From contig OZ241830.1 in assembly GCA_965202585.1 (NCBI GenBank), positions 71,982,001-72,046,000 of the forward strand: 64,000 nucleotides of DNA. The letters run 5' to 3'. This DNA is from Thalia democratica. Taxonomy: Eukaryota. A program made the position numbers and the translations under genes. The notes below the pieces were generated by a model. That model was not told the DNA's origin. It made no database searches and saw only the letters and a list, made by a program, of their open reading frames with translations. This document shows positions 1 to 64,000 of this stretch, one piece after another; positions within the stretch are counted from its first letter, which is position 1; each line of letters begins with the position of its first letter.

Positions 1-517
1 AAGACTGTATATAGCAAACGCTAACCAGAGAAAAATCCTTAATAAGAGAAAAAGAACTGGTCACGCAATGCCCTCATTACCCCAGGAAATATTCTTAGTT
101 TATTTTTGATCTCATTAACTTAGTTTATTTTATTCTATTCAATTTAGTTTAATTGTTCCATTATATTTATGTTTGTATTGTGTATACATTTTTGTTTTTG
201 AGTGACAACCTTTTCGTTAAAAGACTATTTCTGTTTTCATGAAACCCCCATAAATCTTAATATTTACATTTTTATAAAGCTTAATATATAAATGTATAGT
301 TAATAGATTATTAAAATTAAACTTATCGGTATTTAATTTTCAATTAATTTACTTTTGTAAACAAAGTCTTAATGATAACTCATATTTTTAATTTAATTTT
401 AATTTTACTTTTATGTTTACTTTTATTTTCCTATTCATCGCTCTGTATACTTTTGTTTTTCAGCTTCATTTAGCGTCTGATGAACTTCTCTGCAGGGAAA
501 CGGCGTAACACAATAAA
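1..517 (+). mobile_element. 3' remnant of a Penelope-like retroelement (GIY-YIG endonuclease C-terminus plus 3' region), truncated by the window edge
   Basis: Bases 2-100 translate, with one frameshift in the A-run near 49-53, as RLYIANANQRKILNKRK/ELVTQCPHYPRKYS. This matches the LNKRxELxxxCxHxxK C-terminal motif I recall for PLE GIY-YIG domains. A hammerhead-like core follows at 477-507 and AATAAA at 512-517. Confidence 0.6.
472..511 (+). ncRNA. Degenerate minimal type-I hammerhead ribozyme-like motif
   Basis: CTGATGA (477-483), 13-nt stem II region, GAAAC (497-501), GGC, GTA cleavage triplet (505-507). Stem I AGCGT/ACAC has a mismatch and stem II is weak. Confidence 0.4.
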
Positions 518-920
518 TTAATATAACCCTAAGTTTATTAAAATACGTAATAAGCTAACCCTGAATATTTTAATTATGAGAATAATTTTTACTAACTAAT
601 ACTAAATTTTAAAACCTAATGCAAAATTTTTCTGATAAAACTCTGACTATATATATTTTTTTAAACTGTACAAGATTTCTTTAAAAACAAAATCTAGTGC
701 AAAAATTTTTGATGAAAATGTTTTGTGCAAAGTTTTAAACTTTTTACAAAATATTTTTAGTAAACCATTATTTGAAAAGTGTAATGCTTTAATAACACCA
801 TATCTTCTATTTTCTAAGCAAATTAAAAATATTAGCTCTTAATTTAAACGTAAAACTTGCTATTCGTAAAAAATAGGTAATGCATAAAACTTAGAACTTA
901 AGTTTTTGAAAGTTTAGTAC

Positions 921-1369
921 AACTATTGCATACCATATTTATTTATATGTAATTAAAACTTGTATAATTCTATCTCTATCTTTAACCGGTATAAATAGGT
1001 ATAGCAACTTAATTTAGTTATAAAATAAACAACAAAAACTATGAACAATTTATTGCCTTCACAAACAAACAATACAAATGGTTGCGCGACGCTTAAGTTT
1101 TCTACACAATAATCTTATACGAACTTCAATGTCGATAAAGGTGGAAAATACAATATTTATGAACGTAGAAATCCTATCAAAATTGTTTCATATCGTACCA
1201 CAGCTTACGTCTTCGGCCTCGAAGTCTCACGTAAGCTGTTTTATATCGTTCTATAGTTAACCTCTGCGGTCTTGCAATCCCAAGCCAACTATTTTGTATT
1301 GTACTGCCATTCTCGTCTCCGGCCTCGAAGTCTCACGTGAAAAGCTGCAACTACTTCCACGAAGGAAGA
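921..1369. repeat. 449-bp direct repeat, copy A
   Basis: Near-identical to 3442-3890 with only scattered substitutions. Both copies end at CGAAGGAAGA. Confidence 0.9.
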
Positions 1370-1487
1370 GTCGCCCCGTTGAAGCGGCCTAGGTCCGCTC
1401 CGTAGGTTAGCTGAGGTATTATAACCTGTTTGTCGATGTGCTTCATCGTTTATATATATTTTTACTCTCTCTTTTGCAGGTGGCTTT

Positions 1488-1605
1488 ACATGTTGACAGT
1501 TGCAGATGGCTTGACATGTTGAAAATTGCAAGTGTCTCAGCATGTTGAAAGCTGCAAGTGTTTCGGCATGATTGAATATGCATGTTGGAATCTGCAGGTG
1601 TCTCG
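1488..1605. repeat. 26-bp degenerate tandem repeat (4 full units plus a partial unit)
   Basis: Units ACATGTTGACAGTTGCAGATGGCTTG, ACATGTTGAAAATTGCAAGTGTCTCA, GCATGTTGAAAGCTGCAAGTGTTTCG, partial GCATGATTGAATAT, GCATGTTGGAATCTGCAGGTGTCTCG. Confidence 0.8.
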
Positions 1606-3441
1606 ACACAGTTTTAATAGCCAGCTTACATACTCACCTGGCTTTGCACACGGCATTTAATGAATACAAAATTATATTCATTTTGCCTTTGTCAATCAAA
1701 AAATATCGAGTTGAATTTAAAATATAAATTGGAGAACTGTTGTTATTATTTATTTGAAACTTGTCTTTTAAAAATAATTTTAAATTAAAAAATTTTTAAA
1801 TTTATATTAATGCATGCATCGACACATGGACGATTGTGGTGAAAAAAGTATGATTTCACATAAATGTCCAACATCGACTCTTATTTAAAAAACTTTTTTT
1901 TTTTTAAGTTTGCAAAATAAAAAAGATATAAAAATTTACACGTTGTAATAGAGTTTTGTTGCCATTGACAATTAAATAATAAAAACACCAAAATAGTTTT
2001 AAACTTCAAAAACTTATTTTTGTCTGCAATATTTACAAGCAATCACTAAAGAAACCAAAAACGAGAATCATCGAAACAATTATCAAGGACTAAAAAACGC
2101 TAAGGCATTGACGCAAAAAATAACAGTTACTTTGTTTAAACAAACCACAACAATATTTTTTATCTTATTGTAAACAACTTGTTATTTAAGTGTTGATACA
2201 ATAGGCTTATGAACTTGATATTGTTAAATTAGTTTTTATTCTGAAATATTTACTCTTAAAATACTTAACTCATGCAGTAAAAATTAAAAACTAACAACTT
2301 AATTTGTAAATTCAATAAATATACTTAAGTCATATAAAATGTCTTAAGCAAATTGAAGAATAAATATTTTTACAAGGATATTTCTATAGTTGAGAGAACT
2401 TTGTATCATATGCAAATTTCAACTATATACAACAAACAGTTTTTTTTATAGTTTTTTATGTTTAAACAGTATTTATACAAATATACACATATAAAGATAT
2501 ACAGTTTTTAAAGTTATTTACAAAGTTTAGACTTCGTTTTGTCTTACTGTAGATGTTAATGTTTGATTTTGGTTGATTTGCAGATTATTAATAAATGACT
2601 TGGTCGACTTCATTTTATAAGTGCTTTTACTTCTGTTCAAGATATATAGAGCTGTCATAGATTATTTAATGAGGTGTTTTAACAACAATCGCTTTTCTTC
2701 AAATACATATATTGTTTTGTTGCTAAGTCGAGTTTTTACCTTCAGGGTGGAATAAGTACGCATACATAAGCACTTTTTTTAACTGTTTTATTTCTAGTAC
2801 TGGAGCATTTTAATCAAGAGTGATTTTCTTTGCTGCAAATTAAATGCCTTTATGTCTGTGCGGCTGATAAAAAGCGATTGTATTTTTTACGACAAAAACA
2901 AGTGCAGTGAGAGTTAAAAGTGCTTTCATTGCGGCTTACATGCGCTCGTTTGGCGACTTATATGCGATTAGCGACTTTTTAATAATAAAAGCTTTGTGTT
3001 AAAATTTTGTACACATTTAGCACAAATAAAAGTATAGATGACAATAAACTGTACATATATGAGAAAATTAAGCAATTCTCTATTTTTTTTGCTAGCAATT
3101 AAACCACTCAAAGAATAAACACTATCGTTTTAATAAAACTCAATAGACTTTTACCACACGCTTTTACCTTTAATTTTACACTCACTGTCACAAAAACCGG
3201 TGATTTACACTACCATCCTTACTAAAATCAAATAAGCGATGATTGCAAACTATAATTAAGTTCAGTTTTACACGTAGAAAAGCATTGAAGAAATTTTTCC
3301 GAGTCGTAAGTCTAAAAAATAAATGTACTCTTAAAAAGTAACTTAGTAAAGTAAGTTAATTTCTGATCGGTTTTAATTAAACCGTTACTTATATTTGCCT
3401 TGTCTTTGAAAGTTTAGTTTTACGAGCTGTTAGAGGACGCC

Positions 3442-3890
3442 AATTATTGCATACCATATTTATTTATATGTAATTAAAATTTATATAATTCTATCTCTAT
3501 CTTCAACCGGTATAAATAGGTATAGCAACTTAATTTAGTTATAAAATAAACAACAAAAACTATGAACAATTTATTGCCGTCACAAACAAACAATACAAAT
3601 GGGTGCGCGACGCTTAAGTTTTCTACACAATAATCTTATACGAACTTCAATATCGATAAAGGTGGAAAATACAATATTTATGAACGTAGAAATCCTATCA
3701 AAATTGTTTCATATCGTACCACAGCTTACGTCTTCGGCCTCGAAGTCTCACGTAAGCTGTTTTATATCGTTCTAAAGTTAACCTCTGCGGTCTCGCAATC
3801 CCAAGCCAACTATTTTGTATTGTACTGCCATTCACGTCTCCGGCCTCGAAGTCTCACGTGAAAAGCTGCAACTACTTCCACGAAGGAAGA
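3442..3890. repeat. 449-bp direct repeat, copy B
   Basis: Near-identical to 921-1369. Confidence 0.9.
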
Positions 3891-6358
3891 TTTTCATAAA
3901 CCACATTTCATAAAGACTACTAAAAAGTTAATTTCAGCTTATAAATGTATTTGCTTCTGAACTATTGCGAAAACTTACTAAATTTGATTTAAAATTGTGA
4001 AACCTTTGGTTGATACTCTTGAATAAAATTTAAAGTATACAATGTTAGTTAATTGATTATTTTTTATTTCTTTGATTAACTTTCTGCTTTGAATGGCACA
4101 CTTATTTAACTAGTATACTAGCTTAAAAAGGCAATGAATTTACATTATCTTTTATAGTTAATATATTATAAAATAGGTAGGAAAAGTTCTAATATCTTAT
4201 CTAAATAAAATTTTTGGATTTCTTTATTTTAAATGTATTAAAATACAGCTTTAAATATACTAAAGAAAAAAATAACGATTCTATTTTGTTTGGATATATA
4301 GTTTTCTTATTACATAGTTTTGAAGTTGATGCTTAAAGCAATATAAATCTCTTTTGAGAAAATGTCTACCGTGTGCAAAAATATTTTATAATTGTCATTT
4401 ATTAGGATCTGCCATTTGCTAAACTATAGAAAATTAAACTTGAATCCTAATAGTTTTATGTTTGTAATATTCATAAAAATACTTTAAACTCTACTGAATT
4501 TAAGAACTACCTTCAAACTTAATATTTAAAGATCTTTGAACTTTTATTGCTAAAAATTTAAAAGAAACTACCATATTAATCAAGTTTTTAGATTTGCATC
4601 GACTATACTTTTTTTAAGAATTAAAAAGTTCTAAATCTGTAGATATAACCACTCTTAAAAATTTTAATTGTTAATTTAATGGTTAATTTTCGTTTAAACT
4701 AAAAAAACAAACAGGTTAATCTGGTCTGCATACATGAAAAAAAAATTAGCCATCTGGTGTTAATAAAACCAAACTCTTTTTACTGCTGCAATATTTCTTA
4801 TACGTTTTACCTTGATAGACTATAAAAAAAAAAAACTTAGTACTAGATCTTTAAAGTACAATAGACTTAAGCTTGAACTTATTACTTGTTTTTAACTAAT
4901 TAACGGTGAAACTATAACTAGTTTGTAAAACAATTTTATACTTGCTTAAAAAAGTTTTTATTGAGAAGTGAAAACAGAAAATTTGGATGCAGAACCATTT
5001 CAATAATAATGTTCATCATCATTTATTTTCAACTAACTTTTGGAATAAACTTCTAAATAAAACAGTTTCATGCAAAGAGTTTGCTCAAATTCGAATAAAG
5101 CTTAAAGATTTTTTTTTGTTAAAACACTTATTATTAAATTTCGTAAACACATTGTTTTGTTTTTCTATTTCAATTATTGATTTAATTTGTAATTAACACT
5201 TTTGCTCCTAAAATAAGATTGTTTTCTAGTGTTCTGAATATGCATACTTATTAATATTTTTTTTATGGTTAGTGTTTTTGGACTTTTGGTAATAAATATT
5301 TTAATTTTTGTTTAAAAATTAAAACTTTATTACCCTCTGGTACAAAGTATTTTGTTTATCGTTAATAGTTTATTTCATTCTGTTTTAATGTTTAAATATA
5401 AGTTTTAGATTTATTTGTATAATTTGTTTATAAAGTTATTTTTATTTTATTTTTATACTCTTTTATCTGTATTTTAGTTTATGGTTCAAGTTTTTATGTC
5501 TAGGGTTAGTTTTTTTTTGTCTAAGTTGCATTTAATTATCAGCAATTAATTTTTAATTACTTTTTGTATATAAAATTTTTACGTCGTTTATCAGTCCTTT
5601 TTTGTATAAAGCTTTATTTTTGCTTTACTAGATGTTCACTTGTATATACTCAATATATAAAGAAAAAAAAAATTAACAAAATATATTTTTTTTAAATTTA
5701 ATTAGTTACAGCAATATTTTAAAACTTATAATAGGTTTTCACGTTAAAATACAATTATTTTCGTGTTAGTTTATACTTTATTAGTAGCACAAAACAAAAG
5801 CTTTACAACGAAAAATATGTTCATCAGTTTGTTAAAAAGTGCTGTCCATCTGTAAAAATATTTAAGTATTTTAAAAAAATTTAATGATAGACTTACGAAA
5901 ATGATTTTAACCCTCATACAATTTATAAATAAAGTTTAACTCGAAATAATAAAGTTAACACAATTTTACAATTTAAAATTAATATGTAAATCAAAGTAAA
6001 TCAGTCCTCATAACAAATGCTGTACTTCTATATGGTAAAGATATTGACTTAAAAATATAGTTTTTTGTTTTAAATATACTAAAAAAAAAAACAAAAGCAT
6101 ACCCAAACAGTGTAGCTTTTTAGATAAATATTAGAAAGAACATTAGAACCAATAAATGGACATTAAATACACCTTTGGAGCTTAATATTATACAACTAAA
6201 TACACTGATAGGCAGTTTTTTTCATTAATTAAGATTTTTCACATGATTAACAATTGTAATAAATACTTTTCAGCGTCATACGAGGAACATTTAAGTAACT
6301 AAGTTTTGTGTTTAACTTAAAAATTAAACGCTATGTTTTTATTACAAACCTGTACAAC

Positions 6359-6906
6359 CTAGCAGTGGTAGATAACTGGGGTGTAACATCCCTTGTTGTA
6401 TCTTCTTCTGTAACAACAAGTTCTGCGACGGATGATTCTTCTTGGGTGGTAGGTTGGTCTGCAGTATGGAACGTATCCTCTGCTGTAACCTTTACCGTAG
6501 TATGATGGGCTGTATCCCTTGCTGTATCCTTTGTTGTAGTATGATGGGCTGTATCCCTTGCTGTATCCTTTACCGTAGTATTCGTCTGGGATAACCAAAC
6601 CTGTGATAATTATGTTTTTGGTAACATAAAACTATGTAAAATTTAAATTAATCCATAGTTATTTTTAGCATCGGTAAATTTCTTAAATTGCTTAAATTAA
6701 TTATACTTTAAATACTAGTAAGAAGTTGTTAATTTACTTAGAACAAAATATTTTCATTACTATTTACATCTTATTGTGAGATAAGACTTCTATTATTTAT
6801 AATAAAAAAAGTTAAACTTACCAGTTTCTTTTTCCATTGGTGGAGTGAATGGGTTTGGGATGGCAAGAGCTGCTCCAAGGAAGCACAAAACAACAAACAA
6901 TTTCAT
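6359..6906 (-). CDS. Small secreted Tyr/Gly/Lys-repeat, Arg/Cys-tailed protein, copy 1 (108 aa; exons 6906-6822, 6600-6359)
   Basis: Exon 1 is MKLFVVLCFLGAALAIPNPFTPPMEKET (signal peptide). A phase-1 GTAAGT..ACAG intron follows. Exon 2 is GLVIPDEYYGKGYSKGYSPSYYNKGYSKGYSPSYYGKGYSRGYVPYCRPTYHPRRIIRRRTCCYRRRYNKGCYTPVIYHC*. Two more copies lie in the window. Confidence 0.9.
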
Positions 6907-7042
6907 TTTGCTTATTTCTGTTTGAAATATGATAATTCTTCATCCAATAATCGAGCTTATATACATTTAGATGTAGCTTAAATAAACAAATCTTGTGGAT
7001 GTTTTCAAGTACCCTTAAGTTTATTTTTGACTTTGAAATTAA
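6907..7042 (-). promoter_or_regulatory. 5'UTR/core promoter of YG-protein copy 1
   Basis: TATATAAG on minus at 6956-6963. About 135 bp is highly similar to 57895-58031, and the GGGTACTTGAAAACA and ATTTGTTTA motifs are shared with copy 3. Confidence 0.7.
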
Positions 7043-9438
7043 TTACATGTAACTCACAAACTGCTCTTTGAAGCTTCAACTATACTGTTTGAAGCACTTT
7101 GTGTTGTTTTAATTAATTACTGTTATTTTAAAATTATTTGCAAACAAATATTAATGTTTTAAAATAAAGGTTTAACTGTTTTCAACCAATCAAGTTTCGA
7201 CATTTGGCAAATTTGTTGTCATCTATGAGATCATGCATGTTTTTCGTTTGTTTCATTGTAAAACGCAACTGTTGATTTTTCTCAACCACTATAATTAATC
7301 TTGTCATTAATATAATAACAGCAAGCCCACTTCTAAAACCTATAGTACTGCAAACATTTTATTTTGCATTGCTATGTGAGTTTTACATATTGTTAAATGA
7401 ATTTTTTATATATTATGTAAAAATAAAACTTTACAGTTTGTCAAATACATGGATGTGAATTTTATTATGCTTTTTATTAACCTATTAAGTAAATTTGATA
7501 AATAAACTCTTAAGTATGAAGTTAACCTTGAAAAAAAAAACAATAAAACTTGAATATATACTTCAAGTTTTATTTTCTTTATCAACTTTATCGAGTTTTT
7601 AACAAATTATCGCAAATCTCTTAAACTTTGTTAAATAATAAAATTAATTATCACCGTTAGAAGTTGTTACAGATCAAAGTAATAATTTACCACGGATATA
7701 GGTCTATAGATATTTAGAATTAAACCAATGTTTATAAAAATATAGTAAAGTAATTAAGCCGCTTCTATTTTATTAGGTGCAATTTTTTATCTATCAATAC
7801 GTATATTTTCAAAAATTTGATTAATCGGTGTATTTTTGTTGGTACTTCTAAATGCTTACAGCATAATCAAAAATACAATCGATTATATTTTTAATAATCA
7901 ATAATATGTTTTGATAACTTAGGTTTTATTATGAAACGAATCTATAAAATAATTTACCAAGTTTGAGTAAAAACTAAACACTTAATTTTACTTTATAAAT
8001 AACTGTTACGGTAAGTACAATAGAATACAAGTAAAGTAAAAAAGTACAAAAATACTAATCATTACAAAGTGCTATTGAAAAACATCGAATTAAATTTCTT
8101 CTGAGATTCACATTTACATACCTCATAAAAACATAATTATATATTTTATAATATCGTATTATTTTTTATAAACTAAAACAACGATGAGTGCAGCTCAAAA
8201 CAAACACTTTGAAATAAATACCCATAAAAAAATTGCTGTTGAAGTCGCTGGTTGTTGTTAATTTTTTTTCAAAATATCTAAAAAGCTATTAAAAGAGATT
8301 TTAAGCTTTTCTTATTTTACATACTTGCTGAAGATAGATTTACTACTAGAACTACAAATAAATCTAAATGTTGCGTAAGTTATAAACTAGAGTAAATTTA
8401 GACAATACACAGTAGACTACATAGTTAAACAATTGAAATATAAATAAACATTTGTATTGTTTTACAACAAAAATCTTTAGGATGGATGAAAAATTTATAG
8501 AGAAATTATTTATCATTTGTAGACAACAACGGTTACAGACATTTTTAGATTAGGTTTTATGTGTGAGATTGTTGACGATATTTTACTACGCTTTTTCGGA
8601 CTTTAGAGAGGAAAATATCTGAAACTGTTTTTTAAAGTAGAAAGTTCATGTCTCGCTAGACATTTTTTAAGAAAATAACTTTTCTAAGTAAAATTATCAG
8701 ATACATTTTTTTCACATCACAAGTCGATTAAGTTTTATATGTTGTTTAAAAACAGTCTGTTGTACAATATAAAATATTCAAAAACAGTTGTTTATAATAG
8801 GAAAAAAGTCTATAACGCAATAAAGCATGCTTTGATTAATATTTGCATAATCAGGGTTAGGTTACACAAACCCTTTGTTACTTGTTTACATAATTATACA
8901 TAGTAAGTTTGAAGGTCCCAACACAAAACATTTAAGCTATTTATTATTTTTCTAACTCGACTAAACACGTATGTATAAAATATATTGAGACTTTTAAAGA
9001 AAGTAAACAGCGTTTAAAACTTCAACAGCATTATTTTAAAAAAGCTATTTTTGTTAATTTAAAAATTGATCATAGCTTTTAAGAATTTAAATTGTGATTT
9101 TTATCACAAATTACTTGTTTAACATTTAATTGTATAAATCTAAACGAAAATGTTTAGAAAAACATAGTCAAATAAACTGCTTAAATATTTTTTTACAGTA
9201 GAATCTCTTTGACCTTAGTTGCATGCAGTTTAAACAAAGAAGATATATAAATTTTTCATTACTTCTTAAATTTAATACTTTTGTTGTGTAGAACTGTAGA
9301 CTCAGATAAATACTATTATAAAAAGTTACAATGCTTTTAAGTTTTAAATTTTAACTCAACACATGTTAGCTTTACTTTTATTTATCTATTTTAAAATCGT
9401 TCTTTTCTTTATTTTTTATAGATTTGAAGTAAACTATA

Positions 9439-12400
9439 ATGAAACATAATTATCCTACATTAACATTCTTTCTTCTGTCAATTTTGATTGAATCTGAAGC
9501 TTATGTACTCAAAGAAAATTCAGGTTTGTTTATATTAAAGTTTTAAATTTTCTTGTAAGATAATGTGAACTGTGAGATTTTTTATGAATTAAACTTTCAA
9601 ACAAAATTGTTACTATTTAAAATAATCGATGACTTATAAAGGTAGGTTTTGTCTTATGCTTTATTCTGTATGTAAAAGCTTAGAAAGTATAAATAACAGT
9701 AAATATAAAATTGGAACTTGGATTTTTTAATTTAACTGGTAACTTTTGTTTGTAATCCTTATTATACACATTAGACTAAAAGTTTTTAATATTCAGTTTG
9801 AATTCCAATTATAAAAAAATGCTCAAACATACGTAAGTTTAGCTAAATACAGTTGAATAAATATATATACATACGAACCAGAACAACCTTCTATAGTACT
9901 TAATTTTTTAGAAATTTTATTTCGAAAATAATCTTCTTTTAAAATTAACATTTTAAACATGAAAAGCAAAAAAAAAACGTTGCGTACTTTTTTAAACTAT
10001 TAATGTATAGATATAATCAGCAAGTAAACAAACTTCTATATACAAAAAACATTAACTTTGAACCCAAAAATGAAAATCACAGAACTTCAGACCAAAATAT
10101 TCGGAGGTAATCTTGCTCGAGATGGGGAATTTCCCTACAGTTGCTGGCTTTTCGCTTTCGGGGGTTCCCTGAACAGCTGCGGATGTTCGATAGTGACGTC
10201 AGAATGGGTAGTCACTGCGGCACACTGCGTACAGGGGTAAATGACTAAAAATAAATACAAATTGATGATCAAAACTTTAAACGTGCGAGTTCTTCGGTAA
10301 AAGTTTGTTTTAGACAACTGGATAAACACACAAGTATTATATCTGGTGACTTTAAAGTTAGCTTGAGAATTGTTCGAAACTTTATATGATTAGAGTTTTT
10401 GTATAGAAGCTGAATACTAAGTCTTTATAACAGTAGTGGTAGAGAAAATTTTCAAACGTAGATTTTCCATTAAGTTGTGGAACCTGTGAAAATATTACCA
10501 AAATTAGTAAAAAAAGTTTTTAAAAAGTGTTATATGCCGATGTACACAGTTTATTGTTAACTAATAAAAAACTGGAAATACACTGTAAAAAAGATATGAA
10601 ATTTTATTTTTGATAAGCTTTTCAATTTAAAAATTGTTTATATATAAGGTTCATTAAAGTTCTAATAAAATATTTACTAGAAAGATTGTTTTTAGTTATA
10701 TAATTTTTGATTTTTTTAATCACTTTGGTGCTGATTATAACCTTGATATTAATAGATATTTTTTAGTTAGTTTGATAATTGTAGGGTTTTGTACTGCAAT
10801 CTTATATACAAGCAATCTTTTGAACAAGTACTTTTTGACTAAAACTATATAGTTTCATTTTATATAATGTCTTTTTTATGTGTTAATACATGTTTTTTGC
10901 TGAATAGTAAATACAAAGCATGTCTTAAAATTTTTAATATCAAATATTATTTTAGAAAACAAATGAGCGTTATGACTATTTATGCCGGTAGCACTGATAG
11001 AACCTCTTCACTTAATCAGCAGCAACGTAAAATTTTACAAATTGTCTACAATGGTAGTTATTGTTTTTAATGATCATTATCTTTAATATGGTAAACTTAA
11101 ATAACATAAGTTATTTTTTTTATGTTTACAAAAATATAGTTCCATAACTGCTGTATCGTTAACTACTATAAATATTTTAATTGAATAAAGTTATTTAGTT
11201 CAAGTTAAAAAAAAAATAAACATCAAAATTAATCATTTAGTATTAGAATGATTTAATTTATAATGGCTTTAGATTAAAATCGATTTTTGATTTGCCTATT
11301 ACTTACTTCCTTAAAGCATTTTGTTAAGATAAAACTTCGAAAGCCACTTTACTAGAAGAAATATAATTTCGTATGATTGCTAATTTAACCAAGTTTTTAA
11401 AGTTTTGCTTTTTTAAAATACTTAACTAAGTTTAAAGAATAATTTTTAAACTTAAAAACTATTTTCATGTGTATGTTCACTAAAAGTACATTATTCAATT
11501 TAAAAGTTTCAAGCTAAAACAAAACTGTAATAAAGTTTTAAGTGTAATAGTTGAAAGGCTTCTAAAACAAACAAAATACACAAGTAATTTTTAAATATTT
11601 TCAAAGGAGAATAGCTTAAATGCGAGAAGTATTTATAGAATGTGTTAAGTTTATATGCTCAAACATATTTCGAACTAAACACACCTTGGTATACAAATAT
11701 ATCAAAGATTAAGCTTTTTTTTTGTGTTTTATTTAAGTTTAAAGTTAAAAAAAAAGTTATGAGAAAACTAAAATTATGAACAAGTATTTTTAGTAAATCA
11801 AGTTTTGTAGTTTTAATTAACTTTTACAATTAACAAAAAAATTTATTGGAAAATATACAAAGAGAAAAAATAAGTATTAAAAAAACTTTTTAAAATGTTT
11901 TTTAAATCTTCTTTGTATAAATAAAAGTTTTAAAAACCATAAAATTATTTACTCATAGGTTATGACTCATTGACAAGAAACAATGACATTGCTTTACTAC
12001 AACTTGAAACACAATTAACATTCGATGATTATGTAAAAAAAATTAGAATTCCAAAGAATGTAGAAGACATTCCTGAAAACTTTAATTGTTACGTCACGGG
12101 CTGGGGTGAAACTGGAGGTAAAACTTTAATTATATATTTTTTTGTTTTAAGATGTTTTCAAGAGTTGTTTTACAGTTTTAACTTGTAGATAAAAAAACTA
12201 TATAGTTTTAAACTGTAGTAATTATAGTTGATTTTATATAATTTTGAAACTAGTTGTTAAATAAAACAAAACAATAGCCTTAAAATTCAAAATTTGAAGT
12301 ACTCAAAAATAACCTTTGTTTGTACAATATATTATTCTTTTAGTTATGTAATAAACAAATTGGCCATACACTGTTGTTATGTACAAATACAGTAGAAGAA

Positions 12401-15400
12401 ATAGCTAAGAAGCTTTAAAATTAAAAAAAAAGTTAAATATCACATCAAAATTTTTGTTTTACCTAACTATTTTAACATAAACTTGAATTTTAGGAAGTGT
12501 ATCAATATACTTAAAGTATGGTGAGGTTGATATCATAAGCAATGACGTATGTGGTTCTTGGTTGAGTTCTGATGTAACTCTCACCAATTCTAAATTTTGT
12601 TCCGGGTAAGAATACATTTTATTACTGGTAACAGCTAACACTAAATATATGGTATTTTCTAAAGTATAAAGAAGCCGAGTTTTGGATATCATAACTTAAA
12701 TATATCTACTTTGTTTAAATCAAAAACAAAACCTCTCAAGTCGGTTTTAAAATAAATTGAAAGAGATTAAAAGTATTGTGTTTTAGATTTAATTAAAACA
12801 GTTTATTTCTTTATAAAAATCAAAACAATATTGCATTATGTAAAAAAAAGTTATAAAAACACAAGAATATTAATAAATAACACTAAACTGCTGAAAACTA
12901 TTAAAGTATATAACATTTTAAAACTACAAATAAGTTTATTATTTATACTCAAATAATACTTTTATAAATAGTTTTATTTATTTACTGTTTAAAACACAAA
13001 ATGACTTAGAAATGTAAATTTTAGGTTTTCTCTATAAAAAAACAAATTAAAATTTCCTAACTGTGTAGAAATAATTGTTTCTATTAATTTTGCCGGAAAC
13101 AGTCAATAAGTAGTTTTGTTATTTACAACCACAACATAAATACAAGCTAGGAAAAGTGGTTTTACCGCAACTTAAGTATTAAAAACAAATTAACTTGAAA
13201 ATAAAGTTTTTGTTTTTGTGTAAAAAAAATAAGAAGACGATTTTACGCAAGTAAAACTCAAGTATTTTTTTACTACCTAACAACAACAGTTATGAATTTT
13301 TTTAATAAATTGATACATAATAACTACAAAGTATTCATCGTATATCACTTTTGAAATAATTTAGCATGAAATTATGTTTTGGTTCAGAGGTTGAATAACA
13401 TTAAGGAGCTTGTATTAACAAACGTATAATTATTTTTTGTTTCTAAAAACAATAATAAACATGTAATTATATCGGCGACTCTAGTTTAACTGCAAACTGC
13501 ACATTGTGTTTATATTGCAACTTAGTACTTTCATAAAATTTTTATTTAATACTTCTTTGTTTATTTTAAAACGAGTTAAAGTGAAGTATCAATTTTTCAA
13601 ACATTATATAAGAAACATTAGGTAAGTAAAAAACCTCAATTTTGTTCTTATAGCTTAAAACTTTTCCAATCTTATAAAAGGAGACACTTACGTATGGTTC
13701 GGCAGCATTGGTTAAATATTTATAACCAGTTTTTAATTTAAATAACTTACTTACTTTATTTTAAACTAAAAATGTTAGTCTCTTTGGAATTTTAGACAAA
13801 ATTATATTAATATCGTCACAGTTAACTGTTTCGTTCTAAAGTTACAGTCGTAATAAAAATTATTTACGATTAAAAAAAAACCTTTAGTGAAAGACAGGCT
13901 GAAACTTTCATTTAAATTTATTTTTTCTAAAGACTCTTAATTCCTTTTTAAAACTTCTTTTTAAAACATTCGTAAGCTTTTAACTTTTTTTATCCATTTG
14001 ATTAAATTTTGCTGTCCAAAATATTTGTTGTACTGTTCATACCTTTTATTTCATCCAAGTGAACACCAAACTTACGACAGATCGAACGTGAGCACCACAT
14101 CAGCGTGTGAAGGTGACAATGGTGGTCCTCTGGTGTGCTACAATGAGGACATGAACACATCTTACTTGTACGGAGTTGTCAGCTACCTGGATACTTCGAA
14201 ATCTTGCGGTAGTGCGGAAAATCCGACTGTTTACACGAAAGTTGCTGATTACTACGGCTGGATTGAAAACACTACAAGTTAATATTTTCTAATTTCATTT
14301 TAGTAGCTTAACTGGATTTGTTATTGTTTCAAAGTATTTTGAACTTTTGTCGTTTAAGTAGTAAAACTTTAACACTTTTGTTGAGATTTTTAAATTATAA
14401 GTATCTATGAGTTTACTAAAATTATTTAAAAAAATCTTTAATAAAATTTAAAATTTGTTGTAAGCAATAAGTTATACAATTAAGCAAGATTTGTAAATAT
14501 TTTACTTTTTTTATATTCTGAAGTATTTTTGGTAAAAAATAAACGGTGATATACTCGATTTTTATTAAAAATAAACTTAACAAACAATGTTTAGGCCTAG
14601 TATACGAGGCTTGTGATGACCTGTATGATTGTACATGCGATGAAACATCCAGTTCTTTCATTAAATGTGAAGTTTCTGTTACTACTACTACTACTGAAGT
14701 CTCTGTGACAGATGATAGCCTAACATCAACTACTAACAGCCCAGTTCTAACGTCGACTTTGAATTATAACACCACTAGTACTTTAACTACGTCTTCGTCA
14801 AATACTTCTGAAAGTACATCCTCCAACGAAACAGACACAACAACTGTGAGTACAACATCTAAATCAGACTTGTTTAAAACAACAAGCTCGCTAAACTACA
14901 CGACAAAATTGATAGACGCTTCAAGTGTAACAGTTTCTACAAACACCACTTTACCATTAGAAAACAGCTTTGGTTCTACAAGTTAGTGCTGTTGAGATTT
15001 AAAACTTTTTAAAACAGTGAAAACTAATTTTTGGATTTTAACTGGTGCTAACTCTATTTACTTGTTTTGAAGCACTATAAAAATATTAGTTTATACCCGT
15101 ACTTTTGCTACTATCAATTTAAAATTTATTCAAATTAAAACAAAACATAGTTAGTTTTATATGTTTTTAAAGTTGTTAAAAGTTTTGCTATTTTTAGAGT
15201 TTATTCTGCTAAACATTCACAAACTAGTGGTAAGTAAATAACATATTTAATTTATTTTATTTTGGTTTTAATAGCGTTATAACTTAACTAACGCTAATAT
15301 AAACAACACTAATTCCAAAAAGATTACCATAGAAAATCATAAGTTTATAACGTAAAAAAGCTGTTAATAGATTGTTTAACAAACCTGTTAAACACGAGCA

Positions 15401-15608
15401 AAAATAATCTGTAGATTGAAAAAAAACATTTTAAAAGAAAGTTTAACTATAACTTTAGCTTAAATAGAAATAAAGGCAAACGTGTTCAACAGGATCATTC
15501 ATAAGCATTTGGTACATAATTGGACCCTCCATAGGAGTGGTTGTACTAGTGTCAATTGGAGTGTTTTGCATGTTCAGAACTTATTCACCGTCGACATCAA
15601 AAGCTTGA
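9439..15608 (+). CDS. Membrane-anchored trypsin-family serine protease homologue (pseudoprotease), about 435 aa; exons 9439-9523, 10083-10236, 10956-11053, 11959-12117, 12494-12605, 14081-14277, 14595-14981, 15493-15608
   Basis: Signal peptide, K|IFGG activation site, TAAHC, NDIALL, CYVTGWG, ACEGDNGGPLVC (Ser to Asn), PTVYTKVADYYGWI. Then a Cys-containing linker, a Ser/Thr-rich stalk and a TM helix (IWYIIGPSIGVVVLVSIGVFCMF). All splice phases are consistent. The last two exons are less certain than the protease exons. Confidence 0.8.
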
Positions 15609-18600
15609 ATTAATATTTGGATTGTTAACAATTAAGATGGAAAATACGTATATTTATTAAAAAGATATTTTAAATTTAAAATTAAAAAATAGGTGTTGAT
15701 TTTCTTCCTTAAAGTTTCTAATTAAAAAACGAATAACTTTAGGGAAAACTCGATGTTTACTTACTAAACGAATAGTCAGTTCATTTAAGCATTTTCTATG
15801 TGACTTTTATTTATATTAATATATTAATCTTATCATAGATCTGTACTTGCGGTTTAAAATTTGTAAAATTTTGATTCATTCAAACAAATAAAAGTAAAAA
15901 AAACATATGAAGATACTTTAAAAGCATAATTATTTTAATCAACACAAATTTTTCAAAGAAAAAATAACTTACATTTACCTTTTATTCAACATAGTTTAAA
16001 TGATGTTTCAACAGTTTGGCAAATAAACTAGTTGAATGAACTAATTAGCAAAATTTGCAAGTAATAACACGCAAACAAAACTGTTTTCATAATTACAATA
16101 TAACCTTTTGTGTTTGTTTATTTAAATACACGCGAGTCACTACTTTTCTTATTGTTATTTGTTTGTTTTAAGTTAAACTCCTTCTCATTACTTACATAAG
16201 ACTTTACAAATTAAGCTGTCAAATATTAAAGTTAACGTTTATAGTACTGTTTTTAAAATTATTATTAAAAAGTCTGACAAAAATATTAAAAGTTAGAAGT
16301 ATAAGGACTTAGTGACTTTGTAAAGCTAGTCAATAATACTGCTAATTGTAATTTGCTTCAAATAGTTGTTAAAACAAAGAAAAGTTGAAAAAGTTTTGTT
16401 AAACTCAACATGGAATATGTCTTAGTTTTAAATATAAATAGTTTAGAACTTTCGTGAACTCAAGTTTTATAACTATATTGTTTTGAGATTTAGCAGTACG
16501 CTAATTTATATGAAACAAAATGTTTTACATTTTTATATGGTTTTTACAATAAGAAAAGACATATTTTGAATTAAAGTTGTGTTTAATGTTTAGGTTCAAT
16601 AAGTACTTATTTATTATTAAAAACACATTTAAAACTTTACTTTTAAGCTGTGGTTTTTTAACTAAACTTTAAATTTAATTTAAATACTTTTTGTTATTTA
16701 TTTTTAAATTTAAATAAATTCATTTACTGTTAATAAAACTTAAAATGAGTTTACTATGTTTTATCTATACAACACATGCTAGTTATTTGTATTAGATTAA
16801 AGTTAATATTTTGAGATAATTAATACCATATAAAATTAATGGTAGTAAAATTTTTAGCGTTGATCTTATATTAGTTCTATTAATTCATAGTTTAAACTTA
16901 TATTAACTGTTAATTATAAAGAACTTTATTATACGCACTAAAAAATTAAAGTAGTACGGTGTTATGGTGTAAAAAATTGTTTGTTACCGATTATGTAGCT
17001 GTTTACCACAACTATTACCGATTATTCAAATGCGATTTTCAGCTCTTAAATATTATTGGTCTATACGTAATTTCGAAAAACCTCAAGTTTAGCCTCAAGA
17101 CAATATTTCACTACACAATTTTTGAATTCAAATTAAAAAATAAAGTTTACCAATGTTTAAATTTAGTTTAAGCAAAAAAATGTAGAATTTACGTTGTTCT
17201 GGTCTTTTTCAAACTATTATTACATTTTAGTGGCGTTCTCAGAAGTGGTTTAATTCTAATTGCTGCGACTAATTGCTTTTTTACATGTAAAAACTATCGA
17301 CTAGATTAATTTATCATTAGTTTTCTTTATTTAAATATAATGCAAGTACTAAACTAAATAATTTTTTATACTCAGAAAAAAAAAGAAGGAAACCTATACA
17401 AATAAGTTGTAGCTTGCCAGAAGAAAACGTCTTGATTTTTTTTTCTGAATTTAACCATATTTGGAACTGAATTTTTGAGTTAATTTTAAGTCTTTGGCAC
17501 AAAGGATATAATAATGATCTGGATTTTCCAGGAACTTTCCATTCAACGCATTATACCTAATATCATTTACGTAGTACAAAAGAGAATTTTGATTTTAAGC
17601 GAGAAATTAACAAAAGTATTTCTTTGTCTAACAATTTTGCAACAATCTTGGGCGTAGAAATTCCAAAAATATTTGCAACAGCGTAGGAAAAAGAGCGCTG
17701 TTGCGTTGAAGTCACTGAACCGTAACCGAGGTCGTCGCACCCAGTTGCTATGGTGATAATTTTTTTAACGTTGTTATGAAAGTTGTTCTTTAATAACTAA
17801 ATAACTTAATTTATAACTAAAAATTCAATAACTTAAAATGTGCAACAGTTGATGACTGATGTTTTTTTTTTTTGTTATGTTTTACGGTATTGTTATCACG
17901 AACTTTACATTTCTCTTAAATCAAAAATAGTTTCTTTTTAAACTGCCTATTATTTTATTTATTAAATAAACAGTGTACCAAATACTACAATAACACATTT
18001 TTGATACATCCACATAAAGAAGCACAATATAGACTTTTTGTAACAATAATTACTACAGAAGCCTTTTTTACAGTAAACTAACACTTAAATATTAGATAAC
18101 ATCAAGTTTTATACCTTTTCCGAGGGTTTTATATCAACTTACATAATCACTACTAAGCACTGAATTAAATCCAAGTACCTGACATTTATCTGCTCAGATA
18201 AAGCATTATAAGTTCATAAAGCGTGTAAGTATTTTTGTCAATTACCTTCAGGCTGAATACATTTATCTTGAAATTCTTAATGTAATTGATGTGCATTATT
18301 CAGACATAGTATAGTGTTTTATGCATTTGATCAATTTTAAGCGTAGCTGTTATTATAACTTTTTTTGTAGTATAGTTTAAGATGCAGTTTTTTATTTAAA
18401 ACGAAAATAGTTGTTTTAAATTTTGAAAGTTAAAATTGTTATGTGTCATCAGTCAAAATTCTTTTAGTAAATTCATTAGAAAATTAAAACATTTTTTAGT
18501 CTAAATTATTTTCTTGAGTTTAAAATTATTGTTTAAAAGTTCATTTAAGTTTTGTTCTCAATTTTAGACTTGGTAAACAGACGTTTGATTTTTTGATTTT

Positions 18601-19483
18601 TTCATTCGTTATAATCTTGTTACTACTTCAAAGAACACAACCGAAATACTAGGTTGAAAAACCACACACATTTACGTAAGTAAACTGCAACCATTTGTAA
18701 AACTACCTGAAATAACTCGGCCTCTAATTTTCTTAATCAAAATTGCTTAAGTGTGAAGTCATGCAAACTATTGCGACATTTGGTATTGAGAACAGTATTT
18801 GGTTTTGTGATATGTTTGAAAACAATTTCGTAGACCACACCTTCAAGTTTAGCTGCCGTTTTTGTTGTTTGATTTGTTTAAGTAAACGTTGGCGTAAGAG
18901 CTACTTAGTTTAGTAAACAAAAATCACAATTTCACGTAAAGGTTTGTTTAAGTTTAAACTTGTGGTAAACGTTAAAAAAAAAAACATTATTTACATGTTT
19001 ATAATTGTATTATATTTTGAATGTATAAACATTTACTCATTGCAAATTAAGTATTTGTTTAAGGTCATTTTTGAAATAACTTAAAGTTTTTTTAAATCAT
19101 AAAAAAAGTACTTTTTTTTTTCAACTAAACATAACCTTACTTAAGAAAATATTAGTTTATACTAAATTTAGCATACAAAAGTTTTACCATGTATTTGTTT
19201 TGATAAAAAAAATATACTATTTATGTATTTACTTTAGTTTGTTCGAAAGAAAGTTTATCATAAAAACATAATTTGTTTGTAAACAAACAGTTTTTTAAAC
19301 TTAAGCTTTTGTTTACCTTTGGCTTTGTCTACGAAAAAAAAAACCTGTTTATAAACAAAAAAAATCTTATAGTTCAATCTCAAAAACTGAGATAAATTAT
19401 AATTTTAAGTGTTATAAAAACTCGAAGGAAGTTTTTCCATTGTTTAAAACATTTCTTTATATTTTAAAATTTCAGTAAAGCAT

Positions 19484-20372
19484 ATCACAAAACACTTTAA
19501 TATTATATTTAAACTTTATAAACCAGTAAATTAAAAAGGTATTACCCTTTATTATGTATTTTCTTAGTAGAACTTTAATTTTAAATGTAAACGTAATTTG
19601 TATAACTTTAACTAGTAAAACCCAATAACTATTTTAAATTAGTTAATTTCGAAACAGTTTGATAAATAAATTTTATATAAAGGTGTTTGTCTTGTGGTAA
19701 CATGTATAGCTTAGTTGTAAAAATCCTATTATAATAAAACTTTAGAAGAAAGCAACTTACAAAATTGTTGGCAAATGAAGTTTGAAGTCACTTAAAATAA
19801 CAAAAAACCTTAATTTAAAAAGTTTATTTAAGTTTAACTAGCGTAAAATAAATTAAAAAGAAATAGATTATTTTGTTAACTAGTTTTAACTGCTATAAAG
19901 TAACTTATAGAGAAGTTTTCCCAATATTTTAAACATTTCTATATATTTAAATTCGCCAAAGCATGCCACAAAACAGTTTAATATTATATTTAAGTCTAAA
20001 AACCACAAAATGAGAAGGTTATAGCTTTCTATACTTTTCAAAATACAGTTTCTTATAATAATGCATAAACACAGCAGAAGTTTTTACTTTGTATTTACTT
20101 GTATAAAGTAAATCAAAATAGTTATTTTAACACTACAATATATCATAGTTAATTTCAAAACAACTTGACAGTTAAAGTATAATTAATAGTAATTGGCTTG
20201 TGGTTGGAATTGTGTATTGACGTAAAAAGTTTTGGGTGTAAGAAACTTAACATAGTAAAACTTTTGAAAAAAAAAAGCTTGTAAAATTGTTGGCACATGA
20301 AGTTTGAGATCGTTTAAAATAAATAAAAAGGTTTAAACTTAAAAAATACATTTTAGTTAAAGTAGCGTAAGA
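19484..20372. repeat. Old degenerate tandem duplication of about 500 bp
   Basis: Paired blocks about 480-520 bp apart: CACAAAACASTTTAATATTATATTTAA (about 19486 and 19967), TAGTTAATTTCRAAACA (about 19640 and 20147), AAAATTGTTGGCAMATGAAGTTTGA (about 19761 and 20283). Confidence 0.55.
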
Positions 20373-23341
20373 TATTGCACTAGTAATAACATTTTAAACA
20401 TTTAAAACAATGACAAACATAATCGTATATATAACAGCAAATTATTTGTTAAAAATTTTTAATTAAAGCTAATTGTTGAATTGCTAAAAAAAACTATACT
20501 TATTAGTAAACTTTTACAGCGATATTATATAACAAAATCAAAAAATGTAAACATTTTTTTACCAACATAGTGACAGTAAATTGCAGCTAATTCACAAGGC
20601 ACGCAGTTCAATAGTGAAGATTACAGATAACAATTACGAAGAGGTACTTGACAAGTTGTTCCGACAACTTTGTGTTTTGTAGTGAACTCTCCATTCTAGG
20701 TTGTAGTTTGTCGAGAAAAGTTCATTCACAAAAATATGTTTGTTTACATTCTAGAATAAATTACTTTTTGAATGTTAGACTTGTTGTTTGTTAGGAAAGT
20801 TTTATATTTTATTAAATAGAAATTATGATTGATAGTTTTGTATGATTAGACAAGCGATTGCTAAGATAAAGTAGTAGTTGAATTATTAATTTTTGTTACT
20901 TTGAATTCAACTTTAAAAAGTAAGTACTTATATATTTAGTAATTAAAAAAATAACCAAGTTAAAATTGCAATTTGTATACAGTTTAAAATTCTTTAGCCT
21001 TAAGTTGTCAAAGTTAATGAACAAAAACCGTAAAGCTTAATTTTTCGCACCCTATTATTACTAGGTAAATGTTTTAAATATTCAAGTAAAACTTACCGCT
21101 CTTACGAGTTTTAAGCCTGTAATTTTACGGCTTTAAAGGATTGTAAATTTTTGAAATATTAAAATACAAAAGGGTTAAGTTTGGAAAACTTTTACCAAAA
21201 AGAATTGCAGCAATGTTGTGTAAAAGTAACAAATTGTGTTACTTTATATAGAAATTAGGGCAGAAAAAGAAAATACAACGCACTTTAACCTAATTACACC
21301 GACTAATGATATATATTTTTTTAAAACTTTCATAAGTAATACTGTTAAAGATATTACTGTTGTTTAAGTTCCGAAGTTTTTTTTAAACTTAAATTTAGCA
21401 AAAAAAAGCTAATGAGACAAAACATATATAAAATCATAAAGAAAAAACAGTTAAGAACTTTATACGAACAATTAAATAATCAACTGACTGATTATTTTAT
21501 TTTTGTTAATAAAAGCACTATCATTTATACAAACAGAAAATAAAAACAACATACAAGCTTACTAAGCACATTACACTTTGATTACAACCAAGTGAATCTA
21601 AATAATAAAGATGTTTGTTTTTATTTAAATAATTTTAATACTTTTTTACGAAACCAAAAGATCAGCTAATCCAAGGAACACTTTTAAGTAAAACATAAAG
21701 AAAAATTCTATAACAGTTTAATTTGTTAGAATCTAAAATGTTTTAAATGTTTTTTTTTATACTTGTTTATAGCTAGATAACAACATCTATGTGAACTCCG
21801 TTTATTTGTGCGCAAAAGTTTAATCGGTTTCTAATCGTTTACTGAAGCGACTGAAGTTGTTAGTTTATAATATGTCGTAAATAAATACTTTGTGTATCAC
21901 TGTACTTTACTTTAAGATTAAATTAACTTATAACGATAATTTTCTGTTTAATGCTTAAGAAGTTCAACCAATTCGTAAAATTTTCAGTTTTTTCCACTAA
22001 AGTGGCTAACGTATAGAAATGAATAAGCTCAGTTTGACTTGTATAGATCGTTTCCATATATAAGTTTATCCGAGCGTAGTGCGTTTGTCAAAGTAAATGC
22101 TAAAAATGTTTGTGGTGTTGTTTTCTTTGGGTAAAATACACTAAACTTTGTCATATATTTCTAATGTGCTTCTGTCTTTTATTTTATATAAAGCTAGCAA
22201 ATATTTATTTTTGAATTTTTACTTTTTTATAAATAAAAAGTCATTGACAAATTCTTAGAAATATTTTATCAAATATTTAACGTTTAGTTAATTTATTTTT
22301 TATTATTTTCAAACACTTTTCATAACCGTGAGTTAAGCATCTAATAAAGCTTAATGTAGCTAATACGTTTCAGAAGTTAAAAAGTTATTATTATATTAGT
22401 ACTAATTTTAAGTTTAAGATATATTAACAGTTTATTTAAACAATTTTAAGTTGTTTTACGATGTATTGGTTATGTTAAATTACTTTTTTCATATAAAATG
22501 AAATAAAATTTAAATTTAGTAAGACTTTTAACAAATATTTATTAGATTGTTTTAAAATGAGATTTTTGTTTTTAACTTAAGCAAAAACTTTCCTTAAAAA
22601 GTTATTTTGAATGAGTTACGCTATGAATTTTTTAAAGTTTTAAAACTTCCCATTTATTAAAGTCCAATATAGTTCCTTAAATAGCTAAACTTTATTTAAC
22701 TCTTAAATCTTTAAAATAAAAGATGTCTATCACAAATATTTATATAAATAAAGGTTTCATAAACACTTTATCTTTGTTTACTAGAAAATAAAGTCTTTAC
22801 AACTTTAAGGTAAGTAGACCTGTCAGATTTACATGTAATAAATTGTTGTTTTCATAAATTTTAAAGCCCTTGTAATAAATAAAAGTTAATACTGAGGTTT
22901 TTAATATATCGTTTAGCTGGTTTAACCTTTAATTTATTGTTAATGTAAAAACTTGGTAGTAAAAGTTTGAAAATCGTTATAAAAAACAGCTGTTAGTATT
23001 AACATAAACTTGTTATCAGTGAAGTTTTATACTTTTCAATTGTTATAGATACGCGTAAAGGCTACTAATAGAATTTACCTATACGCGATCAAAGTTTTGA
23101 ACGAGTAAAACCGCATTAACTTAATAGAAATGATAAAAACCTTTAAAATATAATTTTTTACGATCGTTATGGAAAGTTAATAATCCAAAGCGTCACCAAT
23201 ATTAAAATACTTTTTAGCAGTAAGTTTTTTGCAACACAGTTTTGATAGCGCAAGGTTATAAATTCCAACCTACGCGGAAACAAGTATCAATTTACGCGAT
23301 AATCACCCACATTACTTCAAATTGCATGTAATAAGAATCAA

Positions 23342-23490
23342 TATAAAACGGCGCGCGTGCACTCAAGCGTGTCGAAGTTCATTCGCGCACATCCGAGGAT
23401 AAAAAGAAGTTCATATTGAAATGCGAACATCGTGCCAAGAGGGTGCGGCGACTTCATTTTCGCCTCGCACCGTAGCTGGACTTGTTTAAG
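23342..23490 (+). promoter_or_regulatory. Putative TATA promoter and non-coding first exon of the large receptor gene
   Basis: TATAAAA followed by an isolated CpG-rich stretch of about 140 bp in AT-rich DNA, ending at AAG|GTTTTT. An acceptor lies at 26314, 20 nt before the ATG. Linking the two is inference. Confidence 0.3.
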
Positions 23491-26334
23491 GTTTTTTTAG
23501 TTTTACATGCAAACTTTTTTTAGACTTTTTATAACATTTTATAAACTTTATTGATGAAAGGGCTTTTTTATAGGACTGCTTTTATTTGACATGCAAGCGT
23601 TTTTTTTTTTGTTTTTAATTTTTGTTTAATTAAATGGTCCTTTTGAATTTGTTTACAGGTAGTCTGCCCTTTGTTTTTAGTCTTTCTTTCTAGAAAAACT
23701 TTTTGGCTTGTCTGCTTCTTTTCGTTGAGTTTAAGGTGGTAATCTAAAACAAAGTTTTATATCAAAGTGTTTCTGTAAGTTTATTACTAAAAATCAAAAG
23801 TTTTGTTTATCTTAATATTTATGTAAGTTCTAAAGTTACCAAATCAAACAAGTTCATAATCTAATTGAGTACTTTAATACAAATATAGTATGTAGGTTTA
23901 TCTTAAGTTTTGCACTCTTTTTGTTCACGATGTTTTTTATATATTAGTTTTTAACTCAATGTTTTTTTAAATATAAGCTACTACTATAAAAAAAAGTAGA
24001 TTTTTGTTCAAACTGATTATGATGGTAGTAAAGCATTGTTAGAATAAGGTTAAAACTTTGTTGGTAGACAACTTTTTTGTCATGGTAGTTTTAGTTTACT
24101 TGTTTTTGTTTATTTATTTAGTGTTGTATGTATTAATTAAAACAAACTAAGCATCAGTTAGAAAAAACGAAGATTGTTTTGTACTAAAAAATATTGTTAT
24201 GATTTAAAAAAAAAACATATTTAAGTATAATAAAATCAAATATTGTACTTAAAGATTTTAAGGATAACCCAAACATTATTTTTATTATACTAAAAATTTC
24301 TGAATTATTGTAAGGAAACTGAATAGTTTTATGAAAACAAAAGTTTTCCAGTTGGAAAAAACATTAGATAATATTTTTGGATAATCCATCCAAAAAACTT
24401 TAAAACTTATTGCAGAAATCGGCAAACTAGGATCTGCGACTTTTCTTTCGCTATGTCAAACTATTAAAAAACAAACAAAGTTTTATCAAACTTATATTTA
24501 TAAATATGATGTAAATTTTACTTTTGAAAAATCAATATTGATTAATACTTATTCATTATTTCTTATATTTTTTAATACTTAGCTTGCTTGGTAGCTTCCG
24601 CAACTTAAAAAGAAAAATTCTCAAGGAGCTTATACTCAAACACAATGATGTTTCCAAAACTAGTGATTTATAGTTTTGTTAGTAATCTTTATTTTTTCTG
24701 TTTCATTAAGATTTGACTATAACACAAACTACCGCAAACAATTTTGTTTATGAAACTTAGTTCGTCAAATAAAAGGCTGCTAATACATAACTTATGTTAA
24801 ATGTTATTTATTAAATATTTATAAGTATTTAGGTATTTAAAGTAGTTGTTTTAAAAAAATCGAATAAAAAACCACAACATTTACAAACTTGTATACAAAA
24901 ACAGTCTAGTATAAGATATAACCTAATTCTATACACTATAAAATTCTAAATTCTTATCGATTACTTATATACGAATGCATCTTGACAATATCATACTTAG
25001 GAGAGAATATATAATTACAATCAGTTAGCCGAACACTGTAGAGCTAAGTGTTAATTGACTGATTAATTTTAAAGACAGGCTAGCATGATGGTATGGCTTT
25101 TGTCAATTGACAAGTAATACAATTTAACTTGATTTTGAAGTTTTTGTCTTTATATTCACAGATTTTAAAAATAGTAAAACTTGTTTGTCAGTTTTAGTTA
25201 CTACACCAGTTTTAATGTAAGGATGTGCTATCACACTTAGATTAGGCACACCTATTTAGTTTAGATGTACAGCAAATTAATTTGTTCTTACTATTATTAT
25301 AAGTTAGTTTGTTTTCAAAGACTTAAAAATACTAAAAAAGATTTAAATAAAGTGTTTTACTGAAAATTTTGTGTTTTTTCAGCATATAAAATTTAGCTGT
25401 AGTTTTATATTTCTTAACGACTTTTGTTAAAAGTTTGTGTTTATATGTAATTTTAGTTAGTTTGAAAGTTATATTTACTTATTACATAAAAAATACTATA
25501 TATTCTCAATTTTAAGTTATATTTAATTTCTTTTTGTCATCCGTTAAGGCTAATTTTCGCAATTATTGAAAATGTAATTGAGCATAATTAAAATACTTCG
25601 ATTAAAAAAACTAACACCTAAGATTTTAAGCAAAATTACCTTATATAATTTAGTTTTAATCATGTACTAAACTATTTAAAAAACTGTTAGTATGCTTAAA
25701 ATAACTTTACATTACGGTCGTCTAAGTTTTAGATAATTTTGTTTAAGACTAATACTTAGAAATAACAATTTATTTTGCTTCGTGCTAATAACTTTATCTT
25801 ATACTAAAGAGCTGTTATAAATATAAATAAAGTTAAAACATAAGTTTATCTCAAAAATTAGTTGAAACTTATTTTGTTTATTCGTTTTAAAAATATTAAA
25901 AACTAGTCGAAATAAACTCAAGATTACAATAATTACTTTTAAGTTATTTTATTGATGTGTTTATGATAAGTAAAGTCATTGTTTAAGTGTTGCCCATTTG
26001 TAATTAAACTGTTTTCAAAAAGAAGTCTTAGTAAAAAGCAGAAGTAGGTTTCAGCCAACAATAAAACGAACAGTTCAAACAGCTTTGAGAACTTAATTTT
26101 TTAAGACAATAAACCACAAGTATGGCTAGTGAAATGCTTGCAATTTATTCTATAACCGTAAATACCAATACCAAAGTTTACACTTTGATGAGATAAACCA
26201 CTCACTTGATAATGATAATCAATCTTAATATTTCAAATTATTCATACTTATCAACCATGTGCTCAATTAATGTAATTACTTGCATCGCTAACAGCTTGTA
26301 ACGTGTTTGAACAGGTTTTGTATAAATAAATAAT

Positions 26335-29300
26335 ATGATAACCACAAACACCCTTCTCATAGTTGGGCTGTTGGCCACTTTGGGTTACTCACAGAGACCG
26401 GACCTTTCAGCATACGAAAAAGTTGGACGTTAGTTTAGTTTAATTCATACTTTTAATAAATTAAAAACTGTTTTGTATATTGTCTAGAACTCTGTTTCGA
26501 ATTTATTTCATACCAAAATAACGTTTAATACAGTTGTTTGTGTGTAGTAATCAAAATTGAGTTGTATACAAACTGATATTTTGTAGTTTATACTTTAATG
26601 TTTTTTATACTTTAAAATGATATATTAGTTTTAAAAAAACGTTTATATTAGAAACGTTTTGAATATCTTAAGTCTTTAATAAAAGCTTCTTATTTCATGC
26701 TCGATTTAACTTCGTTTAAAATATTTTCCAAATGATAAACTTTATAAAAAGTGTCGAAAGCGAGTAAATTTTATACATTGTTGAGGTTTTAATAATAGAA
26801 TAATGTTATAGATATATAAGAAATCTATATATTTTTTTTGACGGTTTAATTTTTGAATTGAGAAAATATCAGTTTAAATAAAATAGGAAGTAAAATTTAA
26901 AATAGTTTTTAATTTGTGGTAAAAAGGTAACACAAGCAGCTTATTGCAATGATAAATCTTATCAAGCAGATAATAGTAGTTTTAGCGATTAATCCTCTTT
27001 GAAATTGTTTAACTCAAGAACATCTATATTATTAATAAAAAAGTAAGTAAACACTATACAGTTTTAATACATATTAAAACAAAAAATCATATATAAAATC
27101 TGATAACATCGAACATCGTTTTTTCAAATTAAATGAAAACATGATAAACTTTTGTTTAAAAAAGTGAAAGAAAAATAATCTTAGATACTATAATATCTAA
27201 ACATTCATTGCATAAAAAAACTCAGTTTGTTTTGCATATTTAAGCGGAAAGTTTTTTTTTCAGAAATAATTCCGTGCAACGGCTCGGAGATCGGGCTCCT
27301 GATTCCCCAGGTTGCCGAGTTCACAGACCTGACGGGAGAAATACTCTCCCCGTGTTTCGTGGACAACTACCTGGCACCGCTGAGAATTAACAGGAAGGTG
27401 TGGAGCTTGGAAGCGGTTTCTCCCACCGGGTACCCGATTGTCGGTACGTTGCTTGGTGATAAATTGATCAGTGATTACGTCACAACTGTTTACAAAAAGA
27501 TATTTCCGACTATGATAAATTAATTTTTTAAACGATAGATTGTCAGACTAAAACTAATAGAATGAATATCAGTCTATCAAGAGTGTAAGAGTCGTACTGT
27601 AGGGTATTTTAGGCTTAGCATGAGTATATTTGTTACTGAGTATAAATATATTAATAATAATTTACGGTTTTACAGTTTACTATATTAGGTATTTCTGTTC
27701 CTTTTAACTAAAAAGTAGGCACAAGTCTTTCATCGTAAAATTACTGAAATTTTTAATTTTGAAATCTAAGTTTTATAACTAAATTTTAAATATAATTTAT
27801 ATTCGTTAATTAGGTTTTTTAAATTATGTTGCAGATTAAAGTATACATTTAAATAAAGAATAAATGTTTTCTAATTTGTGTTGAATGATAATTTTATGAA
27901 AAGTTTAGTTTAATATGTTTTTATTGTTTTTAAAGTTTGTAGATTTGTATATATTCAACATAAAAATGGATTTTTATGACTGTTAATTTATTTGATAATA
28001 GTAAAACAAGTTCTGCATTGAGAATAACAAGACTAACTGCAGCTTTCGCAACACAAAATTATTTTGAAAACATTTCGAAATTTAAATTAATTTATGTTCA
28101 CAGGCTACCGCATGTTCATCAACGAATTTTTCACGTCCTTCGGTGAAACAGAACCTAATGGCGTGTTGTACTTTGGAAGCGCCAGAAACGAACCTGGTGT
28201 TGTCAGTCAGCTCATCCTTGTTTCACAGTTAGTAATTTATTGGTTAAATTGACAATAACGGTCAAATTTTTATTTATTATCATTTAAACTTGTTTGCCGA
28301 ACTTAACTAAACTTTGCGTCTATGATCACATAAAACGCTACTTTTACCAAGATAAATAACTTGATTATTTTTTTAATCGTATTTTAATACTCTCAATCAC
28401 GTTGTAAATCTAATAAATGTTAGTTATGTTTACAAAGCTCGAGTAAAAACATAACAAAAATCAAGATTTAGGTCTGAGAACAAGCAGCTTTGATTCAGAA
28501 ATATATGTAAAATTTGTAAATAACAATATTAGACTTAATATTTCTAATTTAAACTTTAACAAAGTAAATGCAAAACAATTTAAACAATTTTGTCTTTTTT
28601 ATTTATTTAAAAACATTAAAACACTACATTAAATTAGTTTTAAAACAGGTATGAGTTAGATATAAGCTTCACATGACAGTAGCAAAACTTAAGGAAACTA
28701 AAAATATGGAAGTTTTCAATTGTCACACCTTTAAAACATGACAAAGTACCGAAAGGATGAACTTTTTTTTTTCCAAATTTGAAAGCATTTTACTAAAATG
28801 AACAATTATGAAAAGTAACAGAATACTTAACGCTTCGATTGAAGTTAATATAAAATTTCCGATAATTTATGGTGTTGCACTTTCATTGCTACGCAACTCA
28901 AGTTTATTTCACCTTAAATAATACCAATATGTAATGAAAACCCTAATAAGGTAAACAAATAATTCATTTTTTGTTTTAAGACAAAACTATATTATTATGA
29001 AAATATGCAACTTAATGTTGGCTTGAGATAATACTTCTCAATTCTGAAATTAAAAATAAAATGTTTAGTCGCTTTTATGTTGCAGCGTTTTGTAGACTTT
29101 TAGTTTACTTGAAATTTTCTTTTTACAAAAATATAAACAATAACGTTTTTCGTTATTTTTTACTTTGTGTTGTTTTTAAACTAAATTCGTATTATGAAAA
29201 CTTGTATTTTGAAAACTTGAAAAATAAATGTATCACATAATTCTAAAACACCGTAAAACTAGTTTTAGATACGACTAAGCTACAAATATTTTTATTTGGT

Positions 29301-32300
29301 TTTAAGAATTATCATTTTTTATTTAGGGCAGTTTGTGATTTTAAAATTGAATGATTATATGTTTAATAAACTAAAAACAATTTTATTACTTAGTTCTAAG
29401 GAACTTATAACTATATACTTAAAAGCTAAAATCTCTTAAACTAAATATTTACTTTAATTTACAGTTTCCTCAAAACTACTTTTAATTGAGTAATTCATTG
29501 TTTTTTAAATAAATTTGTTAATCAAAAAAAAGTCCAAAAATTAAATACTTAAAGTAGAGCTAACTGCTATCATACTTTTTATAAAATACTAAACCGCTTA
29601 TGGTATAGGTTTCTACATTTTACTTATTATTGTACGTATAATAGAAAAAAATAAGGTTCGAAAATGTTCACTTGAATTTTTGAAATTTTACATCTGTTAA
29701 GTTTCCGGGTAACAGTCTTAACGGTAGAATTAAGGGTTTAACTTAATTGTTAGAATTTTCGAAATAGCAGATTACATTGAGCAAGTGGAAGAAAAAAAGT
29801 TTAAGCCAAAATTAAATAAAAGCAAACAGAGTTAGCAAGCGTGCACAGACGTCAAACAGAAATATAATTCTTCAAAGCAACTGAAGCAAGGAAATTTTTA
29901 CCGATACTATATTTAACATTTTTCTTCTCCTAGTAGCTTATACGGTCTGTTTTTCAGGCTAATTTTAGGAAACATGACTTATGATGTTTTTAAAGTATTT
30001 AAAGAAAATATTTTTTTAAAGTTGTTAAACAGCTCCTTTGATAAAACAAGACCAAGTTAAAACAAATTGAACTTACTTCAGCTTTTGAAAAAAGCGTTTT
30101 ACAATGAATTAAAAGTCATATAAATTTGTGTATTTTATATATCGTGATCTTTTGGTAAATTGGATTTGGGTTACGTAAACTACTTTAAATCTAATTTTAG
30201 AGTATAAAATATCATTTCTTCAACTTTGCATGAGGTAAACTTTGTTGTGTTTTGTGATAAAGTACGTATTAAAATTACTACACTTTGTTCATACTTTTAA
30301 TAAAAGCAAAACGTTTTAAAACGTACACCACAAACCACAAAAAATACATTATACATAATTACATAAGTTCATGACCATCAGAGAATTATTAAATGCTTAT
30401 TTCTTATAATTTTTAATAAAATCCAACCTTTCTTTTAGTTAGCAATCGGTAGTTAACCAAGTAAATTTAAAACCGCTAACCAAAAACAGATTAACTTAAC
30501 TGATAATCTGAAAACTACTTTAAACTCAAATTTAACACGATTATAAACTTAGTGGTTTACAAAGTTTAACAATTATTTCATACGTTTTAAACTATTAATT
30601 TTTTAACTTAAAATTTTAAACTACTAATGCAGTTTATTGCTTTATTGATAGCAACCTATACTTCTTAAACAAACTAGTTACTAAACAAAGCTTTTTATTT
30701 TTTGTGTCTTGCAACAAACATAATTTTAGTCGTGTTTTAACATACCAAGCTGGCTTTTTCCGAGTACACTTTTGAGCAGACAGAAAGCATTCTGTTTAAC
30801 TTCAGTTCCGAGAAGTTCTAATTGGTAAACTATCAAAATCCACCCGATTAAATTCCACCTACGTTCAAAATCCACCCATTTTTTAATTTTTTTTATTATT
30901 TATTAATTTTATTTTAAAACTTTTTGCATTTTTTAAGTTTATTTTTATTTATTTTTCACTGTAACTGTTACCCCTAACCCTTACCCTCGATCGGTAAGCG
31001 GTTCTCGAATTTGACTTAGTGGATTTTGAACATGTCCCGTTCTAATTAGCCCGAAAGTTTCATTTCAACGTCATAATTCAACTTTCACAACTTTAAACTT
31101 TCAGGCTGAACGATCTGTACGGGGACGGCACGATACCCAGGGACGTGGCGACCAACGAGGGGCTGACGCTGAGGACGGGGGCGGACAACTCGGTGCTGAC
31201 CAGGCTGCAGAACGGGGACAGCAGGGACGTGGAGATGCACCCGCTGTACTTCACCCTCGAGCACGACCTGGAGAGCGAGACGGGAAGGTTCAACATTTCC
31301 TTCAGGGCCGGTACGTTTGATAAGTGGTTTTAATTAAATTTAAATGACTTCTTTTGTAAAACTGTTTATATGTTAATCTGAAGTTAAATTTAGCTTAAAC
31401 AATGTATTGCTTAACAACCAAAAATACGGTTTACTTTATTTATAGTTTTATTTTGAAATTCAATAGAGCATAAAGCACTCTGCTTTTTTTTAATTAAAGA
31501 TATTTTTTTTATTTATACTTACCGATACAGGCTTGTTTACTTAACTATCTATCTTAGTCAAAAGTAACAGCATTTAATAACTTTATAGTTAGTATAGCAC
31601 TCTAACTTCTTTTGAGGAAAAAATTTTCAAAGGTAGACGCTCATCATTTCTGATTTTTTGCTAATTTTTAATTGTTTACCAATACTAAAGAATATATAAA
31701 GATCTTTTTCGTTTTACGGTGTCAAATTAATTTGTTAGAAGTTTTGCTCCCGATACTCTTATTAGCTCTTTTTTGCCAAGTTTAAAAAAAAGTTAATGCT
31801 GTCATGTTTTTGCGATTAGTAAGCAAAAAAAAGTTTTATTGCTTGATATGTTATTCATTCAAAATATTTTTGCTACGTCATCAAAAGGTTTGAGTTAACT
31901 TTCCATACAGATGAGGACCTGTGCAGTAATCCAGCTGGAGTGGCACCGTTTTGTTTGAACGGGGGATCTTGTAACAGGGACGGATTTTTCACATACTCTT
32001 GCGAATGCATTCCTGGATGGACTGGGGATAACTGCGAAATTGGTTTGTTTTTTTATATTCTATCAATTACTATATATAAAAGTAAGATGTAAAAACTATT
32101 TAGGTTTTGCTACTTAAGTTACATGGCTTTAAAATATGTTTACAAAACTTTTTTAAAATTGTGACTAAGCTAGTTATCATATTGTATGGTATTATATAAT
32201 TTTTGTTGATAACCTGTTTTAATTAAATTTTTTAAATAAATATATAGTATTAGAAACAAATATTCGATTAGAATTAAAACAACGTATACTACTACAGTAA

Positions 32301-35300
32301 ATTTATTATTTTGAGATAAAAAACACTATTGCTCAAGTTCAGAAAAATAAAATTTTTGAGATTGTTAGTATTTTTTCATCAAATCAAAGTTCAAATTTTA
32401 TAAGGTTATAAGCAATTAATAAATGGGTTCCCTTTTAAACTACGAAACGTGTATTGCAAAGAGAAACCCTTACATAATTGATAAAGGGAAGTATGCTTGT
32501 GTAATGACATATGAAGCAAGATTAAACGCTCCAGTAAGTTTAAACCAAGGCATTACAAAACAATATATTTGTAAAGTCTGCAACATGTAATCAATCACTT
32601 AGAGTTTTATTCTATTTTAATATTCATTCACGACGGTATTAATAGTGTTTTAAAAGTTTTTATCTAAGCATTTAGTTATAAAAATTTAGTTGTCACTCAC
32701 GTACTTGTGACATTTTTATTTAAGATTCAGTTTTTTTTTTAATATAATTTAACGTTAAAATTTAAGGTTTCTTTTAGACAGTTTTTGTTTGTGTTTGGTA
32801 GCTCTATCACTTGCTTAAACAGTTTTTACTTATTATATAAGAAACATCATCAACAACAACTATTTAAATGTAAGAATATTTAAGATTGTAAAAATTACTC
32901 TAAATACAATTTATAACAGATGTCAATGAATGTGCTGATGCTACTTTAAACAATTGTGATGATGATGCAACTTGTACAAACACTGATGGAAGTTTCACTT
33001 GTGCTTGTAATGATGGCTTCACTGGAGACGGTGTCACTTGCGATGGTTTGTTAATTAAATTTGTTATATTCTCACGCAATTTTATAGAATAAAGTTAACT
33101 TAGGGTGTTAACTTATTTTAGTTTGCCACGAAACTGTTAGTCAGTTTTGTAAACTGTTATTTCCAGTAAAAAACCTCTTTAACGTTTTTAAAAATTTACT
33201 CTTTAACTCCATATCAATTTTTTTCTTAAACTAGTTATTAGAAACAAAAAGTAAAACCTATTTTGATTAAAACTTTCTAAGATACAATCTATTATTCATA
33301 CTATCAACTACCAATTTATTAATGGTCATTCAAACAACCAAAGTTTTGTTTTTGAACGCAGATATTGACGAGTGCGCTGACGCCACATTGAATGATTGCG
33401 ATGATCCGGTTCGGGCTACGTGCAACAACACTGCCGGCTCATTCAACTGCTTCTGCAATGCTGGGTACGCTGGTGATGGTGTTACTTGTACTGGTTAGTA
33501 CCTTAGTATGCTTTTTAAAGTATGTACGATAAGATGCGTGTGTGTTAGGTTTTGTTTATGCTATACTCATTATTTTGCACAACTTGAAATTTTATTTACA
33601 AAAAAATTTTAGAATGTTACGACAAAAAGTAAATAAATATATCTTTTACTGAGTAATAATAATAGTTATACTTTATTAAAGTAGGTTTTGTCTAAATACT
33701 GTAAACTTTTTTAATTTCAACCTAAACAAAATTTCAGTTCCCATTGTTAATTAATTTGGTCAACTTTAAAACACGAGCATGACATTTTAAATTAAAACAA
33801 ACAAACATTTGATTGTTATTAGTAGTTAAAATTTGTTAATTTTGGGCAACCAACGAAATAAGGATAAGTAATAGTTTTACAAGTCAATTTTTACTAAAGT
33901 AACGATTATAAGCTTTGTAAAAATATCCATAAAAAGACTTATACTTTTATAGATAAGACAGATATATTTTGTTTGTATTTTGAGTAACATTTTGTTATTT
34001 TTTTACATACAGAAACTTTAAGTATAACACTCATTTTATTTACACTTTTCTTATTTATACAGACGTCGACGAATGTGCACTGGGTACTGACAACTGCGCA
34101 GATGGTACGGCTACTTGCGCGAACACAGTTGGAAGTTTTACGTGCACCTGCATAACTGGCTACACCGGGGATGGTGTTACTTGCACTGGTTCGTTTTTAT
34201 TTTTTTTTGTTTTTTTGTGACTTCAGAAATACAACTTATACTTAAGTACAGTTTTTATGAAAAAACCAAAATAATAGTTGATAAGAAAAACTATACTTGA
34301 ATGTAAAAGTATGAGTATAAAAGATAAATACATTGTGATATCAAAAGCGATTCCAACACCTGTTTGTAAGAAGTTATCAAAATCAAGCGTTAAAATACTT
34401 CCCATTTAATAAAAATCTTAACCAACATGATACTTTATTTCGCTCGACTACCGAAAGGTTATTTTTGTATACCAGGTCGTACGACCAAATAATTTTTTTT
34501 CAATAAACATTATATGTATTAGATATTGATGAATGCACACTCGGAACTGACAACTGTGCGAACGACACGGCGTCATGCACAAATGTACCTGGCGGATTCG
34601 TATGCGAGTGTATTACCGGATATACCGGGGATGGAGTAACTTGTACCGGTAAGTTTGTCAACTATTATCTTTATTAAAAAAAAACAGTATTTAGATTAAA
34701 GTATACTTCAAAAGACTTTTTTTTAATTTTAACCTTGCTAAATTATAGCTAATTATTCCTAGAGATTTATTCGACAAACTTTTGAAAACTAATAATACTA
34801 AGTTATAAGTATTTACAATTTAAATTTTGTCATGACAACTATGACGTAACAGATGTGGACGAATGTGCAACTGACAACGGAGGTTGTGGAAATGTTACAA
34901 CTTCCTTGTGTACCAACTCTATTGGAAGTTTCTCTTGTTCCTGCAGAGTCGGATTCCCTGGAGTGCCACCCAACTGCGAAGGTATTGAATAAGTAATTTT
35001 TAGTAGTATGCTAAACATTTTAAGCTAGAAAATTACAAAAAACCCTAATACGAATTAGATTTATTTTATAGTACCTTTTATATCCATAAGAGTTTCAAAA
35101 AAGTAAACTGTTTAAATATAGACAATTTTTTATAACTTGCTGTTTTAAAATTTGTTTTATATACTTACTATATATTATGATTAAGCCCATAGATTTGACT
35201 ATTTCAATAAATGAATTTATAGTAGGTTGAAGTTACATATTTTTTATACATAGTATACGTTAATAGCATATGATGCTACAACTGTTTTTAACTTATTTTT

Positions 35301-38300
35301 TAAAATTTTACTTTAAGTACTTTGAAATCAAAATAATCGAAAATAACAAAATAAAACTTTTCTTGCAGAAGGTAAAACGACTGGAACCATGGTTTTGTAA
35401 AAGTTAAAACATACAGTTTACATTCGTTAAAAAGCGCATAAATATTTGAAAAAACGTTTTTTATTTTTCTGTTTTAGCAAAAATTGTAACTAAAAAAATC
35501 TTATATCTTATTTTCACATAATTAATTATGCCAATTATTCAGGATGTAAACTGTATTAAATTGAACCACATACACGCTTTATAATGAGCACAAGTCATCA
35601 CATCTATTAACTGATTCATATCTAACAATAACGGATATTGTAAAATATTCTGGCACTATTTTTTAAGTCTGAAGTTTTTAAAATCAATTTTTTTTTTTGA
35701 GTAATGTTAAAATTATTTATGATACTGATAAAAGAAATTTTGAATATTTTTAATATTTTTCAAAATGTTTTATTTTTAACTGATATTTTTGAATCTAAAA
35801 ATCTCACTAAACTTTATTCTATTGTTCAACATATTCATTCACCTGCTACATCGATTTTTAACTGAAACTTTATTATTACGTACACATTAACTACTTCAAA
35901 GCTAATAAATTTACAAACAAAATAATTTTGAATTTTAATGTTTAATCAATTTTCATTTTATTAAGTGTTCATAGCTTTTTAAGTCAAAGGACCACTTACC
36001 AGATCCTAAATTTTTTTTCAACGTCTAACTGCTATATAAACTCGCTTGATCTGAGCAAATTTAGTAGTTTGGAGTAAATTAAGAAAATATTTTAAACATA
36101 GTTTTCCAAAATAAAGGGTAAACTTTTAAAACCTAACTTTAAACTTTACACTTAAATTTTAAAAGTAAACATAACAATAAAGTTAAACCCAATTTACTTT
36201 CACTTCTTATCAAACTTCAAATGCAAATGACAACATGATAATAAACAGATCAGGATGAGTGTTCTGATCCAGCACTGAACGATTGTGACGATCCCTCCAG
36301 AGCTGCTTGCACAAACACGTTCGGCAGCTTCACCTGCGCCTGTCTGACCGGCTTCACTGGCGACGGTACTAATTGTACGGGTGAGTTTTGAATTGCATGT
36401 TTCTCAATTTTGTGTGTACTCAAAGTAACCCTTTAAAAGTCATAATCAACACTTTAGGACTTTAAATGGTTAAATATACCGTAAAGTAGCTTGCTTTTTT
36501 TAATTTCAGCTAGGTTTTATTTTCTAAGCCTTTAATGCATTGAATTTTTTAAATATTATTTAGAACAGTTAATACTTAAATAATAAAAAAATAAATCATA
36601 AATATTACACAAACAAAACTTTAAAAAAATTTTTTAAACGTAGCCGACAAACTTCAAAATTAATGTCTGAGCTTTGCAGCTCACTTCAACTGAGTTTCTT
36701 TATACAGATATCGACGAGTGTGCACTGGGTACTGACAACTGCGATGATGACTCGCGAGCGGAATGTACAAACACGGCGGGAAGCTTCACTTGCGCTTGTC
36801 TGACAGGATACAGTGGAGACGGTGTTAATTGCACAGGTAAAACTTTTTTTGGCTGTCAAATACAACCTTCGTACGTTTTTCTTTGTTTTGTATACAAAAT
36901 ATAAAAAAATATACAAAATACAACAGGGAAGTGTTGAAAATATTTCATTGTAATTTCTACTCAATGCTCTAAAAAAGTATTAAGCAAATTTTGCTACTTT
37001 ACTGATAATATAATACTTTTTGAAAACTGTAATAATTTTGTTGCTGCATTGAAAACTCATGTTAAGTATAAATTGTTTTTAAAAGTTTTAACTTCTTTTG
37101 TAAAACTTCAATCAAACAACTTTAACTAAAATAACTTTGAAAAATACAATATTAGTTAAAAAGCTACAATAAATATAAAAACTTCATTTAAACAGACATA
37201 AATGAGTGTTTGGTTGATAATGGTGGTTGTGGTGATGTTATTGGAGCAATTTGTACCAATACACTTGGATCTTTTGCTTGTGCTTGCCGTGTTGGTTTTG
37301 AAGGAACTCCTCCCAATTGTACAGGTATAAAAAATAACTAATCTTTCTGTTATTGGATAGTAGTTATGGACGGTTTTTTAAATGGCATCCAAATTGAGTT
37401 GCACCATTGTTGTTTTTCAAGTTATGTTACTTATAAATAGGTTTTTGGTTCTTTGGTTCATTTTTTTCTTAGATAAATCCCAGCATACAAAACTTTTTAC
37501 TAGCTAAAAAAAATTTTTGTTATAAACATATAAAAATCAATAATCTAAAAATTTTCTAAAAAAGTCTCCAGTTTTATGCAAAGATTATAATGTTAAATTT
37601 ATTTGTTAAAGTACAGGTATAGTTAGTTTTAGACTTAAAGTATGCTCAGGTATGAAATTTCATTTAGCTAATCTTTTAAATATTAGCAAATTAATACAGT
37701 AGTTTTAAGTTTTCATTGAATTGGGAAAAAAGCTTTACTTTTAAAATAATGTGTATTTGGTCAAAACTTTGTTAAAACTAAAGTCTATAAATTATTAAGG
37801 AATTTTTTTTCAAGTCACGCATTTTATTGTTCAGTACTTTAATCAGATTTAAATCAACAAACTACTGACATTAGTAAATACATAAAGTTATAATAAAAAA
37901 ATCAAACTTTAATTTTGCAGACATTGATGAGTGCGCAGTTGACAACGGAGGATGTGGTGACGTCACTACAGCTTTGTGCACAAACAATGTAGGAAGTTTC
38001 TCCTGTGCTTGCAGAGATGGTTTCGAAGGAACCCCGCCCACGTGCGGTGACGTTGATGAGTGCGCTGATCCAGCTCTCAACGATTGTGACGTCATAGAGA
38101 GAGCCACTTGCACCAACACAGTACCTGGATTTACTTGTGCTTGTAATACAGGATATGCCGGAAACGGAAGTGTTTGCACTGGTAGCTGTTTATTGTTGTA
38201 ATGTTTTAAGTTAGATATAAAAACTAAATCTTATAAGTTAATAGGTTTAAATGCTGAATAACCATTTAACAACGTCTTTAGAACTTTTATTTATTATTTT

Positions 38301-41300
38301 CATGTTTTATTACTGCATTTAAAGAAGCTGAAGTAAATTTTTGTTTATTGAAATCATATTTCTAAATTAAGTATTTATTTATAACAGACATTGACGAATG
38401 TGTTGATGCTACTTCAAACAATTGTGATGCTGATGCAACTTGTACAAACACTGATGGAAGTTTCACTTGTGCTTGTAATATTGGCTTCACTGGAGATGGT
38501 GTCACTTGCGATGGTTTGTTTCTTGTTTGATAACTGAAATTTATTTAGTAGATTCAAAACTTGACAGACTAACTAACACAAGTTTTAAATACGAAGTAGA
38601 GGAATGTATCTGTAAAGGATTAGTTTTTATATCTAAAAACAAAACATTTTTTAGTTGTTTCAGAAGTGTACAAACCTTTAAATTATTCAAAATGAGAGTC
38701 AAAGTTTCTTTTAAAAGTTTTTTCGTAAAGTTGGATTCTTTTGTACAACTAATAATTCGAGAAACTTCTTATTTTTGTTTTTTAATATTTATTTATTTGT
38801 AGTCTCGACAGCGACTAAAAGTTAAAAACATACTCCTAGAAATATGTAATGTTTTCTCGTTAGTAGGTGGTTTTGACTTTTAGGGAATAATAAATAGTAA
38901 GGTAGAAAAAATAATTGTGAAATTTTTTGGCGATTATAAAAATGAGTTTGGAAAACTCTACCGTTTTAAAAGCTCTAACAAGCTTCATTATAAGATAAAG
39001 TTCATCACAAAAAACTTGAGAAATTAAACAACGTATAATAACAGATATCGATGAGTGTGCAACTGATAACGGTGGTTGTGGAGATAATGTCACTACGATT
39101 TGCACAAATTCAGTTGGAAGTTTTTCATGTGCTTGTGTTGCCGGTTATGAAGGAACCCCACCTAACTGCACTGGTTAGTGTATACATTTTTTAATATTTA
39201 TTTTATGCAAGTTTAATAAATAATCCTGAGCTCTCTGTTTATTTTTTATACTTAATAAGTTTTTTTATACATCTACCGTACTTGAGTATAGTATTTTTTA
39301 AGTTTTCATCAACTGTTGCTCTAACATTAACTGTAAGGGTTGGTTAGTATTAAGAAACTGAAAAATTTATTAAATTTAGATAACTTTTGAGTTTCAATCA
39401 ATATAAAAACTTCATTTAAACAGACATAAATGAGTGTTTGGTTGATAATGGAGGTTGTGGTGATGTTATTGGAGCAATTTGTACCAATACACTTGGATCT
39501 TTTGCTTGTGCTTGCCGAGTTGGTTTTGAAGGAACTCCTCCTACTTGTTCAGGTATATGTGAAAGTTATTTACTGAGTATCTGTATTACTCGATTAAAAA
39601 GGTGATGGGTTTTAAGGTTATAAAGTTTTCATTTAGAAAAATTAGCAAAACATCTTTACTTTCAAAGATAATAAGTATTAAGTTAAAACTTATTGTATAA
39701 TAAAATCTCTCTTATTATTTTGGACTGTGCATTGAAATCAACTATCTGTTTAAAGTAGTTATGACATGATATATTATTGCAGACATTGATGAGTGCGCAG
39801 TTGACAATGGAGGATGTGGTGACGTCACAACAGCTTTGTGTACAAATACTGTAGGAAGTTTCTCCTGTGCTTGCAGAGATGGTTTCGAAGGAACCCCACC
39901 CACGTGCGGTGACGTTGATGAATGCGCTGATCCAGCTCTCAACGATTGTGACGTCATAGAGAGAGCCACTTGCACCAACACAGTACCTGGATTTACTTGT
40001 GCTTGTAATACAGGATATACCGGAAACGGAAGTGTTTGCACTGGTAAGTGTTTATTGTTGTAATGTTTTAAGTTAGATATAAAAACTAAAGTTAATAAAT
40101 TAATAGATTTAAATAATGAATAACCATTTAGCAACGTCTTTAAACCATTTATTTAATATATACATGTTTTATTACTGCATTTAAAGAGGTGAAGTAAATT
40201 TTTGTTTATTGAAAACATCTGTTTATGTAAGAACTTTTTATAACAGACATTAACGAATGTGCTGATGATACTTTAAACAATTGTGATGATGATGCAACTT
40301 GTACAAACACTGATGGAAGTTTCACTTGTGCTTGTAATATTGGTTTTACTGGAGACGGTGTCACTTGCGATGGTTTGTTTGTTAATTACTTTTTCAATAT
40401 TACCCTTAATATAAAAGATATTTTGTTTTGTCATTCTATTTCATCAATCTTTTTTAGGTAAAACTAATTTTAATGGTCTTAGTTTTCCAGTTTTTACTTT
40501 TAATATGTATGTAAAAGTATTAAAACTTTTAAGTTTAATTTCTTATAGACATCGACGAGTGTGCAGTTGACAACGGTGGTTGCGGTGATGTTGTAACTAC
40601 AGTTTGCACAAACTCATTCGGAAGTTTTGCATGCTCGTGTGCCAGTGGCTACGAAGGATCTGCCCCCAACTGTACCGGTTAGCTATCTTTGATTTGTGTA
40701 TATATTTTATATAGTTTAAGTCGTAAATGATTCATTTTACAGCATCTCTTGTAAAAATTAATGATATTTCAAATCATATACTTAATGATGTATTGAAAAG
40801 TAAACTTTTGAAGTATATTTCATAGTAAGACATTGAAGCAAAAACGATTTAGTCTACACAAATATAACTAAGATATGTTCTGGTTGCTTTATAAGTTATT
40901 CAGAAACTTTTTGTAGAATTTATACACAACTAATTTTTACGAAGTGACGCTGTTTAAAAATGTTTACATCATTAAACCTTACATATATGAAATGTTTAAG
41001 GTAATCAATTAAGTGTTGCAAAGTAACGTGTTTCAAACAGATATTGACGAATGTGCTGCTGGCAGTGACAACTGTGCAGATGAACCGGCAGCTACTTGCA
41101 CCAACTTACCAGGAACATTCTCGTGCGCTTGCAACCCCGGATGGTCCGGAGACGGAGTCATTTGCACCGGTAAGTTGTATGTAATTTGTTTTATTAAATG
41201 AAGAACAGTGGTGTGGTAGGTTTTTTGACGTCATAATGACAATACTAAATTTGCATCAAAAGTTAAATTTATGTATTTTGTTTACTTGGAAATATAAAGT

Positions 41301-44300
41301 AAATTTCATTTACTAAAATAATGTTTAATTATGTTTCGAAATTTTTTTATTAAAGCATTGAGGGTACATTTTAGATAAGTATAACAAATGTTTTTTCATT
41401 TACCTACATTTGAAGTAGGTGAGATAAAAGTATTATAAAAAATCTTGGTATAGAATTGCTTGAAAATTTTAAAACTTACTTATTACGTCTACCACAACAA
41501 CCTCATAACTTTACAGACAATGACGAATGTTTGGACCCGAGTGTATGTGTTAGCGACAGAGAAACTTGTGTGAATACGGTCGGTAGTTTCAACTGTATAT
41601 GCGATTATCCCTTCTGGAGGGGCGAACCATCCGCTTGCGAAGGTTTGTTAACATCATGTAGTTATAATTACTGTTTTTCGCTCGGTTTATAGCGTTTGTG
41701 GTAACCTGTTTGTTATCAAAGTCACTTTTATCATACTAAATTACAAGTAATTGTTAAACAATTGTTAGTTAAAGTTTAAGAAAATTGTCCTGAAAAACTT
41801 AAACCAATTTTTCTCATCTAACAAACAGGATACTACTGTGTCGGCAACACTGAAACGCTGATGAACTGCGTGATTGGACCTGGCTTCCTCGAGTGGCCGG
41901 TACCGTGGAACGGAACTGACACTTACAACATCAACGAGCAAGTTTCATGGTTCGTCGACGACCAAGGAACTGGAAGTAAGTGTTTGCACTATGACGATTT
42001 TTAGATGAATAAAGGTAAAGAACATTTTTAAAGTTTTTTATCTTATTAATAGCTGTATATCATTCTAATTTGCTACAGTTTTTAATTTTATGTTTAGAAA
42101 ATGATACATTTTTAATAGAAGTTTTAATGTTTTTTCTAACTATTACAACACTTATCGCAGGTATCAGATTCACTCTGCTTGAGTTTTCTGTGAACGACGA
42201 GCAAGATTACTTCCTCATCAGCAGAAGCCCCAACCTTCGTGACATTTCATCTTACGTTGCTGTTGTAAGTATTTACTAATGATTCTACTATTAAAACAAG
42301 ATTGCACAGTGAAAAAACTTTCAATAAAAGTATTTTTTTTCAAAGTTTATCGCCTAAGACTGGTTTTCCCTTTTAATATGAAATTTTAGATCTAGTAATA
42401 AACTTATCTCCTTTCTAACAGATAACTGGTGACAAAGCGAACTTGTTATCATCGCAACAGCCTGCCACAGTAGACAACTTGCCGGGATGGAACCCTGACG
42501 CCAACACGATTGACGTGGCGACACCTGACGGCGGTATCTACATTCACTTCTTCTCTGACAGGAGCATCGTTGAAACCGGTTTCCTTGTTGGATACCAACT
42601 CGGTCAGTTGAACTTTTTAAAATCTTTTACGGGCCAAACAAAGCTTTTATGATTATTAAGTATTCGTATTTTTATACTTTTTTAATGAAAGTTTTTATTG
42701 TTATCTAAAAATTTATGACTGTTTCACCATAGTTGAACCATATAGAGCAATTTACAAATAACATTTGAGTTCTTTCACACAACAGTCTGTTATATTCTAA
42801 ATAAAGCTTGTTTAGACTTAAAGCTTAATATTAATTATCATCAGACGGAGACGATTGCGCGGGAGTAGTGTGCGCAAACAACGGAACTTGCGTTGATGGA
42901 GAGTTCGAATACACTTGTACTGACTGTCCCGGTTACACTGGGAGGGACTGTGACGTCGGTTAGTAGATAAGTCTATCAAAAATTTCGAATAAGTATTACT
43001 GAAGCTAAACAACTTCTTTATATTATTTTAGCTATAAGACTGAATCTTTCTACTCAATGTAGCTTTGTTCTTGTAAATTCTATTAGGTATCTATAACAGC
43101 TATTTAAAGTTCACCACATTAATTAAAACGTCACAGACATCGACGAATGCGCGTTGGGAACTGACGATTGTGACGACAACGCCGATTGCACGAACACGAT
43201 TGGCTCGTTCACTTGCGCCTGCCGAGCCGATTTCACCGGAGACGGAAAAACTTGCAATCGTTAGTTTGTTGTATAGCATTTTATCATCATTGTATAATGG
43301 CATTTTATCATTATACCATTTTAAAGATTTTTAATACAAGTAAGTTATAAATGTTTACACAGTAAAATTAAAAATAGTTTTGATTTTTTTTAATTAAAAC
43401 CTATATTCAGTTAGTTGTATTTTTTAAATTGGTACTAAAAATTAAAATCTACTTTTTATTGTGTTCAAATTAGATAACTTCAATGACTAAAATATATCTT
43501 CAATAAGATTTAACAAAATTAAGAAATAGATATTTTTATTTGGTTATTCTTATAAAAGTAATTATACTACAAAACATTTTCAAACAACACTTAAACTACA
43601 CATAAAAGATAAAGCTCTATACTTATAGTTTAAATTAACAAACTAGCTCTGATAATCTTGGATTCGTGGAGCGTTGCTGTCGTCGGTCAGTCGTTGCAAG
43701 TGACCCCCGTCGTAACTGAGCTTTGGGCCAAAAACACCAACTACGTCATCACCTACAACGTCATAGTGAGCAGGGTTTCCACCGGTGACGTCATAACTGC
43801 TGAATCGAACCAAGTCGATGCAGACAACTTCTCGGTATGACTTGTACTGAATTTTTGATCATTTTGTTTAGGAGGAAATATCTTTTTAAACTAAACGTTT
43901 ATTGAAGTTTTATTTAAACTTTCTACCGAGTCAAATGTTAAAATTTCATTTTAATACTGCAATTTTTTTAATGTACATATAAAAAGTAATATTATTTATT
44001 TATTTTAAAACTGTATTACCCATCTAAGACTATAAACAGCTTAAATGACTTATAGAATTAATTAATATATCTTCAATCCCTTGTAATTTTTTTTATCAAC
44101 TATTTTCAACACCAATTAAAGTCCCATTGTTACAGCCAATCGTAGTCGAGGGGTTGGTGCCTTTCAACGAGTACGTTGTGACAGTCGTGCCTGGACTTAC
44201 TGGTGCCTTCTTCGGTACTGCAACTTTTGTTAATAATGGAGCACCCGTCAGCGCAACTACTGATGGAACAAGTTTGTTTCCCTTTTTTTTTGCAAAAAAA

Positions 44301-47300
44301 CTTACTGAGTATCAAAAGTGAACCCAAAAGTTTTTAAAATTATACCTACTTTAATTATAAAAACAACATTTAAATTTATAAAAAAATTTATTGGAACCCA
44401 TTGTTTTAAATTTGTACTAACTCCGCTTTTCTTTCTTAAATACTGAAGTATTAGAAAATTAAAGCCTAGTTTAAATTCTTTTGAATATTTTCAATATGCA
44501 GCATAAGTATAACTTTCTAATATAAAACTTTATGACGTCATCATCATTTCAGCACCTCGCGCACCAACTGGACTGACAGTTAATGCCAGTGACATGACAG
44601 CCGGTTTGTCCTGGGTTGCACCGGACGAGACGGACAGAGGCACCACCCTTTATTACATCATAACGGTCAGGCGAACTGAAGAGGACTGCACCAGGTTCGT
44701 ACCCATTGGCGACACTAAGGATTGCGACGAAGCAAGAGTAAGTTTGTTAATAATTAATAAACAATAAATGTGTGGTTTATTTTGTAAAACACAAAACATA
44801 ATTTTATAAATACCACTTTACAGTAAAACTTAAACAATGATGTAATTATTTTATTTTACAACTAATACTGTTATTAAAAATAATACAAGTTTTTTATTTT
44901 CAGACTAAAACATAGTTTTGGTACAATATTTTTTTAACTTATATTTTAACTAAAGTCATTTTATCTTAACGTATTCCACAGGAGTTCAATGTTTCTGCTC
45001 CCCTCACTGCGTTGGACATCAGTTCCTTGGTGAGTTTCAGAACTTACCAGGTATCCGTCACCGCATACACAGCTGCCGGTGCTGGCTCTTCCAGCTCCGT
45101 GTTGACCTTTTTCACCGGTTTGTTTGATGGTTTTAATGCTGAAAAAAACATGTAACGACTTAAATATCTTTTAAAAGAGATCTTGAATTATTTACAGTTA
45201 TGATATTTTTGTTGTTTGGTTTTTATGTCATTACAAACCTATCGTGTCTAATGTAAGAAAGTTTATAAACTTTTCATTTTTAAAGTCCTCAATGACAAAA
45301 ACTTATTAAACTTTTTTATCTTTGTGATAAACCATACACTGAATTATGACGTCAAACACAGGAAACGTATGCCCGCATTTCGACGGAGGTGATGCCCCCA
45401 TTGTGTGCACTTTTAACACGGCAGTAATACAGAGCCCCAACTTCCCAGGACAATACGGAGTTTTCGCTGACGTCTTCCACGTCATCAACTTTAACGGGTC
45501 AAAAGGTTTAGTTTTGATTTTTGGTTGTTAAACTGTTAAATGGTGTTTTAATTGATAGCAATAACTTTTAGATAATTTTTAAGACTTTTTTTGTATAACT
45601 TTAAATGTCTATTATATTAGAGTAAAAAAATATGATGCTAACATTAATTTAAATGTTCTTTAGATTTTCAAATTTAAGCACGCATATTTTAATCAAAAAC
45701 TAGTACCGTTGTACTTAACTGCTTTTTAAAATGTTACACAATTAAACAAAACAATATATTTTAACCACAGCTGTCAGATTCACGTTTGATTACTTCAACA
45801 CTGAACTTAACCAGGATTTCTTGGACTTTGGATCTGCTGATGTTCCTCTTGTTGAAGGACTCAGCCCTGACTTAGTGTAAGTAGTAGTGCAATATTGTAA
45901 ATGTTTATTAGAAAGTAGTTTTGTTAATGAAGTTTTTTTTTTAATAACTTTGTCTATTCATTTTGGAGAATTGAATTAAAGTTTTTGACTAGTTAAGGGA
46001 AAAATACTAATGTTTTTTAAATAAAGCTAACGACAAAACTAATGTCTCGAAAAAAGAGCAATTTATTGCTTTTAATCTAAATTTTTCGCTCCGTTTTTTT
46101 ATTGTAGTTAAAGCCCTTGTTTTTATTTAATCAACATAAATATTCTATAGGTTCTAGGCACATACTATTTTGTAAAACGAGATCAGATCAAAACATCATA
46201 CTTTCTATTACTTTTAAAACCTTTAAACATGTTCTTAAATAGTTTGTAACAGAACCTAAATAATCTTAACTAGTATATTTTAAACAGTACGGACTCATAC
46301 TCTGGTGATTTGACAAATGATGGAGTTAGCAAGATATTTTTAGCTGAGGACACTGGACCCCAAGTGTGGGCCAGATTCGCAGTTGATTTGTTCAACACAG
46401 ATGAAAGCAGCTACTTAGGTTACCAAGTCAAATACGAGCTCGGTTAGTTTGTATGCATTTTTCTGTACAAGATTTTTTATTATTATGAGTTTTCTCACTA
46501 ATTGTTAATGCTTTGCTTTTATCTAATGACGTACTACATACAGAAAATCTAACTTTTAAACTAAGTAAATAAAAATTTGACAAATGATCTAAAATATTGT
46601 TTTTTGTTCTGCTTCCAAACAGGTATTGGTACATTCGTGTTCTATTCATTTTAACCTAGTTTACACATTTACTACATGTTTGTAAATTATACACAAACAA
46701 ATTAACTAAATTAAAAACTTAATTATTAACTCATTAAACAACATTATGACGACACAGACGGAGACGATTGCGCGTCAAGCCCCTGTTTGAACGGAGGAGT
46801 GTGCAGTGACGGGGTGTTTGATTTCTCGTGCACGTGTCCCGATGGTTTTGGTGAAAAGACATGCTTGCGTCAGTTAAAAATTTAATTAAAGAATTTTAAG
46901 TTTGATTTACTTCCAAAAACATAAAACAAAAATAGTACAAATTTTATAAGGTGTTTGACGTTACAAATAAAACTAAAAAGTAGAACCAGTTGTTTAAAGA
47001 TAGAAAGAAACCTTACGTTCTAAAAGTTGTATTTAAACGAGAGAAAAAGTTTGTAGAAAATAAACTATATATTTAGAACCTTAAATTTAACATAAAGTTT
47101 ATACAAAAAATTCAATATAAATACTAACACAGCGATCTTGACCACGACACTATCTTGTTCTTCTCCATCCACCAGTGAAGTCACAGCTACTTGGTCGGTA
47201 TCAGCTGCTGATGGTGTTGATGTTGAAGCACTTGTCACTGTTCGTTTGTTTTAATATTTTAAAAATTTAAAAAATAAAAATTGCATAGTTAAAAACGTTT

Positions 47301-50300
47301 CTGAAAAAAAAAATGTAGAAACTACTTTCTTTGTATTTAATAGGTCATCACTTTTTTATTAGATTTATTTGTAACTCATTTGGAATAAATTTATTATCTT
47401 TAATATTTTAAAACTAAACAAACAAACATTTTAATATATATGTTGACAGACGTACACAGTAACAGTGAACGAAGTTGCTTCGTTAACAACTAATACCTCA
47501 GTTACCTTTGACGGATTCGAACCTGAACAACCTTACGAAATATCTGTGGTTCCTGACGCAACCGGAGCTTTGATCGTTGGGGATACTTGTAGCGGAAACA
47601 CAAGTTTTTTTTTGCTAAATAATTTTTGATTGTTAAAACTATAAATCCTCAAACTGTTTTTTAAGCATCGTTTTTCATAACTCCCTTTCAACTATTTTGT
47701 ATAACCCTGACGCCTTACTGCTTAAGGAGTAAAATGACATGACTTAAATCTATATAGTGATTAAAGCAGTGAACATTTATGTACTAAACGCTTAATACTA
47801 ACTAAACATTTGTTTACCAATCTGTATATATATATATATAGATATATATGATTTAGACCATTATTTATTTGTACCTGATGATCTGATTTTATTACTGAAA
47901 TATTGTCGTACTCAAACTAGTTAACTAAACAGTAATATTGTTATTATTGGTTACTTCATTTATAAGCACTTTAAATTTTTTCATTAAGTAATTCACTATA
48001 TAACAATAGAGATTTATATAAAAGTAGTAATATTTTACGTTTTGTTTGAACTTTACAAAATCTAAAGTTTTATTTGAAAATCTAAACTTAAACCAATGTA
48101 TTCAGGAGCAATCATTCAGAACTTTGTGACGGATCTTGCAGTAACAGGAGCTACTTGGAACTCATTGAGCCTAACATGGGGTCCACCTATACCATTGTTG
48201 ACAGACCCACAAACATATTCGTGAGTTTTAGACTTCATGTTGCAAAATATTCGTAACAGTAAATTATTTTAAACACATGCATTTCCTCTGCTTAATTGTT
48301 TTGTTGATAATTACATTATCATTATGCTACGCTTATTATACCGGGTTACTTACTAAGTTATTAATAAAATAAGAGTGTAGTTTAGTAAAAATTTACACAA
48401 TTTTATGATGGGTAAAAGCTAAAGTACAATAACATACAAGTTTTTCAGATGTTCTAAAACTAACTTAGAATAAACTAAAAGCTTCAATTGTGTTCAAACA
48501 TTACGTAAAATGCTTTCAATACAAGGAACAATAAGCTAATATAGATAAGACTAAACATAACATACATTATACTAAATGATATAATACAATATATTGTTTA
48601 ATGTATAAGTAATAACAACCAACTTATACCACAAACACACAGAGTAACTACAACAGTGGACGGAGTCGAGACAACCGAAGTAGTAACCGCCGAATCAATC
48701 ACCGTGAGCGATTTGCAGCCCGGTAGCAGTTATGACGTCACAGTGGCCGCAATCGACGCTGATGGCGCCACCACGCGACCAGTGACCGTTTCAACGTCAA
48801 CTGATCCCGAATCAGGTTGGCGATGGTATTTGTAACAACATAGTCTATCAATTATTTTCCCAGGGACTTTATATTTATATGTGTATTAGTGTTATGATAC
48901 ACCAGTTAAACTTGTATATAATATAAAATACTCGACAAAAGTCTTAACTTATTTTGTAAAAAATGTTATTCATTTTAATTTATATTAAGTTATTACAACC
49001 GTTTTAGTTAGTAATAATGATGTTAGCATAACGATTGCTTCTACTTTCATAACAGCTCCGGCAGCTGTATCAGGTGTGGTGCTTTCAAGAGATGGAGAAA
49101 ATGTGAACGTTAACTTTGTCGCTCCTGATCCAGCCAATGGAAATCTACTTCCCTATGATGTTGAATACACGTTTGTTATTTTTTCAATTCATTACACTTA
49201 TATTTTTTATTGCTTAAATAATTGTAATGATGGCAATGATTTTTGACGTATATAACTTTAGTTGTAATTATTTTAAATAGTAGAAAAAGTATTTGACCTT
49301 TGTTAAACCACATATTCTTTGTTATTTATTTTATTTTGTCGTTTTAGAACGTTGCACAAAAAGCCTTTTAAAATCATAAAACACCTTTCATTAAACTTCA
49401 ACAATCATATCATCATGAAAAAATATTAACAGAGTGCGTAATTGTACTGAACCAGCTTGTAGTGGTACTATAGAAGTAAATGCTGACCAGACATCCACAG
49501 AAATTGAAGGTCTTCCCCCGTACAGGTTTGTTAATTGAAAAATAGTTTTGTTTTATATTAAAAGTTAGTTTATTAAAACGTGTTAAAATTAAATTTATAC
49601 ATATTGCAACTGCTGGTAATAAACGTCTTGCTTTTTTTTTGAATTCCGATATCAAATAGTTTAAAAAATGAAAATAAATCAACCAGTCTAAATTTTTATA
49701 ACATAAATTTACTTCTACAATGTAAAAAGTTAGTTCGCTTAAAATGAAGGTAACCATTTTTTCAATAATTTAGATATTTTTATTTAGTCTTCTATTACTT
49801 ATGTAAATTTTTCTACAGCTTGGTAGATGTAGTTATTGTGGCAGCTACAGCTGGTGGATCCACACGAACAGATCCTATAACGATTTTAACAAACCCTGGA
49901 GGTAAAAATTGTTTCTTATATTTTTACACTAGCAGTTATAACATGATTTAATAGTAGATATTTAGTTTTTCACTACTCTTTGTTTTAAGTTATACTCCTT
50001 GATTGTCGTTAAATGTAATCTTATTTAAAGTATATATGTTTAAAAAATTTTCATACTCCTGTTGTTTACAGAGACCTTTAATTCTTTTGAGTATAATTAA
50101 GTTGTTAAAACTGTACTCTTTACTGCAACTCGATATGTTTACAAAACAGATACAGGTTAACCAAAAACTTATTTATGTACTTTTGATAAGCAATTTTTGT
50201 AATATTATTTCGCTATTGCTAAAAGCATGTCTTACAACATCATTACATTATAGTGAACATAAAGTAGTTTTTACTTACATAAACAGTACCGGGACCTGTG

Positions 50301-53144
50301 AGCTTAACACAAGTGTCTGAAACACCAACAACAGTGACTGTCCAAGCATCCCAAGTAACAGATGCTTCTGTTGGTCCTGAGACCCTTGTTGTCGTGGCAA
50401 CTCCGTTTGGTGGCGATGCATCTCTTCCTGAAATCACCACAACTGTTAGTTGAAATTATGTTTGTTATAGGATTAAAAAGAGTTTTTTATACATATAAAA
50501 TAAAATATACTCATTTAGTTTTAATTTACACCGACTTATAAGCTAATTTCATTAGATTTTCCAAGTTCTTTAACAAACTATTAATAACATTAAACGCAAG
50601 TAGGACTTTTGAATTAAGACAAAATTTTTTGTATGATGTAGCTACCAACTTACTAAACATTTTCATGATAAAAAGTTTGCTCAAAAGCAATATTTTTTAA
50701 GTGATATATTGTAAATGCTAATGTTACCTAGTATTTTTAGTAACACTTATAGTATCTTACTTAATAATTAAAAAACTACTTTGCTTTTACACTACTAGTA
50801 CTATAAGACGTATAACTCGTTTTGAGTATAATTTACAAAAACGTCAGGTGGCAAACGTAAGCTACCCAGTAGATGTAACACTGGAAGGACTAGTAGTAGG
50901 ACAAGCTTACAGCATCGTTGCAACCCCATCAACTACGACTGGAGCTGCTTCTGAATCAGGCGCAGTTATCCTTTATAGAGGTATATTTTCTTAAAAGATT
51001 TTTTTATCTTTGAAACTGTAGTAAACACTTTATATTTAGTACAATACATAGTTTAAGTTTTGTTAGTCTATTGTGATTTGTCTTTTTTGCTATTGTAAAA
51101 TAAACTTTATTTTTTATCGTGTATTTTTAACAAAAAAAACTTTAGCTCATCCAAACCATGTACCACTAATATTTATTATGTCTAACTAGTTTTAGGAAAG
51201 TGACAAACACTTATTACTTACGATAAAAAATATATCGTTTTTGTTAAAGTTATAATAATCAAGCCAAGATTGCCGAGTTTCAATTATTTAGCTTAACAAA
51301 CTTTTAACACTATATTTGTTTAAGAGCGCTAAAACGCTATTTGTCATGTAATGATTGTAAACTTTGAAACAATAGTTTTTTAAACACATAAGAAATAAAA
51401 ACATAACCACTTTCCAACAGACCCAGTCATAGTGGCGGACGACGCCGCAGTGAAGGAGGTTCTGACCGTGCCTGCATCATCGGAATCTGTTCCTCCTGCG
51501 AGCACCTTCTCCTTCCCGATCAACAATCCGTGTCTGAGCAAGGACGAGCTGTTCGACGAGGACGGAGGAGAGGTGACCGAGGTGGAAGTTTACGTGAGGG
51601 AGGCCTCCTCCGTTGAAGCTGGTACGAATATTTACCATGATTTATTTATATAAAACTTATGAGTTTTAAATTGATTTTTGTGTAATAAACAAATTTTATA
51701 AAACAAAGAAAATTAAACTGATAAGAAATATTTTAAATTTCAAAACTTGAAACAATTTTTATTAAAAACACCATATTTAATAAATTAATATTTACCACGA
51801 TACAAAAGTATAACTTATTTTCTTAGATAAATATAATCATTGAAATTAAATTAAACAAATCAAGTTTAAAACGTTTACAAATTCAAATCTTATTCTAAAT
51901 TTAAATTTAGTAAACGAGGACAGCCCTGCAACGTGGGACGCGTCCATGTTCAACGACGACAGGATCGTGAGCCCGTACCTCGCCTTGACCGTGCAGTGCG
52001 GATCGGGCAGAAGGAGGAAGAGACAAGCTACAAGCGATATTGTTATCGTCGGTCAGTTGAAGTTGCTTGCGATATCAAAAAAAAAACAGTCGGTTCATGT
52101 GCTCGTAGCAGCACCGTTTTATACAACGCTTTTTTATTGTTCCTTGTTGTATTGTCGTATTACTTCAAATTTACAAAGCCATACTCTTGTGAGAACTGTC
52201 ATAAAAGAACTTTGAAGTTAACTTTTTTATTTCTGATAAAAAAACAATTTGAAATGAACATTTATTAAAATTTCTTCCGAATAACTTTAACGAGAACGAA
52301 CCGTTTTAGTAACATATACTGTAAAATTGTTAGGATGATATTTCTCAAAGCTCAAAATGTTTTTTAGGAGCTGATTCCGATTGTTTTGAAACAAGGGAGG
52401 CGGGTTGCAACGGGCCTCTGCCGGCAGGAAGAAGCTACGACACCGCTTTGAGGGCGAGGAATGTAGGTGGCAAGGAATCAGGTGTTTCCGATTTCACCAC
52501 AGGGGAAGACGGGGTAGGCGCCTTCTCAACCAGTCCCCTACCAGGTATGCTGTTGCTACTGACGACAGACTTACTGTCGATCGCGCCTGTTTAGTTGTTG
52601 TTTTGAGTAATGTACAATTAATAGCTTCATGATTCATGAAAAAAATTACTGACTAAAGTAAAATTTAAAAAAAGTTAGCTGTGAAATTCCAATCAAAATT
52701 GTCATAAAAACCTTTAGGTAGAAGAGTGTGTTTTTATATACTTGCCTACATACATATTTATAATAATACAACAGAGGGACTTCAACCCGGAGAGATTGCA
52801 GCAATTGTTATCGGTTGTGTGATCTTCCTCTTGCTTCTCATTCTTCTCATTGTCTTCTGCGTCAGAAAGAGGTTTGTTGCTTTATAAAATAATTTATAGA
52901 CGTGATTGAAACAACAAACAATTAACATTGGTTTTTAGTTTATAGATTATAAGTATCGCATATTTAATGAGTGAGTTTATAAATTAAGTTTTACGAAGCT
53001 CATTAGACTAAGATTTCATTAAAAACTATCAGGAACCGCAGAGGTAGCCACAACGTATCAGGGTCATCGAATCCCGCATTTTCAGAAAAGAAGTACGACG
53101 TTTCCGTGGCTCAAGTGTCCACCACTTACAGTAAAGAAGTTTAA
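26335..53144 (+). CDS. Large type-I membrane protein with CUB, calcium-binding EGF and FN3 domains, 49 coding exons, about 2289 aa
   Basis: Phase-consistent exons: 26335-26428, 27264-27443, 28104-28227, 31105-31310, 31911-32042, 32920-33045, 33362-33493, 34063-34188, 34523-34648, 34853-34981, 36249-36380, 36708-36836, 37196-37324, 37921-38181, 38388-38513, 39045-39173, 39424-39552, 39783-40043, 40247-40372, 40549-40677, 41041-41169, 41517-41642, 41829-41975, 42161-42264, 42422-42602, 42845-42958, 43137-43259, 43647-43834, 44136-44271, 44553-44737, 44982-45117, 45362-45505, 45771-45876, 46288-46442, 46758-46868, 47133-47239, 47450-47603, 48106-48220, 48643-48815, 49056-49170, 49433-49525, 49819-49901, 50287-50444, 50848-50980, 51421-51621, 51911-52051, 52368-52544, 52775-52871, 53033-53144. 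The sum is 6870 nt with no internal stop. Signal peptide [19 protein letters not shown]. Confidence 0.85.
27264..31310 (+). CDS. Receptor exons 2-4: divergent N-terminal CUB-like domain
   Basis: [63 protein letters not shown] has CUB-like spacing (ILSP, W, F-x-S/T-D equivalent). Domain call is by eye. Confidence 0.6.
29761..29960. repeat. Dispersed repeat of about 200 bp in receptor intron 3, inverted relative to 54619-54820
   Basis: The reverse complement of 29821-29960 matches 54619-54757 with few mismatches (core AGCAAACAGAGTTAGCAAGCGTGCACAGACGTCAAACAG). Weaker similarity extends about 60 bp further. Confidence 0.85.
30816..31047. mobile_element. Degenerate MITE-like insertion (about 216 bp) in intron 3
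   Basis: An 8-bp direct repeat TTCTAATT lies at 30816-30823 and 31040-31047. Subterminal inverted motif TCAAAATCCAC / GTGGATTTTGA, with internal CCCTAACCCTTACCCT. The terminal TIR bases are degenerate. Confidence 0.5.
31911..41642 (+). CDS. Receptor exons 5-22: array of 20 EGF domains (19 calcium-binding type)
   Basis: Repeated D-[IVQN]-[DN]-E-C...C-x-N-x-x-G-[SGT]-F-x-C-x-C-x-x-G-[FYW]-x-G..C. All exons are phase 1-1, 126-132 nt, plus two 261-nt double-EGF exons. Confidence 0.93.
37173..40677 (+). repeat. Internal tandem duplication of a 4-exon (5-EGF) unit: about 37173-39173 and 39401-40677
   Basis: Exons 13/17, 14/18 and 15/19 are near-identical, and 16/20 are paralogous. Introns 38182-38387 and 40044-40246 are alignable. 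Confidence 0.9.
41829..46868 (+). CDS. Receptor exons 23-35: CUB2, 2 EGF, 2 FN3-like, CUB3, EGF
   Basis: [20 protein letters not shown] and [27 protein letters not shown] (CUB). [20 protein letters not shown] (FN3). DGDDC..CxNxGxCxDG (EGF). Confidence 0.85.
47133..53144 (+). CDS. Receptor exons 36-49: about 4 FN3-like repeats, juxtamembrane module, TM helix and short cytoplasmic tail
   Basis: [22 protein letters not shown] (FN3), [49 protein letters not shown], tail [39 protein letters not shown]. Confidence 0.85.
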
Positions 53145-54618
53145 TTTAGTTCAATTTTACCATTAAAAACCCTTGTCATCCGATACAAGCTGAGATTATA
53201 AAATATATTATGAATCATTGGTTTATTGATTGAACTATTTTGTCATTTTTTAAAATATATACTTTCAAATACACAATAATCGATTTTAGCTTGCCTTTAC
53301 AGAGTAAAACACGATTATTTTCATCATTTAAAATTCAGCTGCATTTAAATCATTCGCAATTCTAATTTCTTCAAAGTTTTTGCTTTAATTTTGACTTTTT
53401 CTTCAAACGTTTTCTGCCTTGTTGTGTTGTTTTATTTTTTAATATTATGCAAGTTTATTTCTTGTTATATTTCGTAAAGAATAACGTATATTTATATGTT
53501 TTGTGCGTGCCATCAAGTCAAATGATGAAACTTTTGTTTTTTGATGGCAATTAACTATTAAAGTTTTAATTAAATACTTTTAATTGTTATATCAAAAAAA
53601 TATGTAGTTGTTTTGAAGCTCTACCGAACTAATCTCATTTAATTTTTTTACAAATAATATCTTAATTAATGTTTCATGTTTTTTTTATAGTGGCCTAAAC
53701 TAAAAGTTCTTTACCATATAGGTTTTAAAATATAGTATTTGTTTTTACTTAAAATAAATTAAGTTTATTGAAACTGTTGTGCTTTTTTTATTTATCTTAA
53801 GTGGCGCAAAAATGATTGCAGTAAATAAAATTTGAAATAACTTTTTTTGAAATTTATTACTTACATGGAATGTTTGGCACACCCTTTACAAAAACTTACA
53901 CGCTTTTATAACTTAAAACTATATAATGATGTACTTATTACTCACACTACAAATGACTGTTTATAAAAAATCGATAATTTAATCTTTATCATAATTACTT
54001 TAGAATTTATTAAAAGTTTGCAATGTAATTATTTTTTGTAAAAACTGAAACACATTTATTAATATAAAAATATTGATATAAAAACATATGGGTTATTTTT
54101 TGATTAATTAAGTATTCCATTACCAAACATTAACAGCAAGTAATAATTTTAATTTAAGAAGTGAAATTAAATATAGGGTTATATAATCATAAACGATTAA
54201 ATTAATTATTCAAGTGACTTTTAATTAAATAAAATGTTTTTTTGGTTATTAATTAAGTAACTTTTTCAAATGTGTATGCAAAGTGTTACAGTTTTGATTG
54301 CACTTATCTGATTTTTCATATATCATGAAAATTTTAGATAAAAATTAAAATCATTTGCATCAAGTTCTTAAATCCCATTAGTAAAAATTATGTAGCTTAC
54401 GTTAGCGTAATCAAAATTATACAAACATAAAAAAAAAACTAAGAAAAATTATTTTGTATTCAGCTCTAACTTTTTTAAAAATTACAAGGTTACTTTTAAC
54501 AGTTTTAACTTTTAGACGTGATTCAGAGTTGTTTTGTTTTATCAAAAGAGTTTTTTATAAACATTTAGTAAGTATTAAACGACTTTTGTGTTTAAAAAGT
54601 ACTTCACTATCCAACAAT

Positions 54619-54820
54619 AGTCTGAAAAACAGTCCATATAAGCTACTAGGAGAAGAAAATGTTAAATATAGTATCGGTAAAAATTTTCTTGCTTCAGTTG
54701 CTTTGAAGAATTATATTTCTGTTTGACGTCTGTGCACGCTTGCTAACTCTGTTTGCTATTACTTCAGTTTAGCTTAAACTATTTCTCTTACACTTGCTCA
54801 ATGTAATATGCTTTATTTAA
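54619..54820. repeat. Dispersed repeat, inverted copy of 29761-29960
   Basis: See 29761-29960. Confidence 0.85.
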
Positions 54821-57028
54821 GTTTTTTTTACCAGTTTAAGTGATAATTTTGGTTTTCATGACAAGACTGTTAACAAAAAAATTACAGTTCAAAAGTTTCT
54901 CTTATTCAAAAAACTGATAATTTGAAATCTAAAATTATTCTTTATAACAACACACACACAGTTTAAAGACAGTAAAGCAATAACACTAGTTGTTCAAATT
55001 AAAAAAAAAGGCTAAGCATTGAATATAATCTTAAGTATTTAGTTTTAACTCTACTTATTAGAAAATATTTAAAATGATTGAGATGCATATATTACTGTTA
55101 GTTTTTATCAACTCCTGTTTAGCGATAACAATGTTTTTGTAGTAATTTTTAGAAAAATAACTCTTACTAAAACTGATAAAGTACTGACCTTCACAGGTGA
55201 AATAAATACAGCCAAAATTTATTTTATTTATTACTTAATACTCTATTATTGATTTATTGTGGCTTTATACTGTTGTTAATATCAAGATTTATTCAATTTA
55301 CTTATTCAAGTTTATTTTTAAAGCCCTCTATTTACATAGTCCCATAACTAGAACAACTAAATAATTAAACAGTTCTACTTATAAGAGACAAATTATATAC
55401 AGTTTCAGGGTAATGATAGCTTTAAAACTTTGTGTTTTTCAATAATTTTTAAGATTGCAATCATGTTAAAAATAGTTAAAGGACAATAAGTTGATTGGAT
55501 TGTTTGTGGTTTTAATTTATTTATTGTTATTTTAAGCGATTTAAAGTAGTTTGTGTTTTATTTAACCTGAAAATAACACTTTATAACTATCAAAGATCCA
55601 TTGTTTTATAAGTAAAACGTTTATAATTATTCTAGAAGTTAATGGAGTTTATCTAAAAGTTTTGACATACCACTCTAAGCGAAAATTTAAATGAAAAGTC
55701 AGTAAAAATAGCCAAATCCAAAAAAAAGCCTTGAATGTTTTCAAAAGTAAATATACTTGCCATTTCGTCTTTTTTATTTAAAATATATGTCAATATTTTT
55801 TTTGTTACTTTACGAAATTTAAATTGATATTGACATTCAAGAGAAAATTTAATTTGTTTGTAATTTAGATTGCATAGACAACTATAAAATTGCTAGTTTT
55901 CTAGAATAAGAACTAAGTTCATAACTGCGATTAGCTTAATTGTTTAATCAAGAGAAAATTTCGCATTTTAATCTCACTTATTTTAAAATTTTTAAGAACG
56001 GAGAGCAAACGAATTTTTTGTTTTGTTTTCTAAGCGAAATTATAAGTCAGTTTTTTTAATACTAGTCTTTTTTTTGTAGTTCTAAAACCATATAACTCTG
56101 ACTAGTTTTTATTGACTCTTTTTTTTTTAATTAATAAAGCGGTATGTTTACTGTTAAAAAAATCTATTAACACGGACAACTAAAGGTTTTAAAATGCGTT
56201 TTTAATTTGATTGTGTAAAAAAAGATTAATTTTTTTTTTGTCGAAGCTATAAACATTTTTTCGAAATATTATTATTGTCGGTTTTAATAAAAGCGATTTA
56301 AAAAAAGCTCAAGCTAGAATACTTATTAAAATACAACCTTTTTAATAAATAATATTACAGAGTACAGTATGTTTTTTTTCTGTTTCGTCTTTGTTTTAAG
56401 TTTAGTGCTTTGAAGATTTTGTTCAAAGATAAAATATGATTTTTTTATAAAATATTTTAAAGTTAAGCATATGTTATTCTATTTTGTTTTCTTATCAAAA
56501 GTTTCAATGAAACAAACTAAAGTACATTAAAAATACTAAAAATGATTATAAAATAATTGACTGTTATGCGAGTTTAAATACAAATATTTTTTAATAACTA
56601 GACTTTTAGTGCTTTAGTTTTTAAGTAAATAAAATGCTTTTGTTTTGATTTACACTTTATTAGTAACGCTAAACAATAACTTTACGAGAAAGAAATATTT
56701 AATCTTGTTGTTGTATAGTGCTATCCATCTGAAAAATAAAACATAAATGAAAAATACACTAGTGAAAGTAAAACAAGTTGTTTATTTTTAAAACAATTTT
56801 TTTTGTAACCTAGATTAAACTTTGACAACCACGTTTGTTTTAAATTAATAAGTGGTAATATAAGAGTATTTTTTTAATAGTCGAAATTTTAAGTGTACAA
56901 TACACCATATGACTTTACATATGTGTTACAAATAAGTTATTAAGTAAGTTTAAGTTTAAAAAATACTTTGCCACGAATTTTAACTTAAATTTATTTAATT
57001 TGTTATAAGATTTTCAAACCTGTACAAC

Positions 57029-57894
57029 TTAGCAGTGGTAGATGACTGGGGTGTAACATCCCTTGTTGTATCTTCTTCTGTAACAACAAGTTCTGCGACG
57101 GATGATTCTTCTTGGGTGGTAGGTTGGTCTGCAGTATGGAACGTATCCTCTGCTGTAACCTTTACCGTAGTATGATGGGCTGTATCCCTTGCTGTATCCT
57201 TTGTTGTAGTATGATGGGGTGTATCCCTTACTGTATCCTTTACCGTAGTATTCGTCAGGGATAACCAATCCTGGGGAGATATAGTTGTAGACAAAAAAAA
57301 GAGCAAAAGTTAGATTTTTGAGTGAAACTAAAACATCAAATGATAAAGTAGTATAATTTTATTAATATAATGATTGTAGTACACAATAAAAACAGACAAA
57401 TAATTGAAAAAAAAAATTTTACGAATATTCTTTTATTTTTGTCAATCATCTAACAAATATCATATAACTTTAACGGATAATTTTTTTGCATTAGATAAAA
57501 ACAAACTTAATAACAGTTAATTTTTCAGATGTATACTTGTGGTAAAAAAAAGTTACATGTTCAACAATGAAATGTAACATTAGCGCACAACAGTTATCTA
57601 TTAAATAGTTTTTAAAATAAAGATTAAAAATCTCACTTTTAAACTAATTTATCTAAAATAAATTTAAATCAAGAAAAAGGGAATTAAAAAAAATCAAAGA
57701 TGTGTATTATATTGTTATAAATAACTAAAGCCTGTTTCGATCGTTAAACTTGATCATATTTTTATGATGAGATAAAAATTACAGTTTTTAATTAAATGAC
57801 TAAACATACCAGTTTCTTTTTCCATTGGTGGAGTGAATGGGTTTGGGATGGCAAGAGCTGCTCCAATGAAGCACAAAACAACAAACAATTTCAT
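57029..57894 (-). CDS. Small secreted Tyr/Gly/Lys-repeat protein, copy 2 (108 aa; exons 57894-57810, 57270-57029)
   Basis: Same structure as copy 1. Differs by L10I in the signal peptide and one YSP to YTP change. Intron GTATG..CCAG, 539 bp. Confidence 0.9.
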
Positions 57895-58031
57895 TTTGCT
57901 TATTTCTATTTGAAACATGATAATTCTTCATCCAATACTCGAGCTTATATACATGTGGATGTAGCTTAAATCAACAAATCTTATGGATGTTTTCAAGTAC
58001 CCTTAAGTTTATTTTTGACATTGAAATTAAT
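57895..58031 (-). promoter_or_regulatory. 5'UTR/core promoter of YG-protein copy 2
   Basis: TATATAAG on the minus strand. The block is alignable to 6907-7042. Confidence 0.7.
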
Positions 58032-58378
58032 CGTAATTAGATATACAAGTTGAACTTTGAAGTGTTATGTATATTTAAATTAACGATTTGTTGTTGTATT
58101 ATGAAATAAGTGTTGTTTTACTTAACACGTGCATGTAAAGTATAACCTGCTATAGAAGCCAATAGCATCAGTCCATTTGGCGAAACACTTTAGTATTGAC
58201 TACACGAACAGTTTTTATTTTTTTATTTTCTTAAATACACTTTAAACTATAATTGGATAATTTTATAAGTTGTTAAAACACTTATATTTTTTTGCTGTCT
58301 AAATGATTGTAAAACTGTGCAACTTAGCATATTAGTTTTTTATTTAAAACCCAATTGTTTAGATTTTTATATGTAAAC

Positions 58379-59523
58379 TAGTGATGTACCGGACCCACAA
58401 TTTTGAGTCCGGCCGGACCCGGATCCGACTTCGGATTTTTTTTTCAAATCGAGATCCGGCCGAATCCGGATACCAGACAAAAATGGCAATATCCGGCCGG
58501 ATCCGAACCCGGATAATAAGTCCGGTACAATAGTAGTTAAACAAAACTTTCATTCAACTAATGCGCCGTCAGTGAAAGATATGACGTATTGGTCTTTGAA
58601 TTAGTCCATATGTCTGTCGTAAAAGAAAAACTCAAAGACTTTTCCAGAAGTTTGGGAATATCAGACGTCAAATTTTGGTAAGCCCATTGAAGCATTACCT
58701 CGTTAAAATACTTTCTGCTTGGGATCAAATATCTTGGCTCTAAATGTGCCAAGAGTTTAATGAACCCTTTATCATTTACTATTGAAAACGGCTGGTTGTC
58801 AATAGCAATCATGTTGTTGATTTTCTCATTAACCATAATTTTTTTTGGATCATCTTTGCCCCAAGGCTTAAAGTTTTTAAAATCATTCATGGTTGATTGC
58901 TTCATAGCAGCGAGTTTTATTTTCTTTGGAGCTGAAGGCGAACCAGTGCTGCTTCTTGCCTTTTCTGATGAAGTTTTTTTTCGCTATTGTGTAAATCACA
59001 TTGTGCTTAGCAGATAAATGTCTATGTAAGGGAGTAGTACTATAAATTTTAAAATTATTACCCCTTTTGATTTTGTTGGTGCAAATTGTGCAAACAGCAA
59101 TAGCATCATCTTCTGAGCTTATGGTAAAATAACTTCACACAAATGACATAACTAATAATAATCTTAGACACTGTAACTAATAATATTAAATGTATTGATT
59201 AACTTTAATTTCTATATTTTTAAATTTTTTCTGTTGCACAAATCATGCCAAACAGATATCAATCTTTTCCACGAAATATTAAAAGTTTGTTTTGGAAAAA
59301 ATACTTTTCTGTATGCTCTTTTTTACTAACTAGATCCGAATCGGCCGGATCTCTGTTAGGATCCGGCCGGAACCAGATCCGAACCTTTTTTTAAAATTCA
59401 AGATCCGGCCGAAAGCGCATCCGGTTTTTTTCTAAATCGAGATCCGGCCGTATCCGGATATCAGACAAAAATGGCAATATCCGGCCGGATCCGGACCCGG
59501 ATAGTGATTCCGGTACAACACTA
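58379..59523 (-). mobile_element. Non-autonomous, internally deleted hAT DNA transposon
   Basis: 15-bp TIRs TAGTGATGTACCGGA (58379) and TCCGGTACAACACTA (ends 59523), 14/15 complementary. 8-bp TSD ATGTAAAC/GTGTAAAC (7/8). Subterminal GATCCGG/CCGG repeats and an internal transposase remnant. Confidence 0.9.
58558..59149 (-). pseudogene. hAT (Ac/ZBED-like) transposase fragment
   Basis: BED finger MSFV*SYF..CTIC..HLSAKH, with TGA at 59135-59137 where Trp is expected, then a frameshift. Then MIAIDNQPFSIVNDKGF..RYLIPSRKYF..SFTTDIWT..YLSLTAH, truncated shortly after the first catalytic Asp. Confidence 0.88.
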
Positions 59524-61536
59524 GTGTAAACTAAACAATATTATTTTCTTAAAAACTTAAGTAAATATGTAAAATATTTTCCATCCTTTGCTGTTGTTTT
59601 ACACGAACAGCTTATTTTTAAAACGATTCTGATTTTTAAAATACACTTGAAATTTTATTGGAAGAATTGTAGAAGTTTTTAAGCCACTTGTTTTTTTTTT
59701 TTTGCTGTCAGAACTTTGTAAAACTGTGCAATTTAAATTAGTTGTTTTTTATTTATAAACTAAACAACTATATTTTCTTTTTTAACATAAAAGATTAAAA
59801 ATAAATCTTTCATTTGTGACAGTTATATAACTTAAAGAGACAACTCTATACTTAACTCTATTTTTCTAAAATATCTATTTTTGTATTATAAACGCTAATA
59901 AGCTCCTTATTATTTTACAATATGTTTAGATGTTTTACTATACATTTTGATTTTGATTATTGTTTTAATAGTTATTAAATTCGTATTCTATACAATTCAA
60001 CACAAAAAATTCAATGACAAAATACAAACTTTTTTTTTATCACAAAATATTGATTAGTATGACTTTAAGAGCTGATTTAAAAACATATGCAGTGCAAAAA
60101 AAAACAGTTTTGTTTATTACCTGTTTTCTGTAAGTTTTACTGACCTTAATAAATTTACTAATAAGTTAAATAAAAAAACATACGTTTATTCAATACGTTT
60201 AATTTATTTAGACAAAGCAGAGTTTTTTCATGCATAATTTTTGTACAAACTCACTTTGGTGGGACTTATTATCAATCAAATTTAATTATAGAAATATGAA
60301 AATACAATTAGACTTTTTCTAATGAGGTATACGGTTAATTAATCAGAAATTTTTTATTTGAATAACAATAATTAGGAAATTTTGCAAAGCTATAGTTTAA
60401 GTACATTTAAAAACATTTTTTTTAAGCATTTTATAAGAAGTATAACTAAAACTTTTGTAACTATTTTTTTAAACTCAAAAGTTACAAGTAGTCGATACAT
60501 TTTAAAGATTTTTGTAAAAAATATAACTATTAACATGATTTAAACTAAATACAAAACAAAAAAATATTAAACATAATAAAAATCATTAATGTTCATACCT
60601 ACTTTCACCCCTATCTTAAAAAAAATACAAAGAAATAAACAATCAACATGCTTGGTAGTCTTTAAGTTAATTATACGTACCAGTGGCGTCGCGTCAAGTG
60701 GAGCATTAGAACATATGCTCCGCGTAAAAACAAAAAACTTTTATAACATTATAGTACTCCTAAACTACAGTGTTATCTTTTCTTAATAAAATTTGTTTAC
60801 AAGCGATTTTATATAGCTGTAGAATTTTTACTTTAATAAATTGGTTTTAAAAGTTATAAAATTAAAGATTTCAAAAATATTCGTAAACTTCCGCAATTTC
60901 TTACAAAAATACCACAAGACGCCATGTTGCTGCGATAGCATAAGTTCACAAGAATGAAACAGTCTTTTTAGAAAAATTAAGTAAATAACTAGTCTAATCT
61001 ACTTTTACAAAAGATACAATATAGACAACACGAACATAGGTGTTTTTTCGATGATGCTTTATATATACATACGTATATAAACATATTTGAAAAATACAAC
61101 ATTTAAATAAAAGTTAAATTTCTGTACATAATTTTAAGTTTAATGTCTTAAAAAAAAACTAAACTAATTATTGTGTTAAAAAGTAAAGTTATACAATGCT
61201 TCAGACAGTAACATTAAAATAAAAGTGTTTTAAGAACTTGTAAAAATGTATTTCATTGCAGTCTCACTTGTACATTAATTAAAATAATTTAAAATTAGTT
61301 AGAAATACAGAATTTTCAAGTAGTCGAAACTAAAGTATTTTGCCAAATGGAGTAATTCTATTGGTTAATGCATGTATAACATTGCTTCCATATTATATGC
61401 ACGTGTTTCTGGTCATTGGTAAAACAACAATCACTGTACATTACAACAACAAATCAGTTACTCTGTACACAACAAACTTCAAAGCCGAAGTTAAGTACCT
61501 CGTTATAATTAATCTTTGTGCCAAAAATAAACCTGA

Positions 61537-61644
61537 GGGTACTTGAAAACAGACAGAAAATTTGTTTATACAAGCCGTTTCCAAATGTATATAAGCTCGA
61601 ATATTAGATGAAGAATTATCATATTTCAAACAGAAATAAGCAAA
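61537..61644 (+). promoter_or_regulatory. 5'UTR/core promoter of YG-protein copy 3
   Basis: GGGTACTTGAAAACA..ATTTGTTTA..AAATGTATATAAGCTCG (TATA 61588-61595), shared with copies 1 and 2. Confidence 0.7.
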
Positions 61645-62159
61645 ATGAAATTGTTTGTTGTTTTGTGCTTCATCGGAGCAGCTCTTGCCATCCCAAACCC
61701 ATTCACTCCACCAATGGAAAAAGAAACTGGTATGTTTAACTTTTTGTTGTGAGTAACAAGACGTAATTGTTAATTAAAGAAGTTATTTCTATATACGTTT
61801 ATAACTTCATACAAGTATTTAAAATTTTACTTTCACCACAATCTATAAATCTTACCGAAACTAAAAGTACTTATAGATTATTTTATATCTTAATAGTTAT
61901 ACTTGACTTATATCATACTTATAACACAGGTTTGGTTATCCCAGATGAATACTACGGTAAAGGATACAGCAAGGGATACAGCCCATCATACTACAACAAA
62001 GGATACAGCCCATCATACTACGGTAAAGGTTACAGCAGAGGATACGTTCCATACTGCAGACCAACCTACCACCCAAGAAGAATCATCCGTCGCAGAACTT
62101 GTTGTTACAGAAGAAGATACAACAAGGGATGTTACACCCCAGTCATCTACCACTGCTAA
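61645..62159 (+). CDS. Small secreted Tyr/Gly/Lys-repeat protein, copy 3 (104 aa; exons 61645-61729, 61930-62159)
   Basis: Same as copies 1 and 2 but missing one 12-nt KGYS unit. Intron GTATG..ACAG, 200 bp. Confidence 0.9.
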
Positions 62160-64000
62160 GTTATTCAGGTTTGAAAATTAATCTATAGCATAAGTTCTAA
62201 AGTTAAGTATAAAAACAGTCTACCAGAATAATTGCTTTTATGGGCCTCAGTATAAACCCGGAAGAATCGTTGTATTTTTTATACATGATAAAATTCTTAT
62301 GTAACTGCAAAACTGCCCACAAGTGTATATAGGTTTATACTTTAAAGCTTCAAGATGTGTAACTGATCCCTTTAAAAAGATTTCAATGTTCTTTTTAACA
62401 TATTCCAAAAAGCTACATTATTCTGATTATATTTCTGTATATTTCTAGTTCTTTGACAACTGATTTTTTTAATTAATGTCTAAATCTAAAAAATGCAATT
62501 TTTGATATTAGGACTTATTTACTTTGATTTATATAAAATTTTTCAAGTGTAAAACTGTCTTAAACTTAGGCTAAACTTTATAAACTCATAAAATATATGT
62601 GGTAAGAATTTTTTTTCGTAAGTCTATCATTAAATTTTTTATAAAACTTAAATATTTTTACAGATGGCCAGCACACTTTAACAAACAGATGAACATCATT
62701 CTTGTTGTAAAGTTGTTATTTTGTGCTAATAATAAATGATAAACTAACAAACAAATGCCTACTGTATTTATTAACATGCAAAACCTAGTATAAGTTTTTA
62801 AAAGTTTCTGTAGTCTATAAATTAGCAAATAATTTTAAATTTGTTGCTGTTTTTATTGAATAAAAACTAGTAAATGTCTTTTACAACAAAAATAAAGCTA
62901 TATACAACAAAAAGAACGATGAACGAACATTAGAAAACTGTATAAAAATAAAAATACTAGTTGCTGTTGATCAAAAGCAAATTAGACAAAACATCATAGG
63001 CATCAAAACTTCGGCCATAAACTTAAAGGCAGATAAAAGAGAAAATAAAAAACAGCACAAAAATAGCGTTATATATTTTATAGAATTGTACAAATAAAGA
63101 TAAAATTTATAATCAAACATAAAAACAAACTGAAAAAGTGCTAACAATAAACAAATAACTTTGTTTAAGAGAGTAAAAAAAAATAATTAAAAAAAAAGTT
63201 AAAATATTTTTAACTATTTTATATTAATAATTTTAGAGGAAAAGCGTTTGTTACAAATTAAATCGATAATAAAAAGTGAAAAAACAAAGTAAACTATTTA
63301 TAAAAGTTAGTTATAACTTTTAAGTATTCATCCGTAAAATTATTTAAGCATTATTTGAAGTTTAACAATTTTGCATGAAACTGTTTTATTTAGGAGTTTA
63401 TTCTAAAAGTTAGTTGAAAATGGATGATGCTGAACATCATTATTAATACGGTTTATGCATGTAAATTATCTGTTATTACTTCTCAATAAATAGTTTTCTT
63501 GCAATTATAAAAACCTTTTATAAACTGTTGTACTTTCACCGTTAATTAGTTAAAAACAAGTAATAGGCTCAAGTTTAAGTTTATTGAACTTTAAAGGTTT
63601 AGTATAAAGACTTTTTATAGTCTATCTTGGTAAAACGTATAAGAAATATTGCAGCAGTAAAATAACTTTGTTTTTCAATAACACTTAATAGATTAATATT
63701 ACCAGATTAGCCTGTATTTTTTAATTTTGAACAAAAATTTACCACATAAAATAAGTAATAGTGGTTATATCTATAGAACTTAAAACTTTTCAATACATAA
63801 AAAACTGTAGTCGATGCAATCGTATAAGTTTAATTAATATGGTAGTGGCTTCTAAGTTTTCAGCAATAGAAAGTCTAAGATCTTTAAATGTTAAGTTTGT
63901 AGGTAATTTTGTTTTGTTTGTCTTTAATTCAGTGGAGTTAAAAGTACTTTTCTAATATTAAGAAAAAAACTACTAAGGTTCAAGTTTAATTTTCTATAAT

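Follow-up and report, generated by a model that had tools for sequence, protein, structure and literature searches.

Plant extensins, basic repeat proteins rich in Ser/Pro/Tyr/Lys, belong to a cellulose-based matrix, have affinity for acidic polysaccharides and become cross-linked at their Tyr through peroxidase action. Protamines and the high-Gly/Tyr keratin-associated proteins are small proteins of clustered, multi-copy genes that use a varying number of Cys for intermolecular disulfides. The antimicrobial peptides (AMPs) penaeidin, arasin, tachyplesin and gomesin have fixed Cys frameworks; the crustacean two-domain AMPs (penaeidins, arasin, hyastatin) join an extended Pro/Gly-rich part to a Cys-rich C-terminus. 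The mussel foot protein mfp-6 is a small plaque protein with 11% Cys and ~16.5% Tyr, which forms cysteinyl-DOPA cross-links via its thiols (PMC13208468, PMC9418609).

The repeat proteins considered here are encoded in a 64,000-nt stretch of the genome of the salp Thalia democratica (contig OZ241830.1, positions 71,982,001 to 72,046,000; hereafter the window). They resemble mfp-3, mfp-5 and mfp-6 in being small, basic, Tyr-rich, Gly/Lys/Arg-rich and, by their signal peptides, secreted; however, no homology to these is detectable by phmmer against 1.84 billion representatives or by profile search, the host is a tunicate without byssus, and the Cys are confined to a poly-Arg tail, with no tyrosinase exon detected. 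With extensins they share a basic Ser/Pro/Tyr/Lys-rich repeat composition and, putatively, location in a cellulose matrix, the tunic; however there is no homology, the Ser-(Pro/Hyp)3-5 blocks with Y-x-Y motifs of extensins are lacking (SPPP blocks are absent from the sequence, with SPSYY and KGYS units instead), and extensins have no Arg/Cys tail. That Arg-Cys-Tyr tail is protamine-like, and the small size, multiple clustered copies and variable Cys recall protamines and keratin-associated proteins, although these are intracellular or nuclear and lack the signal peptide that the salp proteins carry. A cationic Arg/Tyr/Cys-rich C-terminal part following an extended Pro/Gly-rich part is also seen in two-domain crustacean and β-hairpin AMPs; the Cys framework of the salp family is, however, variable where theirs is fixed, and it has no Pfam match.

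Gene models, copies and transcription

Three intact gene copies are present in the window, A and B on the minus strand and C on the plus strand. The signal peptide and KGYS/PSYY repeats described in the sequence-only reading are borne out, each quoted motif occurring three times within the window. Each gene has three exons, the first coding for the signal peptide and a short N-terminal piece, the second for the KGYS/PSYY repeats and Arg/Cys tail, and the third holding 3'UTR; the introns of all models are GT..AG, and a TATA element is kept in every copy. The window has a GC content of 27%; the genome is 802 Mb.

Gene C (plus strand; CDS 61645-61729 + 61930-62159, 104 aa) has a TATA box (TATATAAG), read from the sequence, at 61588..61595, ~30 nt upstream of the cDNA 5' end; this end lies at ~61618, SMART-oligo-tagged cDNAs beginning ..IIFQ[TI]EISK. 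Exon 1 (61618..61729; 5'UTR ~61618-61644, ATG 61645) is taken from the sequence, with RNA contigs spanning 61639-61730, and encodes the signal peptide MKLFVVLCFIGAALA followed by IPNPFTPPMEKET(G). Intron 1 (61730..61929, 200 nt, GT..AG, phase 1) has an RNA-supported joint. Exon 2 (61930..62168, from sequence and RNA contigs) runs from LVIPDE through the KGYS/PSYY Tyr repeats to the Arg/Cys tail, with the stop at 62157-62159 and 9 nt of 3'UTR. Intron 2 (62169..62663) lies within the 3'UTR and is placed by RNA contigs, which depart from the genome past 62168 and resume as ATGGA[CT]AGCAC.., which lies at window position 62664; exon 3 (62664..62760), entirely 3'UTR, has AATAAA at ~62732-62737 and an approximate 3' end.

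Genes A and B, both of 108 aa, are modeled on the minus strand, their TATA elements and first exons by sequence reading. In gene A the TATA element is at ~6956-6963 and exon 1 at 6822..6933; the CDS runs from the ATG at 6906 to the exon 1 end at 6822 and over exon 2 from 6600 to 6359. Intron 1 (6601-6821, 221 nt) is followed by exon 2 (6350..6600; stop 6361-6359), intron 2 (5850-6349) and exon 3 (5755..5849, 3'UTR; 3' end approximate). The corresponding features of gene B are a TATA element at ~57944-57951, exon 1 at 57810..57921, intron 1 at 57271-57809 (539 nt), exon 2 at 57020..57270 (stop 57031-57029), intron 2 at 56729-57019 and exon 3 at 56635..56728 (3'UTR; 3' end approximate), the CDS running from the ATG at 57894 to the exon 1 end at 57810 and over exon 2 from 57270 to 57029.

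The sequence-only reading had described a three-copy family, which holds for intact copies in the window but not for the genome, where this subfamily totals six, two further copies being located 3-8 kb to the left and one on an unplaced contig, and where nine copies of a sister subfamily are found as well. The family thus has at least 15 genes in the genome, three of them in the window, and is restricted to the pelagic tunicate lineage; tandem clusters occur on three contigs.

The genes are transcribed, spliced, selectively maintained and near-exclusive in preferred codons. The splice is supported by cDNA-derived proteins reading ..KETGLVIPDE.. and by the GT..AG joint 61729/61930, which four contigs of RNA run X4 cross, the intron itself having no RNA depth; RNA contigs of three independent metatranscriptome runs cover exons only. 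The sequence is present in 13 RNA runs and in 22 runs overall (RNA and DNA) from 10 studies, and 1046 assembled contigs of one metatranscriptome run match the locus. Coding identity between copies is 97-98%, compared to 50-85% for introns and ~50% for 3' flanks; paralogue pS is 0.066 and pN 0.007, and a related organism's DNA shows 2 differences over 158 positions of exon 2 but ~9% in the flanks. Spliced RNA and a pN/pS of ~0.11 establish the family as real, transcribed and under purifying selection. Codon counts (TAC 88 to TAT 0, AAC 16 to AAT 0, CAC 10 to CAT 0, CCA 54 of 55), together with apparent abundance, suit a bulk product. An alternative open frame (TTVKDTARDT...) was rejected as coding; its carriers P0014, P0016 and P0042 are frame-shifted assemblies.

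Protein architecture and relatives

The mature protein has, by composition, a mass of 11.0 kDa, a pI of 9.7, a net charge of +13, 19% Tyr and 5.4% Cys; its 17-18 Tyr all come from exon 2, and genes A-C each have five Cys, the tail RRIIRRRTCCYRRRY being confirmed as originally quoted. Across the family the mature proteins are ~11-16 kDa and strongly basic, with net charges of +9 to +20. The signal peptide ends in an A-L-A cleavage motif, and sequence logic supports secretion of the members. The protein is predicted to be disordered: the AlphaFold2 model has a mean pLDDT of 45.7 and no fold, with the tail below 50. Prediction is often poor for short disulfide peptides. Neither an amphipathic nor a hairpin fold appears in this model, the confidence of which is too low for a fold search.

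Members are built in a constant order, from one to four 20-aa Pro/Tyr/Lys units (A units), through one to several YY-x-KGYS Tyr units (B units, one to three among relatives), to a protamine-like Arg/Cys tail, the C-terminal residue of which is Cys in every case. Conservation is highest in the tail, whose motif IRRR..CY.RR.Y.KGC....C-end is kept despite varying numbers of repeats and Cys. Among 23 complete members, 13 have five Cys, nine have six and one has seven, a further member (P0049) has three, and Cys spacing varies among relatives; the free thiol proposed from the odd Cys number is therefore rejected as a family trait.

The sister subfamily has nine five-exon copies on contigs C10, C115 and C5. 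Judged by sequence, the two subfamilies are sisters, a relationship that is new: they share the signal peptide and IPNP start (hhalign 99.2%; exon-1 DNA 80% identical), a YY.KGYSKGY unit (BLASTP E 7e-5) and the tail RRR..CY.RR.Y.KGC with terminal Cys (hhalign score 44.1 vs 7.9-29.7 for 30 column shuffles), and transcripts include intermediate forms. The sister genes differ in having three additional symmetric, phase-1 micro-exons of 60 nt coding DYHPYTPKEKYGPTNGLRIP, a single KGYS-type Tyr unit, a longer tail with six Cys, and other intron positions. The N-terminal piece of the window genes, previously read as an acidic pro-piece, can be aligned to the 20-aa unit that the sister subfamily repeats in its micro-exons (NPYTPKEKYGPxNGLRIPD vs NPFTPPMEKETGLVIPDE), and no dibasic or furin site is present in the sequence between IPNPF..LVIPDE and the Tyr block; given this alignment and the lack of a dibasic site, the piece is one degenerate repeat unit, not a propeptide.

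The family had gone unrecognised when read from its letters, and database searches agree. The exhaustive phmmer search of 1.84 billion representatives matched three clusters, all unnamed marine transcripts, and the profile search gave 54 matches, all from a marine eukaryote transcript catalogue ('merc'). Neither exon 2, nor full-length transcripts, nor the tail of the sister subfamily reached threshold in Pfam searches run at E up to 1, and no AMP family matched; sub-threshold matches to Protamine_P2 (E 0.01-0.07) and Sulphur globule protein are compositional only, Protamine_P2 (PF00841) scoring 14-16.7 bits against a gathering cut-off of 25 and best only in sister-subfamily members. A PDB sequence search returned only a chance match to PBP1a in which the Cys are not aligned, an ESM Atlas search by features yielded nothing usable, and a 2026 PNAS paper on the tunicate holdfast has no protein sequences for comparison. 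For another Tyr-rich gene of this contig (C6 ~490.6-495 kb, with GKTYGG/TYTPSYGKK repeats), no shared signal exon was found and no link was established. Tunicate origin is indicated by 32 mitochondrial AGR codons in COX1 on conserved Gly positions (e.g. FWFFGHPEVY, GGGDP and IPTGIK; genetic code 13).

Candidate functions and significance

In the tunic or the mucous net, the protein is a candidate cross-linker or glue, cationic and disordered, and a component of bulk extracellular material; this reading, suggested by sequence features, is given roughly an even chance. The Tyr content, basicity and predicted disorder, the variable repeat and Cys numbers with a kept tail motif, and the micro-exon build of the sister subfamily all suit a material. 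The structural or adhesive role proposed earlier remains the best fit, but DOPA specifically is unsupported: an exon-wise genome search detected no exon of tyrosinase (PF00264) or haemocyanin-type phenoloxidase (PF00372), negatives that are weak because the same method also missed the tunicate marker GH6, and the genome instead holds at least seven animal-type haem peroxidase genes, four of them in tandem. One weak exon of GT2 was found in the genome. As a linker, the protein would hold together a tunic of cellulose and anionic glycans, or else the feeding net of mucus; polyanions such as sulfated glycans or giant acidic proteins of the matrix would be the ligands of the Arg tail, and cation-π and π-π contacts would bring the Tyr and Arg blocks together, which could drive coacervation of the protein with itself or in a complex. 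Intermolecular disulfides would subsequently fix the assembly, probably along with dityrosine or halotyrosine links made by peroxidases, rather than DOPA made by tyrosinase. A narrower version, a single-chain 'extensin analogue' whose Tyr and Arg blocks self-coacervate and cross-link an animal cellulose wall, is doubtful though tenable.

Against a matrix role, composition is not homology and no kinship with any described structural or adhesive family was detected; the tail, as the most conserved part, could point to a specific target rather than generic cross-linking. Being so rich in Arg, it would probably kill bacteria in vitro, whatever the native role, and defence peptides, too, typically come in tandem multi-copy clusters and combine a conserved signal with mature parts that diverge. 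A cationic host-defence protein, in which the Arg/Cys/Tyr tail would be an antimicrobial module on or released into tunic or mucus, possibly disulfide-stapled or dimerised via its C-terminal Cys, and the Tyr/Pro repeats a spacer or anchor, is nonetheless unlikely. The high net charge and a tail pI of ~10, the clusters on three contigs, the signal exon so highly conserved between subfamilies whose mature parts differ, the lineage restriction and the two-domain layout of crustacean AMPs all count for it; the Cys framework (three, five, six or seven, variably spaced) is not conserved, no processing site separates 'pro' from mature part, no amphipathic or hairpin fold is predicted, the paralogues are under purifying rather than diversifying selection, and Pfam holds no matching AMP family. 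Varying Cys (3-7) and repeat numbers alongside a kept Arg motif and C-terminal Cys favour a disordered cross-linker over a folded AMP.

It is very improbable that the protein is a dedicated Tyr scaffold for haem-peroxidase iodination or bromination, a small and massively expressed iodoprotein of tunic or endostyle that would serve either in tanning the cellulose matrix or as a source of iodotyrosines for the gut. The Tyr content with many YY pairs and the haem peroxidase genes, tandem array included, are consistent with it; the Tyr block opens D-E-Y-Y, and thyroxine formation is favoured by an acidic residue before the acceptor Tyr (PMC11730217), however this Glu-Tyr context is not kept in the sister subfamily (DQYY or DHYY). 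In ascidians, iodoproteins have been reported from endostyle, pharynx and tunic, but a large Tg1-domain protein has been identified as the Styela hormone precursor (PMC12992692). The signal peptide, the short repeated units and the RR/RRR clusters of the tail would also suit a hormone- or neuropeptide-like polyprotein, cut into small peptides at Arg clusters or G-K sites; this is exceedingly improbable, as no dibasic sites flank the repeats, Cys are interleaved with the Arg clusters, the unit number varies freely, and codon bias and apparent abundance fit a bulk product.

Salps are among the ocean's most abundant grazers, and both their tunic and their mucous net are materials; the family, specific to pelagic tunicates and without named relatives, is abundant in open-ocean metatranscriptomes, and dozens of anonymous Tara-type transcripts gain a name and a gene model. 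Its Tyr-rich and poly-Arg/Cys blocks pair the two strongest known 'sticker' residue types for condensation. As a defence protein, it would found a new antimicrobial class in tunicates; as a halogenation scaffold, it would give a chordate a compact way to iodotyrosine chemistry that bypasses thyroglobulin. If the matrix cross-linker is the true role, the family would provide a compact template for salt-tolerant underwater adhesives, and, in the sole animal group that makes cellulose, would stand as the animal equivalent of plant wall proteins.

Gene structure and transcription

The window has a GC content of 27.4% and contains no N; the motifs MEKETG, LVIPDE, KGYS, PSYY, RRIIRR and TCCYRR each fall in three regions, at ~6.4-6.9 kb (minus strand), ~57.0-57.9 kb (minus) and ~61.6-62.2 kb (plus). 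Gene A, on the minus strand, starts with an ATG at 6906, ends its first exon at 6822 and continues in exon 2 (6600-6359), encoding 108 residues; gene B, also on the minus strand and of 108 residues, has its ATG at 57894, the end of exon 1 at 57810 and exon 2 at 57270-57029; gene C occupies 61645-61729 and 61930-62159 of the plus strand and encodes 104 residues. Intron 1 measures 221, 539 and 200 nt respectively, and is bounded by GT..AG in phase 1 in all three. The protein opens with MKLFVVLCF[IL]GAALA, a signal peptide with a classical A-x-A cleavage site, followed by IPNPFTPPMEKETGLVIPDE, then YYGKGYSKGYSPSYYNKGYS(KGYS)PSYYGKGYSR and lastly GYVPYCRPTYHPRRIIRRRTCCYRRRYNKGCYTPVIYHC. At 11.0 kDa, the mature protein has a pI of 9.7 and a net charge of +13; Tyr accounts for 19% of it, Pro for 12%, Gly and Arg for 11% each and Cys for 5.4%; the motifs and composition described in the sequence-only reading are thus accurate. 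A second frame of exon 2 (..TTVKDTARDTAHHTTTKD..) is open at 6334-6609, 56998-57309 and 61897-62178, and the marine catalogue entries P0014, P0016 and P0042 change over into it; these look like frame-shifted assemblies, and the frame is rejected as a second product.

Transcript evidence shows genes A, B and C to be real and expressed. Of 5.8 billion proteins searched with a word index, 15 matched at 71-85% identity, all from the marine eukaryote transcript catalogue (merc), and the catalogue proteins span the predicted splice uninterrupted (..KETGLVIPDE..). Several begin with GINAEYMG, which is the SMART template-switch oligo in translation, and continue with IIFQ[TI]EISK, the translated 5'UTR of the window genes; the entries are therefore full-length cDNAs; their 5' ends place the transcription start at ~61618, 30 nt downstream of a conserved TATATAAG box. 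The gene stretch is contained in 22 public runs from 10 studies, 13 of the 22 being RNA, and transcripts are found in open-ocean metatranscriptomes. Within the examined span of 61300-62500, contigs from three RNA runs are confined to 61628-61750 and 61915-62201 and display the GT..AG joint 61729/61930, whereas DNA contigs of a related organism extend over the flanks too. The RNA contigs part from the genome after 62168 and go on with ATGGA[CT]AGCAC.., which lies at 62664 in gene C (plus) and at 5849 and 56728 in genes A and B (both minus), with a conserved AATAAA downstream in each; every gene therefore also has an intron in its 3'UTR, followed by a non-coding third exon.

Copy number and the five-exon sister genes

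A search of the whole 802-Mb assembly finds six intact three-exon copies: A (minus), B (minus) and C (plus) in the window (C6:71982001-72046000), two at 3-8 kb to its left on the same contig (C6:71973674, minus; C6:71978725, plus) and one on the unplaced 1,977-bp contig C1700. Intron and promoter similarity shows that, of the two head-to-head pairs D/E and B/C, each is the inverted duplicate of the other. Coding sequences are 97-98% identical between copies, introns 50-85% and 3' flanks ~50%; summed over copy pairs, pS is 0.066 and pN 0.007 (ratio ~0.11), with the low pS due in part to codon bias. In the DNA of the related organism, exon 2 has 2 differences in 158 positions, compared with ~9% in the flanks. 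Codon choice is near-absolute (TAC 88 and TAT 0; AAC 16 and AAT 0; CAC 10 and CAT 0; CCA 54/55; ATC 25/28), a pattern that usually marks very strong gene expression; the favoured four-fold codons end in A, so the bias is not a simple GC effect, and adjacent exons use mixed codons.

Searching the genome with promoter and exon-1 DNA recovers the five C6 copies, the C1700 copy and three weaker matches on contigs C10 and C115, the latter 80% identical across the 5'UTR end and signal peptide; these loci are five-exon genes. Exon 1 of this type encodes MKLIVLIALVGCALA / IPNPxPE.EYGPANGLxIP and is followed by three symmetric, phase 1 micro-exons of 57-60 nt, of which the first encodes a variant of 19 residues (DLPSPAEKYGPANGLKIP) and two encode DYHPYTPKEKYGPTNGLRIP; the terminal exon, for DQYYQKGYSKGYYHPVRCVPVRRRYRCLPRRRSRCIRRRRPRCYGRRSYAKGCGIHHFIC, carries a 6-Cys poly-Arg tail. 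With the terminal exon as query, nine copies are found (loci L017-L033): three on C10 (36850293, 36874273 and 35775331), one on C115 (29416) and five on C5 (63320897-63569800); catalogue transcripts P0018-P0036 match the gene models. The three-exon and five-exon subfamilies are homologous sisters, on four lines of evidence: hhalign gives 99.2% across the signal peptide and IPNP start; BLASTP gives E 7e-5 across D[EQ]YY.KGYSKGY; a tail-only profile comparison aligns RRR..CY.RR.Y.KGC with a score of 44.1 vs 7.9-29.7 in 30 column-shuffled controls; and transcripts of intermediate form exist, e.g. DEYYGKGYSKGYYHPRC.. and GKGYSRGYYGKGYSRYNRC.. The "three-copy family" of the earlier description holds for the window, but genome-wide the three-exon subfamily has six copies, next to a nine-copy sister. 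The stretch taken for an acidic pro-piece, NPFTPPMEKETGLVIPDE, aligns to NPYTPKEKYGPxNGLRIPD, the unit of the micro-exons, and is a single degenerate copy of that repeat rather than a propeptide.

Other features lie between and around the copies. The plus-strand stretch 11943-14983 holds serine protease exons of trypsin type (Pfam Trypsin, E 1e-9 to 1e-11) and, after them, a Thr/Ser-rich, mucin-like open frame of 147 aa (14543-14983); together they may encode a mucin-stalked protease. A large multi-exon gene at 31847-52591 (plus) contains many calcium-binding EGF exons (EGF_CA, E 2e-16) and one or more weak fn3 exons; between 37.1 and 40.7 kb its EGF exons are duplicated locally, forming repeat families D1, D2 and D4 with identities of up to 96%. 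Between copies B and C (58561-59134, minus) lies what is left of a hAT-type transposase, with a BED zinc finger (E 4e-8) and a weak match to the Hermes DNA-binding domain. A 300-nt direct repeat (920-1219 and 3441-3740, 98% identical) and a 157-nt inverted pair (29766-29922 and 54656-54812, 94% identical) are probably transposable-element copies.

The mitochondrial COX1 of the assembly, intact on contig C1833, has 32 AGA/AGG codons at conserved glycines (e.g. FWFF-G-HPEVY, GGGDP, IPT-G-IK, LP-G-x-G), which is the tunicate mitochondrial code; together with the open-ocean transcripts, it marks the animal as a pelagic tunicate. Nuclear COX1 copies with many stop codons (NUMTs) lie at C4:56842736-56945724 and C757:31294-32138. 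The published Thalia democratica genome is 790.7 Mb with a GC content of 25.3%, the lowest among tunicates (PMC13746493).

Relatives, fold and variation

An exhaustive phmmer search of 1.84 billion representatives yields three clusters, and a profile built from both subfamilies 54 proteins, all of them unnamed merc entries. Pfam gives no match over threshold, its sub-threshold matches, Sulphur globule protein and Protamine_P2 (14-16.7 bits, where the cut-off is 25), being compositional, and no relative is found among PDB sequences or in the ESM Atlas; the claim of an unrecognised family is borne out, with no named relative and with spliced RNA present. AlphaFold2 modeling with the family alignment has a mean pLDDT of 45.7, below 50 in the mature part, which points to an intrinsically disordered protein. 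A second secreted Tyr-rich gene (L023, C6:490646-495000) carries GKTYGG and TYTPSYGKK repeats, and its motif K.Y[ST]PSY.GK is similar to KGYSPSYYGK of the family; a signal exon common to both was looked for and not found.

Among 23 complete transcript-derived members, Pro/Tyr units number 1-4 and KGYS-type units 1-3, Tyr makes up 9-19% of the mature protein and the net charge ranges from +9 to +20. Conserved features are the signal peptide with the IPNP start, one or more YY.KGYS units, densely packed Arg clusters with Cys between them, the CY.RR.Y.KGC motif and a Cys in last position. The tail has five Cys in 13 members, six in nine and seven in one, and a further member beyond the 23 has three; an odd Cys number leaving a free thiol therefore fails as a family-wide argument.

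Candidate function

The chain is a two-block polymer, with a Tyr/Pro/Lys/Gly block joined to a protamine-like Arg/Cys block. Tyr and Arg are the strongest cation-pi and pi-pi "stickers", and polycations form coacervates with acidic or sulfated polymers even when salt is high; the tail Cys could lock such an assembly through intermolecular disulfides, and haem peroxidases could cross-link or halogenate the Tyr residues. At least seven haem peroxidase genes are present in the genome, with a tandem array of about four animal haem peroxidase genes on contig C2 (10647465-10744618) and further single genes on C1, C6 and C8. Tyrosinase or haemocyanin-type phenoloxidase exons were not detected across the assembly, which is weak evidence against DOPA-forming enzymes because an exon-wise search has false negatives. 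The block design, tail Cys, peroxidases and undetected DOPA-forming enzymes favour a candidate cationic glue or linker in the cellulose tunic or in the mucous net used for feeding, which would harden through disulfides and peroxidase chemistry; this reading is given about an even chance. The main rival, a defence protein, is considered unlikely: variation in the Cys framework and in repeat number is what cross-linked material proteins typically show, and is atypical of Cys-stabilised antimicrobial folds. Minor alternatives are a halogenation scaffold and a precursor of processed peptides. Of the earlier interpretation, the orphan, Tyr-rich cationic secreted family stands, without the acidic pro-piece and the general free thiol.

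In composition the family is similar to mussel proteins of the mfp-6/mfp-3 type (PMC13208468, PMC9418609); in its predicted context, where a basic protein rich in Tyr would sit within a matrix of cellulose, it is similar to plant extensins; and in its variable-Cys, multi-copy, clustered genetics it is similar to high-Gly/Tyr keratin-associated proteins and protamines. Homology to mfp, extensin, keratin-associated protein and protamine was tested and none was found, and their defining motifs are absent; the family belongs to none of these groups. It is larger than first supposed, an orphan, lineage-specific family that by composition belongs with the Tyr-rich cationic secreted material proteins.

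Follow-up and report, generated by a model that had tools for sequence, protein, structure and literature searches.

A single long coding chain in the analysed window, a stretch of 64,000 nt from a pelagic tunicate (probably a salp), joins CUB, EGF and FN3 modules to a membrane-proximal stalk of the kind carried by R3 RPTPs, and raises the question of whether it encodes a phosphatase, a wholly new receptor or a member of a family that has already been described. The best explanation, to which we assign a probability of roughly three in four, is a single expressed gene whose product is a non-enzymatic membrane glycoprotein of type I. The C-terminal cassette of this protein, comprising two FN3 domains, a long juxtamembrane FN3-like domain, a transmembrane helix and a 39-residue cytoplasmic tail, would be the counterpart of Ciona NoCat, a phosphatase-less relative of the R3 RPTPs that is thought to be the source of uroplakins 2 and 3.

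Gene model, ectodomain and expression

By splice-aware chaining of exons, one gene was assembled from 26335-53144 on the forward strand, with 48 exons, GT-AG borders at all junctions and no internal stop, running from an ATG at 26335 to a TAA at 53142-53144 and encoding a type I membrane protein of 2,249 aa. The N-terminal part consists of a signal peptide, a CUB-like module, 20 EGF, a CUB, two EGF and two FN3 modules, and the C-terminal part of a CUB, an EGF, four FN3, the juxtamembrane domain, the transmembrane helix and the 39-residue tail, giving 3 CUB-type, 23 EGF (20 calcium-binding) and 6 FN3 modules. The module order and counts proposed in the original prediction match this assembly almost to the base. 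The ectodomain is laid out as follows:

26335-26428, forward strand: exon 1, start codon and signal peptide opening with a 19-residue stretch (hydrophobic core, GTTAGT donor)
27264-27447 and 31105-31310, forward strand: exons 2-3, N-terminal CUB-like module with a 3.6-kb intron between the exons (exon model)
31911-41642, forward strand: exons 4-21, array of 20 EGF modules, 1 plain and 19 calcium-binding (regular expression and Pfam)
41829-42602, forward strand: exons 22-24, CUB2, divergent and with an insertion (hhalign with the whole CUB profile, E 3.6e-4)
42845-43259, forward strand: exons 25-26, EGF 21 (plain) and EGF 22 (calcium-binding) (exon model, regular expression)
43647-45117, forward strand: exons 27-30, FN3-1 and FN3-2, with one phase-0 intron inside each (pattern, Pfam fn3)
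45362-46442, forward strand: exons 31-33, CUB3, containing SPNFPGQY (local CUB HMM, i-E 1e-7)
46758-46868, forward strand: exon 34, EGF 23 (exon model, regular expression)
47133-50980, forward strand: exons 35-43, FN3-3 to FN3-6 (Pfam fn3, local HMM, three RNA junctions)

The exons of the EGF array (4-21) are all of phase 1-1, with two EGFs each in exons 13 and 17, and the calcium-binding modules begin with D-x-D/N-E-C and carry the Asp/Asn-hydroxylation consensus. A six-cysteine EGF regular expression gave 22 matches against a mean of 0.3 in shuffled sequences (the 23rd EGF, in exon 25, contains a CxxC and escapes it), and Pfam EGF_CA matched the double-EGF exon at 37923-38180 with E=1e-16. 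Exon blocks 12-14 and 16-18 are duplicates of 95-96% identity.

Support for the putative CUB modules, as judged from sequence profiles, is graded: significant for CUB3, moderate for CUB2 and not significant for CUB1. The local CUB HMM was built from 20 Pfam-verified CUBs of the same genome (best of 51 shuffled or reversed controls, 1.7 bits); besides CUB3, for which hhalign gave a probability of 88% and E 3e-6, it matches CUB2 at residues 1051-1097 and 1136-1162. Pfam returned no match on the single (split) CUB exons. CUB1 (exons 2-3) is the least certain part of the gene model, with a weak, non-significant match that consists of a 'G.I.SP..P..Y' start and a C-terminal strand. On the FN3 halves, Pfam fn3 matches are all sub-threshold (E 2e-5 to 0.05), with E 2e-3 and 2.6e-4 for the two halves of FN3-2 and E 2.3e-5 (exon 38), 6.8e-3 and 0.048 for exons of FN3-3 to FN3-6. 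FN3-4 was recovered by a local FN3 HMM (i-E 4.5e-6), FN3-1 by pattern only, and FN3-5 and FN3-6 by pattern together with collinearity with Ciona NoCat. Feature searches with exons 46, 44 and 3 led to generic FN3 only, to nothing or to spurious beta-barrel leads.

Symmetric phase 1-1 exons make in-frame chains easy to build, and the model could in principle have fused two neighbouring genes, a secreted CUB-EGF protein (exons 1-26) and an FN3/juxtamembrane/transmembrane protein (exons 27-48), a reading to which the FN3-only published model of Ciona NoCat and the placement of RNA contigs on 49400-55300 only would lend themselves. We regard such a fusion as unlikely: CUB3 and EGF 23 (45362-46868) lie between FN3-2 and FN3-3, so that the transmembrane-protein part itself mixes CUB/EGF with FN3 modules, the introns are uniformly short (388 nt from EGF 22 to FN3-1), and the two blocks are not parted by a stop, a second signal peptide or a long gap. 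The Ciona model, for its part, lacks a signal peptide at its start and is apparently incomplete at the 5' end.

Evidence from RNA was drawn from marine metatranscriptome contigs (contigs, not raw reads) of several ocean samples in two studies, which were compared with 49400-55300 only, an interval that covers exons 40-48. In these contigs the final eight splice junctions, the stop codon and the 3'UTR are all seen:

49525/49819, 49901/50287 and 50444/50848, forward strand: junctions in the FN3 part
50980/51421, 51621/51911 and 52051/52368, forward strand: junctions into and within the juxtamembrane domain
52544/52775 and 52871/53033, forward strand: junctions around transmembrane exon 47
53145-53768, forward strand: 3'UTR of about 625 nt (AATAAA at 53753-53758; RNA contig ends at about 53768)

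The RNA also sets the start of exon 46, at a NAGNAG acceptor, to 52368, which gives ...IVIVGADSDC.... The gene is expressed and its 3' end is fixed for the last nine exons. Across exons 40-48, the ocean contigs differ from the genome by 13 synonymous and 4 non-synonymous changes, and these exons are under purifying selection. Recently duplicated EGF exon blocks do portray a locus in flux, as might be expected of a decaying or non-functional duplicate; given a frame that stays open over 48 exons, transcription with correct splicing in several ocean samples of two studies and the 13 to 4 ratio of differences, this explanation is extremely unlikely.

The juxtamembrane domain and its relatives

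The long juxtamembrane FN3-like domain is shared by R3 RPTPs and uroplakins 2/3 and owes its definition to Chicote et al. 2017 (PMC5242461), with a C3-x(n)-C4-NGPL signature 'found only in UPK2/3 and R3 PTPR', a C1-C2 cysteine pair present from tunicates onward, a furin site past C2 in UPK2a, many invertebrate R3 proteins and CionaNoCat (GRKKR), and, together with the transmembrane helix, a layout of four exons with intron phases 1,1,2,1,2 (PMC5242461). In the same work, CionaNoCat.1/2 (Ciona intestinalis XP_018669650.1, annotated 'PTPRQ-like') is an R3-related protein without a catalytic domain, and its cassette recurs in still more reduced form as the vertebrate uroplakins 2/3 (PMC5242461). 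The corresponding region of the present gene contains the following:

51421-51621, 51911-52051 and 52368-52544, forward strand: exons 44-46, long juxtamembrane FN3-like domain (RNA junctions, motif match)
52009-52023, forward strand: furin-type site RRRKR, three residues past C2 (predicted from the sequence motif)
52406-52438, forward strand: C4-NGPL-x5-Y signature of 11 residues (translation)

Four cysteines were identified in the domain (C1 ..NNPC, C2 ..VQC, C3 ..DSDC and C4 GCNGPL). The first two, in NNPC and TVQC, align with ENPC and TIQC of CionaNoCat (positions matched by eye), and C3-x(n)-C4-NGPL is found in a 16-residue stretch at residues 2124-2139. Past C2, RRRKR conforms to Rx(K/R)R, and cleavage is predicted there on the basis of this motif. 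The 11-residue signature that had been noticed in the juxtamembrane exon is present, and CNGPLx5Y has no second in-frame coding occurrence in the 802-Mb genome, its 9 other pattern matches lying in a non-coding repeat. Since CNGPL followed by five residues and Tyr recurs in PTPRQ, Ptp10D, sponge and annelid R3 proteins and UPK3B (published alignments), the assignment of the stalk to the R3-RPTP-type membrane-proximal module was borne out. The domain and the transmembrane helix occupy four exons (201, 141, 177 and 97 nt) with intron phases 1,1,1,1,2, so that four of the five phases agree with the published layout; the single differing phase is internal (1 here, 2 in the published family).

Exons 44-46 taken singly matched no Pfam family, and single juxtamembrane or CUB exons had no match in the PDB. 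When exon 46 was searched with phmmer against 1.84 billion proteins, a set from which the protein studied here is absent, the matches at E<=0.001 included no R3 RPTP and no uroplakin and were five repetitive FN3 or low-complexity proteins that are non-orthologous. From the stop-free frame around exon 45, a homologue search recovered the unspliced genomic fragment P0006 only and no spliced transcript, and exons 44, 45 and 46 as separate chains, folded without alignments, reached a complex prediction score of 0.04, which speaks neither for nor against co-folding of the furin products. The proposed homology rests on the agreement of motif, order and gene structure with machine-read supplementary alignments.

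Could the CNGPL stretch have arisen by chance in an ordinary FN3 domain, with no specific kinship to R3 RPTPs or uroplakins? Taken alone, exon 46 does look like the C-terminal half of a generic FN3 domain, and no sequence match to R3 or UPK proteins reached significance. Against this stand no fewer than seven independent collinear features: the four cysteine positions, the furin site after C2, IGAD..C, CNGPL+5+Y, the distance to the transmembrane helix, the start of that helix in GEIAAIVI and the motifs of the tail; the four-exon layout and the phase-2 intron past the transmembrane exon also fit, and the motif occurs once in a coding frame in 802 Mb. Coincidence is, in our judgement, very improbable.

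Within this family, Ciona NoCat is likewise a tunicate protein with no phosphatase, and its juxtamembrane cysteines C1-C4, transmembrane helix and short tail are collinear with those described here, as are its last two FN3 domains with FN3-5 and FN3-6, both stretches ending in ...LYR before the juxtamembrane domain. Compared by eye, the two proteins share NPC..K..LF.E.GG.[VI]T..EV.V, TxQC with a basic site, [VI]xGA[DE]..C, CNGPL..GR.Y, a further pattern of ten residues, CV[KR][KR]R and the GEIAAIVI helix start. They differ in that Ciona NoCat was published as FN3 only (five), from a model without a signal peptide, whereas 3 CUB-type and 23 EGF modules are found here. Uroplakins 2/3a/3b, which are vertebrate-specific, have in common with the present protein C1-C4 with a C-N-[GAP]-P-L signature, the furin site after C2 (UPK2a), the phase-2 intron after the transmembrane exon and a short non-enzymatic tail with phosphorylatable Tyr and Ser/Thr; the juxtamembrane domain is their entire ectodomain, while in the present protein it forms the stalk beneath a very large mosaic ectodomain, with about 2,000 residues preceding it.

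R3 RPTPs (PTPRQ, PTPRB, PTPRJ, Drosophila Ptp10D/4E/52F and sponge R3) share the membrane-proximal domain with its signature and the FN3 domains above it, and the core around IGAD..C...CNGPL..Y..[FL]RA.N shows about 40% identity with human PTPRQ (by eye). Both R3-defining features are missing here: in place of a single cytoplasmic PTP domain there is a 39-residue tail, a stop and a 3'UTR, and in place of an FN3-only ectodomain there are 23 EGF and two to three CUB modules. Tandem calcium-binding EGFs with the hydroxylation consensus and interspersed CUB modules recall the rods of fibrillin and fibropellin as well as cubilin, SCUBE and tolloid/MASP. To our knowledge, no such mosaic protein ends in FN3 domains and an R3/uroplakin juxtamembrane cassette. 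SUSD1, to which the original prediction had extended the CNGPL module, is a type I membrane protein that contains EGF modules and has a short tail, and no link between it and this module was found in the searched literature.

The claim of a lineage-specific architecture without a recognised counterpart has to be divided. It fails for the C-terminal part, which has its counterparts in CionaNoCat and uroplakins 2/3; of the CUB/EGF front end on a juxtamembrane-helix-tail cassette, no description was found in the searchable literature. The novelty lies in the large CUB/EGF ectodomain joined to a described cassette, making the protein a variant of a described family and not a wholly new receptor, because its membrane-proximal domain, transmembrane helix and tail are known from R3, uroplakin and Ciona proteins.

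Transmembrane helix, tail and absence of a phosphatase

The remaining two exons encode the membrane anchor and the cytoplasmic end of the protein:

52775-52871, forward strand: exon 47, transmembrane segment opening with a 12-residue stretch, helix IAAIVIGC...FCV at 52795-52863 and stop-transfer RKR
53033-53144, forward strand: exon 48, most of the 39-residue cytoplasmic tail and the stop TAA at 53142-53144 (RNA, translation)

The intron preceding exon 48 is of phase 2, like that of uroplakins and R3 RPTPs, and what follows the juxtamembrane domain is of the NoCat type, a helix and a short conserved tail with no PTP. By eye, 18/31 positions of the transmembrane segment and about 18/39 of the tail are identical to Ciona NoCat, the conserved tail motifs being HxVSG, NxxF, K/R-Y-x-V, STTYS and a terminal KE[VI]. 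The NPAF reported in the tail is present. Its reading as an endocytic NPxF signal loses weight from the alignment with Ciona, whose tail reads NRSF at that place; the proline is not conserved, whereas the other tail motifs are.

Across the contigs over 49400-55300, no onward RNA joint leads out of exon 47 or 48 and none leads to phosphatase exons. There is no phosphatase-like coding frame on either strand in 53.2-64 kb, and on the contig concerned (C6) the nearest PF00102 match lies at 59.69 Mb, about 12 Mb from the window at 71.98-72.05 Mb. The statement that no PTP exons follow the tail is upheld by all three results. A true R3 phosphatase with catalytic exons beyond the window or in another isoform would suit the R3-type stalk, and contigs do drop rare isoforms, but this is hardly credible in view of the stop 39 residues past the helix, the continuous 3'UTR with its AATAAA and a contig end at about 53768, the lack of any joint from exon 47 or 48 and of PF00102 within 12 Mb on the chromosome, the nature of what lies downstream (genes for small secreted peptides, including one on the opposite strand, and the remnant of a transposase) and the conservation of the tail with the phosphatase-less Ciona protein.

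Elsewhere in the genome, an intronless 939-aa PTP gene on contig C10 was considered as an R3 sibling and rejected, being of the FERM-PDZ-PTP type. A catalytic R3 gene was not found in this genome.

Proposed function and place in uroplakin evolution

For the single non-enzymatic receptor favoured here, the architecture suggests a mechanism in which a calcium-stiffened EGF rod would hold the CUB heads far off the membrane for adhesion or ligand capture. Furin would cut RRRKR in the juxtamembrane domain past C2, and the two chains may stay joined as halves of one beta-sandwich, as has been proposed for UPK2a and is known for other RPTPs. The membrane-bound stub could then signal via its conserved tail, perhaps with a tetraspanin partner, by analogy with uroplakins 2/3, which pair with the tetraspanins UPK1a/1b. 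We infer that the protein is a receptor for adhesion or recognition, processed by furin and signalling through its conserved tail.

The NoCat lineage of tunicates has been proposed as an intermediate between a PTPRQ-like phosphatase and uroplakins 2/3 of vertebrates. A domain that a 2017 report confined to R3 phosphatases, with their FN3-only ectodomains, and to uroplakins, whose ectodomain holds nothing else, here anchors a CUB/calcium-binding-EGF receptor. This suggests that the juxtamembrane-helix-tail cassette is a module combinable with other ectodomains, and it changes the possible appearance of the phosphatase-less intermediate that tunicates provide in the evolution of uroplakins. More tentatively, the tunicate NoCat lineage may represent a giant mosaic adhesion receptor with a portable membrane-anchor and signalling cassette, not a truncated phosphatase, from which uroplakins would have arisen by stripping of the CUB/EGF/FN3 ectodomain, with the tail (STTYS, K/R-Y-x-V, terminal KE-V/I) marking an adaptor pathway of tunicates and possibly of UPK3a.

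Tunicates are the sister group of vertebrates, and this gene and its Ciona counterpart are therefore a natural outgroup for questions on uroplakins, such as the role of the uroplakin 3 tail and whether furin processing of the stalk and tetraspanin pairing came before uroplakins. The practical value is modest: a large tunicate gene is better annotated, and its conserved tail motifs are now listed concretely.

As to the origin of the DNA, the AT-richness of the genome at first suggested a cnidarian of the Hydra kind. This was rejected in favour of a tunicate on account of the marine metatranscriptomes in which the RNA occurs and of the ascidian mitochondrial code; searches for the tunicate markers cellulose synthase (PF03552) and GH6 (PF01341) gave no match or nothing informative. 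In the mitochondrial COX1, AGA and AGG are read as glycine and stand at invariant glycines, for example those of GGGDP and WFFGHPEVY.

Gene model and module order

Base composition across the window is strongly skewed to A and T (GC 0.21-0.33). From 26.3 to 53.2 kb its plus strand is crowded with short open frames that plainly translate into EGF, FN3-like and CUB-like sequence. Splice-site and codon models were trained on the 25 clearest exons and the frames chained by dynamic programming, which gave a giant receptor gene of 48 exons, GT-AG throughout, running from an ATG at 26335 to a TAA at 53142-53144 and encoding, after one RNA-guided correction, a product of 2,249 aa. The modules follow one another as signal peptide, CUB-like, 20 EGF, CUB, two EGF, two FN3, CUB, EGF, four FN3, juxtamembrane module, membrane helix (23 residues) and tail (39 residues), exactly the order given by the original prediction.

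A six-cysteine regular expression recovered 22 EGF modules against a mean of 0.3 in shuffles, the 23rd escaping it through a CxxC; 20 modules carry the calcium-binding D-x-D/N-E-C start and the hydroxylation consensus, and one double-EGF exon matched Pfam EGF_CA (E=1e-16). The CUB, FN3 and juxtamembrane domains are each divided among two or three exons, and Pfam was run per exon; FN3 halves gave sub-threshold Pfam fn3 matches, with FN3-4 backed by a local FN3 profile. Using a CUB profile built from 20 Pfam-recognised CUB domains of the same genome and searched against the spliced model, we found CUB3 (exons 31-33) to be clear (i-E 1e-7; hhalign 88%, E 3e-6), CUB2 (exons 22-24) moderate (E 3.6e-4 across the full profile) and CUB1 (exons 2-3) only suggestive, while 51 shuffled or reversed control sequences all scored 1.7 bits or less.

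The 3' part of the model was compared, over exons 40-48, with RNA contigs from marine metatranscriptomes of two studies that are 95-99% identical to the window. Their junctions (49525|49819, 49901|50287, 50444|50848, 50980|51421, 51621|51911, 52051|52368, 52544|52775 and 52871|53033) are those of the model except at the start of exon 46, where a NAGNAG tandem acceptor (52368/52371) is used at 52368 and the model had 52371; the RNA-supported acceptor adds Gly-Ala, completing the IGAD motif of the juxtamembrane-domain family. The contigs continue past the stop into a 3'UTR ending near 53768, 10-15 nt beyond an AATAAA at 53753-53758, and none contains a splice joint out of exon 47 (the helix) or exon 48 (the tail). 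Across exons 40-48, 13 of the 17 differences between RNA and genome are synonymous, which points to purifying selection on the gene.

The juxtamembrane domain and its Ciona counterpart

One research group has defined the juxtamembrane module in two papers. According to Chicote et al. 2017 (PMC5242461), a 'long FN3-like juxtamembrane domain' with a TM segment is common to uroplakins 2/3 and to R3 RPTPs, the latter being PTPRQ, PTPRB, PTPRJ (weakly) and invertebrate R3 proteins as far as sponge. In that account the domain spans four exons, its introns being in phases 1,1,2,1,2; of its four cysteines, C3 and C4 occur in every member, and C1 and C2 are shared from the tunicates on; its signature C3-x(n)-C4-NGPL is described as exclusive to UPK2/3 and R3 PTPR; UPK2a and many of the invertebrate proteins have a furin site, Rx(K/R)R, behind C2; and the Ciona NoCat proteins combine the same domain with a few FN3 domains, no phosphatase and a short tail like that of UPK3a (PMC5242461). 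The layout here, with three exons for the domain, one for the helix and phases 1,1,1,1,2, shares with the published family the four exons and four of the five phases.

Comparison with Ciona NoCat was made by eye on the published supplementary alignments. Around C1, the receptor reads ..NNPC-LSK-x-LF-x-E-x-GG-x-VT-x-VEV-x-V against ENPC-NRK..LFSEIGGVIT.IEVIV; at C2 and the basic site, TVQC then RRRKR against TIQC...GRKKR; and at C3, IVIVGADSDC against YVIGAE..TC, with YIIGADNAC in human PTPRQ. The 12-residue receptor segment after the C3 block is matched by TCNGPLISGRQY in Ciona NoCat, both proteins have ..FSTS.. just ahead of the membrane, the segment that opens the helix (from GL) has 18 identities in 31 positions, and CV followed by basic residues is again common to both, with all shared juxtamembrane and helix motifs in the same order. 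The two upstream FN3 domains are likewise collinear (P-x-PANG-x-LL-x-Y, and a loop with a cysteine), and the last FN3 ends ..LYR in both.

The likeness extends into the tail, where about 18 of 39 residues are identical to C. intestinalis NoCat.1 in the blocks H-x-VSG, N-x-x-F, K/R-Y-x-V, STTYS and C-terminal KE-V/I. NPAF had been noted in the tail with an endocytic role in view, a reading that is weakened by the NRSF of Ciona at that position; conservation falls not on an NPxF/Y sorting signal but on STTYS, a block rich in Tyr/Ser/Thr, and on the C-terminus. An R3-type stalk without phosphatase has precedents, namely uroplakins and Ciona NoCat.

Against this kinship stand the automated searches of exon 46 (Pfam, PDB, and phmmer at E<=0.001), which returned no R3 or uroplakin match; for a 57-residue half-domain of about 35-40% identity, a match at that threshold among 1.8 billion sequences was not to be expected. 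A degenerate DNA pattern for CNGPL-x5-Y occurs at ten places in the genome, and only the receptor-gene site is coding; the other nine are a stop-riddled dispersed repeat. This non-coding repeat, found on several chromosomes (loci L027, L030-L032 and L034), reads CNGPLWETLIY in one frame.

Phosphatase search and neighbouring genes

No phosphatase was found in the 11 kb downstream; the genes there are all small and code for secreted peptides rich in Tyr/Gly/Lys, one of them from the opposite strand, and the only other feature is a transposase remnant. The features around the receptor gene are as follows.

6334-7000, minus strand: secreted peptide gene copy, two exons
~10028-14279, plus strand: trypsin-family gene, upstream of the receptor gene (Pfam Trypsin E=2e-11, last catalytic exon)
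14543-14983, plus strand: Ser/Thr-rich mucin-like exon, after the trypsin-family gene
57032-57927, minus strand: secreted peptide gene copy, two exons
58362-59540, minus strand: hAT/BED-type transposase remnant (BED-finger-like CxxC...HxxxxH; weak Hermes DNA-binding-domain match, E 0.023)
61612-62156, plus strand: secreted peptide gene copy, two exons

When PF00102 was run against all six frames of the complete 802-Mb assembly, 82 exon-level matches came up, and the nearest on the window's chromosome lies at 59.69 Mb, the window being at 71.98-72.05 Mb. An R3-RPTP-like stalk without phosphatase was rightly predicted; the observation is real and correctly read, but its central surprise is already published for the sister lineage. 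Elsewhere, an intronless 939-aa frame (L035, 2434-5253; contig C10, 13.75 Mb) encodes a FERM-PDZ-PTP (PTPN3/4-like) phosphatase and may be a retrogene, since an uninterrupted frame is unusual for its gene family.

The three peptide gene copies flank the receptor gene on both sides, two forming an inverted pair. Each encodes a signal peptide (MKLFVVLCFIGAALA...) and a mature peptide rich in Tyr/Gly/Lys repeats (YGKGYSKGYSPSYY...) with a terminal Cys- and Arg-rich block; they have no Pfam match, and the family may serve in adhesion, in the tunic or in cross-linking. The trypsin-family gene is probably a non-catalytic protease homologue: TAAHC (His) and DIALL (Asp) are kept, but GDNGGP replaces GDSGGP at the active-site serine. 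Inverted copies of a short repeat border the transposase remnant.

The source animal is a tunicate and not a cnidarian, an origin against which the marine RNA sources already spoke. Its mitochondrial COX1 (contig C1833) has AGA/AGG at 32 positions, among them glycines that are invariant in GGGDP and WFFGHPEVY, and these codons read as Gly under the ascidian mitochondrial code only (Arg or Ser under other animal codes). Several nuclear COX1 copies with many stops (NUMTs) cluster at 56.84-56.95 Mb of chromosome C4, with others on C757 (L003, L004).

The ectodomain and a proposed mechanism

The new element seems to be the ectodomain. Here the domain carries three CUB-type and 23 EGF modules above it, a setting for which the literature searched gave no example: the two papers of 2017, the only ones there on this domain, describe it under FN3-only ectodomains or by itself. 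CUB3 and EGF 23 sit between FN3 domains, which argues strongly against setting the mosaic aside as an adjacent gene. The published Ciona model, which has no signal peptide, may be truncated at its 5' end, and the CUB/EGF front end may be thaliacean-specific or tunicate-wide.

Protein-protein or protein-glycan recognition is the typical role of CUB and EGF modules, and a rod of 19 cbEGF modules stiffened by calcium would hold the CUB module at the N-terminus several tens of nanometres off the membrane. RRRKR is a predicted furin site that falls within the juxtamembrane fold, after C2 and before the IVIVGAD strand. Processing there would split the protein into a large ectodomain chain and a stub of some 140 residues, and the two would probably stay joined as parts of one beta-sandwich; such an arrangement has been proposed for the prosequence of UPK2a and seen in the ectodomains of other RPTPs (PMC5242461). 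The 39-residue tail is too short for an enzyme; its conservation between a salp-like tunicate and Ciona argues that it binds a cytoplasmic partner and is phosphorylated, as shown for Tyr/Thr of UPK3a in vertebrates (cited in PMC5242461), and a tetraspanin partner is possible by analogy alone.

Within the EGF array, a three-exon, four-EGF block is tandemly duplicated (37162-38526 and 39390-40385). This duplication is recent, with exons 12 and 16 95% identical, 13 and 17 96%, and 14 and 18 also close, and exon 5 matches exons 14 and 18 at 86-91% identity. As these exons are all phase 1-1, copy number or exon skipping in the block could vary with the frame intact.
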